The position numbers were made by a program, and so were the translations under genes. A DNA stretch of 64,000 bases from Anaerolineaceae bacterium 4572_78 (GTDB taxonomy: Bacteria; Chloroflexota; Anaerolineae; 4572-78). Within the stretch, counting starts at the first letter, position 1; every line of letters begins with the position of its first letter. Shown here piece after piece: positions 1-64,000 of the stretch. The notes under the pieces are model-generated. The model was not told the DNA's origin. It worked only from the letters and a program-made list of their open reading frames with translations, and ran no database searches. The stretch lies in NCBI GenBank assembly GCA_002084875.1, contig NBMH01000045.1, forward strand, positions 5,082 through 69,081, in the 5' to 3' direction.

Positions 1-345
1 ACAACACATCGCACACTGGCTATACACCGCTGGCAAAGCTTCCCAATCCCATCGCTCAGCAGGTAGCGTGTCTCACCCGCGGCACTTTAGCTATAGTAAC
101 ACCAGGCAAATGCATATAGCTATGCACCTAACTTTTTTGAATCACTCCTGCTAAACCACTAACCGTTGGTCTCAATCAAGCGATTCGCCACATCGAACAT
201 GTTAGTCTGTTCGGTCGTATTGAGCAAGTTACCGTTATCATCAAAGGTGAACAATTACCCATCCACTTCCATGGTATAGCTGGCAAGGTTATATTGATAG
301 CTGGTGGTGTAACCGTTGATAATCTGCTATCAATTGCCATCTCCA
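1..345 (-). pseudogene. Decayed RHS/YD-repeat protein fragment
   Basis: Manual minus-strand translation gives GN**QIINGYTTSYQYNLASYTMEVDG*LFTFDDNGNLLNTTEQTNMFDVANRLIETN and later GETRYLLSDG followed by a frameshifted LGS; YD-repeat and RHS-core-like motifs with stops and frameshifts. Confidence 0.7.
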
Positions 346-376
346 ATAAATGAGATGAGACTCTAAAACAAAAAAA

Positions 377-419
377 TTGTCGAGTTTTAAGGTTTGTGGT
401 ATATTATCTAGTAAGGAGG
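377..419 (+). promoter_or_regulatory. sigma70-type promoter and RBS of paralog 1
   Basis: TTGTCG-17 nt-TATATT with TG extension, then AAGGAGG 7 nt before ATG 427; leader conserved before paralogs 2 and 3. Confidence 0.65.
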
Positions 420-426
420 TGTTATT

Positions 427-984
427 ATGCTAAAATTTAATGAATGTACCTTACTAAAACTAGATAAAACATTTGCTCTCAGCCAAGTTGAAGAGAATCA
501 GATATTGCAAGATTGGATTGGAAGTCATGCTGATATTTCGGACTTTGAACAACAAAGTCTGAACTTGTATCAAGGTATCTTAAAACGTCATGTGCATGAC
601 TGGAATGAGGTGGAATTACGCCAACATTTTATTGGTCCCATACTCACTCTTGTTAATTTCTCTAACCCCAAATTTACAATGTTTGCCGAACGGAGTTTTA
701 GTGGGGTAGTGGATGATATCGAGCTGAGTGGAAAACCCGATGGTATGATTGCTAGTGGGTTTCGTGAGCCTGAAAAACCCTATTTTTGTTTTCAGGAGTA
801 TAACGCGTATCAACATGAAATTTATGGTTGTTATGTTGTTGGTGATATTTGGCATTTCATGGTACTTCATGGAAAAACATATAGTATTAGTGGCTCTTAT
901 GCTGCCACCCGTGATGATATTGTTGATATCTTCATAGTTTTAAAAAGATTAAAACAAATCATCATTGATTTAATCGAAAAATAA
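427..984 (+). CDS. PD-(D/E)XK-like restriction-endonuclease-fold protein, paralog 1, with in-frame deletion of about 24 aa
   Basis: GKPDGMIASG...PYFCFQEY motif; lacks the KKERDPLGDPAGQALAAMLVAQEI-type segment present in the sister copies. Confidence 0.6.
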   Translation: MLKFNECTLLKLDKTFALSQVEENQILQDWIGSHADISDFEQQSLNLYQGILKRHVHDWNEVELRQHFIGPILTLVNFSNPKFTMFAERSFSGVVDDIELSGKPDGMIASGFREPEKPYFCFQEYNAYQHEIYGCYVVGDIWHFMVLHGKTYSISGSYAATRDDIVDIFIVLKRLKQIIIDLIEK

Positions 985-1050
985 TAATCGGAGGAAATTA
1001 ACATGGCAAACAGATTCTGGTAAAATATCAATAATATTCTAACAAGAAAA

Positions 1051-1093
1051 TTGCCGGGCTTTAAGGATTGTAGTATATTATCTAGTAAGGAGG
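1051..1093 (+). promoter_or_regulatory. sigma70-type promoter and RBS of paralog 2
   Basis: TTGCCG-17 nt-TATATT, then atctagtAAGGAGGtgttattATG, identical to the paralog 1 leader. Confidence 0.65.
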
Positions 1094-1100
1094 TGTTATT

Positions 1101-1736
1101 ATGCTAAAATTTAATGAATGTACACTTGATAACCTTGATGAAACATTTGACTTAATTCAGGTTGATGAAAGCAAAGAACTTCATAATTGGATTGATGATA
1201 ATGCAGATATTTCAGATGTCGAACAACAAGTGTTAACTATGTATCAGCAAGCTTTGAGAATATATGGACATGATTGGAATGAAATTGAATTATTACAACA
1301 TTTCATCGGTCCTATGTTTGCGTTGGTCAGTTTTTCCAGTAAACAGTTTGGTATATTTTCTGAAAGGAGCATGACTGGTACAGTAGAAGGTATTGAGATG
1401 GGAGGAAATCCTGATAGTGTAATTGCCAGTGGGCGGCGTTCTCCAAAAAAACCGTATTTTTGTTTTCATGAATTTAAAAGACAACATGAAACTAAAGGTG
1501 ACCCTGCTGGGCAATGTCTTGCCGCCATGCTTGTTGCTCAAGAGTTGAACGAGCATAAACATCCGATTTATGGCTGTTATGTACAGGGGCTAGATTGGTT
1601 TTTTATGATATTGGAAGGAAAGGAGTATTGTATTAGCAACGGTTACATGGCTACCCGTGATGACATTTTCGACATCTTCCGCATTTTGAAAGCCTTAAAG
1701 CAAATCGTTATTCGCCTGGTGGCGATGGAAGAGTGA
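1101..1736 (+). CDS. PD-(D/E)XK-like restriction-endonuclease-fold protein, paralog 2 (full length)
   Basis: 211 aa; E..L helix, GNPDSVIA, FHEFK (ExK), GDPAGQCLAAM and IYGCYV..W.F motifs resemble HsdR-N-like nuclease folds. Confidence 0.65.
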   Translation: MLKFNECTLDNLDETFDLIQVDESKELHNWIDDNADISDVEQQVLTMYQQALRIYGHDWNEIELLQHFIGPMFALVSFSSKQFGIFSERSMTGTVEGIEMGGNPDSVIASGRRSPKKPYFCFHEFKRQHETKGDPAGQCLAAMLVAQELNEHKHPIYGCYVQGLDWFFMILEGKEYCISNGYMATRDDIFDIFRILKALKQIVIRLVAMEE

Positions 1737-1762
1737 GTATGTTTTAAGATTGTTTGATGAAT

Positions 1763-1805
1763 TTGTGAGGTTTTAAGAATTGAGATATATTACCTAGTAA
1801 GGAGG
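1763..1805 (+). promoter_or_regulatory. sigma70-type promoter and RBS of paralog 3
   Basis: TTGTGA-17 nt-TATATT, then ctagtAAGGAGG. Confidence 0.6.
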
Positions 1806-1812
1806 TATGATT

Positions 1813-2370
1813 ATGCTAAAGTTTAGTGAATGTACACTAGCTAAACTAGACAAAATGTTTATCTTAAATCAAACTTATAAAAGTCAACCATTACAAGATT
1901 GGCTCAACGGAAATGTTGAAATTTCAGATACAGAAAACAACGTACTGGAAATGTATCGGCAAATATTAACGATTCAAGGACATGACTGGAATGAAGTTGA
2001 ATTAAGGAAACATTTTATTGGACCCATGCTTACATTAGTCAACTTTTCGAGTAAAAAAATTGGCATGTTTGCCGAACGCAGTTTTAGTGGGATTGTTAAT
2101 AGCATTGAAATGGGAGGGGTGCCTGACAGTATTATTGCTAGTGGTTTTCGCGAGCCTGAAAAGCCATATTTTTGTTTTCAGGAGTATAAAAAAGAACGTG
2201 ACCCACTAGGTGACCCAGCAGGTCAGGCTTTGGCAGCCATGCTTGTTGCCCAAGAAATTAATGAGCATAACAAAGCCTACGTTGCTACAGATGATGCCAT
2301 TTTCGACATCTTCCGCGTCCTGAAAGCCTTGAAGCAAATCATCATTCGTTTGGTGGCGATGGATGGGTAA
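1813..2370 (+). CDS. PD-(D/E)XK-like protein, paralog 3, with in-frame deletion of about 26 aa
   Basis: GVPDSIIASG, FQEYKK and GDPAGQ present; lacks the HPIYGCYV..W.F..L...EYCIS segment; start chosen by alignment to the sister copies. Confidence 0.6.
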   Translation: MLKFSECTLAKLDKMFILNQTYKSQPLQDWLNGNVEISDTENNVLEMYRQILTIQGHDWNEVELRKHFIGPMLTLVNFSSKKIGMFAERSFSGIVNSIEMGGVPDSIIASGFREPEKPYFCFQEYKKERDPLGDPAGQALAAMLVAQEINEHNKAYVATDDAIFDIFRVLKALKQIIIRLVAMDG

Positions 2371-2417
2371 GTATGTTTTAAGATTGTTGTGTGAGTTTGC
2401 AGGGTTTTGAGGTTTTA

Positions 2418-2477
2418 GTAACCGTTCACCCCTAGCCCCTCCCCCATTATGGAGAGGGGTCGGGGGTGGAGTAAAAT
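2418..2477. repeat. MITE/REP-like palindromic element interrupting the promoter of paralog 4
   Basis: Begins GTAACCGTTCAC (also at 16652, 55657 and 3588 minus) and contains a CCCCTCC...GGAGAGGGG hairpin; lies between -35 TTGCAG and the conserved atctagtaaggag leader. Confidence 0.7.
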
Positions 2478-2496
2478 CTAGTAAGGAGTTGTTATT

Positions 2497-3132
2497 ATGC
2501 TAAAGTTTAGTGAATGTACATTACTCAAATTGGATAAGTTGTTCAGTTTAAAACAGATAAGAAAAAGTCCCATCCTAGATGACTGGCTCAATCAAGCTAT
2601 AGAAATCGCCGATTGGGAAGAAAAAGTGTTACATCTGTTGCAAGAAACACTAATCTTAGGTGTTCATGATTGGAACGAATTTGAACTGTCCCAAAGATTT
2701 ATTGCACCTATGTTTGCCATAGTTCACTTTACGAGTGAATCGTTTAATCTTTTTGCCGAAAGGCTGTTTGGTGGTAGCGTTGAGGATGTTGAGATACAAG
2801 GTAAACCTGATGGTATAATTGCTTCGGGGCTTCGTGAACCTGAAAAACCGTATTTTTGTTTTCACGAATTTAAAAGACAACATGAAACTAGAGGCGACCC
2901 TGCGGGACAATGCCTTGTTGCCATGCTTGTTGCCCAAGAATTAAACGAGCATAAACACCCAATTTATGGCTGTTATGTGGTTGGTGACACATGGCGTTTT
3001 ATAGTATTGCAAGATAAGGAATATTGTATCAGCAATCCTTATATTGCTGTCCGTGATGACATTTTCGACATCTTCCGCGTCCTGAAAGCCTTGAAGCAAA
3101 TCATCATTCGCTTGGTGGCGATGGATAAGTGA
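2497..3132 (+). CDS. PD-(D/E)XK-like protein, paralog 4 (full length)
   Basis: 211 aa; GKPDGIIASG, FHEFK, GDPAGQCLVAM, IYGCYVVGDTWRF. Confidence 0.65.
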   Translation: MLKFSECTLLKLDKLFSLKQIRKSPILDDWLNQAIEIADWEEKVLHLLQETLILGVHDWNEFELSQRFIAPMFAIVHFTSESFNLFAERLFGGSVEDVEIQGKPDGIIASGLREPEKPYFCFHEFKRQHETRGDPAGQCLVAMLVAQELNEHKHPIYGCYVVGDTWRFIVLQDKEYCISNPYIAVRDDIFDIFRVLKALKQIIIRLVAMDK

Positions 3133-3348
3133 GTATGTTGTAAAATAAATTGCGTAATTTTAAGATTTATATCATAATTAGTTAAAATCTTATAAAGATA
3201 AAGTAAATGACTGAACAAACATCAGAATTAGATTTGATTTTTCAAGCAAAAAAGGTGAAATAACCAAATTTCACTATGTTTGCAGTTTTAGTTGAAGTGC
3301 ATGGGAGAGCAGCAGTGTGAGTTGAAAAGGTAAACTTGACAAAGCATG

Positions 3349-3470
3349 GATAGTGATTTGCGAAAAAGAAATAATTAAGATATAATAAAAACATGGAAAA
3401 TCAAAAATGTCAAAATAAATGTCCAAGATGTCAAAGTGAAGAGGTTGTCAAAAAAGGTCATATCCTTTGA
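3349..3470 (+). mobile_element. IS1-family left-end remnant (InsA-like Zn-ribbon start)
   Basis: ATG 3393 gives MENQKCQNKCPRCQSEEVVKKGHIL*; CxxC..VVKxG is the IS1 transposase N-terminal motif; TTGCGA-17-TATAAT promoter and a GATAGTG end-like sequence upstream. Confidence 0.55.
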
Positions 3471-3516
3471 TTTTTCGTAGGTCTTTTTCAAATTGTTTCT
3501 CAAAACGAATATGCAT
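3448..3516 (-). pseudogene. RelE/ParE-family toxin N-terminal remnant
   Basis: MHIRFEKQFEKDLRKIKGYDLF* starts 2 nt after the Argonaute ORF stop; F.K.FEKDLRKI is typical of RelE/StbE N-termini; ends within the IS1 scrap. Confidence 0.5.
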
Positions 3517-3518
3517 GG

Positions 3519-5600
3519 TCAACCTTCTAAAATATCAAATATCACCGACTCATCGACAAAATCATTCGCAGAACTGGAACGAGTATAGTGAACGGTTACT
3601 CCATGATGATTACTCACAACCAAAACTAAGATGGAATGAATTGCCTGCTCAATTGTAAATGGCGGCTCTGTACGAACATGCAATGGTTGAGGGGTGACGT
3701 TTTGAAATGGCGGTAAAGAAGAAACCAAAAATGCCTCATGGTCATTGATTTTGAAAAGAGTTCCTTTTGTAGTTTGTCCAACTTGATTTTGAGATTTAAG
3801 ATACAAACGAGGTGAACCACTTTTGAGCACTTCCACAAAATAAAATGTTGCCCCAATTTTTTCTGCCCAATCTTTGAGCGTTTTCCTTTCATCCCGCTGA
3901 AGGCGACCATCACGATGAATAATTACCCGTTTTCCCTCAAATTGATTGACAGGAAACAAATTTTGTAAGGTACGAGCTGGAATCGTTTCTCCTTCTAATA
4001 GCATGTCTTCGATGGCATAATGCATAAATTCGCCGCTGTTGACATAGATTCGAGCGACTGCGGCGGCATTTCTAGAACCTGCTAGATTTTTCTTTTTGTC
4101 ACGAGCCACATCTAATCCTACTACCATGTCAGTATATGGCAACGGTTCTGCTAAGGCAAAGGGGATATTGCCAATTTTTCCCAATATTCCCATGATGACA
4201 TTGGCAACTGCCCATTCATTACTCAAGGTCGATTCAAAAATAGCTTGACTTGGTATGCCGCGTCCTATGGTTATTGATTTGAATGAGGTATATCCCAAAC
4301 CTTCTGATTCATCATCCAGATTTTCATCTGGGAGCAAGGCTAATAAAATATGTGGTTCTTTCTCTTCAAGATGGTCAATTTCTTTTTCAAACTGTAAGCG
4401 TGATGGAGTCGGCAATTTTTCTGAACCAATTAATTCAATATTAAAGTTAAGCGTTTTCAATTCATGTCTCAACCGTTTATAAAAGATTGTCTTTTGTTGA
4501 TTACGCCGCACATCAATAAAACCAATTTTAATCGGCTCCTTTTTGAAAGTATCTGCTTGTTTGTATAAGCCATGCTTCTTTAAGTAAGCCCATAATTTCT
4601 TTTCCTGCCATTCAAACACTTGGTTGTTTCCTAGACGTATCTTGGGGTTAAAGTCAATATCATGCCCGCACAAAAATAATTCAGGATTATTTTCTGAATT
4701 ATAAGATTTCATATCTTTCTTGATACTTTGAGAAATCTCATGCACAAGTTTATATCTATCATGGGGCGATAAACGTATTTGCTTAACAACTTGTTGCGAA
4801 TCAAGCCCAAATCGAGATAGATACTCAAATTTTAACACGATTTTCAATGCACTGGCGACATAATCATATTCTTTTTGACCTGTTTTAATTTTAACAACTA
4901 ATTCATCGTCAGCCGCTTGCTGAATTAGTCGTTGCATTTTAGGGTCGCGGGAGGAGTGAAGTAATCGTTCACTATGTTCTGCAACCGTACCAACGATTTT
5001 TATAATCTCACCTTTGAAATGTTGTATTTTTACCTGCACCCACATGCCGATAATTTCGTCAGGCTGAGCAATAGTACAGACATGTTGATTCAAGTCTTTT
5101 TTATAAAGCATATTTGAGAAAACCGAAATCGAAACGGCAGGTTGCCCTTGCACCACCAAACCACGAATTGTGTAGTCCCGTTCAATAGATGCATTTGCAA
5201 GATTGACACTATTTTTTCTCAAAACTCGACGAATTTTTTCTGTTATCTTTGAATTACGAAGCATACCATTACTCACAAAATCAGCCATTGCCTTTGGTGT
5301 AGCTTGCCAATCTGTTATGGGGATAATCTCATGCAAATTCTGAAATGGGTCGGGTTTATTTTGCCAAAGGTTTTGTAAAAATTCATGCAACTGAATCTTA
5401 TCTTGATACATGGTTGAAACAATGATACCGCTTGTCCATGCCCACTGTTTACCAAAATAGCTTTTCAATCTGTAGGGTAATTTCCCACCAATTTTGTACA
5501 GTTCTTTGTCACTTGCTTGAAGTGAGTAGGCAAAAAGTTGCGGTAATATATCAGTTTTAATTGGAAAAATATCAGCAAAAATAATATCTTCTTGTGACAT
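3519..5600 (-). CDS. ago: Long prokaryotic Argonaute (N-PAZ-MID-PIWI) with aberrant C-terminus
   Basis: 693 aa; MID pocket Y..K (GYTSFK), PSQ, LGK; PIWI VVGLDVA, EGETIP, IIHRDG, EVLKSGSPRLY; the expected final PVTxHYxD reads GVTVHYTR. Confidence 0.9.
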   Translation of the reverse strand: MSQEDIIFADIFPIKTDILPQLFAYSLQASDKELYKIGGKLPYRLKSYFGKQWAWTSGIIVSTMYQDKIQLHEFLQNLWQNKPDPFQNLHEIIPITDWQATPKAMADFVSNGMLRNSKITEKIRRVLRKNSVNLANASIERDYTIRGLVVQGQPAVSISVFSNMLYKKDLNQHVCTIAQPDEIIGMWVQVKIQHFKGEIIKIVGTVAEHSERLLHSSRDPKMQRLIQQAADDELVVKIKTGQKEYDYVASALKIVLKFEYLSRFGLDSQQVVKQIRLSPHDRYKLVHEISQSIKKDMKSYNSENNPELFLCGHDIDFNPKIRLGNNQVFEWQEKKLWAYLKKHGLYKQADTFKKEPIKIGFIDVRRNQQKTIFYKRLRHELKTLNFNIELIGSEKLPTPSRLQFEKEIDHLEEKEPHILLALLPDENLDDESEGLGYTSFKSITIGRGIPSQAIFESTLSNEWAVANVIMGILGKIGNIPFALAEPLPYTDMVVGLDVARDKKKNLAGSRNAAAVARIYVNSGEFMHYAIEDMLLEGETIPARTLQNLFPVNQFEGKRVIIHRDGRLQRDERKTLKDWAEKIGATFYFVEVLKSGSPRLYLKSQNQVGQTTKGTLFKINDHEAFLVSSLPPFQNVTPQPLHVRTEPPFTIEQAIHSILVLVVSNHHGVTVHYTRSSSANDFVDESVIFDILEG

Positions 5601-5629
5601 AATTTGATTTACCTCGTTAATACATGGAC

Positions 5630-5663
5630 AGACAAGAAAGGTTTTCGAAAACCTTTCTTGTCT
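5630..5663. repeat. Family A REP-like 34-bp perfect palindrome
   Basis: AGACAAGAAAGGTTTTCGAAAACCTTTCTTGTCT is its own reverse complement; 30 nt upstream of the ago start. Confidence 0.9.
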
Positions 5664-5716
5664 TAGCTATAGAAGCTTTGCCAGTAGAATTTCTAACCTA
5701 GAAACTTTGCGATTAA

Positions 5717-6889
5717 CTATAGTCCTAATTTCTTAAGTCTAGCCATAGCTTCTTTTATCTGTTCTACGGGAAGAACAAGCGATACCCGCATCCAGCCGCG
5801 TCCTTGTTCGCCATAGAATGAGCCTGGCGAAATAGATACATGACCTTCGGACAAGGCTTTTTCATGAAATTCGACATCATCGCCGCCGTTTGGCACTTTA
5901 AACCAGATGTAAATTGCTCCCTTTGGTGATTCAACATTTATGCCTATGTCGCGTAAAGTATTGACTACCAAATCACGACGTTCTTGGTAAACCGCATTTC
6001 GTTCTACCAACCATGTTTGGTCACCCGTTAAAGCCGCAATTGCCATAGCTTGCACTGGTTTAGCGATGCCACTATCCATTTGAGTTTTGATGGTTGCTAA
6101 TGCTTTGACTGCACCCGCATGTCCAACTGCCATGCCAACCCGCCAACCCGCTAGATTGTAAGTCTTTGACATGGAGTTAAACTCAATCACGACCTCTTTT
6201 GCTCCATCGATTTGCAAAGGGCTAACCGCTTTATATCCATCGTAAGTTATATCAGCATAAGCATTATCATGACAGAATAAAATATCATGCTTACGACAAA
6301 AAGCAATGACATCCTCAAAAAACGCCAAATCGGCGATGGCACCAGAGGGATTATTGGGATAGTTCAACCACATCAGACGTGCTTTTTTTAATACATCATC
6401 AGATAAGGCTGAAAAATCGGGATACCAATTATTTTGGGGGTCAAGTGGAAATGAAACTGTACTTCCATTGGCAAGCAACGGCCCCATGGCATGGGTAATG
6501 TAGCAAGGGTCAGGAATTATGGATATATCACCTGGATCTAACCATGCTAAATGCATATTTGCTAATCCTTCTTTTGAACCAATGAGCGGTAATAACTCAT
6601 TATCCTCAAGGGTCACGCCAAAACGGTTTTTGTAATATGTGGCGATAGCTTTTTGCATGGCGGGCGTTCCAAAATAGCCGCCATAGCCATGCGTATTTTT
6701 TTGCTGAGCCGATTTGACTAAAGCCTCGATAATATGTGGGGCAGGTGGTAGATCGGGACTGCCCATGTCCAAACGGATAACATCTATCCCTTTCGCTTTC
6801 ATACCTGTAATTTTTTTCCCAAGTACGGCAAGCGGATAATCGGGTATAGACGTGACTCTTTTTGATGGATTTGATACTAATTTCGACAT
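5717..6889 (-). CDS. Class I PLP-dependent aminotransferase (LL-diaminopimelate aminotransferase-like)
   Basis: GSKEG, NYPNNPSG, HDNAY, SMSKTYNLAGWRVG (PLP lysine), GWMRVS. Confidence 0.88.
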   Translation of the reverse strand: MSKLVSNPSKRVTSIPDYPLAVLGKKITGMKAKGIDVIRLDMGSPDLPPAPHIIEALVKSAQQKNTHGYGGYFGTPAMQKAIATYYKNRFGVTLEDNELLPLIGSKEGLANMHLAWLDPGDISIIPDPCYITHAMGPLLANGSTVSFPLDPQNNWYPDFSALSDDVLKKARLMWLNYPNNPSGAIADLAFFEDVIAFCRKHDILFCHDNAYADITYDGYKAVSPLQIDGAKEVVIEFNSMSKTYNLAGWRVGMAVGHAGAVKALATIKTQMDSGIAKPVQAMAIAALTGDQTWLVERNAVYQERRDLVVNTLRDIGINVESPKGAIYIWFKVPNGGDDVEFHEKALSEGHVSISPGSFYGEQGRGWMRVSLVLPVEQIKEAMARLKKLGL

Positions 6890-6918
6890 TAAATACCTCT
6901 TTGTATTGTGTTAAATTC

Positions 6919-6970
6919 CTGGAGCGAAAAAGCTTGCTTTTTCATGTCAAAGCAAGCTTTGACCCTCCAG
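6919..6970. repeat. Family B REP-like hairpin
   Basis: CTGGAGCGAAAAAGCTTGCTTTTTCATGTCAAAGCAAGCTTTGACCCTCCAG; near-identical copies at 52546 and 58431. Confidence 0.88.
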
Positions 6971-7036
6971 TCAAAACAAACTTTTCTGCTCCAAATCTAC
7001 GAATATTATAATAATAATTTATGCAAAATAAGCAAA

Positions 7037-7972
7037 TTATCCACTCACTAATGACCGAGCAAGGAGTAAGGCATTAGCTGGACGTTCTGCTAAACGACGC
7101 ATGAAATAGGGATACCAAGCGATTCCATAAGGTACATAAATTCGTACTTGATAACCCATGTCGGCTAAACGTTGTTGCTCATTTTGCCGTACGCCTTGCA
7201 GCATTTGAATCTCAAACGACTCCTTATCAACGCCCATGCGGTCTGCTTCGGCTAACAACCATTCAATTAACACTGGGTCATGCGAGCCTAGTGCTAAGAA
7301 GCAACCTTTCTTGCGTACTTCCTCCGAGAGAAATGTGCGCATGTACATCATGCAAGCTTGGTTAACTGCATCATGGTTTTGTAGTGCAATCGCAGGTGAT
7401 TCGTTATAAGCACCTTTAACCAAACGGATGTTGCCACCTGCATGGATAAGTTTTTGAACATCTGCTTGAGTACGATGTAAATAGACTTGGATGGCGATGG
7501 CAATATGAATGCGGTCGCCGAATTTCTTAAGTAGACGATAATACACTGCTAGCGTCGTATCAACATCTTTACTTTCCTCCATGTCCATCTCTATTGGGAT
7601 ATCAAGGTCATAGGCAACTTGAACAAGACTAGCCATATTTTCGTAGAAAAACTCTTTTCCAAAACCTAAACCAAGAAAAGATGGCTTAATTGAAATACTT
7701 GCCCCTAGCTTATCTTCAGCTATACGGTAAGCAATCTTCTGAAATGATTGAGCCGCTTGTTGGGCTTCCTCACGAGTAGTAACATATTCTCCCACTTCAT
7801 TCATGAGAACGCTAATGCCGCGGGCATTCAAATCTTTAACAACTGACACACATTCATCTATGGTTTCTCCTGAAATAAACTGACGTGATGTAATCCTAGC
7901 GGGTGGGAAACGCGTAACAAAGCGACGAGCCATATTACTTTGAGATAGGGCGATAAAAAACTGACGTAACAT
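7037..7972 (-). CDS. Monofunctional proline dehydrogenase
   Basis: ISIKPS, DMEES, QVYLHRT, RLVKGAYNE, SHD, FEIQML.G, YVPYG..WYPYFMRRLAERPAN; ATG 7972 has a GGAG RBS. Confidence 0.92.
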   Translation of the reverse strand: MLRQFFIALSQSNMARRFVTRFPPARITSRQFISGETIDECVSVVKDLNARGISVLMNEVGEYVTTREEAQQAAQSFQKIAYRIAEDKLGASISIKPSFLGLGFGKEFFYENMASLVQVAYDLDIPIEMDMEESKDVDTTLAVYYRLLKKFGDRIHIAIAIQVYLHRTQADVQKLIHAGGNIRLVKGAYNESPAIALQNHDAVNQACMMYMRTFLSEEVRKKGCFLALGSHDPVLIEWLLAEADRMGVDKESFEIQMLQGVRQNEQQRLADMGYQVRIYVPYGIAWYPYFMRRLAERPANALLLARSLVSG

Positions 7973-8028
7973 CTTCTTTGATACTCCGTATTTTGAAATT
8001 ATAAACAATGTGCTAACTGAGGTTGGTC

Positions 8029-8062
8029 AAACAAGAAAGGTTTTTAAAAACCTTTCTTATTT
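8029..8062. repeat. Family A palindrome
   Basis: AAACAAGAAAGGTTTTTAAAAACCTTTCTTATTT. Confidence 0.85.
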
Positions 8063-8313
8063 CAACCATAACAATTTCCTTACTTGACACTACATGCCTA
8101 AGTAGTTACTAATAGTGTTGAGAATACATTATATCTACACCACCACAATCGTCAAATTATCATTAGGAGTATGGAGAAATGAGTGATAAAGCACGGCTTT
8201 GTCATAAGAGGTCATGATGACATGCTTGCTACCTACCTCACAAAATACCTCATTAACTTTGCTGACAAACGACACTTGTGCTAGAATACCGTGTTGAACC
8301 TAACGGTTCACCA

Positions 8314-8399
8314 AGGGCTATTCAATGCTATTTTTTGACAAGGTAAATTGGAGCATCAAACCTTGCTTTGACATAAAAAAGTAAGCTTTGTCATTCCAA
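8314..8399. repeat. Composite repeat (family C tail plus family B hairpin)
   Basis: agggctattcaatgctattttttgacaag followed by ttggagcatcaaaccttgctttgacataaaaaagtaagctttg; same arrangement at 58397-58480 and, reversed, at 52546-52632. Confidence 0.8.
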
Positions 8400-8419
8400 C
8401 ATTATATTACGAGAATTTT

Positions 8420-9664
8420 ATGTCACCTAAAAATTATCACGAATACATTACAAAAGTTCTTTTAGACGAAAAACGTTTCATGAAGCTTCGTTTTAGTGGT
8501 AAATCAAAATTGCAATCAACTCAATGGCAAGAGGTCATTTTACGTCCTATTTTCCTAAAAGAAAAGCGATATATTCAGTTTTCTTATTTTGACAAACAGA
8601 AGAATATAACTAAAAATTACATAGGACACAGTGTGGAAATCAACTTAAATAAATTGTTTGACATGTCCTTCAAAAATATTCACATTTTCACCACCGATGA
8701 AAATATTCACATTCAACAAACCAAAAAAGGGAAAATCATTATCCATCATCATCGTCATGACCTACCACTACCGTTACCGTCCTTTGCCCATGACCGTCCT
8801 AAAAACTTGATTTTGCCCGAAGGAAAGCCTGACCCATTTCTAAAAAAGATTGGTGTTATGACCAAAGCAGGTCATGTTAGGGCGACAATGCGGGATAAAT
8901 TTCGGCAGATTAATGCCTTTCTTAATATTATTCAGGAAACCCATGCTATTGAAAAACTGACTAATTTTCCTTTGCATGTGATTGATTGTGGTTGCGGTAA
9001 TGCTCATTTGACATTTGCAGTTTATCACTATCTAAATCATGTATTGCAACGCCCCACAAAAATTATTGGCATCGACCGCAAAGCAGATTTGCTTGAAAAA
9101 CGCAATGAGCATGCCAAACAATTAGGATGGACTGGTCTTACATTTGAGCAGGCTGATATTATTGAATATCAACCCATACAATCACCCGACATTGTATTAG
9201 CATTGCATGCTTGTGATACTGCTACAGATGAGGCTCTAGCCCAAGCAATAAATTGGGATAGTCGTATGATTTTTAGTGTGCCATGTTGTCATCATCATCT
9301 CCAAGCACAATTCATACATGATAACCGTCAGACAAAAAAGGTTTTTAAAAACCTTTCTTGTCTTGCTACTAAAGCTCTTTTGCGGCATGGCATTTTACGA
9401 GAACGGCTCGGCGATATTCTGACCGATACATTTCGCTCTTTAATCCTTCAAAAGCATGGCTACCAAACAAATGTGATTGAATTTATTTCGAGTGAACACA
9501 CCGCTAAAAATATAATGATTCGAGCCGTCAAAACATCACCTTCCCCAAATCCCCTTCGTTCACTGGGTGGACAAATGGGGGGTAACAGTAAACGTGGGGA
9601 AGAAGAATACGAAGCCTTAAAATCTATCTGGCAAGTGACTCCTTATTTGGAAGAACTTTTGTGA
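8420..9664 (+). CDS. Class I SAM-dependent methyltransferase (Methyltransf_32-like)
   Basis: VIDCGCGNAHLTF, IGIDR, LALHACDTATDEALA, PCCHH, EHTAKN; carries in-frame repeat insertions. Confidence 0.88.
   Translation: MSPKNYHEYITKVLLDEKRFMKLRFSGKSKLQSTQWQEVILRPIFLKEKRYIQFSYFDKQKNITKNYIGHSVEINLNKLFDMSFKNIHIFTTDENIHIQQTKKGKIIIHHHRHDLPLPLPSFAHDRPKNLILPEGKPDPFLKKIGVMTKAGHVRATMRDKFRQINAFLNIIQETHAIEKLTNFPLHVIDCGCGNAHLTFAVYHYLNHVLQRPTKIIGIDRKADLLEKRNEHAKQLGWTGLTFEQADIIEYQPIQSPDIVLALHACDTATDEALAQAINWDSRMIFSVPCCHHHLQAQFIHDNRQTKKVFKNLSCLATKALLRHGILRERLGDILTDTFRSLILQKHGYQTNVIEFISSEHTAKNIMIRAVKTSPSPNPLRSLGGQMGGNSKRGEEEYEALKSIWQVTPYLEELL
9330..9363. repeat. Family A palindrome inside coding sequence
   Basis: AGACAAAAAAGGTTTTTAAAAACCTTTCTTGTCT, read in frame as QTKKVFKNLSCL. 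Confidence 0.88.
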
Positions 9665-9674
9665 AGTATATCTG

Positions 9675-10481
9675 TTATCCACCCATGTTTTTCTGTAACC
9701 ATTGATACATCAGCACTCCACCAGCCACAGCTACATTCAAGCTTTCGGCTTGTCCGAGCAATGGCAAACGAACCCAGTTTGTTATACAACTGCGAACGTC
9801 ATGGCTAAGACCACGAGCCTCGTTTCCCAAAACTAATGCGATTGAGCCATGTAAAATATTCTCATGCCAAGCTAATTTGCCATGTTGTCCATCGGCTCCC
9901 GTTATGGTGTAATTAGCCTTTTGCAATATTGTAAATAGAGAAACATGTTTAGTAGTGTGAATGAGAGGGATGGCAAAAAGTGACCCCATGCTACCGCGTA
10001 CAGTTTTGAGGTCAAATGGGTCAACGCATGGCTCGATTAAAACAATGGCAGTGGCAGAAATGCTATCTGCGGTGCGGATAATCGTCCCTAAATTGCCAGG
10101 GTCTTGTAAGCGGTCTGCGATAATAATCAGTGAAGGATGGTCGGTACTACTTAAAACTTTTGTGATTTTTTCGGAGAAAATAGGCAAGGTGACAATGATG
10201 CCTTGTGGAGATTCTCGTTCTGATAGTGCTTGCATGACATGTGGGCTGATAGCATGCAGTTGTCCACCTGCTTGGGCCAATTTGGAAAGCAGTTTCGGGG
10301 CAGTTTTACCCTTAAAATGCGATTCACTATAAAAAACATCTAATGGTTGATGCCTTTGTGCTAATGCCATGCTAATCAGTTGTAATCCTTCAATAGCAAA
10401 ACGATTTTGTGCTTGACGGTGTTTACGTTGGCTTAATTTGCGGATGGCGATAATTTTAGGGTTTTTTGTGGAAGTAATCAT
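9675..10481 (-). CDS. TrmH/SpoU-family RNA 2'-O-methyltransferase
   Basis: ITSTKNPKI, LQDPGNLGTIIRTA, RGSMGS, GNEARGL, ESLNVAVA. Confidence 0.92.
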   Translation of the reverse strand: MITSTKNPKIIAIRKLSQRKHRQAQNRFAIEGLQLISMALAQRHQPLDVFYSESHFKGKTAPKLLSKLAQAGGQLHAISPHVMQALSERESPQGIIVTLPIFSEKITKVLSSTDHPSLIIIADRLQDPGNLGTIIRTADSISATAIVLIEPCVDPFDLKTVRGSMGSLFAIPLIHTTKHVSLFTILQKANYTITGADGQHGKLAWHENILHGSIALVLGNEARGLSHDVRSCITNWVRLPLLGQAESLNVAVAGGVLMYQWLQKNMGG

Positions 10482-10550
10482 ATAAATGATGATTTCAAAA
10501 TCAATAAAGTAGAATCAGTAGTGCGAAGGATTTATCTTTTGAACTTCTTT

Positions 10551-10991
10551 TTATGCAACAGAAATAGTAATCCGTTCTCCTTTGTTATGGTCATAAACAT
10601 CAACAATCTGCCCAAATTGTCCATCTTCAATGGCTGAAACGACTTGTTTCATGTTTAATCCATTTACTTCGGGGGCTAATGTAGCTCCCATTTTCATGGC
10701 AACATTTATCAAGCCGAGTGGTAGACGTATTGCCATTTTTTCCTTTCCGCTGGCATCATCAAGCACTTGAATAGATAACCAATGTGGTTGAGATTGTTCC
10801 TGTTCTCGCACATTTTTTTCATCGCTAGTTAGGGCAGATAGCAAAGTAGCGGCTTCATCGGCGGATATTTTGCCGTCTTCCACCATTTTCAAAATTTTTA
10901 TCGAAACCGAAGTAAGAAAACCCACTGATTCTGTAGGCTCGGTGGGATAAATTGCCACTGTACTTTTACTTTTAGGTATGAATTTTGCCAT
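10551..10991 (-). CDS. SHOCT-like/YvlB-N-type small protein
   Basis: ILKMVEDGKISADEAATLLSAL, then W..I.V.D...K..IRLPL and IVDV...ERITI; N-terminal extension overlaps a hairpin repeat. Confidence 0.7.
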   Translation of the reverse strand: MAKFIPKSKSTVAIYPTEPTESVGFLTSVSIKILKMVEDGKISADEAATLLSALTSDEKNVREQEQSQPHWLSIQVLDDASGKEKMAIRLPLGLINVAMKMGATLAPEVNGLNMKQVVSAIEDGQFGQIVDVYDHNKGERITISVA

Positions 10992-11277
10992 AGAGCTACA
11001 TCCTTTCTAATCCAATAAATTTAACAGTACTCTTGTGTTTGATGAATTTGTAACTTTACACACATGGCACAATTTTACCATGATACATGCATTCTAGCAA
11101 ATGTCCACATCTTTTTAGTGAAATAACTGTTTTTCATCTGTCATTATAATTTGATTTATACATTTGGATTCAGTCCTACAAGATATTAAAGGTTTTGCAG
11201 ATTGCTTTAAGTGGATGACATTGTAGGTTTTTAACAACCATCAAAGTCTTTATAAAAAAATAGAGGAGATAATTTCT

Positions 11278-12828
11278 ATGACACATAAAATAGCAATTGA
11301 TTTTGGCACGACTAACAGTGTAATTGCCCATTGGGATTCTAGCATAGATTCACCTGAAGTTATTCCAATATCAGGTTTGAGCACTAAAGATTTACCAACT
11401 AGATTGCCGCTTATTCCTTCCATCGTGTACGTTGAGGATGGGCAAGCAAAAAAAGTTATTATTGGACAAACGGTTCTTGATAGAGAGCTAGAGCGTAAAA
11501 GGGATAATCGTCTGTTCCGAAATTTCAAGCGAGGCATCGTTGCCTCTCCTTCACCGCCGCCTCGCAGAGTAGATGAAATATTATGGGATGATAAAAGAGC
11601 TGGGCGTAGCTTCCTTCGCAATTTAGTCCGAAGGTTGCCCTATCAACCTGATGAAATAGAGCAATTAGTCTTAACTACTCCTGTGGCATCATTTGAAAGT
11701 TACTTAGTTTGGTTAAATGAAACACTAGGTGATTTGGTCGGTGATAAGATTCGGATTGTCGACGAATCAACGGCGGCCGCACTCGGTTATGCAGTTACCG
11801 AACCTGAAGCTTTAGTGTTAGTATTTGATTTTGGTGGTGGTACCCTTGATTTATCACTTGTCCAATTGCCGAAAAGTCGCGAAAAAACAGGCGGCATGTT
11901 AACACGATTGTTGAAAGCAATGAAAAAAGAGGGAAGTCATACTGCTCAAGTCATTGCTAAAGCGGGGCAAGTAATAGGTGGCAGTGATATTGACCAATGG
12001 TTATTGGCTGATGTGCTGAAACGAACCAATGTCACTGTACAAGAATTAGGGAATGATTATCCCATGTTGCTCGCTTTGTGTGAGAAAACAAAAATTATTC
12101 TTTCCACAGATGACAATACTGATTTGACATTTGAAGTTAATGGTCGAGCACACACTGTAACCATTACCCGCCTCGAATTAGAATCATTGCTAGAACAAAA
12201 TGGTTTTTTTGTTGCTCTGCGGCGGGTCGTTGACAAGGTGATGTATATCACACGTCAACATGGCATGTACCGTGAAGATATTAACTATGTATTGATGGTC
12301 GGTGGCACTTCTCTTATGCCATCGGTACAACGTGTTTTAAAGGAATACTTTTCGATTTTAGCAGTTCATTCTAATAAACCCTTCACAGCCATTGCCGAAG
12401 GAGCGTTACAGGTTGCACTTGGATTTGGTTTAGATGATTATCTGATTCATGCTTATGGTTTGCGTCACCTAAGTCCCATTACAGGCGAGCATGAGTACGA
12501 TGAAATTATCCCTATGGGAAGTCCATATCCGAGCAAAAAACCAGTTGAGGTTTTGCTTAGTGCCGCACATGCAAATCAACAAACTATTGAATTTGTTATT
12601 GGTGAGATTGATACCGATAGTATTGCTAGAGTCGAAGTGAAATATGAGAATGGTCAAGCAGTCTTTGTGGCTCAAGCTGACCAAAGCACATACCAAGTTG
12701 TTCCACTAAACGACTCTGAATCAGATACTATATTGGCAAATCTTTTACCGCCAGGCAAATTACGACAAGATAGACTCAAAGCAGAATTTATGGTTGATAA
12801 AAATCGCCATTTGCGACTGAAATGCTAA
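11278..12828 (+). CDS. Hsp70-family ATPase (non-DnaK), possibly C-terminally truncated
   Basis: AIDFGTTNS, DESTAAALGY, FDFGGGTLDLS, GGSDID, MVGGTSLMP; ends abruptly HLRLKC before a repeat cluster. Confidence 0.85.
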   Translation: MTHKIAIDFGTTNSVIAHWDSSIDSPEVIPISGLSTKDLPTRLPLIPSIVYVEDGQAKKVIIGQTVLDRELERKRDNRLFRNFKRGIVASPSPPPRRVDEILWDDKRAGRSFLRNLVRRLPYQPDEIEQLVLTTPVASFESYLVWLNETLGDLVGDKIRIVDESTAAALGYAVTEPEALVLVFDFGGGTLDLSLVQLPKSREKTGGMLTRLLKAMKKEGSHTAQVIAKAGQVIGGSDIDQWLLADVLKRTNVTVQELGNDYPMLLALCEKTKIILSTDDNTDLTFEVNGRAHTVTITRLELESLLEQNGFFVALRRVVDKVMYITRQHGMYREDINYVLMVGGTSLMPSVQRVLKEYFSILAVHSNKPFTAIAEGALQVALGFGLDDYLIHAYGLRHLSPITGEHEYDEIIPMGSPYPSKKPVEVLLSAAHANQQTIEFVIGEIDTDSIARVEVKYENGQAVFVAQADQSTYQVVPLNDSESDTILANLLPPGKLRQDRLKAEFMVDKNRHLRLKC

Positions 12829-12888
12829 AGAAGATATTGGATTTCGTACCTCAATCTCATCCATGGGGTATTGTTTTTAACAGAATAT

Positions 12889-13136
12889 GTAGGGATTTAT
12901 GGCATAAATCCTACACGATGATAAAACATGTGTCCCATATTCCTACATGTTCTACCTGAAAAATAGCATTGTGAACAGCCCTGAATAGTAGGGGCGTACG
13001 CTGAACAACCCTGGTTCACCCTCATCCTTGCCCTCCCCCACGGGGAGAGGGGAATCTACCCCACTCAATCCCCCCGCCTGCGAGGGGAAGTGACTGCTCC
13101 CCTCCTGTTCACGGGGAGGGGCGGGGATGGGGTCTA
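12889..13136. repeat. Cluster of GTAG-type and CCCCTC-type palindromic repeats
   Basis: GTAGGGATTTATGGCATAAATCCTAC hairpin; about 88-nt block 12911-13000 near-identical to 25201-25289; several CCCC..GGGG hairpins. Confidence 0.85.
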
Positions 13137-13157
13137 CTTAACGAAAGGAAATAACAA

Positions 13158-13439
13158 ATGTCAGAAAAACAATGTGTGCGAGCATTAATTAGTGGACGTG
13201 TGCAAGGAGTCAGCATGCGTTACTATACACAATTGAAAGCAAATGAACTAGGCATATCAGGTTTTGTCCGCAACCTTAGAGACAAGCGGGTAGAAGCTGT
13301 TTTTGAAGGAACACCAACTGACATCAAAACCATGCTGAAATGGTGTGAAACTGGGGCACCACATGCCCGCATTGATAATGTTCAGATTGACTATGATGTT
13401 CATTCAAAAGGGTTTCATGGATTTAATATACGGTTTTGA
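13158..13439 (+). CDS. acyP: Acylphosphatase
   Basis: SGRVQGVSMR, GFVRNL.D.RVE signature. Confidence 0.93.
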   Translation: MSEKQCVRALISGRVQGVSMRYYTQLKANELGISGFVRNLRDKRVEAVFEGTPTDIKTMLKWCETGAPHARIDNVQIDYDVHSKGFHGFNIRF

Positions 13440-13441
13440 AT

Positions 13442-14956
13442 ATGAATATTTTACCTGCAATTGAAGCGTATTGCCAACATCATGGGCTCATCAATCGAGG
13501 AGATAAAATTGTTGTTGCGGTTTCAGGGGGCATGGATTCGGTATGTTTATTGGCAATTCTGCGAAAGATGGCTACTAGGCATGATTTGCAATTGTATGTG
13601 GCTCATCTTAATCATGGCATGCGAAATAAAGCTGCAGATGCCGATGCCGATTTTGTCAAAGATATTTCCCATCGCTGGAAGTTGCCAACTGTCATTAGCC
13701 GCATGGATGTGCCTGCTTATGCCAAACAGCAAAAATGCGGTTTAGAGACAGCCGCTCGCCAAGTCCGATACAAATTTTTGGCAGATGTCGCTCAAAAAGT
13801 TGCGGCAAATAAAATTGCTGTTGGGCATCAAGCAAATGACCAAGCCGAAACAATTTTAATGAACTTTTTACGCGGGGCAGGTGTGACAGGGCTACAAGGC
13901 ATGCAACCTATAACTACTTTAGACCTTAAAAATTTTAAAACCATTTCAGGTCTGAATAAGCCAAATATTTTTCTAATCCGCCCATTATTGAATACCACAC
14001 GTAATGACATTAAAACATTTTGCCATGAAAATCATCTAGCTTATCGCTGTGACCTCACCAATCAAGACATCACTTTTTACCGAAATCGTATCCGCCATGA
14101 GTTGATTCCTCTGTTAGAAACATACAATCCAAATATTGTCAAGACATTGTTGCGAACAGGCAATATCATGACGGCTGATAACGTGGTATTACAGGAGCAA
14201 ATTCGACAAAATTGGCAAACGGTCTTGATTACGGAAACAGATGATATACTCACATTTGATTTGGAGAAATGGCAACGATTACCGTTAGCTATTCAACGTG
14301 GTTTATTACGCCATGCCATTCATGTCTTGCATCATTCATTGGTCAATGTTGGATTTATCCACATTGACCAAGCTATTACATTATTAAATTATGGACAAAC
14401 AGGACGGAAATTCGTTTTTCCAACACAGCTTATCTTGACAATCTTGTATAATAGATTTATACTCAAACTCCCCGACAGGAGCGACAAAGCTCACTTTGTC
14501 AAAGCAAGCTTTGACGCTCCAATCAGGTTTGATGCTCCAGTCAACTTAATCATTCATGGTGTAATACCATTGCCTGATACAAATTGGATTGTTGAAACTT
14601 GCATGATTCTGTCGAAAGGTTTTCATCCCATGTCAAATGAACAGAAGGCATATTTCGATGCGGATTGTCTTGGTGAAAAACCTTACTTGCGAACTCGGCA
14701 GGCAGGCGACAAATTCTATCCTTATGGGCTTGAGGGACATAGTCAAACTCTAAAGAAATTTATGATTAACCACAAAATTCCTGCTTCACATCGTGATAAT
14801 ATCCCTTTGTTAGTTGCAGAAGACGGAAAAATTTGTTGGGTCATTGGTTGGAGAACGGGGCATTGGTGTCAAGTCACGAAAAAAACGAAACGCATTTTGC
14901 AAATAGAGATTAAGAAAAAGGTAAATACGATAACACATGACCGAAAAGAAAAATAA
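13442..14956 (+). CDS. tilS: tRNA(Ile)-lysidine synthetase
   Basis: AVSGGMDS PP-loop, E.AAR..RY, GHQANDQAETILMN, LIRPLL, D.TN....RNRIR, TilS_C (R.RQAGD, LKKFMIN.KIP..RD.IPL). Confidence 0.95.
   Translation: MNILPAIEAYCQHHGLINRGDKIVVAVSGGMDSVCLLAILRKMATRHDLQLYVAHLNHGMRNKAADADADFVKDISHRWKLPTVISRMDVPAYAKQQKCGLETAARQVRYKFLADVAQKVAANKIAVGHQANDQAETILMNFLRGAGVTGLQGMQPITTLDLKNFKTISGLNKPNIFLIRPLLNTTRNDIKTFCHENHLAYRCDLTNQDITFYRNRIRHELIPLLETYNPNIVKTLLRTGNIMTADNVVLQEQIRQNWQTVLITETDDILTFDLEKWQRLPLAIQRGLLRHAIHVLHHSLVNVGFIHIDQAITLLNYGQTGRKFVFPTQLILTILYNRFILKLPDRSDKAHFVKASFDAPIRFDAPVNLIIHGVIPLPDTNWIVETCMILSKGFHPMSNEQKAYFDADCLGEKPYLRTRQAGDKFYPYGLEGHSQTLKKFMINHKIPASHRDNIPLLVAEDGKICWVIGWRTGHWCQVTKKTKRILQIEIKKKVNTITHDRKEK
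14478..14540. repeat. Family B repeat inside tilS coding sequence
   Basis: GGAGCGACAAAGCTCACTTTGTCAAAGCAAGCTTTGACGCTCCA...TTTGATGCTCCAG, read in frame as RSDKAHFVKASFDAPIRFDAP. Confidence 0.85.
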
Positions 14957-16547
14957 CTACATTTTACTGACAGTGTTTATCTCAGGAATGACCACGCTTG
15001 GAGTGGAATTGAGTGCTATCCGATTGATTGCTCCATTTTTTGGTACGTCGGATATTATTTGGGCAAATCTGATTGGCTTAGTTCTCATCTATCTGAGTAT
15101 CGGATATTTTGTTGGCGGGCGATGGGCAGACACAGACCCACGTCATAGCACCTTTTATCAGATTATTGCTTGGGGAGCATTTTTAACAGGGTTAATTCCC
15201 TTTGTGGCTATGCCAATTTTGCGTTGGAGTGTTGAGGGATTTGCTACTTTCAATGCTGGGATTTTAATCGGCTCATTCGTGGCAGTATTAATCTTGTTCA
15301 GCATACCCATGACTTTATTAGGCATGGCATCTCCCTTTGCTATTCGTCTAGCTGTAACCAATGTGGGTGGAACGGGGAAAATAGCAGGTTCTATTTATGC
15401 CCTAAGCACGCTTGGCTCAATTTTAGGGACATTTTTACCTGGCTTAATTTTAATTCCCAACATCGGCACACGATACACTTTTTTATTTTTCTCGATAGTT
15501 TTGCTGATAGTGGCAATCGGAGGTTTGCTATCACAAAGTAAATCATACGGAGTGATATACTTATGCTTGATGGTAATATTGATAATACTAGCCATTTATT
15601 TCCCCAATCGTCCCATAAAGATAAATGAGCGAGCTGTGTACGAAACAGAAAGCCGTTACAACTATATACAAGTAATTAAAGCGAATGATGAATATCTGCT
15701 TTACTTGAATGAAGGAACTGGTATTCATTCCATCTATCGCCCGCATGCTATTTTGGCTTATGGTATATGGGATTACTTTTTGATTGTCCCATTTTTTAAC
15801 GACCCACCTCACACCACTGAGCATGTTAATAGCTTGTTGGTGATTGGTTCAGCAGCTGGGACAATTTCAAAACAATATACTGCCGTCTATGGCAAAATTC
15901 CAATTGATGGGGTGGAAATTGACCCTGAGATTAGTCGTGTAGGCTACGATTGGTTTGCCATGAATGAGCCAAATGTTACTACGATTAATGAAGATGGTCG
16001 TTTTTATTTGGCAAATATCGACCGTAAGTATGATGTCATTAGTGTGGATGCTTATCGTCCCCCTTACATTCCATTTCAGCTCACTAGTCAAGAATTTTTC
16101 CAAGAAATTTATGACCATCTGAATGATGATGGTATCGTAGCCATTAATGCTGGACGTTCAGCACATGATTATTCATTGGTTATTGCTTTAGGAAGCACCA
16201 TGAAATCTGTTTTTCCAAATGTATATGTTCTTGATGCCCCTAGCTTTGAGAGTGATTTGGGGAACAGTTTAGTTATTGCCAGCAAACAACCCACGAAATT
16301 ACTGAATGTGGTAAACAATGCGGCATTAGTTGAAAATCCACATTTGCATGATGTTTTTAATCGAGTGATTAACTTTAGTCGCGTTTGGGAAATAACCTGC
16401 CAAGCAAATCATCCTTTTGTGCCAGGCTTTGGCGGAGATTTACTCGATGTGTTGCCTTCAGCATGCATCCCTCCATTTACCGATGATAAAGCCCCTATTG
16501 AGCAAGTGGTGCATGGTCTGATATTTCGCTATATTCTGAATCAATGA
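14937..16547 (+). CDS. Fused membrane domain / spermidine-synthase-like methyltransferase
   Basis: About 7 TM N-terminus (SG...LGVE, G.IYALSTLGSILGTF), then LVIGSAAG, VEIDP, EDGR, VDAY, FTDDKAP. Confidence 0.88.
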   Translation: MTEKKNNYILLTVFISGMTTLGVELSAIRLIAPFFGTSDIIWANLIGLVLIYLSIGYFVGGRWADTDPRHSTFYQIIAWGAFLTGLIPFVAMPILRWSVEGFATFNAGILIGSFVAVLILFSIPMTLLGMASPFAIRLAVTNVGGTGKIAGSIYALSTLGSILGTFLPGLILIPNIGTRYTFLFFSIVLLIVAIGGLLSQSKSYGVIYLCLMVILIILAIYFPNRPIKINERAVYETESRYNYIQVIKANDEYLLYLNEGTGIHSIYRPHAILAYGIWDYFLIVPFFNDPPHTTEHVNSLLVIGSAAGTISKQYTAVYGKIPIDGVEIDPEISRVGYDWFAMNEPNVTTINEDGRFYLANIDRKYDVISVDAYRPPYIPFQLTSQEFFQEIYDHLNDDGIVAINAGRSAHDYSLVIALGSTMKSVFPNVYVLDAPSFESDLGNSLVIASKQPTKLLNVVNNAALVENPHLHDVFNRVINFSRVWEITCQANHPFVPGFGGDLLDVLPSACIPPFTDDKAPIEQVVHGLIFRYILNQ

Positions 16548-16651
16548 GATTGGCTTAAACATTCAGGGTAGTAGACCCCACCCCCACAAGAGATGGTAGT
16601 AAGATTCCTATCTTCCACATGTTGTGTGAACGGTTGCTCAAGTTATTAATT

Positions 16652-16776
16652 GTAACCGTTCACCACCATCCCTAATCCCTCCCCCACAGGGAGAGGGTAA
16701 TCTTACTCCCCTTCTCCTCGTAGGGGAAGGGGCTGGGGGTTTGGGTCTACTAACAAGAAGGGGAGTGAATAATTAC
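16652..16776. repeat. MITE-like element with GTAACCGTTCAC/GTGAATAATTAC ends enclosing CCCCTC-type hairpins
   Basis: Imperfect 12-bp terminal inverted repeats; internal CCCTCCCCCACAGGGAGAGGG and CCCCTTCTCCTCGTAGGGGAAGGGG hairpins similar to 13018-13136. Confidence 0.75.
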
Positions 16777-16937
16777 TATTAATTGTCCTAAACTTGTTAA
16801 GAAATTTTGGCAAAATTACAATACTTGTGCTAATATAACGATGTTCACATGGTATGGATATCTTGTCCGTACACAACCCACATGTAAGATACCATGTGAT
16901 ATATGATAATTTTACTTATGCAAAATGGAGCATTATA

Positions 16938-17894
16938 ATGTATATTAAATTTTGGGGAACACGTGGTTCTCTGCCGACAGCCTTAACCTGCGATGATGTA
17001 GAACGAAAAATAAGACGAGCTTTAGAGGGAGCTGTTGGTTTAGACCTTTCCGATTCAGATGTTATTGACCATTACATTGAACGTTTACCCATTATCACAA
17101 AAGGCACAATGGGCGGCGAAACCACATGCATGGAACTTCAATCGGGAGAGCAAACGATTGTGATTGACATGGGTTCTGGGATAAGAAAATTAGGTTTGGA
17201 CATGCTTTTCAATCGTAGTTATGGCAAAGGACATAAACAGATTGATATTCTAGTTACTCATACGCATTGGGATCATGTTCAGGGCTTCCCATTTTTCATC
17301 CCAGCTTATATTCCGCATAACATTCTCAACTTTCATAGTCCCATTGAGGATTTAGAAAGCCGCATAAACCAACAACAGGAGCCTCGTTTTTTCCCTGTTT
17401 CTACCAAATATATGAATTCTACCTTTAATTTTATTACTATCAAACCTAATAGTTGGCATCAAATCGGCAATATTCGGGTATATCCATTCCGTCTTTCGCA
17501 TCCTGGCTTTACTTATGGCTATCGGATAGAAGATGGTAATTCGGTATTTGTGTGTGCCACTGATTCGGAATACAAACGTGTTGACCCTGAAAGCACCAAA
17601 CGTTATGTTGAGCTGTTTAACGAGGCTGATATGCTGATTTTTGATGCCCAATACACTTGGTCGGAAGCCTTAGATAAAATTGATTGGGGACATAGTAGTG
17701 CTATCATGGGGTCGGAAATGGCTTATCGGGCAAAGGCGAAACGTTTGGTGCTGTTTCACCATGACCCGACCAGCACTGATGAAAAGATTTGGGCGGCAAA
17801 GGCACTGGCAGAAGCATATTTAGAAAATCGCATTTCAGATGATTTTGAGTGTGAAGTGTTTATTGGCTATGATGGGTTTGGTATTAACTTTTAG
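16938..17894 (+). CDS. MBL-fold metallo-hydrolase (signalling-associated type)
   Basis: FWGTRGS, THTHWDHVQGFPFF (HxHxDH), HPG, DAQY, WGHS, FHHDP; ATG 16938 with GGAG RBS. Confidence 0.9.
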   Translation: MYIKFWGTRGSLPTALTCDDVERKIRRALEGAVGLDLSDSDVIDHYIERLPIITKGTMGGETTCMELQSGEQTIVIDMGSGIRKLGLDMLFNRSYGKGHKQIDILVTHTHWDHVQGFPFFIPAYIPHNILNFHSPIEDLESRINQQQEPRFFPVSTKYMNSTFNFITIKPNSWHQIGNIRVYPFRLSHPGFTYGYRIEDGNSVFVCATDSEYKRVDPESTKRYVELFNEADMLIFDAQYTWSEALDKIDWGHSSAIMGSEMAYRAKAKRLVLFHHDPTSTDEKIWAAKALAEAYLENRISDDFECEVFIGYDGFGINF

Positions 17895-17926
17895 TAACTG
17901 TTCTTCCCAAACTGTAGGAGACTTCG

Positions 17927-19652
17927 GTGACAATCGCTATCAAAAACACCCAATATGTTCAAGAAAAACGTCAAACTAATTTACTACGTGCCTTAAATCA
18001 TACTTCTTTAATTTTGAGTAGTACACTCGATTTAGAGACGATTTTGCAAATAGGATTAGAACAATCTCAAATAATTTTTCGAGCAGATGGCAGTGCAATT
18101 GAATTGGTTAATGATGAACAAAAAACCGACTATTTAGCCATTCATCTCAACCCAAATCTTCCAGGAACATCTCTCCTTGCCACCCAACAAGACATGGCAA
18201 AGAAAACATTATCAGATTTGATTTTTAGTCATCGTTATGATGAAGTTTTCATTGTGGATGAAAATAATCCTGCTTTATTTCCTGTTCAACAAACTTTATT
18301 AGAAACAGGCATAGAGGCTTTAGCACTTGCCCCCTTAATTTTGGGCAGTGATGTTAAAGGAGGGGTGGTCGTTCTATTTAAAAAGTCCCATGCCTACACC
18401 AGCGAAGAGATTGACTTGCTTTTAAGCATCACCCATATCGTCAGTCTTGCCATTCAAAACGCAATGAAGCGGTGCCCTAACGGGTAGTTTAGATTTAGCC
18501 CATGTATTAAGATTGGTCATTGATGGTGTAAATATTTTATTAGAAACGGAACGAACATCAGTTTTTTTAATTGACGATGCCAACAATGAATTAGTATTAC
18601 GTTATAGCAATGAAGGGGATGCAGATATTCGTTTACCTGCTCCATGGCAAGGAATAGCGGGCTGGGTAGCTAGACATGACCAACCTGCATTGGTTAATGA
18701 TACCTTAAAAGATATTCGTCACTTACGCCAAGTTGCCCGCGAAACAGGTTATGAGACCCATTCGATTTTATGCGTGCCTCTCAAAGTAGAGGGGCGGGTC
18801 ATCGGCGTGGTGCAGGTGTTAAATAAAACAGAGGGACGACAATTTACTCATCACCACCAATCCATGCTCCTAGATTTTACCAAGTGGGCTTCGATTGCCT
18901 TGCATAATGCACAACTGTATCATGAACGGGTGCAGGCGTATCAAAAATTAGCCGCTGAACAAGACCGCCGTCTTACTGCCGAAAGACGAGGTAACATGGC
19001 TGCTATCATTTTGGATATGGCTCACACCATGAATAATGTTCTGGGGGCTATTCGAGTTTGGGCTAGCAATTTAGAACGGATGATGAATAAAAAGCCTCAT
19101 TGTCCTATCATCACCTTTGACCATCAGATACAACATATTCGCAAAAATTCAGAAGAGGCAATTAAACTCATCGGCAACATTACCAGCCCCATTGAATACG
19201 TCGAAGTGGCTCCAGTAGATGTCCATGTGGCACTCACTTATGCCGTTGATAATTCATGGTGGCCCGATAACATCACCTATCAAAAAGATTACGGGGTTGA
19301 TGTGCCTTTGGTTATGGCTGATACTAAACGGCTTGAGACAACATTTCATAATTTGTTATCTAATGCTATTCAGGCAATGACAAAACATGGCGGACGTGTC
19401 GTTCTCCAAACGAGGCGTGCAGATGATGAATGGGTACAAATTACGATTAGTGATACCGGTCCTGGTATTTCCCATGAACTGCAAAAACATATTTTTGACC
19501 CTGGTGTGTCAGGTAGAGATGGAGGACTCGGCGTAGGCTTATGGCTGGTTGAAACGTTTATTCATCAATTTGGAGGACATATTATTTTGGAAGATTCTAC
19601 AAAAGATGGAACTACATTTGTTTTAACTTTACTGTCTGCTAGGGCTGTTTAA
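17927..19652 (+). pseudogene. Multi-GAF sensor histidine kinase split into two ORFs (17927-18487 and 18513-19652)
   Basis: GAF repeats (SSTLDLETIL; ALTGSLDLAHVL in a shifted frame at about 18472), H-box MAHTMNN, N-box NLLSNAIQA, DTGPG, GLGVGL; first ORF starts mid-GAF (TIAIKNTQY). Confidence 0.7.
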
Positions 19653-19691
19653 AGCTTGCTTTGACATAAAAAAGCGAGCTTTTTCGCTCCA
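19641..19691. repeat. Family C/B composite repeat supplying the kinase stop codon
   Basis: agggctgtttAAAGCTTGCTTTGACATAAAAAAGCGAGCTTTTTCGCTCCA. Confidence 0.8.
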
Positions 19692-19738
19692 TGTTTTTTG
19701 TTTTAGCATTGAACAACTCTCCACCCCTAGCTCCTCGT

Positions 19739-20566
19739 CTACAATTCATTTAAGTTCACTGTTTCTAGTTGCCTAAAGTTAGCATAACGCATTTCATACA
19801 TCGGAACCATGTCTGCCAAACGTGTAACCTGATAAAAGCCATGTTGGGGTAGATTACGGGCATTAATCAAAGTTTGCAAAAGTCGTAAACCTGCTTTTGC
19901 TTTCGATAGCCGCTTGAGCCTAAATTCAGTTTTTGCTTGATATTTAGGGAATATGATTGATTTTAAGGGTGCAAAGTTAGGCTGATAAATTTGCCCAAAT
20001 TTGCTTGGGGGAATTAAAGAAGATATTGAGGTACTTAAAATATCAGCTTTATGTTTCTCAAAATCAAACAGGGTACTTAAAACAGGTTTGGCATGGGTTT
20101 TAACATTTAAGGGGCGAGTAAATCCATACGCCATAGAACTATCTAGGGGAATGAAAACCGCTTCATCCGTTAGATAGTCAAACCCTTGCCTTAGTAGCCA
20201 AATAGCCAACGTTGTTTTCCCTGCCCCACTACTACCAGGAAAAATGATGCTTTTGCCTTGTTTGACCACTCCTCCTGCATGGAGAAATAATCCTGCATGA
20301 CATTCGTATGCTAGTTGATAAAGTGCATCACCCAATAGCATGTTGCATAATTGGGCTTTGGAATTACCTTGATAAAGCAATTCCTCGTCTCGATAGGTAG
20401 TATATTCATTGTTTTGACATGTCATGTGATAAGTCACATGGGGAACAATTGCTAAATCGGTGGGGATATACTGGTATAAAAAATAAAGTAATTCCTTTAC
20501 CTGCGGAGTGTCATATTCAAATGCAAGGCTATTATTACCGAATGAAATACACATCTGCTCAGACAA
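19739..20566 (-). CDS. HprK-related P-loop kinase
   Basis: FLHAGGV, GSSGAGKTTL (Walker A), YLTDE. Confidence 0.85.
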   Translation of the reverse strand: MSEQMCISFGNNSLAFEYDTPQVKELLYFLYQYIPTDLAIVPHVTYHMTCQNNEYTTYRDEELLYQGNSKAQLCNMLLGDALYQLAYECHAGLFLHAGGVVKQGKSIIFPGSSGAGKTTLAIWLLRQGFDYLTDEAVFIPLDSSMAYGFTRPLNVKTHAKPVLSTLFDFEKHKADILSTSISSLIPPSKFGQIYQPNFAPLKSIIFPKYQAKTEFRLKRLSKAKAGLRLLQTLINARNLPQHGFYQVTRLADMVPMYEMRYANFRQLETVNLNEL

Positions 20567-20831
20567 ATTGAATGGCTCCCTGTTTTTGGAATTGTTCTAA
20601 CAAACTTTTCGTTTGCTCGATGATTGAATCAGTTGATTCTGGATAAGTATTGCTTAGCACTGTGATGATGTCTTGAACGGTACGCTTTCCGTCGCATAAT
20701 TGCCAAATAATTGAGGCGGTCTGATTGCAATATAGAATGTTACGTCGGGATAGGTGAAACAATAAAATTTCACCGTCCATGACTTCAAGGTAGTAGTCGG
20801 GTTGTTTTTTTGGAATTTGGGTTATGTTCAT
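20559..20831 (-). CDS. PqqD-family RiPP recognition element protein
   Basis: 90 aa; E.MDGEILLF, NQTASIIWQLCDGKRTVQDI...L. Confidence 0.9.
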   Translation of the reverse strand: MNITQIPKKQPDYYLEVMDGEILLFHLSRRNILYCNQTASIIWQLCDGKRTVQDIITVLSNTYPESTDSIIEQTKSLLEQFQKQGAIQFV

Positions 20832-20834
20832 AGA

Positions 20835-22001
20835 TTATTTAACCGATTGCTTTAATCGTCCCACTAATTTTAATGGATGTATCTGCCAGCGATACCATAA
20901 TTTAGCAAAAACAGACCGCCAACTAGCTATAGCAAAAATATAAAGAGGATGTTTAATCAAACGATATAAAAAAAGATATTGGGTCGTATCTAAACCGTAG
21001 TGTAATCGTAGCCACCATTCGGAAGGAAATAAGGTCGCTCGTAAAATTGGTTTATAGCCTTTATTTTCTTGGGGCTTAAAGGGAACACGGGGCCAGCCCG
21101 AAAATTCTTCGCCGATGCCCTGTGGTTTCGGACCAACTTTTATCGGGGCGGCTGATAATAATTGTGCTGACAATGGTGTAAAGCAATGAAATAAAGATAA
21201 CATATTTAATATCAAGGGATATTCCTTAGTGATATGTGTCCAATCAATATCCAAAGCAAATTTTTCAGCGATGCCGACAATATCAGCAACCCATATCAAA
21301 CGAATAGGCTCCCACACATTAGCATGGTAGGCAACATGTTGACATAAATGCCATAGCATATCTTCATAGCCCAGTGTATAAGCCGTCGTACCATCGATTG
21401 GAAATGATATTTGTGGGACAGTTAAATCATCAAACGTCATGGAAATTGGATAGTAGGCATCAAACAAATTATGATGAATTTCTACCGACACAGTCATCCC
21501 TTGCGACTGTCTGTCGGCGATGGGAAGATGTTTATCGGAATATAATTCGTTATTGGGTAATGGAGCATCAAATCCTAAATTGGCAAGTATTTGTTGTGCT
21601 TGCTTTGCTTCTGATTTTTTTACCAAAATATCCATATCTCGTTTTGGACGTAGATTTGGTTCGGGGTACAACAAATAGGATAACGCCATTCCTTTCAATA
21701 AAATTGCTCGAATGCCCGCTTGCTGAAAGGCGGAAAGAATTTCATGCAAAGATTCCGTTAAAATACGGTTTGCATGTTTATGCCGAAGATATAAAGCCTG
21801 TAACTCACGCCTAACATTATTGGGATGTTCTATTTTACCATCCTTCAAATAACGACAAACCAGTGGAGCCAAGCCTTGTTGTTCTGCAAGCAACGGGATG
21901 TCATCCCAAATTTCAACCTGTTTAGAAAATTCAAGCAATTGTTGATAATTTTCTTCTGTAAAATTTATTCGGCTACAAAGTGTTAGTAATTGAGTTGACA
22001 T
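20835..22001 (-). CDS. Nucleotidyltransferase family protein (NTP_transf_5-like)
   Basis: ILLKGMAL...YP....RPKRDMDILV, VEIHH, HLCQH, LIWVADI. Confidence 0.88.
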   Translation of the reverse strand: MSTQLLTLCSRINFTEENYQQLLEFSKQVEIWDDIPLLAEQQGLAPLVCRYLKDGKIEHPNNVRRELQALYLRHKHANRILTESLHEILSAFQQAGIRAILLKGMALSYLLYPEPNLRPKRDMDILVKKSEAKQAQQILANLGFDAPLPNNELYSDKHLPIADRQSQGMTVSVEIHHNLFDAYYPISMTFDDLTVPQISFPIDGTTAYTLGYEDMLWHLCQHVAYHANVWEPIRLIWVADIVGIAEKFALDIDWTHITKEYPLILNMLSLFHCFTPLSAQLLSAAPIKVGPKPQGIGEEFSGWPRVPFKPQENKGYKPILRATLFPSEWWLRLHYGLDTTQYLFLYRLIKHPLYIFAIASWRSVFAKLWYRWQIHPLKLVGRLKQSVK

Positions 22002-22193
22002 ACAAAGATATTTTCCATAGAAACTAAAATTCAAGGCGTTTCTTGAAAATTACCATAAAAATATGCGAATGTAAAATCGCAAGGAATAATTATTCATAAT
22101 AACGGTTATTTTATTGAGGTTTGCCTGTTTCATGGTCATGTGGTAAAATGCCTAAAATGATTATATATTTCTCTTTTCAGATGAGGAGATAGC

Positions 22194-22769
22194 ATGACAT
22201 TCAAAAAAATAACCGCTTTAATTCTCATAGTTATAGTTATGTCAAGCATAACGGCATGTTCCGATTATTTGCCTGAATTTTTAACGGATAATGTGGATGT
22301 AGAAAATGTGGAATACAGTCTTGAATATCAGCCTCCTTTCTCACCTGTTACATTTGTGATAGAGGATGGAGACATAAAAATAGTGAGTGGCTTGTCCCTT
22401 GTTACCCCAATTGGTCGATTCGGTTTGCAAGCAGATTATCCTATAGCTGAAACAAATCAAGTAACGTTGGTGATTCAAGACCGTACAAAGCAGACCAGCG
22501 ATGTTTATCATGTTTCGGTGGAGGATGATGTACGACTTTTAATCAGTGGTACATCAGAAATTATATTTCGGCATGGATCGTTAGTGATTGATGTTACTGG
22601 CGGGCAGGTTGAGGCGATTCGTTTTACCAATGACCCTACTGATAATCTTGCCGACTTACGAACTGATCAAGTAGCAGGTGTTTCGCAATCAAGGACTGCC
22701 AAATCCAAGCAAGTTTCCGTTTTTCAGATTGATGTAGATGAGGAAGGTAAAGTTGACATCCAAAAATAA
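22194..22769 (+). CDS. Hypothetical beta-rich lipoprotein
   Basis: Signal peptide with lipobox ITAC; GAGGAG RBS. Confidence 0.7.
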   Translation: MTFKKITALILIVIVMSSITACSDYLPEFLTDNVDVENVEYSLEYQPPFSPVTFVIEDGDIKIVSGLSLVTPIGRFGLQADYPIAETNQVTLVIQDRTKQTSDVYHVSVEDDVRLLISGTSEIIFRHGSLVIDVTGGQVEAIRFTNDPTDNLADLRTDQVAGVSQSRTAKSKQVSVFQIDVDEEGKVDIQK

Positions 22770-23571
22770 TTTCTCGATTTTTGTCAAACTATGTGCCATA
22801 TTGCTATTTATCATTGTGATACTTAGCATATCACATGAGAAACATGCCATAGCCTCACCGTCTTTTCAAGGAGATTCTTTGACCATTATCTCCTATCCTA
22901 ATGATGGTGAAGTGGTGCGAGGTATTGTTTCAGTGCGCGGCAGTGCAGTTCATCCCGCATTTAATCGCTATGAAATTCATTACACCAAAGAGCCTGTTGA
23001 ACGAAATGACCAGTGGATTCTTAACGTTACCGCTACTCAACCGATAATGAACGGTGAACTGGCAATTTGGGATACGACAAATTTGCCTGATGGATATTAT
23101 CGCTTAAGGTTGCGTGTTATATACGCCAATGGTAGCTATGGTGAAGAAGAACGAGAAAACATCGTTGTGGCAAACACCCTTGTGGCTGATACGCCAACAT
23201 CTATACCGATAGTAACTGAAACACCAACACCTGACATTATCGGTGTACTCCAAACTGCAACCCCTGTTCAACAACAAGGAACATCTACCCCAATTCCAGC
23301 TACCTCTACCATTATTATCGAAATGCCTGTCATGCCGCATGGCACAGCAACTTTGCGTCTCTTAACAATGACCTTTACATTGCCAACCCCTCGCCCCACG
23401 AATGAAGGGCTTCCAATTCCAGAAATAGTTATAGACACCGACCCGTTACGGTCGGGGTGCTTGTTGGGAGCAGGAGGGATGTTTGCTATTTTCATCTTGT
23501 TTGGGGTGCTTGCGGCTATTCGCATCCTTTTCATAGGATTTATCCAACAATGGAGATACTGGAGAAGGTAG
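22738..23571 (+). CDS. Exported Ig-like protein with Pro/Thr stalk and C-terminal TM anchor
   Basis: N-terminal hydrophobic helix, I.YP.DGEVV.G.V.V.GSA, WDTT.LPDG.Y.LRL, PT-rich linker, TM plus basic tail. Confidence 0.75.
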   Translation: MRKVKLTSKNNFSIFVKLCAILLFIIVILSISHEKHAIASPSFQGDSLTIISYPNDGEVVRGIVSVRGSAVHPAFNRYEIHYTKEPVERNDQWILNVTATQPIMNGELAIWDTTNLPDGYYRLRLRVIYANGSYGEEERENIVVANTLVADTPTSIPIVTETPTPDIIGVLQTATPVQQQGTSTPIPATSTIIIEMPVMPHGTATLRLLTMTFTLPTPRPTNEGLPIPEIVIDTDPLRSGCLLGAGGMFAIFILFGVLAAIRILFIGFIQQWRYWRR

Positions 23572-23572
23572 T

Positions 23573-24034
23573 ATGCCAATTTCATTCAAGTGGTTCGGTC
23601 GCTCTAAAGCCGTGGCACCTGTTGAATGGTTATTTGTTGGGTTAGGTAATCCAGGCAAAAAATATGCCCAAACACGCCATAACGCAGGTTTCCATGTGGT
23701 GAATAGATTTGTCCAATCAGAAAACCTGTCATTTGATGAACATCGAAGTGATGGCTTATTAGCACGCGGTATCGTCGCTGATGTGCCGATTGGTATACTT
23801 AAACCACTAACGTACATGAATCTAAGTGGTAAATCTGTGGCACCAGTTGCTCGATTTTATAAAGTCCCAATAGATAAAATCGTGGTGATTTTGTCACCCA
23901 CAGCTCATGTGTTACAAGAATTTTCAAAAGCAGAATGGGAATTAATGACACATACTTATGATAAAGCACAACAGACTATTCTGGCTATCATTCAACATGG
24001 GATTGAGTATGCCATGAATAATTTTAATTGTTAA
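23573..24034 (+). pseudogene. pth: Peptidyl-tRNA hydrolase with an in-frame internal deletion
   Basis: VGLGNPG..Y..TRHNAGF, KPLTYMNLSG, AMNNFN present; the HDDLD..GGHNG..RLRIGIG segment is absent at about 23890. Confidence 0.8.
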
Positions 24035-24050
24035 ACAACAGTAGGAAAAC

Positions 24051-24470
24051 ATGAAAAAAATATTAAAAAAAGCATGTGGTGCCGTTATTTTTCGGCGAGA
24101 AAATAATCAAATTCTTTACTTAACTGTTTTGTACAAAAGTGGACTTGACTATTGGGGTTTAGTCAAGGGACATGTTGAATCTGGTGAAACAGAACACGAA
24201 ACAGCCAAACGTGAAATTGCCGAAGAAGTTGGGCTGACCAATCTTACATTTTACGACGGCTTTCGCATAGAAGGCAAATATAATCCAACCCCTAATATTA
24301 AGAAATTAGTTGTCTTTTTCTTGGCAGAAGCACATACTGCTAAAATCACTTTACAATTATCGGAGCAAGTAGACTACCGCTGGTTGCCTTTTGAAGACAT
24401 GATGAAACAACTAAAATATAAGCAAAATCGGAAGTTTGTTCGAAAGGCGGATGCGTTTCTGAAAGAATAA
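24051..24470 (+). CDS. NUDIX hydrolase (Ap4A hydrolase-like)
   Basis: Nudix box KGHVESGETEHETAKREIAEEVGL. Confidence 0.9.
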   Translation: MKKILKKACGAVIFRRENNQILYLTVLYKSGLDYWGLVKGHVESGETEHETAKREIAEEVGLTNLTFYDGFRIEGKYNPTPNIKKLVVFFLAEAHTAKITLQLSEQVDYRWLPFEDMMKQLKYKQNRKFVRKADAFLKE

Positions 24471-25161
24471 AAAAAATAGGTGGCAGGGGGGAGGGCACCC
24501 CCCGGAGGGGGCGGGCTCCATGTGAGGCAGTTTTAGTAAGCCACTCAATTTGCAAGTCAATGGTTTCGTCAGACGTTAAATGCCAATCAATATCAGAATT
24601 TCTAAGCCGATGGGTCAGATGAAATAAACAAATAGCGGCACAGACGGAAATATTCAAGCTCTGCGTAAAACCCCACATGGGAATCGTTAGCCATACGTCT
24701 GCCATAGCATGCACTTCTTCACTCAGACCAGGCTTTTCCCCACCAAAACATAGGGCAATTTTTTGTCTAAGGTCAAGTTCATGGATAGAAATACTGTCAT
24801 CGCGAAGCGTTGTAGCTACAATTTGATAACCATCGTTTTTTAAGTCCGTTAAACACGTAGCTACATTGTTCTCATCGGTATGACAATACTTTTTAAGATT
24901 AATCCATTTGGATGCACCCAAAACAATATCAGGGTTGACACGGTAAGCATGCTCCTTTTCGATGATGTGAATATCTTGAATCCCAAAACATTCGCATGAA
25001 CGAATAACCGCACTAGCATTATGCGGTTGGTATATGTTTTCTAACACAGTGCATACATGACGAGTCCGTTCCATCAGAGTCTGGTCAATCAGACTCCGTT
25101 TGCGTTCAGTGACAAAATTAGAAAGGTAATCAATTAGTTTTAGTTTTAGTTCGGTTTTCAT
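24346..25161 (-). CDS. trmH: tRNA G18 2'-O-methyltransferase-like (TrmH) with aberrant extended C-terminus
   Basis: VLENIYQPHNASAVIRSCECFG, GASKW, FGGEKPGLS, IPMWGFTQSLNISV; tail runs through a GC-rich repeat and overlaps the NUDIX gene by 125 nt. Confidence 0.8.
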   Translation of the reverse strand: MKTELKLKLIDYLSNFVTERKRSLIDQTLMERTRHVCTVLENIYQPHNASAVIRSCECFGIQDIHIIEKEHAYRVNPDIVLGASKWINLKKYCHTDENNVATCLTDLKNDGYQIVATTLRDDSISIHELDLRQKIALCFGGEKPGLSEEVHAMADVWLTIPMWGFTQSLNISVCAAICLFHLTHRLRNSDIDWHLTSDETIDLQIEWLTKTASHGARPLRGVPSPLPPIFFILSETHPPFEQTSDFAYILVVSSCLQKATSGSLLAPIIVK

Positions 25162-25200
25162 ATTTATATTTGCTAAGGGTAAGAATTGTAATTTTAAACC

Positions 25201-25322
25201 CTACACGATGATAAGACATGTGTCCCATATTCCTACATGTTCTACCTGAAAAAAATAGCATTGAACAGCCCTGAATTGTAGGGGCGTACTATTCAACAGC
25301 CCTGAGAATTGTAGGGGCGTGT
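25201..25322. repeat. Composite family C repeat overlapping the metG 3' end
   Basis: Near-identical to 12911-13000; second unit aacagccctgagaattgtaggggcgt encodes the last metG codons. Confidence 0.85.
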
Positions 25323-27031
25323 TTTTGTAAAGGCTGTCCTGCTGATAACTGACTTGGTTGCCATTTTCCAATAACATCACTGGCATCATAACTAAGAATC
25401 ACATGAGAACTGTTTGCTTCTGCAACTGTTTCTTTATGCAATGTGCCAAATAATTGTCCTTCGTAACCGAGTAACTCATGCAGTGTTTGGCATGTAAACG
25501 GTAGGAATGGAGCCAAAAGTATCTTCAAACTATCAATAACTTTTAAGGCAACATAAATTGTCGTACCAGATAAATCTTTATCGGTCTTAAACGTTTTCCA
25601 AGGAGCCTTGTGGTCAAAATAAACATTAGTTGCTCTGGCAAGGGCAAAGGCGGCTTCTTGAGCGGCTCTTAATTTTGTTGATTCGATTAGCTGTCCAACT
25701 GCGACAAAGGCGGCTTCTGCTTTTGCGAGGATTTCTTTATCCATTTCATCAAATTTAGCAGGCAAAGGTACTTGTTTATCAAATCGCTTGTAAGCAAAAC
25801 CCAAAACACGATTAACCAGATTTCCCCATGTGGCGACCAATTCGTTATTATTTCGACGCACAAACTCGGCAAAACTAAAATCCGTATCGCGGCTTTCAGG
25901 TGCGATAGCGTTTAAGCAATAACGTATTGGGTCGGGGTCATAACGCTCTAACATGTCATGTGTCCATACAGCATAATTGCGACTAGTACTTAACTGAGTG
26001 CCTTCCATTGTCAAGTATTCGTTAGAAACGACATTAAATGGTAAATTTAACCGTTTATTTTTGGAATCATCCTCAAGATACAATTGTCTATCGAGTGAGA
26101 TAAGTTCGGCGGGCCAGATAACCGAATGAAAAGGAATATTATCTTTGCCCATGAAGTAAAACGTTTTTGCTTTGGGATGATACCACCAGTCATGCCATGC
26201 TTTGGGTGTTCCTTGATTTTCTGCCCATTCAATGCAAGCGGTTAAATAGCCCATGACAGCCTCAGCCCAGACATAAAGTCTCTTATTTTCGTAGCCTTTG
26301 ACAGGGATATGTACCCCCCATTTAATATCACGTGTGATAGGACGACCTTTTAAGCCTTGCTCGACATAACTTCGACTGAAATTAATCACATTTGGTCGCC
26401 AAAATTCTTTATCATCATTAAGATAAGCGGCGATGTCATTTTCAAGTTTTGCCAGGTCAAGAAAGTAATGTTCTGTCTCGCGTAATTCTAAAGTAGAGTC
26501 ATCGTTTGTAGCATGCGGCTCAATCAAATCTATGGGGTCAAGTAGAGTGCCGCAATTATCGCATTGGTCGCCACGTGCCGATTCATAATCACATTTGGGG
26601 CATGTCCCCTCAATATATCTATCAGGTAAAAACCGTTGTTGACCAAGCGAGTAATATTGTTGTTGTACTTCTTTGTACAAATAACCATTTTCAAGCCATC
26701 TCTTAAACATGTCTTGAGCAATCATATGATGACTTTCGGTATCGGTATGGGTGAACATGTCATAGCTAATGCCAATATTGATGAAGGTATCCAAAAATCG
26801 AAGGTGATACCGTTCAAAAACATCTTTGGGACTGATACCTTCCGCATCTGCTTTGACAGTAATCGGTGTGCCATGTGTATCTGAGCCTGAAACCATCAGC
26901 ACTTTATTTCCTTTCAGGCGGTGATAGCGGGCAAAAATATCGGCGGGGATAAAATTCCCTGCCATGTGACCGAGATGTTGGTCACCATTAGCATAAGGCC
27001 ATGCTGTGCAAACTAGAATATGTTCTGACAT
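25289..27031 (-). CDS. metG: Methionine--tRNA ligase
   Basis: AWPYANG..HLGH (HIGH), SGSDTHG, CxxC..CxxC zinc knuckle, GKDNIPFH, QLSTS (KMSKS), LAPFLP. Confidence 0.96.
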   Translation of the reverse strand: MSEHILVCTAWPYANGDQHLGHMAGNFIPADIFARYHRLKGNKVLMVSGSDTHGTPITVKADAEGISPKDVFERYHLRFLDTFINIGISYDMFTHTDTESHHMIAQDMFKRWLENGYLYKEVQQQYYSLGQQRFLPDRYIEGTCPKCDYESARGDQCDNCGTLLDPIDLIEPHATNDDSTLELRETEHYFLDLAKLENDIAAYLNDDKEFWRPNVINFSRSYVEQGLKGRPITRDIKWGVHIPVKGYENKRLYVWAEAVMGYLTACIEWAENQGTPKAWHDWWYHPKAKTFYFMGKDNIPFHSVIWPAELISLDRQLYLEDDSKNKRLNLPFNVVSNEYLTMEGTQLSTSRNYAVWTHDMLERYDPDPIRYCLNAIAPESRDTDFSFAEFVRRNNNELVATWGNLVNRVLGFAYKRFDKQVPLPAKFDEMDKEILAKAEAAFVAVGQLIESTKLRAAQEAAFALARATNVYFDHKAPWKTFKTDKDLSGTTIYVALKVIDSLKILLAPFLPFTCQTLHELLGYEGQLFGTLHKETVAEANSSHVILSYDASDVIGKWQPSQLSAGQPLQKHAPTILRAVE

Positions 27032-27216
27032 TGTCAGACCCCCAACTGTAAAAGTCTCATAAACCTGTCAGGTCTGGATCCAGGTAGCAGGTGTTTCAGA
27101 ACCTTGATTGCAAAACTATGACAATGATTCTCTACAACCTAAATCACAATTTGTTTAGGGCTACCAACTTTTGCTTGGGTCTTAGCTGTTGGAAACTCCC
27201 GATTTCTAGTCGCGTG

Positions 27217-28233
27217 TTACTGACTCGTACGCTGAATGCCAAATTCAAGTTTTGGTGGTATAGCTAAATTAAATCGAGTCAGCATGTATTGAAGCGTGAC
27301 CGCTTCCGTACTTTGCTCCGCATTTTCATCCCCAGCCGCCCGTAAGGCAAGTTCCATGTGGGCTTTAGTTTCCTTAGCCCACAGTAACACCAGTGCTTCT
27401 TGTGGCAATACCGCTAATGAAGTCACCTTAGGAACATCAGGTGTTGGTGTGGGAGGAGGTTGTCCTTCTTCAACTGGTTCAGGTTCAGGTTCAGGCATTT
27501 CTAGCCATGGTCCGACACGAATGACCTTCGCTCTTTGAACAGTAATTTGGGTGGCACGACGAGCCCGTTGACGTTCGGAAGGATAAACAATACTTGGAAA
27601 GTCCTCATCCTCAATAATGAGTCGTCCTTCTTCTGTGTACAGTGTTGTTTGTATAGTTCCGTCAACATCTTCTGAAAGAAACGAACTTAAGTTAGGTAAA
27701 ATGGTTTGAAATTCAGGGTCAATATCCACAAACGAAATGCTAATTAAAACATCAACCACATCACCAGGTTTAATAGCATAAGCTACACTACTTGTCATGT
27801 TAATAGGAAAAGCAACCATAACATGACCAGGTGGAATCAGAAAGGCGGCATCTTCTTCAAGGGTTCCCCTACCCCCAAGATAACTCTCATAGATGACAGC
27901 ACCTTGTGGTATTTCAACTATTGCGATTTTATTCACGGTCTCATTCTTACGAGTCAACACATCTGTATCATCAGGAAATTGCCGAGCATCTCTCTCTTCG
28001 GTTTGGAGAGCATCGAAAGGAAGGGAACTTCCCCGTGGAATTGGTTGACGAGCAACAAGTACTTCTCTCATTGGTATTTCTTCGTCTTCGGATGGTAATT
28101 CTACTGGTATTTCCTCTGGTTGAGACATGTAATAATAAATCCCTCCCGCTATACCTATTACTACTAAAAGTAAGACTATTCCACCAACTATAAATAATCG
28201 TTGCCGTTGTTGTCTTTGTCTTGGTTCTTGCAT
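27217..28233 (-). CDS. cpaB: Flp pilus assembly protein CpaB/RcpC
   Basis: N-terminal TM, SAF domain (VLVARQPIPRG), IPPGHV.VA, IKPGDVVDVL, LALRA. Confidence 0.85.
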   Translation of the reverse strand: MQEPRQRQQRQRLFIVGGIVLLLVVIGIAGGIYYYMSQPEEIPVELPSEDEEIPMREVLVARQPIPRGSSLPFDALQTEERDARQFPDDTDVLTRKNETVNKIAIVEIPQGAVIYESYLGGRGTLEEDAAFLIPPGHVMVAFPINMTSSVAYAIKPGDVVDVLISISFVDIDPEFQTILPNLSSFLSEDVDGTIQTTLYTEEGRLIIEDEDFPSIVYPSERQRARRATQITVQRAKVIRVGPWLEMPEPEPEPVEEGQPPPTPTPDVPKVTSLAVLPQEALVLLWAKETKAHMELALRAAGDENAEQSTEAVTLQYMLTRFNLAIPPKLEFGIQRTSQ

Positions 28234-28319
28234 ATTTTTCCTCTAATTTAAAATAGCGTGTAACAAAAAATTAAAGTCGTTTTGAAAACAGAGTCGTAAA
28301 CAAAAGTGATAAATCTTAT

Positions 28320-28399
28320 TCTGGCGGCTGAAGCTAATCAACCTGTGCTTGCTCACGCAATCGCTCTCTCGATGCCGTTAGACTCGGTGGGCAGTTGAC
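28320..28399 (-). ncRNA. Truncated omega-RNA/HEARO-like (IS200/IS605 IscB-type left end) fragment
   Basis: Minus strand GTCAACTGCCCACCGA..hairpin..CAGGTTGATTAGCTTCAGCC; related copy at 43811; resembles the recalled GTCAACTACCC...GTTGATTAGC 5' scaffold. Confidence 0.5.
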
Positions 28400-28409
28400 A
28401 GTTACTTTA

Positions 28410-28445
28410 GTTTGATTCTCCTAGTTCGTTTGATTCTCCTAGTTC
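28410..28445. repeat. 18-bp perfect tandem duplication
   Basis: GTTTGATTCTCCTAGTTC x2. Confidence 0.9.
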
Positions 28446-28462
28446 ACAACTCATTCACCATT

Positions 28463-28491
28463 ATTATAACACAAACAAAAATTTTACGCAA
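28463..28491 (-). promoter_or_regulatory. sigma70-type promoter toward cpaB
   Basis: Minus strand TTGCGT-17 nt-TATAAT with TG extension. Confidence 0.65.
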
Positions 28492-28585
28492 CCAAACAAC
28501 TTATTTTATCGTATTTACTGTATAACTTATTATTGGAATCGCAAAGTTAGTTTTGTCATTCTAATTTTTCATGGGAGTAAAATTT

Positions 28586-29161
28586 ATGGACAAACAAGAA
28601 AAATCAAGTTCCATTGTCAGGTCACATGTTATTTATTCAATGGGAGCTGGGCTTGTCCCCATCCCATTTGCCGATATCGCCGCTGTAACAGCAATTCAAA
28701 TAGATATGCTTACCCAATTAGCAACTCACTACGATGTGAAATTATCAGTTATTGATTTACCTACAATTATATCAGCTTTAACAGGTAGTAGCCTTGCCAA
28801 AATTGGCTCATCATTTGTGAAAGCTATACCAGGTATTGGCCCTGTTGTGGGTGGATTATCTATGTCTATTTTATCAGGTGCATCCACTTATGCTGTTGCT
28901 CAAGTAGCCATTAATCAATTTGCAGTCGGTAAAGATTTTTCCGATATGGATATGGGCTCTGCTAAGCGAATGTATAACGATGCGTTTGAGCAAGGTAAAC
29001 AATATGCTTTCAATCTTGAACATGAGAACAAAGACCAAGAAAAACCAAAAAAAGAAGACATATTTGCCAAACTAGAAAAGTTAGGTGAGTTGCGTGACAA
29101 AGAGTTAATTACCGATGACGAATTTAAGCTACAAAAACAGAAACTATTAGAACGGTTGTAG
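28586..29161 (+). CDS. YcjF/DUF697-like protein with C-terminal SHOCT domain
   Basis: GLVPIPFADIAAVTAIQ.DM, KAIPGIG, GASTYA; LEKLGELRDKELITDDEFKLQKQKLL (SHOCT). Confidence 0.8.
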   Translation: MDKQEKSSSIVRSHVIYSMGAGLVPIPFADIAAVTAIQIDMLTQLATHYDVKLSVIDLPTIISALTGSSLAKIGSSFVKAIPGIGPVVGGLSMSILSGASTYAVAQVAINQFAVGKDFSDMDMGSAKRMYNDAFEQGKQYAFNLEHENKDQEKPKKEDIFAKLEKLGELRDKELITDDEFKLQKQKLLERL

Positions 29162-29258
29162 TAAGCACCTAAGCATAAGTTTTTGTGCTTTTTTGTAGCA
29201 AGGTAGGTAAAGTCACAATTTCATAAAGATATCTTACTTGGTAGCTTTGACGCTCCAA

Positions 29259-29290
29259 TAGTAGGGGCGTATGGCCATACGCCCCTACTA
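29259..29290. repeat. Family C GTAG-type 32-bp perfect palindrome
   Basis: TAGTAGGGGCGTATGGCCATACGCCCCTACTA. Confidence 0.9.
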
Positions 29291-29546
29291 CTAGCATTGA
29301 ACAACAACCCTACCCTAACGGATGATGAGATTAAGATTGTTATGAGCTAAGTAACCACAATTTCCAATTGCGAGGAGCCACTTATTGAAAATCATGGCTA
29401 CTGAAACTTAACATAAGATTCGCAAAGTAATCTGTTTTGTGGTATAGTTGAGAAGTATTGTTTAGATATTACGAAGTTCGCATCTCAATTCGGACAGTTC
29501 CGATTGAAATAGGGACTCCAAAATACACAACTTATAATATAAGACA

Positions 29547-31346
29547 ATGGAAAAAATCAAAGGTATTCGACAAGATAACACCATATTTAAAAATCACCAC
29601 AAAGTTGCAGATTTAATTTATATTGATGAACCTATACTGTCGCACTTCAAAGATGAGAAAAACAACAGCTATATTTACTATTGGTGTGATATTGATGAAG
29701 AGCATGACCGTTGGCTTGTTGTGCGGATTGATGATAACTATCTTGCACTTTATTTGAACGGTAATATTTCCTTGCGGCAGGTCATTCTCATGCCGATGGA
29801 CAAATTTCTTTATTATGTTGATGTTGATGAAGATGGAAATCATGAGCATGTCTATCGTATTAACACCAACATAATCCCCGAATCGTATCTACCTGAAACC
29901 GATTCTTGTTATGATGATGACGTTATTGTAGCTGGTATTGAGATTCCAATGGACAAACCAGTGCCCGCCTCCACTGATAATGACATGTCCTCTGAACTTG
30001 TGGGCATGATTGAGGAAACACTACCTGATGAATCTGAAAAAATCGTTGTTGATAAAACAGAGGATGACATCAAGCCCGAGCCTGATGACGAATCAGCTTT
30101 TGCTGATTTCGACATTAACCTGCCCGATACTTACATGCAACGAGATAAACATCCTGTCTTTCAGGCATTAACGGGATTGATGGTGGGCAAGTCCGAAGAT
30201 AGGGCTTTGAAGCTTCTCATCTTAGATACAATTACAAGCAAAACACATATATTAAGTCAAACAGGTTCCCCCGAATGGCCTACCATTGACGATTTAAATA
30301 AATCATTGCAAAATAATCATATCAAAGAATTACCACGATTAGTTGGCAAATTGCATCAAACTGGGCTGTTGGAAGCGTATGGCAAACCGTATCGTTATGG
30401 ATTGACTCCAGCCGCCTCAACAGTATTAGCGTTTTTGAATTTGACATTTGATTTTCAAGATGATAGTGGTTTGGCTTCGGCAATTGTGGCAAATATGAAT
30501 TTGATACAGCTCCGTAAAAAAACGAAAGCTCCTCTTACGGCTTTGTTGCAAGTTTTCAGAAATATTTTATACGAAATTAACCGTCTTAATTTGCGTTTGC
30601 AGGATGCTCTTCGACATCGTATTCGCGTTGATTTAGAACGAGTTAATGCCGATTTGGAAATCGTCCAAGCTTATGTCGAGCCATTAAGAGAATTGACCGA
30701 TGAATTTAGCCAACAGGCTCATGCACAATTGACGAATCCAGGTCGAGTCGTTGCATGGTTGAGTCAAGGTCGAGCCATGCTCAATCAATTTGAAACACTT
30801 GCTGGTGGCATGACAAATTATTATCTTGGTCGAGCAAATCGTGATGCGGATGGTCGTTTAGCGATTGATAATATCGAAGCCATGTTAGCTGAATATGCTC
30901 AAACTGAAGAAGGCTGGCAAAAAATTGTTAGTTGGGGTGATAAACTTGATACATTTACAGGATTGTGGAATATACCAATTGGGTCACTGATTGAATCATA
31001 CAAAACTTATGGCGAACCGATGGAGAAAAAACGAGCTAAGGTTGCCCCAATAGTGGCTGTGAATAGTAATCAAAACAGCATGTACAAATGGATAGAGGAT
31101 GATGACGCAGAAGTGGAAGTACTGGCAGATTTACTTCAACAGAGAGGCGTTACCAACACATCAAATCTAGCGAGTCCCGACGATTGGTCAATTACAGTGG
31201 GGCGAGTGTGTGCCTTAGATGATGCCATCGAATTGATAAAAGACCGTACCGATGAGGAATGGCATATTTTGAACGAATCAGGTTACACCGTGTTTTCCGA
31301 TGAGGCAGAAGTTAAACGAATTACCCATGTAGAAATAGGTACGTAA
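29547..31346 (+). CDS. Hypothetical fusion: DUF6575-like N-domain, acidic linker, winged-helix/helical body
   Basis: LIYIDEPILSHF..YIYYWCD.D..DRWL..YLP resembles DUF6575; L..L...GLL....Y.LT winged-helix pattern at about aa 262-295. Confidence 0.55.
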   Translation: MEKIKGIRQDNTIFKNHHKVADLIYIDEPILSHFKDEKNNSYIYYWCDIDEEHDRWLVVRIDDNYLALYLNGNISLRQVILMPMDKFLYYVDVDEDGNHEHVYRINTNIIPESYLPETDSCYDDDVIVAGIEIPMDKPVPASTDNDMSSELVGMIEETLPDESEKIVVDKTEDDIKPEPDDESAFADFDINLPDTYMQRDKHPVFQALTGLMVGKSEDRALKLLILDTITSKTHILSQTGSPEWPTIDDLNKSLQNNHIKELPRLVGKLHQTGLLEAYGKPYRYGLTPAASTVLAFLNLTFDFQDDSGLASAIVANMNLIQLRKKTKAPLTALLQVFRNILYEINRLNLRLQDALRHRIRVDLERVNADLEIVQAYVEPLRELTDEFSQQAHAQLTNPGRVVAWLSQGRAMLNQFETLAGGMTNYYLGRANRDADGRLAIDNIEAMLAEYAQTEEGWQKIVSWGDKLDTFTGLWNIPIGSLIESYKTYGEPMEKKRAKVAPIVAVNSNQNSMYKWIEDDDAEVEVLADLLQQRGVTNTSNLASPDDWSITVGRVCALDDAIELIKDRTDEEWHILNESGYTVFSDEAEVKRITHVEIGT

Positions 31347-31660
31347 CGTTTATAGAAGTTACTTTTTTGGTGCCAACACGTAAAATAAGACAAAATTGCT
31401 ACACTTTTCCTACATTTTATCCCTACACTTTTCCTACGTTTCGCATTATTATACTAGGTCATTTTACGTATAATGAAAATTTTAGATTGGTGATATAGCT
31501 GTATCTTTAATAATAACAAATCTGATAACATAGAAAATTTGCCTCAAAGTAAGACAATTATACCCAAATTACCACATTACATGCCTAATAATCAAAAAGA
31601 TATCACCTAAAGCAAACATTCATTTCATAAAAATTTTGAGGATAACAGCCGTAAGGTAAC

Positions 31661-31690
31661 TTGCCAAAACAAATTCAGTTATGTTATAAT
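31661..31690 (+). promoter_or_regulatory. sigma70-type promoter of the LCP gene
   Basis: TTGCCA-18 nt-TATAAT with TG extension. Confidence 0.6.
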
Positions 31691-31822
31691 CGCGAGTGAG
31701 GTGAGGTGTATTTTTTAGATAATAATTTGCACTGGTGTAATTTGAGTTTCTACTAAAGTTGTCATGTCACATTTTTGTAGCAGAATTTAAATTACGATGC
31801 AGTAGTGCAAAAAAGGAGCGTG

Positions 31823-33409
31823 ATGACCGTACAAACACGAAGACCACAGTCGCAACCAACGATGCCTGTCTATATAGATGAATTTTATTATGAAGATGAA
31901 TTAGAAGAGTTTGTTCGCTTTGGAGTAAAATTTGCCATTGCATTTTTGATAGCCTCATTTTTACTTTGTGGCTTGTATTTGGGATACTTATTCCGTGGTT
32001 CCGTCAAACAAACCATAGTAAACTTTGGAGTAGGTGACCCCGTTTATGCAGACTCTACTACATCCGAAGTGGGAAACACGAATAGTATTCTCCAAAATAT
32101 TATGATGATAAGTCCTCAACGTGGTGGAGAAATTCCTGCGGCTGGCATTACAGGCGTGACGTTACCCGACTATGAAAATAAAGAACGAGTGAACATCTTG
32201 TTGTTGGGGATTGATAAGCGTCCGGGTGAAAAATATGCTCGTAGTGATACAATTATTGTAATTACGATTGACCCTGAAAACAAAACTGCAGGCATGGTTT
32301 CCATTCCGCGTGACTTGTATCTTCAAATTCCTGATTATGTGCAAACACGTATTAACAAAGCTCATTACTACGGTGAAAAAGATGGTTACCCAGGTGGGGG
32401 ACCTGCTTTGGCAATGCGAACCATTCAGGAAAATTTTGGCATTCCCATTCATTTCTATATCAAAGTTGATTTTAACGGCTTTCGAGAAATTGTAGATACG
32501 ATTGGTGGGATTGATGTTGATGTTCCCCATGCCATCGATGACCCTACGTTTCCCGACAATGATTATGGTTATGACCCATTTTATATCAGTGCTGGTCAGC
32601 ATCATCTTGATGGCAGCACAGCACTCAAATATGCCCGAACTCGCAAAACACCGCGTTCCGATTTTGGGCGGGCAGAACGTCAACAACAAGTGTTAGTGGC
32701 AATTAAAGATAAATCTCTACAATTTGATATTATCCCCAAAATACCTGAACTATGGACGACGGCAGGCAATGTTGTTGAGACTGACCTGCAACTGGTTGAT
32801 GTTGTTGAATTGGCAGAATTAGCAAATACTATCCAACATGAAAATATTGAAATGGTAGTGTTGGATGAATCCTACACCAACAATTACACCACAGATGCGG
32901 GGGCAATGGTGCTTGTGCCTGCATGGGATAAAATTGATGTTGTTATTGAGCAGATATTTGCCCAAGTTCAACCCGCCAAACTGAATTCAACACAACGTAT
33001 AGCTACCCAAGTTGCCCAATCAAATCGTGAAGAACAACGTCGCATACAAGCGGAACAACGAAATCAATCGCAAAATCAATTAGCTTTAGAGCGTGCCGCA
33101 ATTATTGTCCAAAATGGTACCAAGCAACCTGGCTTAGAAGTAACCATTGCTGATTTCTTCAAAAAACAAGGCTTTAATATTATCTATTTTGGACCGGCTG
33201 ACCTGCAAGATTACCCCAAAACCGTTATCGTTGATTATAGCGGTAAAGCGTACACACTTGGCATATTAACCAATTTCTTCGATGCCACCCCTGAAAATGT
33301 ACGTCAAAGCCCCGTTAGAGATGGGAATGTTGACATCCGCGTGATTATCGGTGAAGACTTTCAATTTTCCGAAGGACCCATAGATTTTGACGCAGTGCGT
33401 AAAAAATAA
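31823..33409 (+). CDS. LytR-CpsA-Psr (LCP) glycopolymer transferase with LytR_C domain
   Basis: TM, NILLLGID.R, RSDTII, SIPRDL, RINKA, YARTRK...DFGRAERQQ, VQNGT; AAGGAG RBS before ATG 31823. Confidence 0.93.
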   Translation: MTVQTRRPQSQPTMPVYIDEFYYEDELEEFVRFGVKFAIAFLIASFLLCGLYLGYLFRGSVKQTIVNFGVGDPVYADSTTSEVGNTNSILQNIMMISPQRGGEIPAAGITGVTLPDYENKERVNILLLGIDKRPGEKYARSDTIIVITIDPENKTAGMVSIPRDLYLQIPDYVQTRINKAHYYGEKDGYPGGGPALAMRTIQENFGIPIHFYIKVDFNGFREIVDTIGGIDVDVPHAIDDPTFPDNDYGYDPFYISAGQHHLDGSTALKYARTRKTPRSDFGRAERQQQVLVAIKDKSLQFDIIPKIPELWTTAGNVVETDLQLVDVVELAELANTIQHENIEMVVLDESYTNNYTTDAGAMVLVPAWDKIDVVIEQIFAQVQPAKLNSTQRIATQVAQSNREEQRRIQAEQRNQSQNQLALERAAIIVQNGTKQPGLEVTIADFFKKQGFNIIYFGPADLQDYPKTVIVDYSGKAYTLGILTNFFDATPENVRQSPVRDGNVDIRVIIGEDFQFSEGPIDFDAVRKK

Positions 33410-33418
33410 AAACAAAAT

Positions 33419-33446
33419 TTGACTTTTTGACGCAGTGCGGTATAAT
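33419..33446 (+). promoter_or_regulatory. sigma70-type promoter of acpS-acyl-CoA dehydrogenase operon
   Basis: TTGACT-16 nt-TATAAT. Confidence 0.6.
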
Positions 33447-33572
33447 TTAATATGAATGAGTTATATTTTAGAAACCAAGTTGACGAAAACTTGGTTTCTT
33501 GAGTCTTTCAAAAATAGTACTGAGTGCTGAGGCATTGCCAAATTATGCGTTGGCACTCCTATATAATTACAC

Positions 33573-33935
33573 ATGACAAACGCAATTGGTGTAGATATCA
33601 TCGAAAATCATCGTATTGAGTTGGCTATTCAAAAACATGGTAGCCGCTTTCTCAATCGAGTTTTTACCTCACAAGAACTTCAATACTGTAAAGGACGTAT
33701 TCCTTCCCTAGCTGTCCGTTGGGCGGCGAAAGAGTCTGTTGGAAAGGCATTCGGTACGGGAATTAGTGGAATTAGTTTTACAGATATTGAAGTTGTCTGC
33801 GATGAACATGGTAAACCTTTTATCGTTTTGCATGGCAATGCCAAACGATTAGCTTCTGAAAAAGGATTCAACACTGTTCATGTCAGCCTATCGCACACAC
33901 GAGAAACTTCCATTGCTTTTGTTGTGATTGATTAA
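33573..33935 (+). CDS. acpS: Holo-ACP synthase
   Basis: IGVDII, FLNRVFT..E, LAVRWAAKESVGKAFGTG, GKP, VSLSH. Confidence 0.95.
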   Translation: MTNAIGVDIIENHRIELAIQKHGSRFLNRVFTSQELQYCKGRIPSLAVRWAAKESVGKAFGTGISGISFTDIEVVCDEHGKPFIVLHGNAKRLASEKGFNTVHVSLSHTRETSIAFVVID

Positions 33936-33949
33936 ATAAAGGGGTTTTT

Positions 33950-35041
33950 ATGATTTCATTTGATTTCACTGAAGAACAACAAATGTTAGTAGACTCCGTT
34001 CGGCGTTATGCTGAACGTGAAATGCGTAAATCAATCCATGACATGGATGAAGCTCGCCAGCTTCCCGATGGATTGATTGATAAAGGTTGGGAATTAGGCT
34101 TGATTCCAAGTAGCATTCCCGAAGAATACGATGGCTTTGGCGAACATTCAGCTATTACAGGTGTATTGTATGCTGAAGAACTTGCTTGGGGTGATGTCAG
34201 TGCCACATTAGCATTACTAGCCCCAAATTTGGTTTCAATTCCTGTCTTAGAATATGGCACCGCCGAACAAAAGGAATCACTTTTGCCTAAATTCTGCGAT
34301 GACGAGTTTTTCTGTGCCACTTCTGCATTGGTTGAACCAAGTATCACTTTCGACCCATACAACTTAAAAACGAAAGCTATCAATGAGGATGGGCATTATA
34401 TTCTCAATGGTAATAAAGTGTATGTGCCATTAGCAGATACCGCTAATTATGTGTTGGTCTATGCAAATGAAGATGGTAAAACACAAGGATTCCTTGTAGA
34501 AAAAGATACCACAGGATTGCAGATTGTTGCTAGAGAACATAACATGGGGTTAGGTGCATTGCCAACTTACAAAGTTAATCTCGAAAATTGCAAGCTTCCC
34601 GCTACGGCTAAAATTGGTGGCGAAGAAGGGCTTAACTTTGAGCGGTTGCATGCCTATAGCAATGTTGCACTAGCGGCAATGGCTGTCGGACAGGCAAAGG
34701 CAAGTTATGAATATGCTGTAGAATATGCTAAAGACCGCCAAGCATTCGGCGAAGCGATTGCTCAACGGCAATCAATCGCATTTATGCTGGCAGACATGGC
34801 GACCGAAATTGATGGCACACGTCTGATGGTCTGGGAAACTGCTTGGAAACTTGACCAAGGTGAAAATGCCAGCCAAGAAGCAACCCTCGTTAGACGATAT
34901 GCAAGTGACATGGTATTGACCGTAACCGACGGTAGTGTTCAAACATTAGGCGGTCATGGTTATATCCGCGACCATCCCGTTGAAATGTGGCTTCGAAATG
35001 GTCGTGGTTTTGCAATTTTTGACGGAATAGCTATAGTTTAG
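33950..35041 (+). CDS. Acyl-CoA dehydrogenase (FadE24-like partner)
   Basis: EELAWGD, LNGNK, YAKDRQAFG..I...Q, LGGHGYIRDHPVE.W.R; C-terminal IFDG instead of I(Y/F)EG. Confidence 0.9.
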   Translation: MISFDFTEEQQMLVDSVRRYAEREMRKSIHDMDEARQLPDGLIDKGWELGLIPSSIPEEYDGFGEHSAITGVLYAEELAWGDVSATLALLAPNLVSIPVLEYGTAEQKESLLPKFCDDEFFCATSALVEPSITFDPYNLKTKAINEDGHYILNGNKVYVPLADTANYVLVYANEDGKTQGFLVEKDTTGLQIVAREHNMGLGALPTYKVNLENCKLPATAKIGGEEGLNFERLHAYSNVALAAMAVGQAKASYEYAVEYAKDRQAFGEAIAQRQSIAFMLADMATEIDGTRLMVWETAWKLDQGENASQEATLVRRYASDMVLTVTDGSVQTLGGHGYIRDHPVEMWLRNGRGFAIFDGIAIV

Positions 35042-35054
35042 TAAGGAGAAAATA

Positions 35055-36320
35055 ATGATAGACTTTTCATTACCTGATAACATTAAAGAACAAAATCAAC
35101 GTTTGTTTATGGTGGCAAGTCACTTCATGAGACCGATTGCCCGCGAGATGGATGATAAGGAACATACCAAGCCATGGGATTTTATTAACATGACTTGGCA
35201 AGTTACATCTTCTCAAATGAAACGACGTGTTAAACGTTTGGAAAAAGAGTTAGCAGGCGAGGAAGTTGATAAATCTGGTGGCAATAGCTTTGGCACAAGA
35301 GGCTACATGCCCTTGATATACATGATTGAAATGCTTTCATGGGGCGATGCTGGGATTTATCTGTGCTTACCAACAGCTGCTTTAGCAGGTTCTGCCATTG
35401 ATGCCGTCGGCACACTTGAGCAGAAAAACCGTTTTTTACCTCGATTTAGCAAAGGTAAGCCAAAGTGGGGAGCAATGGCAATTACAGAACCACATGCTGG
35501 TTCTGATACATCTGCTATTCGTACCACTGCTACACTTGACCATGAAACAAATGAATGGATATTAAATGGAGAAAAATCATTTGTTACCAGTGGCTTAATG
35601 GCTGCCAAAGATTCAGATGGTATTTTGGTCGTTTGGGCGACTATTGACGCTAGTGCAGGGCGGCGAGGCATAAAAAGTTTTGTTATTGAAGCAAATACGC
35701 CTGGCATGGAAGTGCTTAAGCTGGAGAAAAAGCATGGTATTCGAGTCAGCGATACGGCTACGATTAAACTTGAAAATTGTCGTATTCCTTATGAGAATAT
35801 CTTAGGTAATCCCGAAGTCCAAGACAAGAAAGAGAAAAAAGGTTTTCAAGGTGCCATGCGTACCTTTGATGCTTCTCGACCATTAGTGGCGGCTAGTGCC
35901 ATTGGAATCGGGCGGGCGGCTTTGGAATTTACCAAAGAAGCTCTTGAAAAAGAAGGTATTACCATTCGTTATAATGCTCCCAAACATGTCCTGACAAGTA
36001 TTGAAAGAGATTTCATGGACATGGAGGCAAATCTTAAGGCGGCATGGTTACTTACATTAAAAGCTACTTGGATGATGGACCAACGGCTACCAAATACGAT
36101 TGAATCGAGCATGGCAAAAGTGAAAGCGGGTAAAGCTGTCACGCTTGTTACTCAAAAAGCAGTAGAACTTTTAGGACCACTAGGCTATTCATGCGATGAC
36201 TTAATTGAAAAATGGATGCGCGATGGCAAGATTAATGACCTGTACGAAGGAACGGGTCAAATCAATACCCTCGTTGTTGCCCGTCGAATTTTGGGCTATG
36301 ACCGAAATCAGTTGAAATAA
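35055..36320 (+). CDS. Acyl-CoA dehydrogenase (FadE23-like)
   Basis: AMAITEPHAGSD, LNGEKSFVT, K.GIRVSDTA, EKWMRDGKINDLYEGTGQI. Confidence 0.92.
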   Translation: MIDFSLPDNIKEQNQRLFMVASHFMRPIAREMDDKEHTKPWDFINMTWQVTSSQMKRRVKRLEKELAGEEVDKSGGNSFGTRGYMPLIYMIEMLSWGDAGIYLCLPTAALAGSAIDAVGTLEQKNRFLPRFSKGKPKWGAMAITEPHAGSDTSAIRTTATLDHETNEWILNGEKSFVTSGLMAAKDSDGILVVWATIDASAGRRGIKSFVIEANTPGMEVLKLEKKHGIRVSDTATIKLENCRIPYENILGNPEVQDKKEKKGFQGAMRTFDASRPLVAASAIGIGRAALEFTKEALEKEGITIRYNAPKHVLTSIERDFMDMEANLKAAWLLTLKATWMMDQRLPNTIESSMAKVKAGKAVTLVTQKAVELLGPLGYSCDDLIEKWMRDGKINDLYEGTGQINTLVVARRILGYDRNQLK

Positions 36321-36439
36321 GCAACTAAAGTAACTTAAACAACCCGACGGATTCAGTCGTCGTGCTTACTTTTCGTAGCACGACGGCTTTAGCCTCACGC
36401 TTATGTGCAAAAAACGCACCGTCAATGAAGCTACCCTAT

Positions 36440-36506
36440 GAGCTCAACACACTAGAAATCCAATTTTTCCAAAAAATTGAATGTCTAAACTGTGTTGAGT
36501 TTTTTT
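36440..36506 (+). terminator. Long hairpin followed by a T-run (probable terminator or MITE remnant)
   Basis: GAGCTCAACACA...TGTGTTGAGTTTTTTT downstream of the dehydrogenase pair. Confidence 0.45.
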
Positions 36507-36609
36507 GTGTCTAAAGTCCAAAATTATTGCAGGTGATTTGCACGGGTAAGAAATTCATGTTACGATACAGAGATTATTTTTAGATTACACAATTCAAGAG
36601 GAGTTTTCT

Positions 36610-38238
36610 ATGAAACAACTATTTATTACTTTTACCCTTTTTATCATCATGGCATCCATGGCAGTAGGTTGTAATAATGCAACCCCTGAATCGAAAGAAC
36701 CGCCGCAAGATGAATCCCATGAGGAAAGTTCAGTAGAGAAACCTGCTGAAACTGAAGATGAATCTCCTGCCGATGATGCCGCCGATTTAGATAAAGAGAA
36801 GGTATTACGCATTGCTTTAACCTCACAACTTAATTCTTTTGATTTGCCGTATACCCTAGAACGCACATTGAGAAATGTAACATGGGCTATTTATGACTCA
36901 TTGGTTTGGGTTGATGAACAAGGGAATGTAGTTCCTGCTTTGGCGAAAGATTGGGAAATATCAGAAGATGGAATAACCTATACTTTCCATTTACGTGACG
37001 ATATTACCTTTCACAATGGTGAGCTATTTAACGCCGATTCAGTGCTATTAACATGGCAACGTGGTCTTAATGAGGAAGCAGGCAATAAGAAAAGTTTTCA
37101 ACTTGTTACCGATATAGAAAAGGTGGACGATTACACCGTCAATATTACAACTGATGGACCTTCACCCTTACTTTTGGATACAATGAGTACTTATTGGGGC
37201 ATGGTGCCACCCAAATATATTGCCGAAGTTGGCGATGAAGAATTTGGAAGAAAACCGATCGGTACGGGTCCTTTCATGTACGAAGAATGGGTAACGGGAG
37301 AACGTATCGTTTTGATGAAAAATCCTAACTATTTTCGTGAAGGATACCCCAAGCTGGATAAAGTGATTTTCCGTACTATTTCAGAATCAGCTACACGTGT
37401 TGCTGCCATTCAAACAGGTGAAATGGATATTGTTACTCGTCTTAGTGCTGATGAGGCTGATAGCTTACGCGATAAAGATGGCGTTGAAGTTATGAAATAT
37501 TCGATTGACCGTGTTTACTATATCACGTTCAATAACTTGACAAGTGGCAAGGGATTGCCAACAGAGAATGTAAACGTTCGGCTTGCCATGAACTATGCCG
37601 TAGATATGGATACAATCATTGAAAGACTTTTTAACGGACATGCCATTCCTGCCACAGGATTTATAACTGCAAACAACTTTGGACATGATGCCAGTATTAA
37701 ACCTTATGGTTATGACCCTGATAAAGCTCGTGAACTTCTAACCGAAGCAGGCTATCCCGATGGTTTTGACATTGGCATGGCATGTCCCATTGGAGCATAT
37801 ACGAGCTTTGATGATGTTTGCCAAGCCATTCAAGGTTACTTGGGTGAGGTAGGTATTAATGCCGACCTCGAACTCATGGAAACGGGTAAATATTGGGACT
37901 TAGAATCCAAAAAAGAATTACCACCTCTTTTTGGTGAGAGTTGGTCAAATTCAGCATCCGAATCATTAATCCGTTTAGAGGGACTTTTGCGAGCCGATGC
38001 TACATATTCAACATGGACGGAACCGACCATTGATGATTTGCTCGACAAAATAACCATGACAGCGAAGCCCGAAGACCGTGCCGAGTTGTATAAAGAATTG
38101 CAACAGTACATGCATGATAATCCACCATTTATCTATCTGTATGTACCATCTACATTTGAGGCGATTCGCAACAATGTTAAGGATTATACACCGCGTGCCG
38201 CTGAAAACTATTTCTTGTATGAAACAATTGTAGAATAA
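36610..38238 (+). CDS. Peptide/nickel ABC transporter substrate-binding lipoprotein (family 5)
   Basis: Lipobox AVGC, IYDSLV, PALAKDWEISEDG..YTFHLR, PIGTGPF, VRLAMNYAVD. Confidence 0.93.
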   Translation: MKQLFITFTLFIIMASMAVGCNNATPESKEPPQDESHEESSVEKPAETEDESPADDAADLDKEKVLRIALTSQLNSFDLPYTLERTLRNVTWAIYDSLVWVDEQGNVVPALAKDWEISEDGITYTFHLRDDITFHNGELFNADSVLLTWQRGLNEEAGNKKSFQLVTDIEKVDDYTVNITTDGPSPLLLDTMSTYWGMVPPKYIAEVGDEEFGRKPIGTGPFMYEEWVTGERIVLMKNPNYFREGYPKLDKVIFRTISESATRVAAIQTGEMDIVTRLSADEADSLRDKDGVEVMKYSIDRVYYITFNNLTSGKGLPTENVNVRLAMNYAVDMDTIIERLFNGHAIPATGFITANNFGHDASIKPYGYDPDKARELLTEAGYPDGFDIGMACPIGAYTSFDDVCQAIQGYLGEVGINADLELMETGKYWDLESKKELPPLFGESWSNSASESLIRLEGLLRADATYSTWTEPTIDDLLDKITMTAKPEDRAELYKELQQYMHDNPPFIYLYVPSTFEAIRNNVKDYTPRAAENYFLYETIVE

Positions 38239-38289
38239 TATCTGATATTATGCAAAGACCTGAAAGGTTTTTAAAACCTATTATGGTTA

Positions 38290-38322
38290 AAACAAGAAAG
38301 GTTTTTAAAACCTTTCTTGTTT
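38290..38322. repeat. Family A palindrome
   Basis: AAACAAGAAAGGTTTTTAAAACCTTTCTTGTTT, preceded by a partial AGACCTGAAAGGTTTTTAAAACCT copy. Confidence 0.85.
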
Positions 38323-38432
38323 GACTATTACCTTGTGTGAGGGGTCTACTAGCACTAAGTTCTCCCAGCACCATGATTTTCTTAGAAAAACTATCACACA
38401 ATTATTAGAAGAATTTAGGAGGTAAAAGTTTT

Positions 38433-39272
38433 ATGCAACGATATTTTCTTTCAAGGATAGGGCAATCCATAGCCATTATTATCGGCGTATTATTTCTAGT
38501 TTTTTTCATGGTGCGTGTAACAGGAGACCCAGCCGCACTCATGATGTCACGCAATGCCACCCAAGAAGATGTAGAGGCATTTCGTGAAAAAATGGGATTT
38601 AATCGCCCTATTTATGTGCAGTTTGCCGATTTTATTACGCATGCAATTCGAGGCGATTTTGGAAATTCGCTACGCTATCGCATGCCCGCCATGCAGTTGG
38701 TGCTAGAACGCATCCCTGCCACCGTCGAATTGGCAAGCGTTCTAGCACGAGCATTGGGTTTAATCGGGCAATCCGTACCGAACTTTTGGCTGGCACTAAT
38801 TCTCATTATTATTTTTGCCGTCAACTTACAATGGTTTCCATCATTTGGGCGAGATGACTGGAAATCGGTCGTTTTACCTGCCGTCTCACTAGCACTTTTT
38901 CCCATGGGGCAGTTTGTGCGTCTAACGAGAGCAACCGTGTTAGATGTGCGTTCTCAAAATTATGTGCGTACCGCTTATTCTAAAGGATTGAGTAAACGCA
39001 CCGTTTATTTTCAACACATTTTACGAAATGTCGCATTGTCGCTTATTAGCATTATCGGGATTCAATTCGGCTACTTGTTGAGCGGTTCGATTTATATCGA
39101 ATTTATTTTTTCATGGCCTGGCATTGGGCAGATGATTGCAGAATCGGTGGCAGGGCGTGATTTTCCACTTATCCAAGCAATTGCTATTTTTACCAGTGTG
39201 GTGATAGTACTAATCAATTTACTAACCGACATGGCTTATGTTATTATAGACCCACGAATTAAATACGGATGA
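38433..39272 (+). CDS. ABC transporter permease (DppB/OppB-like) missing about one TM helix
   Basis: GDPA, GDFGNS, PATVELA joined directly to LGLIGQSVPNFW; EAA loop YVRTAYSKGL; DPRI. Confidence 0.85.
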   Translation: MQRYFLSRIGQSIAIIIGVLFLVFFMVRVTGDPAALMMSRNATQEDVEAFREKMGFNRPIYVQFADFITHAIRGDFGNSLRYRMPAMQLVLERIPATVELASVLARALGLIGQSVPNFWLALILIIIFAVNLQWFPSFGRDDWKSVVLPAVSLALFPMGQFVRLTRATVLDVRSQNYVRTAYSKGLSKRTVYFQHILRNVALSLISIIGIQFGYLLSGSIYIEFIFSWPGIGQMIAESVAGRDFPLIQAIAIFTSVVIVLINLLTDMAYVIIDPRIKYG

Positions 39273-39279
39273 AAAATTA

Positions 39280-40185
39280 ATGCAAACAACAACAGCAATA
39301 AATCTACGCTACGAAGAAAGGCGTGGTTATATCTATCATATCAATCGAATCATACGTTCACTTCGCAACGATTTAGGTGGTGTGATTGGGCTTTTTTTAT
39401 TTTTCAGCATTTCCATCACGGCAATATTTGCTCCAAGCATTGCCCCTTATGACCCATTACAACAAAATTTGCGTGATAGTAAATTATCCCCCGCATTCAT
39501 GGAAGGTGGCACATGGAAACACCTCTTTGGCACAGACAAATTGGGACGTGATTTATTCAGCCGTATCGTTTTTGGAACGCGAGTTTCATTACTGGTTGGA
39601 TTTTTTGGTGTTCTAATAGCGGCATCAATAGGCATGTTCTTTGGCTTAATTGCGGGCTACATGGGCGGACATGTTGACAACGTTATCATGGGATTAACAA
39701 ATCTCATCCTTGCCCTACCATATCTATTATTTGTCGTTTTTATCGCTTCTATTTTAGGACGTAGCCTGCTCAATGTTATCCTCATTTTCGGTTTGACCGA
39801 TGCCCCATTATTCATCAGGCTGACACGTGGCGAAGTTTTACGCTTAAGAGAATCGGTTTATATCCATGCTGCCCTAAGTTTGGGAGCAAAAATGCCACGC
39901 ATCTTATTTCGCCACATTTTGCTAAACCTTGTTGGTGCATTGATCACAATCGCCACTTTCGAAATGTCAGGCATGATTTTCTATGAGGCAGGTTTAGGAT
40001 TTCTCGGTTTGAGCGTTCCGCCAAGTGTGCCGAGTTGGGGCAATATGCTATCGCAAGGGCGCGATACATTGACAACTTATCCATGGATAGCCACCTTTCC
40101 TGGTCTGGCAATCATGGTTACATCCCTTGCCATGAATTTGCTTGGCGATTGGTTGCGTGATTTCTTCGACCCACATCGCCATTAA
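39280..40185 (+). CDS. ABC transporter permease (DppC/OppC-like)
   Basis: HLFGTDKLGRDLFSR, YIHAALSLGA, GLGFLGL..PSWG.ML, GDWLRD. Confidence 0.93.
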   Translation: MQTTTAINLRYEERRGYIYHINRIIRSLRNDLGGVIGLFLFFSISITAIFAPSIAPYDPLQQNLRDSKLSPAFMEGGTWKHLFGTDKLGRDLFSRIVFGTRVSLLVGFFGVLIAASIGMFFGLIAGYMGGHVDNVIMGLTNLILALPYLLFVVFIASILGRSLLNVILIFGLTDAPLFIRLTRGEVLRLRESVYIHAALSLGAKMPRILFRHILLNLVGALITIATFEMSGMIFYEAGLGFLGLSVPPSVPSWGNMLSQGRDTLTTYPWIATFPGLAIMVTSLAMNLLGDWLRDFFDPHRH

Positions 40186-40247
40186 TTGTGCCAGGCACGG
40201 GCAGATACAAGGTAATGTCCTTACATTACTCAATTTGAAAATCAAAA

Positions 40248-41058
40248 TTGATTATGCAAGACCACCAAATTATGAAAAATGAAACGACATCTGTATCACA
40301 AAAAATGATTTTGTGGCTGTTTTTATCTTTAGCATTTTTTCTCATGGTTGAGGATATTCATCGTTTGACTAATCGTAAAACATTGGAAGAACGCATAGGT
40401 TTACATCAAGTTATTGTCTCTGGTGAATCCGCCCCCCCTTATCGTTATCGCATTTTAGTACATTACGGCGGTGAATGGTTTATACAACGCCTTACTACAC
40501 AACTGCCTTATGCAACTGCATTTTGGATAACTTACGCCATGTATTATTTTTTAGTGATTTACCTCATGTTTAATGTATCTTTCATGTACTTCACAATATG
40601 GCTAGATGATACCGTTGCTTTAATCGGTGTATTGTATATCGGCATAACCTTAGCAGTTGGGTTTCGTCATCAATTTTATCCCTATTCCTTTTTAGAAGTA
40701 GTATTGTTTACTTTATTTTATCGGCAGCCTTAATCGTGAGACCGCCATTTTTTATGTCTTGGCATGTGCATTGAACGGCGATTGGACACAGCGAAAACAT
40801 TGGTTACGTGTTTTTGCTTACGGTTTAATATGGTTCATGGTCTATGCAGGTATCCGCTATGTATTGGGACAAGAACCTCATGTCTTCACCCTAACTGAAA
40901 TTTGGTACCGCAATACTGAAACGTATTCTCTCTATGATACCTTTTTTAATGTAACTGCATTTTTCGGTCCTTTTTTAGTATGGAGTGTCAAAGAATACAA
41001 ACATGCCCCCTCATTTTTTGTATCCTTTATTTTTACCAATTGGTTTGTTACAATTTAA
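40248..41058 (+). pseudogene. Split polytopic membrane protein (possible GT-C-like fold)
   Basis: APPYRYRIL in ORF 40248-40733; frame break near 40725 after which SLNRETAIF continues into ORF 40759-41058. Confidence 0.55.
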
Positions 41059-41197
41059 TCAACGTACTTAACCTCATGTTTTTATATTTGTGAATATCAC
41101 AAAGTAATATTTTTGCGTGAGTGCGAGATATTTTTTGCACTCACACAAAAAATTGCGAACTCCACGTTTTCATTGTACATGTAGGATTACCAATTTT

Positions 41198-41223
41198 TAC
41201 AACCGCCTTAAAAATTCTGCGTA
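41198..41223 (+). promoter_or_regulatory. Putative autoregulatory ECF (SigW-type) promoter
   Basis: TACAAC-16 nt-CGTA resembles the TGAAAC-N16-CGTA consensus; directly upstream of the ECF sigma gene. Confidence 0.5.
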
Positions 41224-41249
41224 TATGGAATATGCAGGGAGAAAAGAAT

Positions 41250-41888
41250 ATGCAATTAAAACTTAAGCAAGAAACAGAGCAAACATCAACCAAATTTTTT
41301 AATCCCGATGAAGCGGCTTGGGTTGTCCAAGCACAGCAAGGGGACTCAGCTTCTTTCACAAATATTGTATGGGCATATCAAAATCCTATCTACAATTTAT
41401 GTTATCGTATGTTGGGAAATTCAGCTGAGGCAGAAGATGCAACACAGGAGGTGTTTATTCGAGCATATTTTAAGCTCCATTCCTATGATTCGAATCGTAA
41501 ATTTTCATCGTGGCTTTTTTCAATTGCCTCACACTACTGTATAGATACCCTGCGAAAAAGACGGATTAAATCAATTTCGTGGGAAGACTTACCGCCATGG
41601 CGTTGGCTACCTGCTGACAGTGAAGCTCAACCCGAGTCTGTTTTGCTAACTGACGAAGCAAACAGAGAAGTACATGCACTTCTTAATACCTTGCCCCCTG
41701 ATTATCGGGCGGCGATTATCTTACGTTATTGGCATAACATGCCGTATGAGGAAATTGCAAAAAGTTTGGATACCACCGTTAGTGCCATTAAAAGTCGGTT
41801 GTTCCGTGCTAGAAAAATGTTGGCAAATTCTGCCCGCAAGAACCATTCACAAGTATCGCTGATGAATAATATGGCATTTGCTAAATGA
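41250..41888 (+). CDS. ECF RNA polymerase sigma factor (SigW-like)
   Basis: AEDATQEVF, FSSWLFSIASHYCID.LRK, LPPDYRAAIILRY, YEEIA..L...V..IKSRLFRAR. Confidence 0.93.
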   Translation: MQLKLKQETEQTSTKFFNPDEAAWVVQAQQGDSASFTNIVWAYQNPIYNLCYRMLGNSAEAEDATQEVFIRAYFKLHSYDSNRKFSSWLFSIASHYCIDTLRKRRIKSISWEDLPPWRWLPADSEAQPESVLLTDEANREVHALLNTLPPDYRAAIILRYWHNMPYEEIAKSLDTTVSAIKSRLFRARKMLANSARKNHSQVSLMNNMAFAK

Positions 41889-41961
41889 TAACAATACAAG
41901 AAAATATCAGACAAGGCAGATTTCAAAACTGTTCTTGTCTTAACTAAAGAGGACTGGAGAA

Positions 41962-42450
41962 ATGAGTAAATTTCATCGAGAGACATTTACAAACGAAGAA
42001 TTAGTAGCACTGCAATACATGGAACAATTGTTTGCTAGTATGCCGTGTGCTAAGCCACATCCAAATTTTGTCGCCATGTTTGAGGTTCGTTTGGCTCAAA
42101 GAATAAAGCAACGACAAACAAACAAAGGCGTGATAGTTATCAGCATGATTGTTGTGTTGGCAGCTGGGCTGTTGGCATGGGCGGTTGCTGAACCAAGTTT
42201 GCAATTGTTGGCATGGCTCAATCAACAAAGTATCGTTATTGATTTCATTACGATTATTGAAAACACGTTAGCTACCGTACCGATTTTGTTCAAATCTATT
42301 TTACTTTTGGCTGAATCAATGATGATTCTTATACAATACCCTATCGCATGGGCATACATAGCTGTTACCATTGGACTGGTAGCCTTATGGACACAAACCC
42401 TGAAATGGATGAGTACATCCACAACAGGAAATAATGTCAGCTTCACATAG
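41962..42450 (+). CDS. Putative membrane anti-sigma factor
   Basis: P.PNFVA.F..RL motif then 2-3 TM helices, directly after the ECF sigma gene. Confidence 0.6.
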   Translation: MSKFHRETFTNEELVALQYMEQLFASMPCAKPHPNFVAMFEVRLAQRIKQRQTNKGVIVISMIVVLAAGLLAWAVAEPSLQLLAWLNQQSIVIDFITIIENTLATVPILFKSILLLAESMMILIQYPIAWAYIAVTIGLVALWTQTLKWMSTSTTGNNVSFT

Positions 42451-42617
42451 GATGGGTATCTTGCCCGTCCATGTATCACAGGTATTCTGCTTGTGGACAG
42501 TTTATTTTTTGTATGTCAGGTTTCCTATACCTGACAACCATGTGCGGTAATAAAATCGCACTACAAGTTACTATGGACAAACTAAAAGCCTGTCCTACAT
42601 GTTTAAGGAAATAAACA

Positions 42618-43814
42618 ATGAAAAAAATCATATTAACAATTAGTCTAATTATGATATTTGTGTTATCAGCCTTACCCGTAACTGCTGATGACCCTAGCAT
42701 AGGTGGTAGTGTTGAAGTCTTAGGAGAAAACTACACCTTAGCAAAGAATCATGTTGTTGAAGATGTAGTTGTCTTCGGCGGCAAGTTTAAGATGGAAGAG
42801 AACAGTCGTGTAGATGGTGATGTTGCTATTCAAGGTGGCGAATTTCAGATGGATGAAAATTGTCATGTAGATGGTGATGTGGTCATGGTTGGCGGACTGT
42901 TCAAAATGGATGATGATAGTACAGTTAATGGCGATGTCATTGTTTTTGGTGGCAATGCGAAAATTCAAGGATACGTCGACGGTGATGTAGTTGCGATTGG
43001 TGGTAAAGTAAAAATCAGCGACGAAGGTGTAGTTACTGGCGATGTAAAAACTTTGGGCGGTACTATTGAAACCGATGAATCGGCTCTTATTCTTGGAGAA
43101 CGATTAGATAATCCTTTCCTTTGGTCTGACTTTCCCACACTTTCCGATGAAGACTTTGAGTTTGAACACCATGGTACATACGACTCAGGTGAAGAAACAG
43201 AAGATGAAGTATCTGAATCAGAAAGTCGTGGGGGACCAAGAAAATGGAAAGAACATGGTGAGTGGCGACACTACGACCATCAAGAATCGGGCTTTTTCTT
43301 TGGCAGTATTAAAAAAATTATCATGAGTATATTGGTTGCTTTCTTAGCGGCTTTGATGGTTGCCTTATTCCCTAGACATATCAGTACTATTGAAGATACC
43401 ATGAGAAATGCGAGCCTAAAAAGTTTCTTTGTCGGCTTGATTACTCCGATTACTGCAGTTGTCTTAATGGTAGCATTGTCACTCTTTTTCTGGCTCATTA
43501 TTCCTGCTATTGCTGCCATTGCAATTCCATTTATACTAATTGGAGCTGTTTTTGTCGGCAAGATTGTAGTAGGTAAATTGTTAGGACATAAAATATTTAG
43601 TGCCTTTCATATTACTGAACATGCTGACGTTTCGGCAACATTGCTTGGTGTGTTAGTACTAGACTTATTTGTCATGATGCCATTCATTGGTTACATCCCA
43701 ATTGTCGGTCATTTCTTAAATGCTATCAGTATTATAATTGGTTTGGTTTTGCTGTTAGTCGGTTTAGGGGCAGTAGTACTATCCCGATTTGGAACACGAG
43801 CATACAATTCGTAA
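42618..43814 (+). CDS. Polymer-forming/bactofilin-like beta-helix membrane protein
   Basis: Signal peptide, tandem repeats of about 19 aa V(D/N)GDV.V.GG, acidic linker, multiple C-terminal TM helices. Confidence 0.82.
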   Translation: MKKIILTISLIMIFVLSALPVTADDPSIGGSVEVLGENYTLAKNHVVEDVVVFGGKFKMEENSRVDGDVAIQGGEFQMDENCHVDGDVVMVGGLFKMDDDSTVNGDVIVFGGNAKIQGYVDGDVVAIGGKVKISDEGVVTGDVKTLGGTIETDESALILGERLDNPFLWSDFPTLSDEDFEFEHHGTYDSGEETEDEVSESESRGGPRKWKEHGEWRHYDHQESGFFFGSIKKIIMSILVAFLAALMVALFPRHISTIEDTMRNASLKSFFVGLITPITAVVLMVALSLFFWLIIPAIAAIAIPFILIGAVFVGKIVVGKLLGHKIFSAFHITEHADVSATLLGVLVLDLFVMMPFIGYIPIVGHFLNAISIIIGLVLLLVGLGAVVLSRFGTRAYNS

Positions 43815-43875
43815 ACTACCCACCGATGCTGTTAGGCTCGGTGGGATCCCAGGTTGATTAGCTTCAGCCACCAAT
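43811..43875 (+). ncRNA. Truncated omega-RNA/HEARO-like fragment, second copy
   Basis: GTAAACTACCCACCGA..TCGGTGGG..CAGGTTGATTAGCTTCAGCCACCA; cut off by a family C repeat at about 43880. Confidence 0.5.
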
Positions 43876-43943
43876 CTATAGGGCTGTTTAATGCTAAAAC
43901 AAAAATATGGCTTGGGATGTTTTTCGACATGATTTTCAATCAT

Positions 43944-44087
43944 GTGGTCGCACAATGGAATGATATTTTAAGTGTCCTCAAAGTCCAAAAAAATTTATTG
44001 GACATGAAATATGTTAAATATTGGGCATCAGAACTTGGAGTTACTGATTTATTGAAACAAGTACTATCCGACGCAGGAATAAGTTAA
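43944..44087 (+). pseudogene. C-terminal fragment of a nucleotidyltransferase-like (toxin-antitoxin-type) protein
   Basis: QWNDILSVLKVQKNLLDMKYVKYWASELGVTDLL resembles the QWRDVLGVLK...LD..YL..WA.ELG tail of DUF6036-like proteins; no N-terminus. Confidence 0.5.
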
Positions 44088-44094
44088 ACTAAGC

Positions 44095-44184
44095 AAATAA
44101 CAAGGCGTGGCTGGCGAGGGCAGGAGCTGGCTTCTATTTCAATTTAGCTGGTCAACCTGCCCCCGCCAGCACTTGGTGTTATGC
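44095..44184 (+). mobile_element. Integron attC recombination site (90 bp)
   Basis: R'' AAATAAC, 5-nt spacer, L'' GTGGCTGG (one extra base versus L' CCAGCAC), central GGGCAGG/CCTGCCC stem, 5-nt spacer, R' GTTATGC. Confidence 0.8.
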
Positions 44185-44259
44185 TCTTTAATAAACAGTA
44201 ATCGGATGAGGCAAGTATGAGTATATTAACCAAAATCACTAAAGAGGAGAGATTATAAT

Positions 44260-44881
44260 ATGATGATAGAACTAGCAATTCGTATGCGTAACAAAAATAT
44301 AGATGAGTCCACATTCCTGATGGCAAAAACTAAAGCTGTTCAGGCACTTGTGAGTATCGGTCCTGAGCGTGAATTTGAGCCGTTTTTAAACAGCCCAAAT
44401 CAACCTGATAAGGTCTATATTGGTTTGACAAAATATAGCGGTTATTGGGGCGATGCTCTTTTCTATGTTTAATATCAAACTTTGGATGAATTTGCCTAAA
44501 TTCATCCAAATGCAAAATATTATTACAGGTGTTTTTCTAAAATCAGAAGACACGAACTTTGACTATGTGAATTTCGGAAAGGGAGATAATATCACGGAAT
44601 TCGCCGTAATACGTCCCAATGGAATCACTGAAAATGAGCTTCGACAAGAGCGGGCAACGTATCTGATGAGACTTGAAAATGAGCAGGGCGTTGTCGGTGT
44701 TCATTCATTCAAATCGTTGTGGGGACTGAAAAATGCAGATGTGTTAGTTCACTGCATAATCTATCAGGATCGTGAAGCATACAACGAATTTAAGAAGAGA
44801 GAAGTCGATCTTTCTTATGTTGCTGACTTTACTAAAAAAACTGCTCCTTTAGTTATTAGTTCTTGTACAAATATAAAGTAA
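44260..44881 (+). pseudogene. Cassette-borne hypothetical gene, frameshifted (44260-44472 plus 44453-44881)
   Basis: GAGGAG RBS; two overlapping ORFs with related IE(L/F)A..R..ITE starts, suggesting one two-repeat protein; flanked by attC elements. Confidence 0.55.
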
Positions 44882-44909
44882 ACCAATAACTCCTTGAGAT
44901 GAAACAAAA

Positions 44910-44940
44910 GCATAACAAGGTGCTGCACCAGACTGCAAAG
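44910..44940 (+). mobile_element. Left half of a second attC (truncated)
   Basis: R'' GCATAAC is the exact reverse complement of the upstream R' GTTATGC, followed by a 5-nt spacer and L''-like GCTGCACC; no matching L'/R' downstream. Confidence 0.65.
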
Positions 44941-45140
44941 GTTGGAATCTAAATCTAACATGTGATTTCACAATGAACGCTCAAGAAAACAAAAACCTTT
45001 CTTGTTTTACCCCCCCCAACTACCTCTTGACATGCTACGAAAAAAAACGCATCTAAATTGATAATTAGGTGTGATATGAAAATAATTCGTCAATTTCTTA
45101 CTTTATGTCAACCTATATTTATATGCGTTTTACTTGCAAT

Positions 45141-48125
45141 CTATGGGCAAGTTAGACTGAACCAACTTTCTGCACTAGGTTTACTCTCCTCTAAATTACC
45201 TGTTTGGACATCAAGATAAACTGCTACAACAAAATATGCCTTATTGCAAGCGGGATTTGATTCTGTATCAAGCCAGCTTCTAGCACTTTTGCCTAATTCA
45301 TCTTCGCGGGCGGCTCGTGAGAAACTGTTTTCTGGTACATCAGCACGATATACACGGAAACCAACAATATATTCTTCATCACCCGAAAAATCCCAATCGA
45401 TAGTATTTTGTGTCCCATTACTATTTGTAGTACCATGCACATTTTCAGGTGGCGGTGGAATACGCGGTTTCACGGTGATATTGATTTCGGCTGAAACTAT
45501 TTCGCTATTTCCTTCCCTTTGGGCATTTAAGGTAAATGTCTTATTTTCTTTAATAAGCACTTCTACATTATCACTTTGTCCGAACTGTCCATAATCTGTC
45601 AATTCAACTTTATCTGCATCTTTTACTTCCCATGTAAAATGCACTGCTGAACCCGCTAATACTTCATAACGACGTACTCCTGCTGAGCTACCAATTTGAA
45701 CTATATCATCAGCATCACCTTCAGCACTTTCTGCCCTAAAGTAGAAAATGTTAGGTGCGGATGGAGTAGGCGGAAAAGGTGTAGCACTTGGTTCAGGTGT
45801 AATTGTGGGTGGAACTGTTGCTGTAGCGGTTGCTTCGGAAACTTTTATTTGTATAGAGGCACTTGCTTGAGATTCACCATTGGAAGCAGTTAGCAAAAAT
45901 GATGTTGTTTCACCAGGTGAAACCGTTAAGTTACCCTGTGCCTTCAAGCCTGGAATTGTGCCATAACCAGGTGAACCGACTAAAACAATACTGGTTGTTT
46001 TGCCCTTGACAGACCATGACAAAGTGATATCATCAGAGCCACCTTCTAATATGAGTTCCGTTGTCGAAGAATCAAAAAAGTCAATAACAGGTGGAGCAGG
46101 AGTTCCTGTAGGTGTAGCGGTTGGTGTTTGTGTAGGAGGAGGGGTGACTCCTACTCTAGCAACCTCACTTACTTGGGACCCATTTTTACCGAAACCTGCT
46201 AAGAAATATGTGGTATCTTGCTGTGGTGAAAATTGAATATTTCCTTGTGCGGGATAATCATCTCCGTTTAAGGTAGCATTATCTACATTGATAACTTCCC
46301 ATTGAAGACGAACTTCTTGACCAGCTGTAATAACTCTTGGATTCACACTAAAATATAAAATACCAGGCGTTGGGACAGGTGTTGGAGTCGGCTCTAAGAC
46401 AGTTATGTGGAAATTTTGTTCTTGTTCGCCATATTTATTTATGGCAATAATTTTATAGTCCGCATCTTGTATAGGGGCAACACTCCGAATAGCTTGCTTA
46501 AAACTTGGCTCCTCAAGAGGTTGATTTCCGTCAGGTCCAATAAACGTAACTTGGTCGGCATCGGCAACATCAATAAATATTCGTGCAGATTGCCCCATTA
46601 CCAGTTCTGTCTGTTCAGGTCTAAACGTGTTAATAGAAGGCAAAATGGGTGTAACAAAAACTTGGGCATTTCGGACAGCATCATCTTTGGTTAGAGATGG
46701 CATAAGACGAGTCAGCCAATTAACCGCCCGTAATTCATACATGGTCGTTTCATCGGGTTGGAATGTTTTTGAGCCATGTGTTTCTTCAAGAGGGTCATCG
46801 TTCAAACGCAGATTGACAAGTGGTGAAGCTTGCCATGCTAAAGTTACATCTCCCCCTGAACTAATTGTTTTACGGTCTGCATCAAACATATCAATACTTG
46901 GCCAAAAGAGCCATACAATAAAAATAATGAGTGATAATGCCATTAAAAATATGGGTAATTTGCCGATAAATGGTTTGTCAGTTAATTCACCAAACGAAGA
47001 AGATGGCGTTTGTTGGGCATCAACCACATTGGCATTGATGGTGTAATTATATCGTTTGTTCACAAAGCCAATAAATTTACGATTAAAAGGCGTAATATAA
47101 ATTTGGCTAGTTACCGTTCCTTCAGGGTCAACAAAAAATTCAGTTTGTCTAGCAAAACGCCCTTCGCCAGGAATATCAAATTCAAAATTACAGCCGCGTT
47201 CTTCGTCTGAAGCGTCTACGCGGATGGCAGTGGAGCTGTTTCCCAAATTAGTTAGTGAAATCTCAGCCATGCCAAATTCTTTAAACCATGAGATGGTTTG
47301 GCGGCGCGGGGCTATCTGTCCCATGCTAAAGCGATAGTATGGATTGATGTTTAAGGTTGCTCCGCGTACAGTTTCACGTTTATACGTTCGGGAATAAACA
47401 GCAATCCTGAAATGATGTGCTCCTGCTCGACTGTTAGGTTCTCTTGGAGGTTCAATTGTAACTGTAGCCGAAGACCTATCCCCGACATTGAGTTCAATAT
47501 CTGTCGGATAAATTGTAACCCATTCGGGCGGTAATCCATCCAGCCGAATATTAAATCCAGCAATCAAATCACCGCCATTGATAATTTCCAGCATGATAGT
47601 GACAGTATCACGAACGTTAACCGTCCATTCTATTTCAGAAATGGTGAAAATAACCCGCTCATCTTCCACATCAGGCGGTCGTCCAGCAAAACGTTGTTGA
47701 CCATTGATAGTTTGAGTAGGTATCGTAGGCGAAGCTGATTCGGGGCGAGTAATTGGTACTGGCATGTTAGCAGGCATGCTCGGCGGCGGCGGGGTGGATG
47801 ATTCAGATTCGAGCAGAATAACAGTATACCCTAACACTTCAATAGCATCCCCACTTTGCAAATTGCGAGCAAGATTAGGAGAAACAGAACGCCCAGCCAA
47901 CATGGTCTGACCATCACGGGTAAGCACAATCAAAGTATACGGTTTTTTTCGATAATCAATGACCGCATGAAAAAGAGCAATACCATGCCCTGTTAAAATA
48001 ATATCATTATCAGGGTGCCGCCCAATATTGCAGATACCTTTATCTTCTGCTAGGTCGTAAAATCCTATTTCACCAGTGGGACTAATAATTTCGAGTTGGT
48101 CTTTAACAGTCAATGCCCGCTCCAT
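45141..48125 (-). CDS. FHA-domain bitopic membrane protein with cytoplasmic Ig-like domains and extracellular Ig/FN3-like repeats
   Basis: IGRHPDNDIIL..HA (FHA), two Ig-like units, TM at about aa 392-409, repeated I..F..G..V.L.W units, PT linkers, C-terminal FN3-like (GFRVYR..Y.VVAV). Confidence 0.8.
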   Translation of the reverse strand: MERALTVKDQLEIISPTGEIGFYDLAEDKGICNIGRHPDNDIILTGHGIALFHAVIDYRKKPYTLIVLTRDGQTMLAGRSVSPNLARNLQSGDAIEVLGYTVILLESESSTPPPPSMPANMPVPITRPESASPTIPTQTINGQQRFAGRPPDVEDERVIFTISEIEWTVNVRDTVTIMLEIINGGDLIAGFNIRLDGLPPEWVTIYPTDIELNVGDRSSATVTIEPPREPNSRAGAHHFRIAVYSRTYKRETVRGATLNINPYYRFSMGQIAPRRQTISWFKEFGMAEISLTNLGNSSTAIRVDASDEERGCNFEFDIPGEGRFARQTEFFVDPEGTVTSQIYITPFNRKFIGFVNKRYNYTINANVVDAQQTPSSSFGELTDKPFIGKLPIFLMALSLIIFIVWLFWPSIDMFDADRKTISSGGDVTLAWQASPLVNLRLNDDPLEETHGSKTFQPDETTMYELRAVNWLTRLMPSLTKDDAVRNAQVFVTPILPSINTFRPEQTELVMGQSARIFIDVADADQVTFIGPDGNQPLEEPSFKQAIRSVAPIQDADYKIIAINKYGEQEQNFHITVLEPTPTPVPTPGILYFSVNPRVITAGQEVRLQWEVINVDNATLNGDDYPAQGNIQFSPQQDTTYFLAGFGKNGSQVSEVARVGVTPPPTQTPTATPTGTPAPPVIDFFDSSTTELILEGGSDDITLSWSVKGKTTSIVLVGSPGYGTIPGLKAQGNLTVSPGETTSFLLTASNGESQASASIQIKVSEATATATVPPTITPEPSATPFPPTPSAPNIFYFRAESAEGDADDIVQIGSSAGVRRYEVLAGSAVHFTWEVKDADKVELTDYGQFGQSDNVEVLIKENKTFTLNAQREGNSEIVSAEINITVKPRIPPPPENVHGTTNSNGTQNTIDWDFSGDEEYIVGFRVYRADVPENSFSRAAREDELGKSARSWLDTESNPACNKAYFVVAVYLDVQTGNLEESKPSAESWFSLTCP

Positions 48126-48137
48126 TTATGTTTTCTA

Positions 48138-48171
48138 AACCAAGAAAGGTTTTTAAAAATCTTTCTTGGTT
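48138..48171. repeat. Family A palindrome
   Basis: AACCAAGAAAGGTTTTTAAAAATCTTTCTTGGTT. Confidence 0.85.
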
Positions 48172-48189
48172 AAACTATAAAGGATATTA

Positions 48190-50847
48190 TCATCCAAAAA
48201 CTTGAATACCCATCGCTAAGGTAGCACATGCCATTAGCACTAAAAAGAAAAACGTAAAAATAATCATGTGAGATAAATAAAACTGAAACTTCAATAAACC
48301 AGGAATCGTTATTTGAGCTTCCTCGAAAATGAGGGGAGCATCCTCCTTTTCAACCGATGTTGAAGTTATCCTGAAATCATATTTTTTAGATAGCCAGGGA
48401 GCTTTAATCGGTTTGACTAATAAACGTACTGCTAACCGTTCACCTGAATCAATATGTGGTGTCCATGTCCAGTTTTGTTCAATCGTATCCCCAATTGCTC
48501 CATCAGGACCAGCCTGCAAGCCATGTGGCGGGGTATCAGGTACGCGCGGCAGATAACTAGGTTTAGTATGTCCTTGTACTTGTTGTGTTGTATGTGTTTG
48601 AATATCAGTTTGGACAATTGCAGGCGATGTCTTATTACTATCAGATACGGAAGCCTGACCCGTGCTGTCATCATTCGATTCATTACTCCCCTGAAACTGC
48701 TCCATTTCTCTGCCAACTCGTTTTTGTACTTGCTCAACACGTCGCATGCTAGAATACATACGCCTCATGGACATAGCAGTTTTTCTTACGGGTGTGCCAA
48801 TCGAAGTTGGTAAGAAATAGCCAATTGCCATCAGAATTTCCGCTAAAACGCTTGCCATACGAGCAAATGCACTTACTTGAGCTATTCTTTCACCACAGCC
48901 TTTGCGTTCTCCCTGCGGTTGTGATTCTGTAACACCCTCTCTCCCCACGTCAACGGGGTGATGCAAGGGGGGGGCTTCTGCCGAATATTGAATCATGTCA
49001 GGGGTGGCTCGATGACCACTAGGTGCTATACCACTGTAAACTGGTTGACGTTGTAATTCTAATGGTATTCCTTTGAGGGTGAAAATAAATTTAAGTGCTT
49101 TCAAAGGGTCATCTGCCCACAACTCAAACCGACTAGCTACATTCCCTTGATTATGGATTTCCATGTGACAACTAGCACTGACATCCTTACTCCGTCGCCC
49201 GACGAGAAATAATAATAGCATGAACAGGGCAAGTGCCCATATCAAACCCCATACAGCAAACCAAATCGCCGTAGTTTTTAGCGATGTCCATAAATTTCTG
49301 ACTCGTGTTGGTTGAGAAAGGAGAACAGGCGGTTCGATAAATTCGATTGAAAGGGTGTCTTGTCCTATTCGATTTAATATGTCTGTGGCTCGCACACTGA
49401 GTTTTTGTAAGCCCGCTTGATAATTACTGGTATCTAAAGAAAATTCATACGGCGGACGGCTATCGCTGCCGACAGGTTCACCATTTATCAGCAATTCAAC
49501 ATTTTCTAATTTTACTAGAGCTTCGATACGAGCATCAACAAGAAGCTCCTTCCCAATTATCACCTGTTTTTGAGGGGATGATATTGTAACCTGCATGGGT
49601 GGAACAATCTTCAATCGTATATCAAACTTGCCAGTATTTCCTGCCTTGTCTATGGCAATCACCTGCAGGGCATGGGGGCCTGGGTCAACCATAGTGCTAT
49701 CCCATTGATAATCAAAAGGACTTTTCAAAACATGTTCTATTTGATTTTCATCCACAAGATAACGTACTGAATTGATTGACAAATCAGATATGATTTCAGG
49801 AGTAAAATGAACGTTCCCGCCCACAACAATATCATTTTCAAAACCAGGTAAATTAACATGGACATTACGAACAGTCGGTGTAAATGAACGGCTATCTTGA
49901 CCTGCTATTTGTTGGGTATTTGGAGAAATTATTTGAACGACTACTTTTTTCTCCAATATGTCAGGAGTGGAATCCCGACCTGTTGAGTTTGTTATCGTAG
50001 GTGATTCGTAGGTTATTTTATATCCTTGTTGCAATAAATCTGCTAAATCAACTAGCGTACCTTCAATACCGCTAACCGTGTTAAGTGGAGCAAATTGTCC
50101 TCCCGAACTTGTAGCAATTTGTTGTAAGGTATCAGCTTTGCCTTGTGTTCGCAGACCAACACCTACGATATAGTAGGGGACATGCACATCATTTATTGCG
50201 GCTAATGCTTCTTCATCGGTATTTCGTCCTACATTATCTCGCGTATTGGTTACGATAAGAACGGCACGCTGAACTCCTGAAAGTGGTTTAATAACATTTG
50301 CTGATTCGATGATTGCTTCATTCAGGGTGGTGAAATTTCCTTCGGGTTGCAAGGAATCGATGATATTTTTTAGAGTGGTTTTATCACTCGTAAATTGTTG
50401 AGCATGTCGTAAACCATCGGATAATATCAACATTGCCATCTCGTCATCTGTACGGAGATAGTCAATAAAATTGCTCACGGATATTTTCCCAACCTCTAAC
50501 GGCTCGGCAGGCATGCTATTATCCATAACCAATACCATTTTTAATTTTGGAGAGGCAGCTGGCTCAACCCGAAGTAAATCGGGTGATATGGCAACGCCAT
50601 CATCTAACACGACAAAATCTTCTTCAGTCAAACCCAATATAGGTTTGCCTTCCTCATCAACCACGGTTACATAAACAATTACTTCAGGATAGGTATCACT
50701 CTTAATTTGATTAAGATAAACAATCACCTGTGGCTCTTGTGCATGCAAAACCAGAGAAGTCCCAAACCCAAAATTATACTTTGGAATGATATTAAACGTC
50801 ACCAACAGTACAGTTAATATAGCAATGATACCCTTTATAATATGCAT
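48190..50847 (-). CDS. Exported VWA plus Ig-like protein with TM and cytoplasmic Ig-like domain
   Basis: Signal/TM, YPEV.VYVTV.D..G.P..GLT..DF, VWA (VMDNS, T.LNEAI, IVTNT), two Big-like domains (WDST...G.H.L...A.D..GN), TM, C-terminal TM. Confidence 0.8.
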   Translation of the reverse strand: MHIIKGIIAILTVLLVTFNIIPKYNFGFGTSLVLHAQEPQVIVYLNQIKSDTYPEVIVYVTVVDEEGKPILGLTEEDFVVLDDGVAISPDLLRVEPAASPKLKMVLVMDNSMPAEPLEVGKISVSNFIDYLRTDDEMAMLILSDGLRHAQQFTSDKTTLKNIIDSLQPEGNFTTLNEAIIESANVIKPLSGVQRAVLIVTNTRDNVGRNTDEEALAAINDVHVPYYIVGVGLRTQGKADTLQQIATSSGGQFAPLNTVSGIEGTLVDLADLLQQGYKITYESPTITNSTGRDSTPDILEKKVVVQIISPNTQQIAGQDSRSFTPTVRNVHVNLPGFENDIVVGGNVHFTPEIISDLSINSVRYLVDENQIEHVLKSPFDYQWDSTMVDPGPHALQVIAIDKAGNTGKFDIRLKIVPPMQVTISSPQKQVIIGKELLVDARIEALVKLENVELLINGEPVGSDSRPPYEFSLDTSNYQAGLQKLSVRATDILNRIGQDTLSIEFIEPPVLLSQPTRVRNLWTSLKTTAIWFAVWGLIWALALFMLLLFLVGRRSKDVSASCHMEIHNQGNVASRFELWADDPLKALKFIFTLKGIPLELQRQPVYSGIAPSGHRATPDMIQYSAEAPPLHHPVDVGREGVTESQPQGERKGCGERIAQVSAFARMASVLAEILMAIGYFLPTSIGTPVRKTAMSMRRMYSSMRRVEQVQKRVGREMEQFQGSNESNDDSTGQASVSDSNKTSPAIVQTDIQTHTTQQVQGHTKPSYLPRVPDTPPHGLQAGPDGAIGDTIEQNWTWTPHIDSGERLAVRLLVKPIKAPWLSKKYDFRITSTSVEKEDAPLIFEEAQITIPGLLKFQFYLSHMIIFTFFFLVLMACATLAMGIQVFG

Positions 50848-50851
50848 GATT

Positions 50852-51628
50852 CTATATCTCGACTAATAAACGCATTTTATGATGATAATAAGGTAAAATT
50901 TCTATCACTTCCGCGACAGTTACACTATTTCCTGGATACTCTTCAGGAGCACTAACTCGAACACTAAAACGATGCTCACCAGCAAGAGGCCAATATTTTT
51001 TAGGATGCTTAATAATAAGCGGCACCGACTTTTCTGCTTGTGGGAATAAAATCGGACCCGCACCCAATTCATAGCAATGTGATTCTAGCCCTGACATTTC
51101 CATAGTAAACTGCACGCCAGGTGCCTTACCTAAATTTCGCACCGTAACCGAACCTGTGATAGGTTCATCTACAGAAAGCATGGTGTGTGATAAGGTAAGT
51201 GTAACCCCTATAGCACTTGATATGGCTGTTCGTTCCGTACCTTGAATACTTGATGTCATTTCCGCAGAAAACTGAATATCTTGTAATTCATCTGATTTAC
51301 CACCACCGTAGAAAATCAAACTAAAATCAGATATCCGAATACGGTCGCCATGCGTTAGGTTCAGAGTAGAACGAGGCAAAACGGGTTGTTTACCACCCGT
51401 TACACCTTCTATAGATACATTAACATCAGCCAAATTTACCAGCCGATAGCCACTTCCACCACCTGCGGAAATAAGTTGAACATGGCGAGGAGCAATTTCC
51501 TGGTTATTCTCTCCTTCAAGATGAATGTCATTACCAGGATTGCTCCCGATATGGATAATCGTTTTATCAAGCGGGTATTCCCGCCGCCAACCACGCGGGT
51601 CGAGTACTTCTAATAGATAATAGCCCAT
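50852..51628 (-). CDS. Soluble FHA plus Ig-like domain protein
   Basis: IHIGSNPGNDIHL...PRH (FHA-like), GDRI.I; C-terminal VRNLG..F....AGEHRFSV..ILPYY unit. Confidence 0.78.
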   Translation of the reverse strand: MGYYLLEVLDPRGWRREYPLDKTIIHIGSNPGNDIHLEGENNQEIAPRHVQLISAGGGSGYRLVNLADVNVSIEGVTGGKQPVLPRSTLNLTHGDRIRISDFSLIFYGGGKSDELQDIQFSAEMTSSIQGTERTAISSAIGVTLTLSHTMLSVDEPITGSVTVRNLGKAPGVQFTMEMSGLESHCYELGAGPILFPQAEKSVPLIIKHPKKYWPLAGEHRFSVRVSAPEEYPGNSVTVAEVIEILPYYHHKMRLLVEI

Positions 51629-51705
51629 TTTACATGTGTTCCTTTATTACACTAACCTCTCTTGTCTTGACTGTCAAAGCAAGCTTTGATGCTCCAGTTA
51701 TGTAC

Positions 51706-52479
51706 TTATATCTCTTGGGATACAAATAATTGTCGCATAGCAAATAATTTATACCCAAGATTACTAAACAAAGAGTATCCCATGGCTCTAGCATAAACCA
51801 AACTTAAGTCATATCCTTTTTGTTTGGCATCTACCAAAATATGATTTAACAAAATCATGGCACATTTTTTACGGCGGAAATTATCAAGGGTGCTTGTATT
51901 CCAAATACTAATCACGTTATTACTATAAACTGCTGTAGCGGCTACTACAGGAATGTTACCATCAACAAAACCAACAAAATGGCTAATCTGTTCTGAACTG
52001 AGTTGGTTGGTGGGATAAAATTTGTATAGGTCTTGTTCAAAAAAATCATAGACTGATTTTAACACCATGTAAAATGCAGTTAAGCCTGGTACGGTAGAAA
52101 CCTTTTTAATTGTTAATGTTGTTTGTTCGATAAATTCATTTGGGAGGTTGTTCGAAGCAAGGATTGGTTCAGGGGGTAAAGACTGATAGCGTCTTCGAGT
52201 CAAGTATTCTCCACCATCTGAAATACGGTGTTCTTCCAAACTTATGGCATACGATACGCCTTGCGATGTAAAAAAAGCGGATGCATCTGCTAAGGTATCA
52301 TCAGTCAAACCGAATAGATTCAAGGGAATAAGCAAATTATAAAAATATGAATTTATCCCTGAAAAACCAAGTATGTAGTTGTCATAATGTATTACTTCTC
52401 CATGTTTGGCATTTTCAATTAGAATAACTTGTGATTGAATTGCATGAGCATTCAAACGACTACGTTCTTCTTCATTCAT
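51706..52479 (-). CDS. GNAT-family acetyltransferase
   Basis: C-terminal IWNTSTL..FRRKKCA..L, A..MGYSLFSNLGY; GGAGG RBS before ATG 52479. Confidence 0.8.
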   Translation of the reverse strand: MNEEERSRLNAHAIQSQVILIENAKHGEVIHYDNYILGFSGINSYFYNLLIPLNLFGLTDDTLADASAFFTSQGVSYAISLEEHRISDGGEYLTRRRYQSLPPEPILASNNLPNEFIEQTTLTIKKVSTVPGLTAFYMVLKSVYDFFEQDLYKFYPTNQLSSEQISHFVGFVDGNIPVVAATAVYSNNVISIWNTSTLDNFRRKKCAMILLNHILVDAKQKGYDLSLVYARAMGYSLFSNLGYKLFAMRQLFVSQEI

Positions 52480-52545
52480 TTTTGGATTTTTGACCTCCCG
52501 TGTATTGGAATGGCAAAGCAAACAACATGACCTCATGCTCGCACA

Positions 52546-52632
52546 TGGAGCGAAAAAGCTTGCTTTTTCATGTCAAAGCAAGCTTTGACCCTCCAGTTTA
52601 TTTTGTCAAAAAATAGCATTGAACAGCCCTAG
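52546..52632. repeat. Family B hairpin plus family C tail
   Basis: TGGAGCGAAAAAGCTTGCTTTTTCATGTCAAAGCAAGCTTTGACCCTCCAG...TAGCATTGAACAGCCCT. Confidence 0.88.
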
Positions 52633-52784
52633 GTCTGCTATAGAAGCTTTGCCGTTCCGTATTTTCATGAAAATCCAGTTTACCATGATTATTGTTGATA
52701 GGCAACATGGTATGGTTTGCATGCGATTTGGAACATCCAAGCAAGCTTGGAGCATCAAGGTTTTTGTGATTAACCACTACCGCA

Positions 52785-54338
52785 TTACTCTTTAACTTGC
52801 CAGACCACATCAATCACAGTGCCATCCACCCACTTAATCGCTGCCACAACTCGGTCTTCAAATTCGATAGGTTGTGGTTTACCGCAAATTCTTTCAGCTT
52901 CTTCTTTCAGTTCATGGATAGTTTTAATCGGCAGGTCGGAATCCTTAACGGCTTCTAGCAAGTCAGTTCGACGGGGATTAATGGCTATGCCTCTTTCGGT
53001 AACAATGACATCAATCAACTCGCCAGGGCCGGTTATGGTAGTCACTTCATCACGAATAACAGGAATCCTGTCCCTGAATAACGGAATCGGCATAACGACA
53101 GTTTTACTGAAAAGACAGTTTTGCCAGCCACCAATGCCATGCAATAAATAGCCATCGGAATGAGTTACAACATTCCCATTAAAATTGACATCAACTTCGG
53201 TCGCCCCCAAAATAACCACATCCACCATGCCCGCAAAGTTGCCCTTGCCATGATAGTTGTAGCTAGTGAAGGGACTGGTATCAACATGATTCGGATTCTC
53301 ACGCATGGAACGAATACCTTCTAAGTCAAAAGTCTGCCCATCCAAGATATATTCAACCAATCCTTCCTCGAACATTTTCACCAAATATTGGTTACTGCCT
53401 GCACGAGCAAATCGAGCTTTAATGCCCCTCTCACGCATGATGTCGCCAAAATAGTTGCCGATTGATAGAGATGTACCACCTGCACCTGCTTGGAATGAAA
53501 AACCATCGCGGATAATCCCCGCCTCGTCACAGAACTTTGCTGTCAATTCGGCGAGGTACAAACGGTCAGGGCTTTTTGTGATTTGGGTCGTGCCTGAAAT
53601 AATCCGTTCGGGGATACCGATTTTGTCCATCTCAACCACATAATCTACATAATTTCCTTGAATTTGCCAAGGGATGCATGGGAAAGGAATTAAGTTATCG
53701 GTTACAACAATGACCTTATCGGCATATTGCGAATCGGCTAGAGCAAATCCCAACAAGCCACATGCCGATGAGCCTGTTACACCGTTGGCATTGCCGAATG
53801 GGTCAGCCGTTGGAGCAGCGATGACTGCAATATCAATCTGTACTTCTCCGTCTTGGACTGCCTGATATCGTCCGCCATGTGAACGAAGCACAGCCGTACC
53901 TTTCATTTTTCCTTGCGTGGTAAATCGACCTAACGGTCCATTCATACTCCCTTCGATGCGGTTTAATGTACCATCTTCAAGATAAGCTGTCAAACGTTCT
54001 TGACATTGGAATGAAGCCGACGGATACCACACCAAATCTTTTATGCCCAATTCAGCCGCAATATCAAAAATTTGATTAGCTACTAAATCCCCATTCCGAA
54101 AATGGTGATGGGTTGAAATGGTCATGCCATCCTTAAGCCCTGCTTTAATCAGAGCTGTTTTCAAATCAGGTATCAGCTTATTGCCGTCAAGTGGATAGTC
54201 CGCACATGAGGCGATGCGGGGGGCATGTTTTCTACCTGTCGGTTTGTATTTGCCCACCCCCATGAATAGCACAACTGGTTTGCCATTGATTTCGGTCGGA
54301 ATATTTCTACCTACTGCATTTTTTTTAAATTTAACCAT
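52785..54338 (-). CDS. citF: Citrate lyase alpha subunit (citrate CoA-transferase)
   Basis: GLKDGMTISTHHHFRNGD, RSHGGR, FSFQAGAGG, LGATEVD.NFN.NV, GG.Q, VTERGIAINP, DGTVID. Confidence 0.93.
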   Translation of the reverse strand: MVKFKKNAVGRNIPTEINGKPVVLFMGVGKYKPTGRKHAPRIASCADYPLDGNKLIPDLKTALIKAGLKDGMTISTHHHFRNGDLVANQIFDIAAELGIKDLVWYPSASFQCQERLTAYLEDGTLNRIEGSMNGPLGRFTTQGKMKGTAVLRSHGGRYQAVQDGEVQIDIAVIAAPTADPFGNANGVTGSSACGLLGFALADSQYADKVIVVTDNLIPFPCIPWQIQGNYVDYVVEMDKIGIPERIISGTTQITKSPDRLYLAELTAKFCDEAGIIRDGFSFQAGAGGTSLSIGNYFGDIMRERGIKARFARAGSNQYLVKMFEEGLVEYILDGQTFDLEGIRSMRENPNHVDTSPFTSYNYHGKGNFAGMVDVVILGATEVDVNFNGNVVTHSDGYLLHGIGGWQNCLFSKTVVMPIPLFRDRIPVIRDEVTTITGPGELIDVIVTERGIAINPRRTDLLEAVKDSDLPIKTIHELKEEAERICGKPQPIEFEDRVVAAIKWVDGTVIDVVWQVKE

Positions 54339-55575
54339 TTTCTTTCTCCTTCCAATCCTTTGCTAATTTGCCAATGTCAATCGCCATTTCGACGGTTCGT
54401 TGAGCCCGTTTGACGACAGGAGGGTCAATCATCTTTGAGCCAAGTGAGACAACGCCTAATCCTTTTTTTGTTGCCTCGTCAAATGCCCACACAATTCTTT
54501 TTGCCTTTTCGATTTCGGTTTTATTTGGGGCATAATATTCGTGAATGACCCCGATTTGGCGAGGATGAATACAACCCATGCCATCAAAGCCAAGTGACTT
54601 TGATTCTAGCACTACATCCCGCAAAGCATCCATGTCAGATACATCTGAGAAAACCGAATCAATCGGCTGAATCTTAGCAGCACGAGCTGCGTTCACAACT
54701 TGGCTTCGGGCAAAGAACGTTTCATGCCCTTTGCTAGTGCGTTGAGTTCCCAAATCAGCCGTATAATCTTCTAAACCAATGGCAAGTGCCACCATGTTAT
54801 CGGCGGCTGTAGCAATCTGATAAGCATTGACTACACCCAATGCACTTTCAATAATTGGCATAAGATAAATCGGATAGTTTTTGTCTTCTGATTCCAAAAT
54901 TTGAGTAATCTTATCGTTGATTTGTCTTATATCATCCGCCGACTCACATTTTGGAATGAGGATAAGATTCACATGGTTGGGAACGATATAATTCAAATCA
55001 TCTAATCCTTTTGGGAGTTGATTGATTCGTACCATGCGTTCTGCCCCATAAAAATTAACTTGACGTAGAGCATTTCGTACTAAAAATTTTGCCTCATATT
55101 TCTTGTCATGGGCAACAGAGTCTTCTAAATCCAAGATAATTCCATCAGAATGATGTATCCCAGCATTAAGCATAAACTTGGGGCTGTTGCCTGGCAAGTA
55201 AAGCCGAGACCGCCGATAACGGTCTTTCTTGGTATGATTCTGGTTTTCAGGGAGAATATCCAACAAATACTCTTTATCGATTTCGATGTTTTGCTGGAGC
55301 GTCAGAGCTTGTTTTGACATCTTGATAGCCGCCTCAAAACGAGCTGCTAATACAAACGGTAATGCACCGCTATCTTCTATTTTTATGTTGGCATTCTTAA
55401 TATCGAAAAATGCAAATACATCTCGACATAATTCTAGAATCGAATCGCCAAATAATTTTCCAACTTTGCTTTGTAGTTCTATGTTAATGCCGCCCTTATT
55501 TGTTAATTCAAGGGTAACAAAACAATCTGAACGAACTGTTTTTCCTTTATTTCCTGTGGTTACAATTTTGTCCAC
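54331..55575 (-). CDS. citE: Fused citrate lyase ACP (CitD-like) and beta subunit (CitE)
   Basis: N-terminal VRSDC..S.V...FG..I..D.GALPFVL.AR (CitD); RRSRLYLPGN, ILDLEDSV, VRIN, PIIES, G.EDY, IHPRQ, MIDPP (CitE). Confidence 0.9.
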   Translation of the reverse strand: MDKIVTTGNKGKTVRSDCFVTLELTNKGGINIELQSKVGKLFGDSILELCRDVFAFFDIKNANIKIEDSGALPFVLAARFEAAIKMSKQALTLQQNIEIDKEYLLDILPENQNHTKKDRYRRSRLYLPGNSPKFMLNAGIHHSDGIILDLEDSVAHDKKYEAKFLVRNALRQVNFYGAERMVRINQLPKGLDDLNYIVPNHVNLILIPKCESADDIRQINDKITQILESEDKNYPIYLMPIIESALGVVNAYQIATAADNMVALAIGLEDYTADLGTQRTSKGHETFFARSQVVNAARAAKIQPIDSVFSDVSDMDALRDVVLESKSLGFDGMGCIHPRQIGVIHEYYAPNKTEIEKAKRIVWAFDEATKKGLGVVSLGSKMIDPPVVKRAQRTVEMAIDIGKLAKDWKEKENG

Positions 55576-55656
55576 AATTTCCTCCTATTAAGAAAATATC
55601 AGGAAAGTATACTTTGATTTGAATATTTGGGCAAGTAATGTGAGATATACTTTAGA

Positions 55657-55900
55657 AACCGTTCACCCCAACCCCTAGGGCTACTCAATGCTAGTTGTAG
55701 GGGTGTATGGCCATACGCCCTTACTATTAGGGATGTTCAAAGCTTGCTTTGACATGAAAAAGCGAGCGATTTGATGCTCCATTGTGCGACTACATGATTG
55801 GAAATCATGTCGAAGTTCTTGCCAAACGTTCAATTGCATGGTACAATTTCACTATCTTACATGCCAAGACCTGACAGGTTTCTAAAAACCTGTCAGGTCT
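55657..55900. repeat. Dense cluster of repeat families (D-end, C, B, E, A variant)
   Basis: AACCGTTCAC; GTAGGGGTGTATGGCCATACGCCCTTAC; AAAGCTTGCTTTGACATGAAAAAGC; CGACTACATGATTGGAAATCATGTCG; AGACCTGACAGGTTTCTAAAAACCTGTCAGGTCT. Confidence 0.88.
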
Positions 55901-55940
55901 AACAATAGAGATTAAGATTTTTATTTGATTCATAAACAAC

Positions 55941-56352
55941 AAGGAGGTAAACGGCTCAAAAATCTATTGAGCCGTACTATTTATACTAAAAATGGGCACA
56001 AAGTAACATTTTCATGAAGATATCTTACTGGAGCGTCAAAGCTTGCTTTGACAGTCAAGACAAGAAAGGTTTTTGAAAACCTTTCTTGTCTAACTATAAA
56101 CCCAATAGTACTGTCATGACAACTCACAACAGTGGTGATGAAAATAGTAATGCAACCATTACTTGGTCACCAAATTATGTTGGCGTTGAAACGGCAAAAT
56201 CATACGCAAAAGCGGTTGTCATTGCTACACAAATAGGTCGCTTAGCAGAGGGCTTACCAGATACAGATGCGAAAATCATCAATCAAGTCATAGCCACATT
56301 TGATGGCGTGACACAGATTAAAATCGCAGAAACCGACCCTCGTATGCAATAA
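55941..56352 (+). pseudogene. Hypothetical gene disrupted by family B and A repeats
   Basis: Strong AAGGAGGT RBS followed by ACG instead of ATG and an early stop; repeats at 56028-56091; open remainder 56086-56352. Confidence 0.4.
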
Positions 56353-56440
56353 CATTATCACATCATCAACCGTAGCCGCAATTTCCAATTGCAAAACTAC
56401 GTGATTTGGAAATCACGACTACGGATTTGACCATACTTTC

Positions 56441-58324
56441 ATGCACAACTATCATCGTTACATTCCTTATATCCTCATCATAATTGCCACATCATTATAC
56501 ATCTTCACTTTGGATACAGGGCTACGGACAGATGAATTGATGGGTGGTGATTTAATCACCCATCAATATGCCCAAGTGCAAGGGCGACCAAGCAATGCAC
56601 CTGGCTATCCACTGTATACCATGCTCGGTTGGGTATGGTTTCGTGTGGGGCGTTTATTTCTTAGCTGGCTTTTCAACCCGATTCAAATCCTCTCATTTTA
56701 TTCCACGCTATGGGGATTAGCTTCATTGTGGATATTGTATCATCTCCTCATGCGTCCTGAAGTAACCAACAAAAATTGGGGCATCGCTATCTTACTGACC
56801 AGCTTTTATGGGGTGACTTATTTTTTTTGGTATTATAGCGTCACCACCGAACAATACACTTCTGCCATTTTCCAAACCCTGCTCATTGTATGGCTTGCCT
56901 TTGAATGGGAACAAAACCCCTCAAATAAAATCCTGCTCATGATGGCTTTCATGTGTGGCACCATGCTTGCCAACATGATTACGACATTGTTTATTTTACC
57001 TCCCTTGTTTTACCTGATATTTAGCAAGCGACCTCGCATTTTAACCGACATAAAATTAGTCATGCAAGCAATTATCTTCGGTTTATTTCCCACCATCAGT
57101 TATGCTTATATTTACATTCGAGGACTACAGCATCCTGAATGGCGAGGTGAAGGAGAATGGACAAATGTCACCGAATGGTTTTTCCAATTCATTACCATTC
57201 AACAGGGACAAGATGAATTAACACTAGGCTTGACGCTAGAAAATATAATCACTCACGAATTTCCATCTATCATGGCACATGAATTAACTTTGCCAGTTTT
57301 GTTAGGTGGCATTATTGGTTTAGGCATGTTCGGCAGACGAAAGGCAATTTTCTTTTATGGAACATTATTTATCTACATGGCATTTGTGGTTGCGTATCGT
57401 TTTGGCAACTGGTTTCAAGTTATTTTGCCCATGTATCCTTTAATCGTGCTTGGGTTCGGCAAAAGCATAACGTACTACAAACATTTTACATGTGATTCTT
57501 GGCTTATGTCCACCAGACAAGAAAGGTTTTTGAAAACCTTTCTTGTCTTAACCATGAAAACGTTGTCTCTTCTATTGATCATGTTAGTCAGTTACCGATT
57601 TATCATCAGCTTACCACAAGCAAATCAGCACTATCTTCCACAAGATACAGCACTTGAACCAGGCTGGGCAATAATAACCGACATTTCAAAAGCAGGCATG
57701 GGCAATGAAACTATCACTATCTCTCCAGAATTTCAAGAATGGTTGGCATTGCAATACTTGCTTGAGATTTGGGATGTGGATATTTTGCTCGAACTGCATG
57801 AACCAAATACTCCCGCCGAATTTATAACTCGTCAAGCAATTATTGCACAAACCCATCAGATTAATTTAGAATCAATTCATCCTCAAGCAATTGGCAGAGA
57901 GGTTATTCATCTCAAGCATGAACGAAACATAATTGCCTCTGAACTTGCAATTTTATCGGGAAATATGCTAAATTTTGGTGGGATGATTTATCTAATTGAT
58001 TACGAAGTTTATGATGGGGGCGAATTAATTACTATGTCATGGCTGGCACCAAATTTAATCCTCACCGATTACACCATGTCAGTTCGCTTGTGGCAACATG
58101 GGCAACCAATCGAAGCATGGTCAGGTCTATTAATCCAAGACCATCGTCCAGTTTGGAACATGTATCCAACAAATTACTGGCATGCCAATGAAATTGTTAA
58201 AGACAGTTACACCTTTACACTACCACCACATGCCCAACCTGACCAAATTCAAATAGTGATTTATCACGTAACAGAAGATGGTTTTGAAAATTTAGATGCT
58301 CATTTTTTAAACATAGACTTTTAG
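56441..58324 (+). CDS. DUF2723/TMEM260-like GT-C glycosyltransferase
   Basis: YIFTL....GD.......PGYPLYTMLG, FW.YS.TTE.YT, many TMs, C-terminal YPT.YW...EIV.D Ig-like unit. Confidence 0.82.
   Translation: MHNYHRYIPYILIIIATSLYIFTLDTGLRTDELMGGDLITHQYAQVQGRPSNAPGYPLYTMLGWVWFRVGRLFLSWLFNPIQILSFYSTLWGLASLWILYHLLMRPEVTNKNWGIAILLTSFYGVTYFFWYYSVTTEQYTSAIFQTLLIVWLAFEWEQNPSNKILLMMAFMCGTMLANMITTLFILPPLFYLIFSKRPRILTDIKLVMQAIIFGLFPTISYAYIYIRGLQHPEWRGEGEWTNVTEWFFQFITIQQGQDELTLGLTLENIITHEFPSIMAHELTLPVLLGGIIGLGMFGRRKAIFFYGTLFIYMAFVVAYRFGNWFQVILPMYPLIVLGFGKSITYYKHFTCDSWLMSTRQERFLKTFLVLTMKTLSLLLIMLVSYRFIISLPQANQHYLPQDTALEPGWAIITDISKAGMGNETITISPEFQEWLALQYLLEIWDVDILLELHEPNTPAEFITRQAIIAQTHQINLESIHPQAIGREVIHLKHERNIIASELAILSGNMLNFGGMIYLIDYEVYDGGELITMSWLAPNLILTDYTMSVRLWQHGQPIEAWSGLLIQDHRPVWNMYPTNYWHANEIVKDSYTFTLPPHAQPDQIQIVIYHVTEDGFENLDAHFLNIDF
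57515..57548. repeat. Family A palindrome inside coding sequence
   Basis: AGACAAGAAAGGTTTTTGAAAACCTTTCTTGTCT, identical to intergenic 56058-56091, read in frame as RQERFLKTFLVL. Confidence 0.9.
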
Positions 58325-58346
58325 GATAACACCACCCCTAACCAAC

Positions 58347-58513
58347 AGGGCTGTTCAATGCTAGTTGTAGTGGCGGCCGTACGCCACTACTATTCATGGC
58401 TTGTTCAATGCTATTTTTTGACAAGATAAATTGGAGGGTCAAAGCTTACTTTGACATGAAAAAGCAAGCTTTTTCGCTCCGTTGTGCGACCACGTGATTG
58501 AAAATCATGTCGA
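58347..58513. repeat. Composite C+B+E repeat cluster between convergent genes
   Basis: GTAGTGGCGGCCGTACGCCACTAC; TTGGAGGGTCAAAGCTTACTTTGACATGAAAAAGCAAGC; CGACCACGTGATTGAAAATCATGTCG. Confidence 0.85.
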
Positions 58514-58519
58514 ATTAGA

Positions 58520-59860
58520 TTATTTCCGAGTCGCCTGTTTAGCAAAACGCTTGGCAGCTGAGGCAGTAGTCCTCACTGCTTGATAGACATCAGCTGTGTC
58601 ATCGCCTTGTTGACCACTTGGCATATGTCCATCACTACGGGTACTTTGCACAATATCGGGTAAAGCCTTAGCTAAAATGAGCGTAGATAATGCCGACTCG
58701 CCACCTGATTGATTGACCAAAATAGGACGTGGTACCGTTTTGACCAATTTTTCAGCGACATCTAGTCGTCTCATTTCCAATTCATACTGCAAAACAGCAC
58801 GATTATCTTGGTATGACTTACCTAAGCTGGTTAATGCTCGGGCTTCATTTTCAGCCGATGTTAGTTCGGCTTGACCATCAGCCTCGATATCTAAGCGAAT
58901 CTTTTCAGCCTTTGCCTCCTGCTCTTGTAGCATTTGAGCCACACTCTCTTTTGCCTGATTGACCGCTTCCTTAACTAACCGCAACTTTTCATCACGGTCT
59001 TTCTTTGCCCGTTCAATCTCCATGTGAATCATATCGTTACGTTGTTTCTTGGTCAATTCCCATTCTTTTTCATACGAAGACCGCTCTTTTGCCACACGTT
59101 CATGTGTAGCTAAATTTCCTTGATATTGGTCAGGCAGACGCACATCAGGAATATTCGCCCCTGTAATCTTTATACCATAACGCGACATTTGCCGATTGAG
59201 GGTTTCTCGCATGCCGCCGACATCACTTCCACGCAAATCGTAGGCATTAGCTGTTTCCAACAAACGACAACGACGACGAATGGCATCCTGCACAGCACTA
59301 CTCAACACAATATCAAAATTACTAGCACCGATATTTCGCACAAAACGAATCGGGTCCGTAATTCGTAATTTAAGGAAAAATTCAATGGATTTCAACGGCA
59401 CATTTTCTTTTGTCGGACATGCTAATACTGGTGCCGTGTAGGGAATTTCTGTCGAGGTATCGACGATATACTCAACCTTTTCCCAAGGCCAAAACAAGAA
59501 ATGACGACCTGGTTCTAACACTCCTACAATTTTACCGTATTTGGATAACACACCAGTAGTACCTTGTTCAATCTCAACTAAGATACTATTGCGAGCTGCA
59601 ACACTCCCAAAAACAACAAATACAATCCCTGCTAAAACACCAAACAAGAGGCTTGTCACAGGCAACCATATAAGTGCAACAAAGAAATAAAATGCCAGTC
59701 CAAACCAGCCCATCCAGCCAAAACTGCGTTTCTCTTTGGGGATGACCACTGGAACTAAATTCCCATCTTCTCCTGAACGTAACAGTTGTTTGACTTCATT
59801 CCAACTGGCTACAACTTCTTTTATTTTAGAAAAACCATTTTGATTTATATTAGCTGCCAT
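58520..59860 (-). CDS. SPFH/band-7 domain protein
   Basis: Two TMs, V.IEQGTTGVLSKYGK...LEPGRHF, PTKENV, I.DP..F, long coiled coil. Confidence 0.88.
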   Translation of the reverse strand: MAANINQNGFSKIKEVVASWNEVKQLLRSGEDGNLVPVVIPKEKRSFGWMGWFGLAFYFFVALIWLPVTSLLFGVLAGIVFVVFGSVAARNSILVEIEQGTTGVLSKYGKIVGVLEPGRHFLFWPWEKVEYIVDTSTEIPYTAPVLACPTKENVPLKSIEFFLKLRITDPIRFVRNIGASNFDIVLSSAVQDAIRRRCRLLETANAYDLRGSDVGGMRETLNRQMSRYGIKITGANIPDVRLPDQYQGNLATHERVAKERSSYEKEWELTKKQRNDMIHMEIERAKKDRDEKLRLVKEAVNQAKESVAQMLQEQEAKAEKIRLDIEADGQAELTSAENEARALTSLGKSYQDNRAVLQYELEMRRLDVAEKLVKTVPRPILVNQSGGESALSTLILAKALPDIVQSTRSDGHMPSGQQGDDTADVYQAVRTTASAAKRFAKQATRK

Positions 59861-61358
59861 AATCCCCTCCCAATTCTTCTTTTTTGGCTTCTACTAATTC
59901 TTTAATTTTTCTACCACGTTGCACAACGCGTGTTTCAATTTCCTGCATACGATTTCGGATATCTTGAATATCCTTTGGCGTATAAAGGGTGGTATCTTTT
60001 AGTCCCATCGTTTCTTTGGCAATTTCCATCAAGTTAATCTCATTTTGGTCAGCCGGACCGACATTGATAACTTGAGGCAGACTACTAGAAACTGATTCGA
60101 TTTTATCTAAAATCCGTTTTTGATACCTATATTCTAGGATTTCAGGATACCGTCCGCTATTAATGGCACGAATATCAAGAGATTGTGCTTCTAAGAGAGC
60201 CGCATTTGCCTTTGCCTCACTCTTTGCCTCAATAAGCAGTTGCTTAGCATAAGCATTTGCTTTATTGATTTCCATCTCATAAGCAGTATCAATTTGAGCC
60301 TGATAGGTAGCAATAACCGCTTTGATTTCCGAAAGAGTTTCTCGTAATGAAGCCAAGTCCTTATTCAATTCACCTTCATCTTGTTCTTTTTGCAACTTGA
60401 GTTCATACTCATAAGTATAGGCTTCCTTTGCCACTCGAATCACTTCAGAGGCGGCTAAGTCCATGCGATATTTTTGGCTAGATGGTTCAGCAAGGGTGAT
60501 GTTGGCACTGGTAAACCGAACGGCTGGCAAAAATTGATTATTGAGTGTATCCAACATGCCTTGTGTACTTTCGCCCACCAAGTCATAAATGGATTCCGCT
60601 CGTTGTTCGTAGATTAGAGAACGTGTAACTTCACTAACAGCATTTTGCAACTTCTCTGAAAAGCCTTGAGACCCACCCAATGTGAAAATAAATTTATTGG
60701 GGTCTTCTATCCGAAATTGCAAAAATAGGTCAACCGAAGCCTCCACTCGTTCTTGAGTCGGTGCTTGACGGATGGGAGCGTTATACGGATACTCGCGGGT
60801 AGTATTGACCACATAGCTAACCTTCTTCCATGGGTCAAGCAAAACCTTTTGACCTGGTCCGACTTCTTCGACGACCTTACCCCATTTGGTAATAAGAGCC
60901 TTACAGCCGTCAGGAATCATAACATAAGTATTTTGCCAGGCTCCAAAGGCAATGATAAACACCCACAAAATCCAATAATGTGGACCAACAAATGCCCATT
61001 GACTAAGTGCCAATCCTACTATGCCGACAATGAACATAAATCCTGCCAACCATAACCAACCCCAATTACGAGAATGTTTTGGCATGACCACAGGGGAAAT
61101 AACATTAACATAATCTCCCGATTCTTTCTGTTTCGCGGTGGAACGATTCAACGTTTGAGCCGCTTCAATTAACGATGTAACCGTTTGCTCAATTCGTGTA
61201 TCGATTGAACCACTACCCATGTCCTTTGCCGAAAGAAAGTCTTGCGGGTTCATGCGAAATTCATCCGATTCTGCTATGTCAGACATGGTATCTCCTATTT
61301 GAGACACTGTCCGTCCCATTTGAGACATCGTCCTAGCCGCTTGCTTAAATTTACTCAT
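59850..61358 (-). CDS. SPFH/band-7 domain protein (partner paralog)
   Basis: Two TMs, VMIPDG..ALITKWGK....GPG, PTQERV..VDLFLQFRIEDP, coiled coil; overlaps partner start. Confidence 0.88.
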   Translation of the reverse strand: MSKFKQAARTMSQMGRTVSQIGDTMSDIAESDEFRMNPQDFLSAKDMGSGSIDTRIEQTVTSLIEAAQTLNRSTAKQKESGDYVNVISPVVMPKHSRNWGWLWLAGFMFIVGIVGLALSQWAFVGPHYWILWVFIIAFGAWQNTYVMIPDGCKALITKWGKVVEEVGPGQKVLLDPWKKVSYVVNTTREYPYNAPIRQAPTQERVEASVDLFLQFRIEDPNKFIFTLGGSQGFSEKLQNAVSEVTRSLIYEQRAESIYDLVGESTQGMLDTLNNQFLPAVRFTSANITLAEPSSQKYRMDLAASEVIRVAKEAYTYEYELKLQKEQDEGELNKDLASLRETLSEIKAVIATYQAQIDTAYEMEINKANAYAKQLLIEAKSEAKANAALLEAQSLDIRAINSGRYPEILEYRYQKRILDKIESVSSSLPQVINVGPADQNEINLMEIAKETMGLKDTTLYTPKDIQDIRNRMQEIETRVVQRGRKIKELVEAKKEELGGDYGS

Positions 61359-61469
61359 ACACACCAGCCTTTGTGTAAATATTAAAACTAAATGTAAATG
61401 CGTTTACTTCTAGAGGTATAACACATTTTGACTTAGTAGTCAAATTTGCTAGTGTATTTTGATTTAAAA

Positions 61470-61495
61470 AGTAGGGGCGGCCGTACGCCCCTACT
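61470..61495. repeat. Family C GTAG-type hairpin
   Basis: AGTAGGGGCGGCCGTACGCCCCTACT. Confidence 0.85.
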
Positions 61496-61532
61496 ACTAG
61501 CTGACAAAAGGTGGAGTGAATAATTACCAATT

Positions 61533-62408
61533 TTATCCCCAAAAAGTTCGCACAAATATCACATCACCCCAAACCATGATAATCCAGCCAACGATAATTA
61601 AAAATGGTCCATAAGGAATATAAGTTCGTTTGGTAACCAGTCCGAATAATAATGTTGGAACTAATACAATGCCTGCTAAAATAGCACTGTACAAGATAAC
61701 CAAAATAATATAAGGAAAAGCAGTAATTAATCCTAGAAATGTTGCTAATGTAACATCGCCACTACCAAGCCCACCTTTGTATAAAAGATTACCAAAAACA
61801 AAAAGCCCGTAAAAAATAATAAAGCCAACTGCTCCACCAAAAATTGCCTGTCTCCAATTGAAGGTCAAGCTAAAAAAACTTCCCATGACAGCTAGCAAAA
61901 TAGCAGGTAGAATTATAACATTTTGGATGAGGCGGTGTTCCAAATCAGTTACCATGAGCAGGATTAAAATGCTGGTGTAGGCAAATAAAAATCCCAAATG
62001 TGGTGAAGCCCCTTCGTAGTGATACAAAAAAATGAACAAGATAGGCGTTATTAGTTCAACGATAACTAACCGTAAACCGATAGTTTTACCACATGCCGTA
62101 GGACGGACTTCTAGGCTATCCCGAACTGTACATTTATGATTGCCTGTTAGATAAGCAATCACCGCACTCCATTGCATCCATTTTTTAGGAGCATGACAAT
62201 ATTTTGTCTGGAGTCCACAGTCTTTTGTGGATAAACTTTTATCATCATCCGCAGTGGCAGTTGAAATATACGAAGTATTATCATCCACAAAATTTTTACA
62301 AAACGGAACTTGCCAAAGCGATTCTCGTAAAGGGAGCACAGAAGCACAATGGTTAATCACAACTCCAACAATCCAACCAATTAAAAAAATAGTCCCAGAA
62401 ATTAGCAT
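61533..62408 (-). CDS. A24 prepilin peptidase with insertions in its zinc-binding domain
   Basis: G..VG..IN, TDLEHRLI, GLGSGDVTL (catalytic Asp motifs), IPYGPFL; both CxxC pairs expanded. Confidence 0.88.
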   Translation of the reverse strand: MLISGTIFLIGWIVGVVINHCASVLPLRESLWQVPFCKNFVDDNTSYISTATADDDKSLSTKDCGLQTKYCHAPKKWMQWSAVIAYLTGNHKCTVRDSLEVRPTACGKTIGLRLVIVELITPILFIFLYHYEGASPHLGFLFAYTSILILLMVTDLEHRLIQNVIILPAILLAVMGSFFSLTFNWRQAIFGGAVGFIIFYGLFVFGNLLYKGGLGSGDVTLATFLGLITAFPYIILVILYSAILAGIVLVPTLLFGLVTKRTYIPYGPFLIIVGWIIMVWGDVIFVRTFWG

Positions 62409-62471
62409 TTAATGTTCCATTTTAAGATTAATAGTTGACAATCAGCTACTAATCTTTAATAATTTATTTCA

Positions 62472-63995
62472 ATGAAAAAAATATTATTCCCTTTGCTGAT
62501 TATTTTTTTGTTACCATTAGCATGTAACATATATACACAAGAACAAACTCCAGTTTATGTTACAACTTCTCCTCACAACATGGTTCCGTCGTTTGATTTG
62601 TCATTGCATAAACAAGCAATGCAACCTTGTTTTGCAGATGACGTTGACAAAAATATTAAGAAAGGTATCACGATATATAATATCAAAATAAATATCATTC
62701 CGTCAAGTTTAGCTACTGAACCTAAGTTTATTGGCTCAATGCATGTCCATTATACCAATACAGAATCGGTTATGCTAAACCAGTTGTTTTTCCGTCTCTT
62801 TCCAAACACATCTGCTTTTGGTGGTACAATGAATATTTCTTCAACATACATCAATAATCAATTGATAAATCCTGAACTTGTATCAGGAAATAGTACCTTG
62901 ATTATTCCTCTCAGTACTCCTTTGGCTCCAAATGACCATGTTCAAATTTACATGACTTATGAGGCAACAATTCCAACCACGATGCAAAATGGGTATGGTC
63001 GGTACACGTATTATAACGACGTACTTTCATTGCCAAATTTTTATCCTATCATTCCTGTTTTTGATGATAAGGGCTGGCATGTTGAAACATCCATTCCTTA
63101 TGGCGATGTAACCTATACCGATATTGCCTTATACGATGTTACTATTACCGCTCCCAAAAATATGATAATAGTTACTTCGGGCGATATTATTGCCAAATCG
63201 ACAAGACATGAGGTACAGACGGTTCGAGCAGTCACAGGTCCCATGCGTGACTTTTATATTACAATGAGTGAAAAATTTCAAAGTGTTAGTCAAGAAATTG
63301 ACGGAATAAAAATCAACAGTTATTATCCAGCAGAACAGACTGAACAAGGCAAGTTTGCCTTAACGGTAGCGGTTGAGTCTTTTAGAACATTCAACCAACT
63401 TTTTATTCCATACCCATACCATGAGTTTGACGTTGTGGCTGTTCCGACTAAAGCGGGCGGCATGGAATATCCTGGTATTATTGTCGTTGCCAAACGGTAT
63501 TATTATCAAACCGAGAAAGACTTTTTTGAATTTGTTACTGTCCATGAGACAATACATCAATGGTGGTATGGTCTAGTTGGAAACGACCAAATTAATTATC
63601 CATGGCTAGACGAAGCCTTAACACAGTATACATGTATTCAGTATTATGAAAATCGTTATGGAGATGGACAGCGAAAAAGACAGATTGACAGATGGTTTAA
63701 TAACAGCTATCAAATTTTGCTTAATACCAATTCAGACCGACCTGTTGCTGGTATGGTTTCTGATTTTTCTGGTGCAGATGAATATGGTGCTGTTGTTTAC
63801 GGCAAAGGTCCACTTTTTTTTGAGGCGGTTCGAACACAATTGGGGGACGAAGCTTATTTTGACAGCATGCGGACTTATGCCGAATGCTATCGCTACAGTA
63901 TTGCCGACCCACAAGATTTATTAGATATTTTTACTGAAGTGGGAGGACAAAACGTAGAAGATTTGTATCAAGAGTGGATTTTAGGAAGTCAATAG
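62472..63995 (+). CDS. M1-family zinc aminopeptidase, lipoprotein
   Basis: Lipobox PLAC, GGMEYP, VHETIHQWW (HExxH), WLDEAL, VYGKG. Confidence 0.92.
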   Translation: MKKILFPLLIIFLLPLACNIYTQEQTPVYVTTSPHNMVPSFDLSLHKQAMQPCFADDVDKNIKKGITIYNIKINIIPSSLATEPKFIGSMHVHYTNTESVMLNQLFFRLFPNTSAFGGTMNISSTYINNQLINPELVSGNSTLIIPLSTPLAPNDHVQIYMTYEATIPTTMQNGYGRYTYYNDVLSLPNFYPIIPVFDDKGWHVETSIPYGDVTYTDIALYDVTITAPKNMIIVTSGDIIAKSTRHEVQTVRAVTGPMRDFYITMSEKFQSVSQEIDGIKINSYYPAEQTEQGKFALTVAVESFRTFNQLFIPYPYHEFDVVAVPTKAGGMEYPGIIVVAKRYYYQTEKDFFEFVTVHETIHQWWYGLVGNDQINYPWLDEALTQYTCIQYYENRYGDGQRKRQIDRWFNNSYQILLNTNSDRPVAGMVSDFSGADEYGAVVYGKGPLFFEAVRTQLGDEAYFDSMRTYAECYRYSIADPQDLLDIFTEVGGQNVEDLYQEWILGSQ

Positions 63996-64000
63996 ACCAA

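What the first reader, a model, noticed from the sequence alone, without database searches (positions are those of the whole stretch)
8420..62408. Palindromic repeats repeatedly in frame inside proteins (RPE-like peptide insertions)
Seen: intergenic palindrome families also occur within intact ORFs: family A in the methyltransferase (9330-9363), in the GT-C protein (57515-57548, identical to intergenic 56058-56091) and degenerate in tilS (13921-13953); family B in tilS (14478-14540) and at the CitD-CitE junction (55294-55320); CCCC/GGGG hairpins in the methyltransferase (9537-9600) and VWA protein (48933-48975); GTAG-like hairpins in the VWA protein (49959-49983) and prepilin peptidase. Established: Rickettsia palindromic elements behave this way. 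Inference: several unrelated repeat families are adding new loop peptides across this proteome, including a normally essential gene.
Basis: partly seen in the sequence, partly recalled or inferred. Interest (0 to 1): 0.75.

Follow-up and report, generated by a model that had tools for sequence, protein, structure and literature searches.

The report
Palindromic repeats translated inside genes
In this uncultured Anaerolineae-like (Chloroflexota) bacterium, two abundant families of short hairpin-forming repeats that mostly lie between genes also sit in frame inside intact genes and add short loop peptides, as is known from Rickettsia and some other bacteria; several of the other hairpins listed with them are not repeats.

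Summary
Partly confirmed. Four claimed in-gene copies are true members of genome-wide families. Family A (34-nt palindrome, 170 loci) lies in the methyltransferase and the GT-C protein. Family B (double hairpin, 473 loci) lies in the TilS linker and the CitD-CitE linker.

Ortholog alignments show the coded peptides are specific to this genome. They are missing in 118 of 119, 11 of 12 and 7 of 7 homologues, and TilS gains 3-6 residues. Family A is absent from 30 relatives.

Genome-wide, 72 copies sit in ORFs with coding flanks: 8-10% of A, A2 and B loci, against 68% for random intervals.

Not confirmed:
- The CCCC/GGGG and GTAG-like hairpins are unique sequences. The four folded do no better than most shuffles.
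- TilS site 1 is an ordinary variable loop.
- The CitD-CitE fusion is ancestral.

No Y1/RAYT transposase was found.

This is a new member of a known kind: intragenic REP/RPE-like elements. The scan noted the same phenomenon earlier on two other pieces of this genome.

The parts
9329..9364 (.). Family A palindrome inside the methyltransferase ORF (8420-9664, +). It is read as QTKKVFKNLSCL (aa 304-315).
   Evidence: nhmmer E 1e-9. Columns for aa 304-311 are empty in 118 of 119 homologues and in 8 of 8 orthologs from relatives. The AF2 model has pLDDT 66-70 here against a mean of 89.
57514..57549 (.). Family A palindrome inside the GT-C (TMEM260-like) ORF (56441-58324, +). It is read in the other open frame as RQERFLKTFLVL (aa 359-370).
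   Evidence: nhmmer E 6e-10. 34/34 identical to 56058-56091. About 12 extra residues relative to 11 of 12 orthologs. Public contigs from two studies enter the palindrome from both sides.
14477..14543 (+). Family B unit (14477-14521) plus an 18-nt imperfect duplication of its tail, inside tilS (13436-14956, +). It codes aa 348-368, RSDKAHFVKASFDAPIRFDAPV.
   Evidence: nhmmer E 1.8e-8; DNA fold z -4.95. The linker is 31 residues against 23-29 in 118 of 119 homologues (one has 33). Columns 353-356 are filled in 0-1 of 119. AF2 predicts coil with pLDDT below 50 at 354-357. A strain variant, P0121, keeps the segment.
55294..55320 (-). 27-nt half unit of family B inside the CitD-CitE fusion ORF (54331-55575, -). 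It codes MSKQALTLQ (aa 86-94) in the linker between the two domains.
   Evidence: An exact 9-aa gap in 7 of 7 orthologs, all of which are already fused. 26 BLAST hits at E<=1e-3. Contigs from runs X1 and X2 (two studies) bridge it with 0 differences.
5629..5664 (.). Intergenic family A copy. Further copies lie at 8028-8062, 38289-38323, 48138-48171 and 56057-56092.
   Evidence: nhmmer
52545..52598 (.). Intergenic full-length family B double hairpin. Further copies lie at 6918-6971, 8346-8399, 19651-19693, 51650-51699, 55731-55779, 56026-56073 and 58429-58482.
   Evidence: nhmmer; the repeat finder families D5, D7 and D9
55866..55901 (.). Intergenic family A2 palindrome (AGACCTGACAGG...CCTGTCAGGTCT). 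A weaker copy lies at 27044-27077.
   Evidence: nhmmer E 5e-10
29259..29290 (.). Intergenic GTAG...CTAC palindrome of family C/C2. Further copies lie at 55695-55726 and 61469-61496.
   Evidence: nhmmer. Genome-wide only 3 of 156 C/C2 loci lie in ORFs.
9537..9600 (+). Not a repeat. This unique sequence codes a 13-aa insertion found only in this genome (LRSLGGQMGGNSK) in the methyltransferase.
   Evidence: No other copy in the genome. Fold z +0.40. The columns are empty in 113-117 of 119 homologues. AF2 predicts coil with pLDDT 57-59.
13921..13953 (+). Not shown to be an insertion. A weakly A2-like palindrome lies in TilS loop 1, which varies in length in all homologues.
   Evidence: 9.0 bits, E 0.13 in the window. 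Loop length is 22 against a mode of 25 and a range of 10-41.
49959..49983 (-). Not a repeat. This unique sequence coincides with a 9-aa insert (TGRDSTPDI) in the VWA/Big_7 protein.
   Evidence: fold z -1.45.

Best explanation
The window belongs to an uncultured Anaerolineae-like (Chloroflexota) genome that carries several lineage-specific families of small, non-autonomous palindromic repeats of the REP / miniature-element kind.

The families:
- Family A is a 34-nt perfect palindrome, AGACAAGAAAGG-TTTTTRAAAA-CCTTTCTTGTCT.
- Family A2 has the same ends and loop, with both stem arms changed in step.
- Family B is a head-to-head pair of two 25-nt hairpin units, each ending in GCTCCA.

How the in-gene copies arise (inferred): copies spread into new sites, and nearly all copies that land in genes are removed by selection. 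A copy survives inside a gene only if three conditions hold. Its net length must be a multiple of three. It must be read in a stop-free frame. It must land in a tolerant surface loop or an inter-domain linker. There it is simply translated as 9-21 extra residues.

What is shown and what is inferred:
- Shown: family membership, in-frame position, absence of the peptides from orthologs, absence of family A from relatives, depletion from coding DNA, and location in low-confidence loops of structure models.
- Inferred: that the copies arrived by transposition-like insertion rather than some other route, that they are selectively near-neutral, and that they are translated. The mobilising enzyme is unknown.
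For: - Family sizes and membership of the four in-gene copies.
- The same DNA is read in different frames in different hosts. Family A gives QTKKVFKNLSCL in the methyltransferase and RQERFLKTFLVL in the GT-C protein.
- The repeat-coded peptides are absent from orthologs. Methyltransferase: missing in 118 of 119 and 8 of 8. GT-C: 11 of 12. CitDE: 7 of 7, with an exact 9-aa gap. TilS linker: four columns filled in 0-1 of 119.
- Family A at up to 2 mismatches has 85 copies in this genome and 0 in each of 30 relatives of the same family or order.
- Census: in ORFs with coding-like flanks on both sides I find A 17/170, A2 11/140, B 43/473, C 2/73, C2 1/83, D 0/188, E 0/47, E2 0/79. The same test scores 2029/3000 random intervals.
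- That gives 72 non-redundant copies in 66 host ORFs, with recurrent peptides.
- Filtering by stop codons is visible. The 17 in-ORF A copies split into 10 in the TRKVF.NLSC frame, 3 in the RQERF.KTFL frame, and 4 one-base-shorter loop variants that step around the loop stop codon (my tally of the peptides listed). In the frame of family B that reads GASKLALT followed by a stop, only half units occur. In-ORF B copies are shorter than the others, 34 against 51 nt, p = 8e-8.
- The hosts are real proteins. 14 of the 20 sampled have Pfam domains, among them a GT28 MurG-like enzyme, a histidine kinase, TENA and CYTH. Invariant residues are kept in the TilS and methyltransferase alignments.
- The inserts fall in low-confidence coil or loop regions of otherwise confident AF2 models.
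- Independent sequence support: other-contig proteins P0001 and P0121 carry the inserts. Contigs from runs of two studies bridge the CitDE insert with 0 differences.
Against: - No mobilising enzyme was identified. Y1_Tnp/RAYT, DDE_Tnp_1 and DDE_3 were not found. The four OrfB_IS605 matches have no A or B copy at their ends. The genome is only 82% complete and is broken at repeats.
- No empty-site allele and no target-site duplication was seen, so mobility is inferred from distribution alone.
- In the methyltransferase and TilS the net gain (8 aa; 3-6 aa) is smaller than the repeat. An accompanying deletion or replacement has to be assumed.
- No RNA or protein data exist to show that the inserts are expressed.
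- The genome-wide count rests on my own ORF and dicodon classifier, not on curated genes. It missed 2 of the 4 verified window cases and may also include some fused neighbouring ORFs.
Confidence: 0.8

Rival explanations
1. The in-gene copies are kept because the hairpin does something at the DNA or RNA level, for example transcription pausing or attenuation, mRNA processing, or a recombination or protein-binding site. On this reading they are not near-neutral passengers.
For: In-ORF family A copies are as intact as intergenic ones: median 37.6 against 36.5 bits, p = 0.77. A and A2 differ by matched changes in both stem arms, so palindromy itself is preserved. The tilS copy still folds strongly, z -4.95.
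Against: The copies are 7-8 fold depleted from coding DNA. The hosts are functionally unrelated. The CitDE copy has lost its hairpin, z -0.21. In-ORF A2 and B copies are weaker or shorter than intergenic ones. Intact copies can equally be explained by recent insertion.
Confidence: 0.1
2. The in-gene copies are artefacts. Either the metagenome-assembled contigs are mis-joined at repeats, or the 'ORFs' are neighbouring genes that happen to read through a repeat lying between them.
For: The genome is a bin of 252 contigs. Short-read graph contigs break inside the GT-C palindrome. The genome-wide census uses my own ORF calls.
Against: Orthologs align continuously on both sides of all four window copies. 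Contigs from two studies bridge the CitDE copy with 0 differences. Proteins called on other contigs carry the methyltransferase and TilS inserts. Pfam envelopes span several sampled copies.
Confidence: 0.03
3. The recurring peptides are a protein-level module selected for a function and spread between genes. The intergenic copies would then be decayed remnants.
For: The same short peptides, such as GASKLALT, VKASFDAP and TRKVFKNLSC, recur in many proteins.
Against: About 90% of copies are intergenic. The same DNA is read in two or three different frames and on both strands. The DNA is palindromic, which protein-level selection does not require.
Confidence: 0.02
4. The sites that belong to no family (9537-9600, 49959-49983, the peptidase inserts, TilS site 1) are old repeat copies decayed beyond recognition, so the reader's longer list is right after all.
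For: All of them except TilS site 1 are insertions found only in this genome, in loops. TilS site 1 has one 89% match over 35 nt elsewhere in the genome. In relative G028 the same TilS loop holds a palindrome that belongs to that genome's own repeat family.
Against: None has another copy in the genome at E<=1e-3, apart from the single TilS site 1 match. Of the stretches folded, only a 24-nt one at the first peptidase insert beats most shuffles (z -2.52, 6 of 200); the others do not. Ordinary indels in loops explain them without repeats.
Confidence: 0.05

Closest known systems
Rickettsia palindromic elements (RPEs; Ogata et al. 2000, 2002). I know these only as summarised in passages of PMC10969869 and PMC3733652; I did not read the original papers.
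   Same: These are palindromic repeat families found both between genes and in frame inside unrelated, apparently functional genes. They add peptides that are compatible with the protein fold. Several families coexist in one genome.
   Different: RPE-1 is about 100-150 bp, and nearly half of its copies lie in ORFs. Here the units are 27-52 nt and 8-10% lie in ORFs. The host is a 4.1-Mb assembly (82% complete) that public runs labelled marine sediment and hydrothermal vent hold, not a reduced intracellular alphaproteobacterium. No sequence relation to RPEs was tested.
CGTC-tagged REPs (Di Nocera et al. 2013, PMC3733652; I read passages only). They include R. conorii RPE-4 and RPE-6.
   Same: The family B unit T-GTCAAAGC-AA-GCTTTGAC-GCTCCA has a (T/C)GTC head, a stem whose next positions are A, and a tail ending in CCA. 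It occurs mainly as head-to-head dimers of two unit types. It has no transposase beside it. It is found inside genes. All of these are traits the paper gives for CGTC REPs.
   Different: In family B the GTC pairs with GAC and so is part of the stem, whereas the paper describes the tag as unpaired. The loop is 2-4 nt. The paper lists CGTC REPs in five phyla, and Chloroflexi is not among them. The family consensus sequences are in its Figure 2, which I could not see.
GTAG REPs mobilised by RAYT transposases (PMC3733652, passages)
   Same: Family C/C2 (GTAGGGGCGTATGGCCATACGCCCCTAC) starts with GTAG and ends with CTAC. The paper reports GTAG REPs in Chloroflexi and reports intragenic REPs in several free-living species.
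   Different: Family C is almost never inside genes here (3 of 156 loci), and no Y1/RAYT gene was found. Families A, A2 and B carry no GTAG tag.
Bacterial MITEs with intragenic, in-frame copies (ERIC and others; Delihas 2007, 2008, seen only as cited in PMC10969869 and as an abstract listing of PMC2229807)
   Same: These are small non-autonomous repeats that occasionally form in-frame fusions with host ORFs.
   Different: MITEs are 70-300 bp with terminal inverted repeats and target-site duplications, and they derive from an insertion sequence. Here the units are shorter, no target duplication was seen, and no parent insertion sequence was found.

Membership tests
RPE-like (in-frame palindromic repeat) phenomenon | A multi-copy palindromic DNA family in the genome | tested here: met
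   A 170 loci, A2 140, B 473. Fold z -3.99 and -4.95.
RPE-like (in-frame palindromic repeat) phenomenon | Copies lie in frame inside intact ORFs of unrelated proteins | tested here: met
   Four verified copies in the window. 72 genome-wide by my classifier. The sampled hosts carry diverse Pfam domains.
RPE-like (in-frame palindromic repeat) phenomenon | The repeat-coded peptide is absent from orthologs | tested here: met
   Not met for TilS site 1.
RPE-like (in-frame palindromic repeat) phenomenon | The insert lies at the protein surface or in a loop | tested here: inconclusive
   The inserts fall in coil or low-pLDDT segments of AF2 models of the methyltransferase and TilS. Solvent exposure was not computed, and the other hosts were not modelled.
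RPE families proper (RPE-1 to RPE-10) | Sequence homology to the Rickettsia elements | not tested
   No RPE sequence was available from a tool. The sizes differ: 27-52 nt here against about 150 bp for RPEs as first reported.
GTAG REP / REPtron | A GTAG tetranucleotide at one end of the palindrome | tested here: not met
   Families A, A2 and B, the ones found in genes, start AGAC or TGGAG. Only family C/C2 has GTAG...CTAC.
GTAG REP / REPtron | A RAYT (Y1 HUH transposase) gene in the genome | tested here: not met
   PF01797: 0 matches in this 82%-complete genome. The same search found matches in 6 of 14 control genomes. Absence from an incomplete bin is not proof.
CGTC REP | CGTC/TGTC head, 8-9 bp stem starting with A-T pairs, 4-5 nt loop, CCA tail, head-to-head dimers (as described in PMC3733652) | tested here: inconclusive
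   Head, CCA tail, A-rich stem start and head-to-head heterodimers are present in family B. But the GTC is paired and the loop is 2-4 nt. I did not see the reference consensus (the paper's Figure 2).
MITE | Terminal inverted repeats and target-site duplication matching a resident insertion sequence; 70-300 bp | tested here: not met
   Units are 27-52 nt. PF01609 and PF13358 gave no match. The OrfB_IS605 copies have no A or B copy at their ends. No target duplication is evident at the CitDE insert (read from the sequence).

The most novel reading that the evidence does not exclude
Across this Anaerolineae order, transposase-less REP-like palindromes may be a recurrent source of new protein loops. 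Each lineage would have its own families. The same permissive sites would be hit independently: TilS loop 1 in relative G028 holds a palindrome of that genome's own repeat family. A weaker hint is that G002 has its own larger insert at the same GT-C loop, though only one weak match to it was found in that genome. On this reading the in-gene copies stay perfect palindromes because the hairpin itself is maintained, by selection or by a copy-correcting mechanism, and not merely because they are young.
Probability: 0.12. Interest if true: 0.6.

Novelty: new member of a known kind. Interest (0 to 1): 0.4.

Why it matters
In-frame survival of selfish palindromic repeats is a textbook oddity of Rickettsia. 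It has also been catalogued in a few free-living bacteria.

This case adds a well-populated example: at least 72 copies in about 66 proteins, from families A, A2, B and, rarely, C. The hosts include the only tilS gene found and a MurG-like enzyme. The organism is an uncultured Chloroflexota lineage whose sequence is held by public runs labelled marine sediment and hydrothermal vent. My searches found no paper describing such repeats in that group.

It is useful in three ways. It is a natural map of insertion-tolerant loops. It is a caution for gene callers and homology searches in repeat-rich metagenome bins. It offers material for asking how REP-like elements spread without a RAYT transposase. 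It does not reveal a new mechanism.

Tried and rejected
- Rfam and tRNA scans of the window found nothing.
- Mobiliser search: PF01797, PF01609 and PF13358 gave no match. PF01385 (TnpB-like) gave 4 matches, 3 of them at contig ends, with no family A or B copy within 1 kb of the intact copy. No mobiliser is proposed.
- Looked for a target-site duplication at the clean 27-nt CitDE insert by eye. None was convincing.
- The VWA site at 48933-48975 could not be judged. The orthologs are about 30% identical, and the region is low-complexity and cannot be aligned.
- G002's own insert in the GT-C loop: only one weak match elsewhere in that genome (83% over 41 nt), so it is not shown to be a repeat.
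- Expression: no RNA holder was listed among the public runs.
- Empty-site alleles: none appeared in the joints shown when contigs of four runs were laid on the window. However, 89 joints were not shown, and contigs drop rare variants.
- A first k-mer census mixed true repeats with conserved protein motifs such as the Hsp70-like FDFGGG motif. I replaced it with family HMM searches.
- Literature: a search for Anaerolineae + palindromic repeats + intergenic returned only CRISPR-related papers.

Full report
**What the window is.** The 64-kb window is G000:C134:5082-69081, part of a bin of 4.10 Mb in 252 contigs, 39.7% G+C and 82% complete. Homologues of its proteins are named by their sources as Chloroflexi/Chloroflexota, Anaerolineae, Anaerolineales, Anaerolineaceae, Caldilineae or Ardenticatenaceae bacteria. 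This agrees with two earlier notes of this scan on other pieces of the same genome. Public runs labelled marine sediment and hydrothermal vent metagenome, from seven studies, hold the stretch.

**The repeat families are real.**
- The repeat finder shows many dispersed direct and inverted repeats.
- A k-mer survey of the genome gives 2182 repeat intervals covering 93 kb and resolves them into modules.
- Family A is AGACAAGAAAGGTTTTTRAAAACCTTTCTTGTCT.
- Family A2 is AGACCTGACAGGTTTTTAAAAACCTGTCAGGTCT. It has the same ends and loop as A, with both arms changed together.
- Family B is TGGAGCG-AAAAAGCTTGCTTTTTC-ATG-TCAAAGCAAGCTTTGAC-GCTCCA, that is, two hairpin units head to head.
- Family C/C2 is GTAGGGGCGTAYGGCCRTACGCCCCTAC.
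- Modules D, E and E2 are found only between genes.
- Profile searches at E<=0.01 give these locus counts: A 170, A2 140, B 473, C 73, C2 83, D 188, E 47, E2 79.
- The family A pattern at up to 2 mismatches occurs 85 times in this genome and 0 times in each of 30 relatives of the same family or order.

**Checking each claimed site.**
1. *Methyltransferase, 9330-9363.* This is a family A copy (E 1e-9), read as QTKKVFKNLSCL. The columns for residues 304-311 are empty in 8 of 8 orthologs from relatives and in 118 of 119 database homologues.
2. *GT-C protein, 57515-57548.* This is a family A copy, 34/34 identical to the intergenic copy at 56058-56091. It is read in the other open frame as RQERFLKTFLVL. 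11 of 12 orthologs lack about 12 residues here. The twelfth (G002) has its own larger insert at the same loop.
3. *CitD-CitE, 55294-55320.* This is a 27-nt half unit of family B. It coincides exactly with a 9-residue gap (MSKQALTLQ) in 7 of 7 orthologs. All seven are already CitD-CitE fusions, so the repeat sits in an existing linker and did not make the junction.
4. *tilS, 14478-14540.* This is a family B unit (E 1.8e-8) followed by an 18-nt imperfect duplication of its tail (FDAPIR/FDAPVN). It lies between the substrate-binding domain and the C-terminal domain. The linker has 31 residues, against 23-29 in 118 of 119 homologues (one has 33). Columns 353-356 are filled in 0-1 of 119. The net gain of 3-6 residues is smaller than the 21 repeat-coded residues, so part of the old linker must have been replaced.
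5. *tilS, 13921-13953.* Its likeness to A2 is weak: 9.0 bits, E 0.13 in the window alone. There is one 89% match over 35 nt elsewhere in the genome. The loop has 22 residues against a mode of 25 and a range of 10-41 in 119 homologues. An insertion is not shown.
6. *Methyltransferase, 9537-9600 (the 'CCCC/GGGG hairpin').* It has no other copy in the genome and folds no better than shuffles: z +0.40, 125 of 200 as good. It is nevertheless a real 13-residue insertion, missing in 113-117 of 119 homologues.
7. *VWA protein, 48933-48975.* Unique sequence, z +0.72, in a region that cannot be aligned.
8. *VWA protein, 49959-49983.* Unique sequence, z -1.45 (16 of 200 shuffles as good). It coincides with a 9-residue insert missing in 6 of 6 orthologs at about 30% identity.
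9. *Prepilin peptidase.* There are inserts found only in this genome at about residues 66-72 and 94-103; the latter is missing in 13 of 13 orthologs. The DNA is unique. A 33-nt stretch at the second insert does not fold (z +1.11). A 24-nt stretch at the first forms only a short 5-bp hairpin (z -2.52, 6 of 200 shuffles as good).

**Genome-wide picture.**
- I called a copy 'in-ORF' if three conditions held: an ORF of at least 150 aa spans it; at least 20 codons lie on each side; and both 40-codon flanks score at least 0.1 on a dicodon model. On held-out ORFs that threshold passes about 95% of true coding windows and fewer than 5% of wrong-frame windows.
- The in-ORF fractions are A 17/170, A2 11/140, B 43/473, C 2/73, C2 1/83, D 0/188, E 0/47 and E2 0/79. 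The same test scores 2029/3000 random 36-nt intervals.
- The repeats are therefore strongly depleted from genes, yet 72 non-redundant copies lie in 66 distinct host ORFs.
- The test is conservative. It missed the GT-C copy (upstream flank score -0.02) and the CitDE copy (below the profile threshold).
- The coded peptides recur. By my tally of the 72 peptides listed, family A gives 10 copies in the T(R/K)KVF(K/E)NLSC frame, 3 in the RQERF.KTFL frame, and 4 with a loop one base shorter that steps from the frame holding a loop stop codon into an open frame.
- By the same tally, the 42 non-redundant in-ORF family B copies split into four peptide types: GASKLALT-type 23, VKASFDAP-type 10, MSKQALTLQ-type 4 and WSVKACFDM-type 5.
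- In the frame that reads GASKLALT the full element runs into a stop codon, so only half units occur there. This fits the finding that in-ORF B copies are shorter, 34 against 51 nt, p = 8e-8. In-ORF A copies are as intact as intergenic ones.
- Of 20 sampled hosts, 14 carry Pfam domains: CYTH, bacterial sugar transferase, PKD/laminin-G, HisKA/HATPase_c, trypsin, GT28 (MurG-like), two further TMEM260-like proteins, Type ISP C-terminal domain, FMN reductase/SCP2, CAP, TPR, TENA and GH99/LysM.

**Are the inserts tolerated?** The alignments list G000 among sequences that keep all invariant residues of TilS and of the methyltransferase. The search found one tilS match in the genome. In the AF2 model of the methyltransferase (mean pLDDT 89.0), the family A insert falls in 10-residue blocks of pLDDT 66-70, and the second insert lies in coil at 57-59. 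In the TilS model (mean 91.7), the family B segment lies in coil, with pLDDT below 50 at residues 354-357. Solvent exposure was not computed.

**Is it assembly error?**
- Protein P0001 was called on another contig of 1426 nt. It is 100% identical and carries both methyltransferase inserts.
- P0121 is a TilS variant with 3 substitutions, called on a 3757-nt contig. It keeps both TilS segments.
- Contigs of runs X1 and X2, from two studies, cover 52605-55734 and 52658-55718 with 0 differences and bridge the CitDE insert.
- At the GT-C palindrome the graph contigs stop inside the repeat from both sides, as expected for a multi-copy 34-mer.
- One of these runs may be the source of the bin, so this amounts to at most one independent confirmation.

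**Mechanism.** The best-supported reading is that these are small non-autonomous palindromic elements whose copies are purged from genes unless they are stop-free, a multiple of three in net length, and located in a loop or linker. The mobilising enzyme is unknown. No Y1/RAYT, DDE_Tnp_1 or DDE_3 match was found. Four TnpB-like OrfB_IS605 matches exist, three of them at contig ends, but there are no A or B copies at the ends of the intact one. The matched arm changes between A and A2 show that palindromy itself is preserved. This could reflect hairpin-dependent mobilisation or a structural role, and I cannot tell these apart.

**Comparison with what is known.**
- In-frame RPEs of Rickettsia are summarised in PMC10969869 (passages) and PMC3733652 (passages).
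- PMC3733652 also reports intragenic GTAG and CGTC REPs in several free-living species. It equates RPE-4 and RPE-6 with CGTC REPs.
- It describes CGTC REPs as having a CGTC/TGTC head, 8-9 bp stems starting with A-T pairs, CCA tails, mostly head-to-head dimers and no dedicated transposase.
- The family B unit (T-GTCAAAGC-AA-GCTTTGAC-GCTCCA, in head-to-head heterodimers) resembles that description. However, its GTC is paired and its loop is shorter.
- I could not see the paper's Figure 2 or its Additional file 3, so membership stays open.
- That paper lists CGTC REPs in five phyla without Chloroflexi, and lists GTAG REPs in Chloroflexi.
- My searches found no paper on such repeats in Anaerolineae.

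**Verdict.** The RPE-like interpretation is right for families A and B, and the rest of the list is ordinary loop variation. This is a new member of a known kind and of moderate interest. The scan had already noted the phenomenon on two other pieces of this genome. One of those cases, the 1513-aa protein on C200, reappears in my census.

Noticed in passing
L012:1966-2055 (relative G028, TilS loop 1): In a relative from another family of the same order, the TilS loop that corresponds to window 13921-13953 holds an imperfect palindrome (arms AGAGATTGGAGATTGG / CCAATCTCCAAT..CCAATCTCT). It has about a dozen further matches in that genome, the best 83% over 58 nt. This is an independent in-frame repeat in the same loop.
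   Followed up: partly
window 427-3132 (+) and 3519-5600 (-): Four tandem paralogous ORFs of 185-211 aa are spaced about 680 nt apart, with near-identical ribosome-binding and start regions. They lie next to a 693-aa Piwi-domain (prokaryotic Argonaute-like) protein encoded on the opposite strand. Pfam finds nothing in three of them and a sub-threshold PD-(D/E)XK hit in one.
   Followed up: partly
L044 and L048 (relatives G001 and G009, CitDE orthologs): Two relatives of one genus share an 8-residue insert (HSASSGQA / PSTGSGQG) after RINQLP in CitE. It is absent from this genome and from the other five orthologs.
   Followed up: no
L031:2533-2646 (relative G002, GT-C ortholog): G002 has its own insert of about 30 residues at the same GT-C loop that holds family A here. 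Only one weak match to it was found elsewhere in that genome.
   Followed up: partly
G000 contigs C206, C124 and C37 (contig ends); C136:21148-22176: There are four OrfB_IS605 (TnpB-like) matches. Three are cut by contig ends, which suggests a multi-copy element that breaks the assembly. No Y1 TnpA was found.
   Followed up: partly
window 12905-12999 and 25195-25289: A 95-nt intergenic composite repeat is present twice at 89% identity. It includes the TAGCATTGAACAGCCCT module and ends in GTAGGGGCGTAC.
   Followed up: no
window 45141-51628 (-): A cluster of three genes encodes a 994-aa FHA-domain protein, the 885-aa VWA/Big_7 protein and a 258-aa FHA protein.
   Followed up: no
window 55690-56100: A dense intergenic mosaic upstream of the GT-C gene holds copies of families C, B, A2, B and A within about 400 nt. 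Public-run contigs show very high summed depth and many alternative joints here.
   Followed up: no
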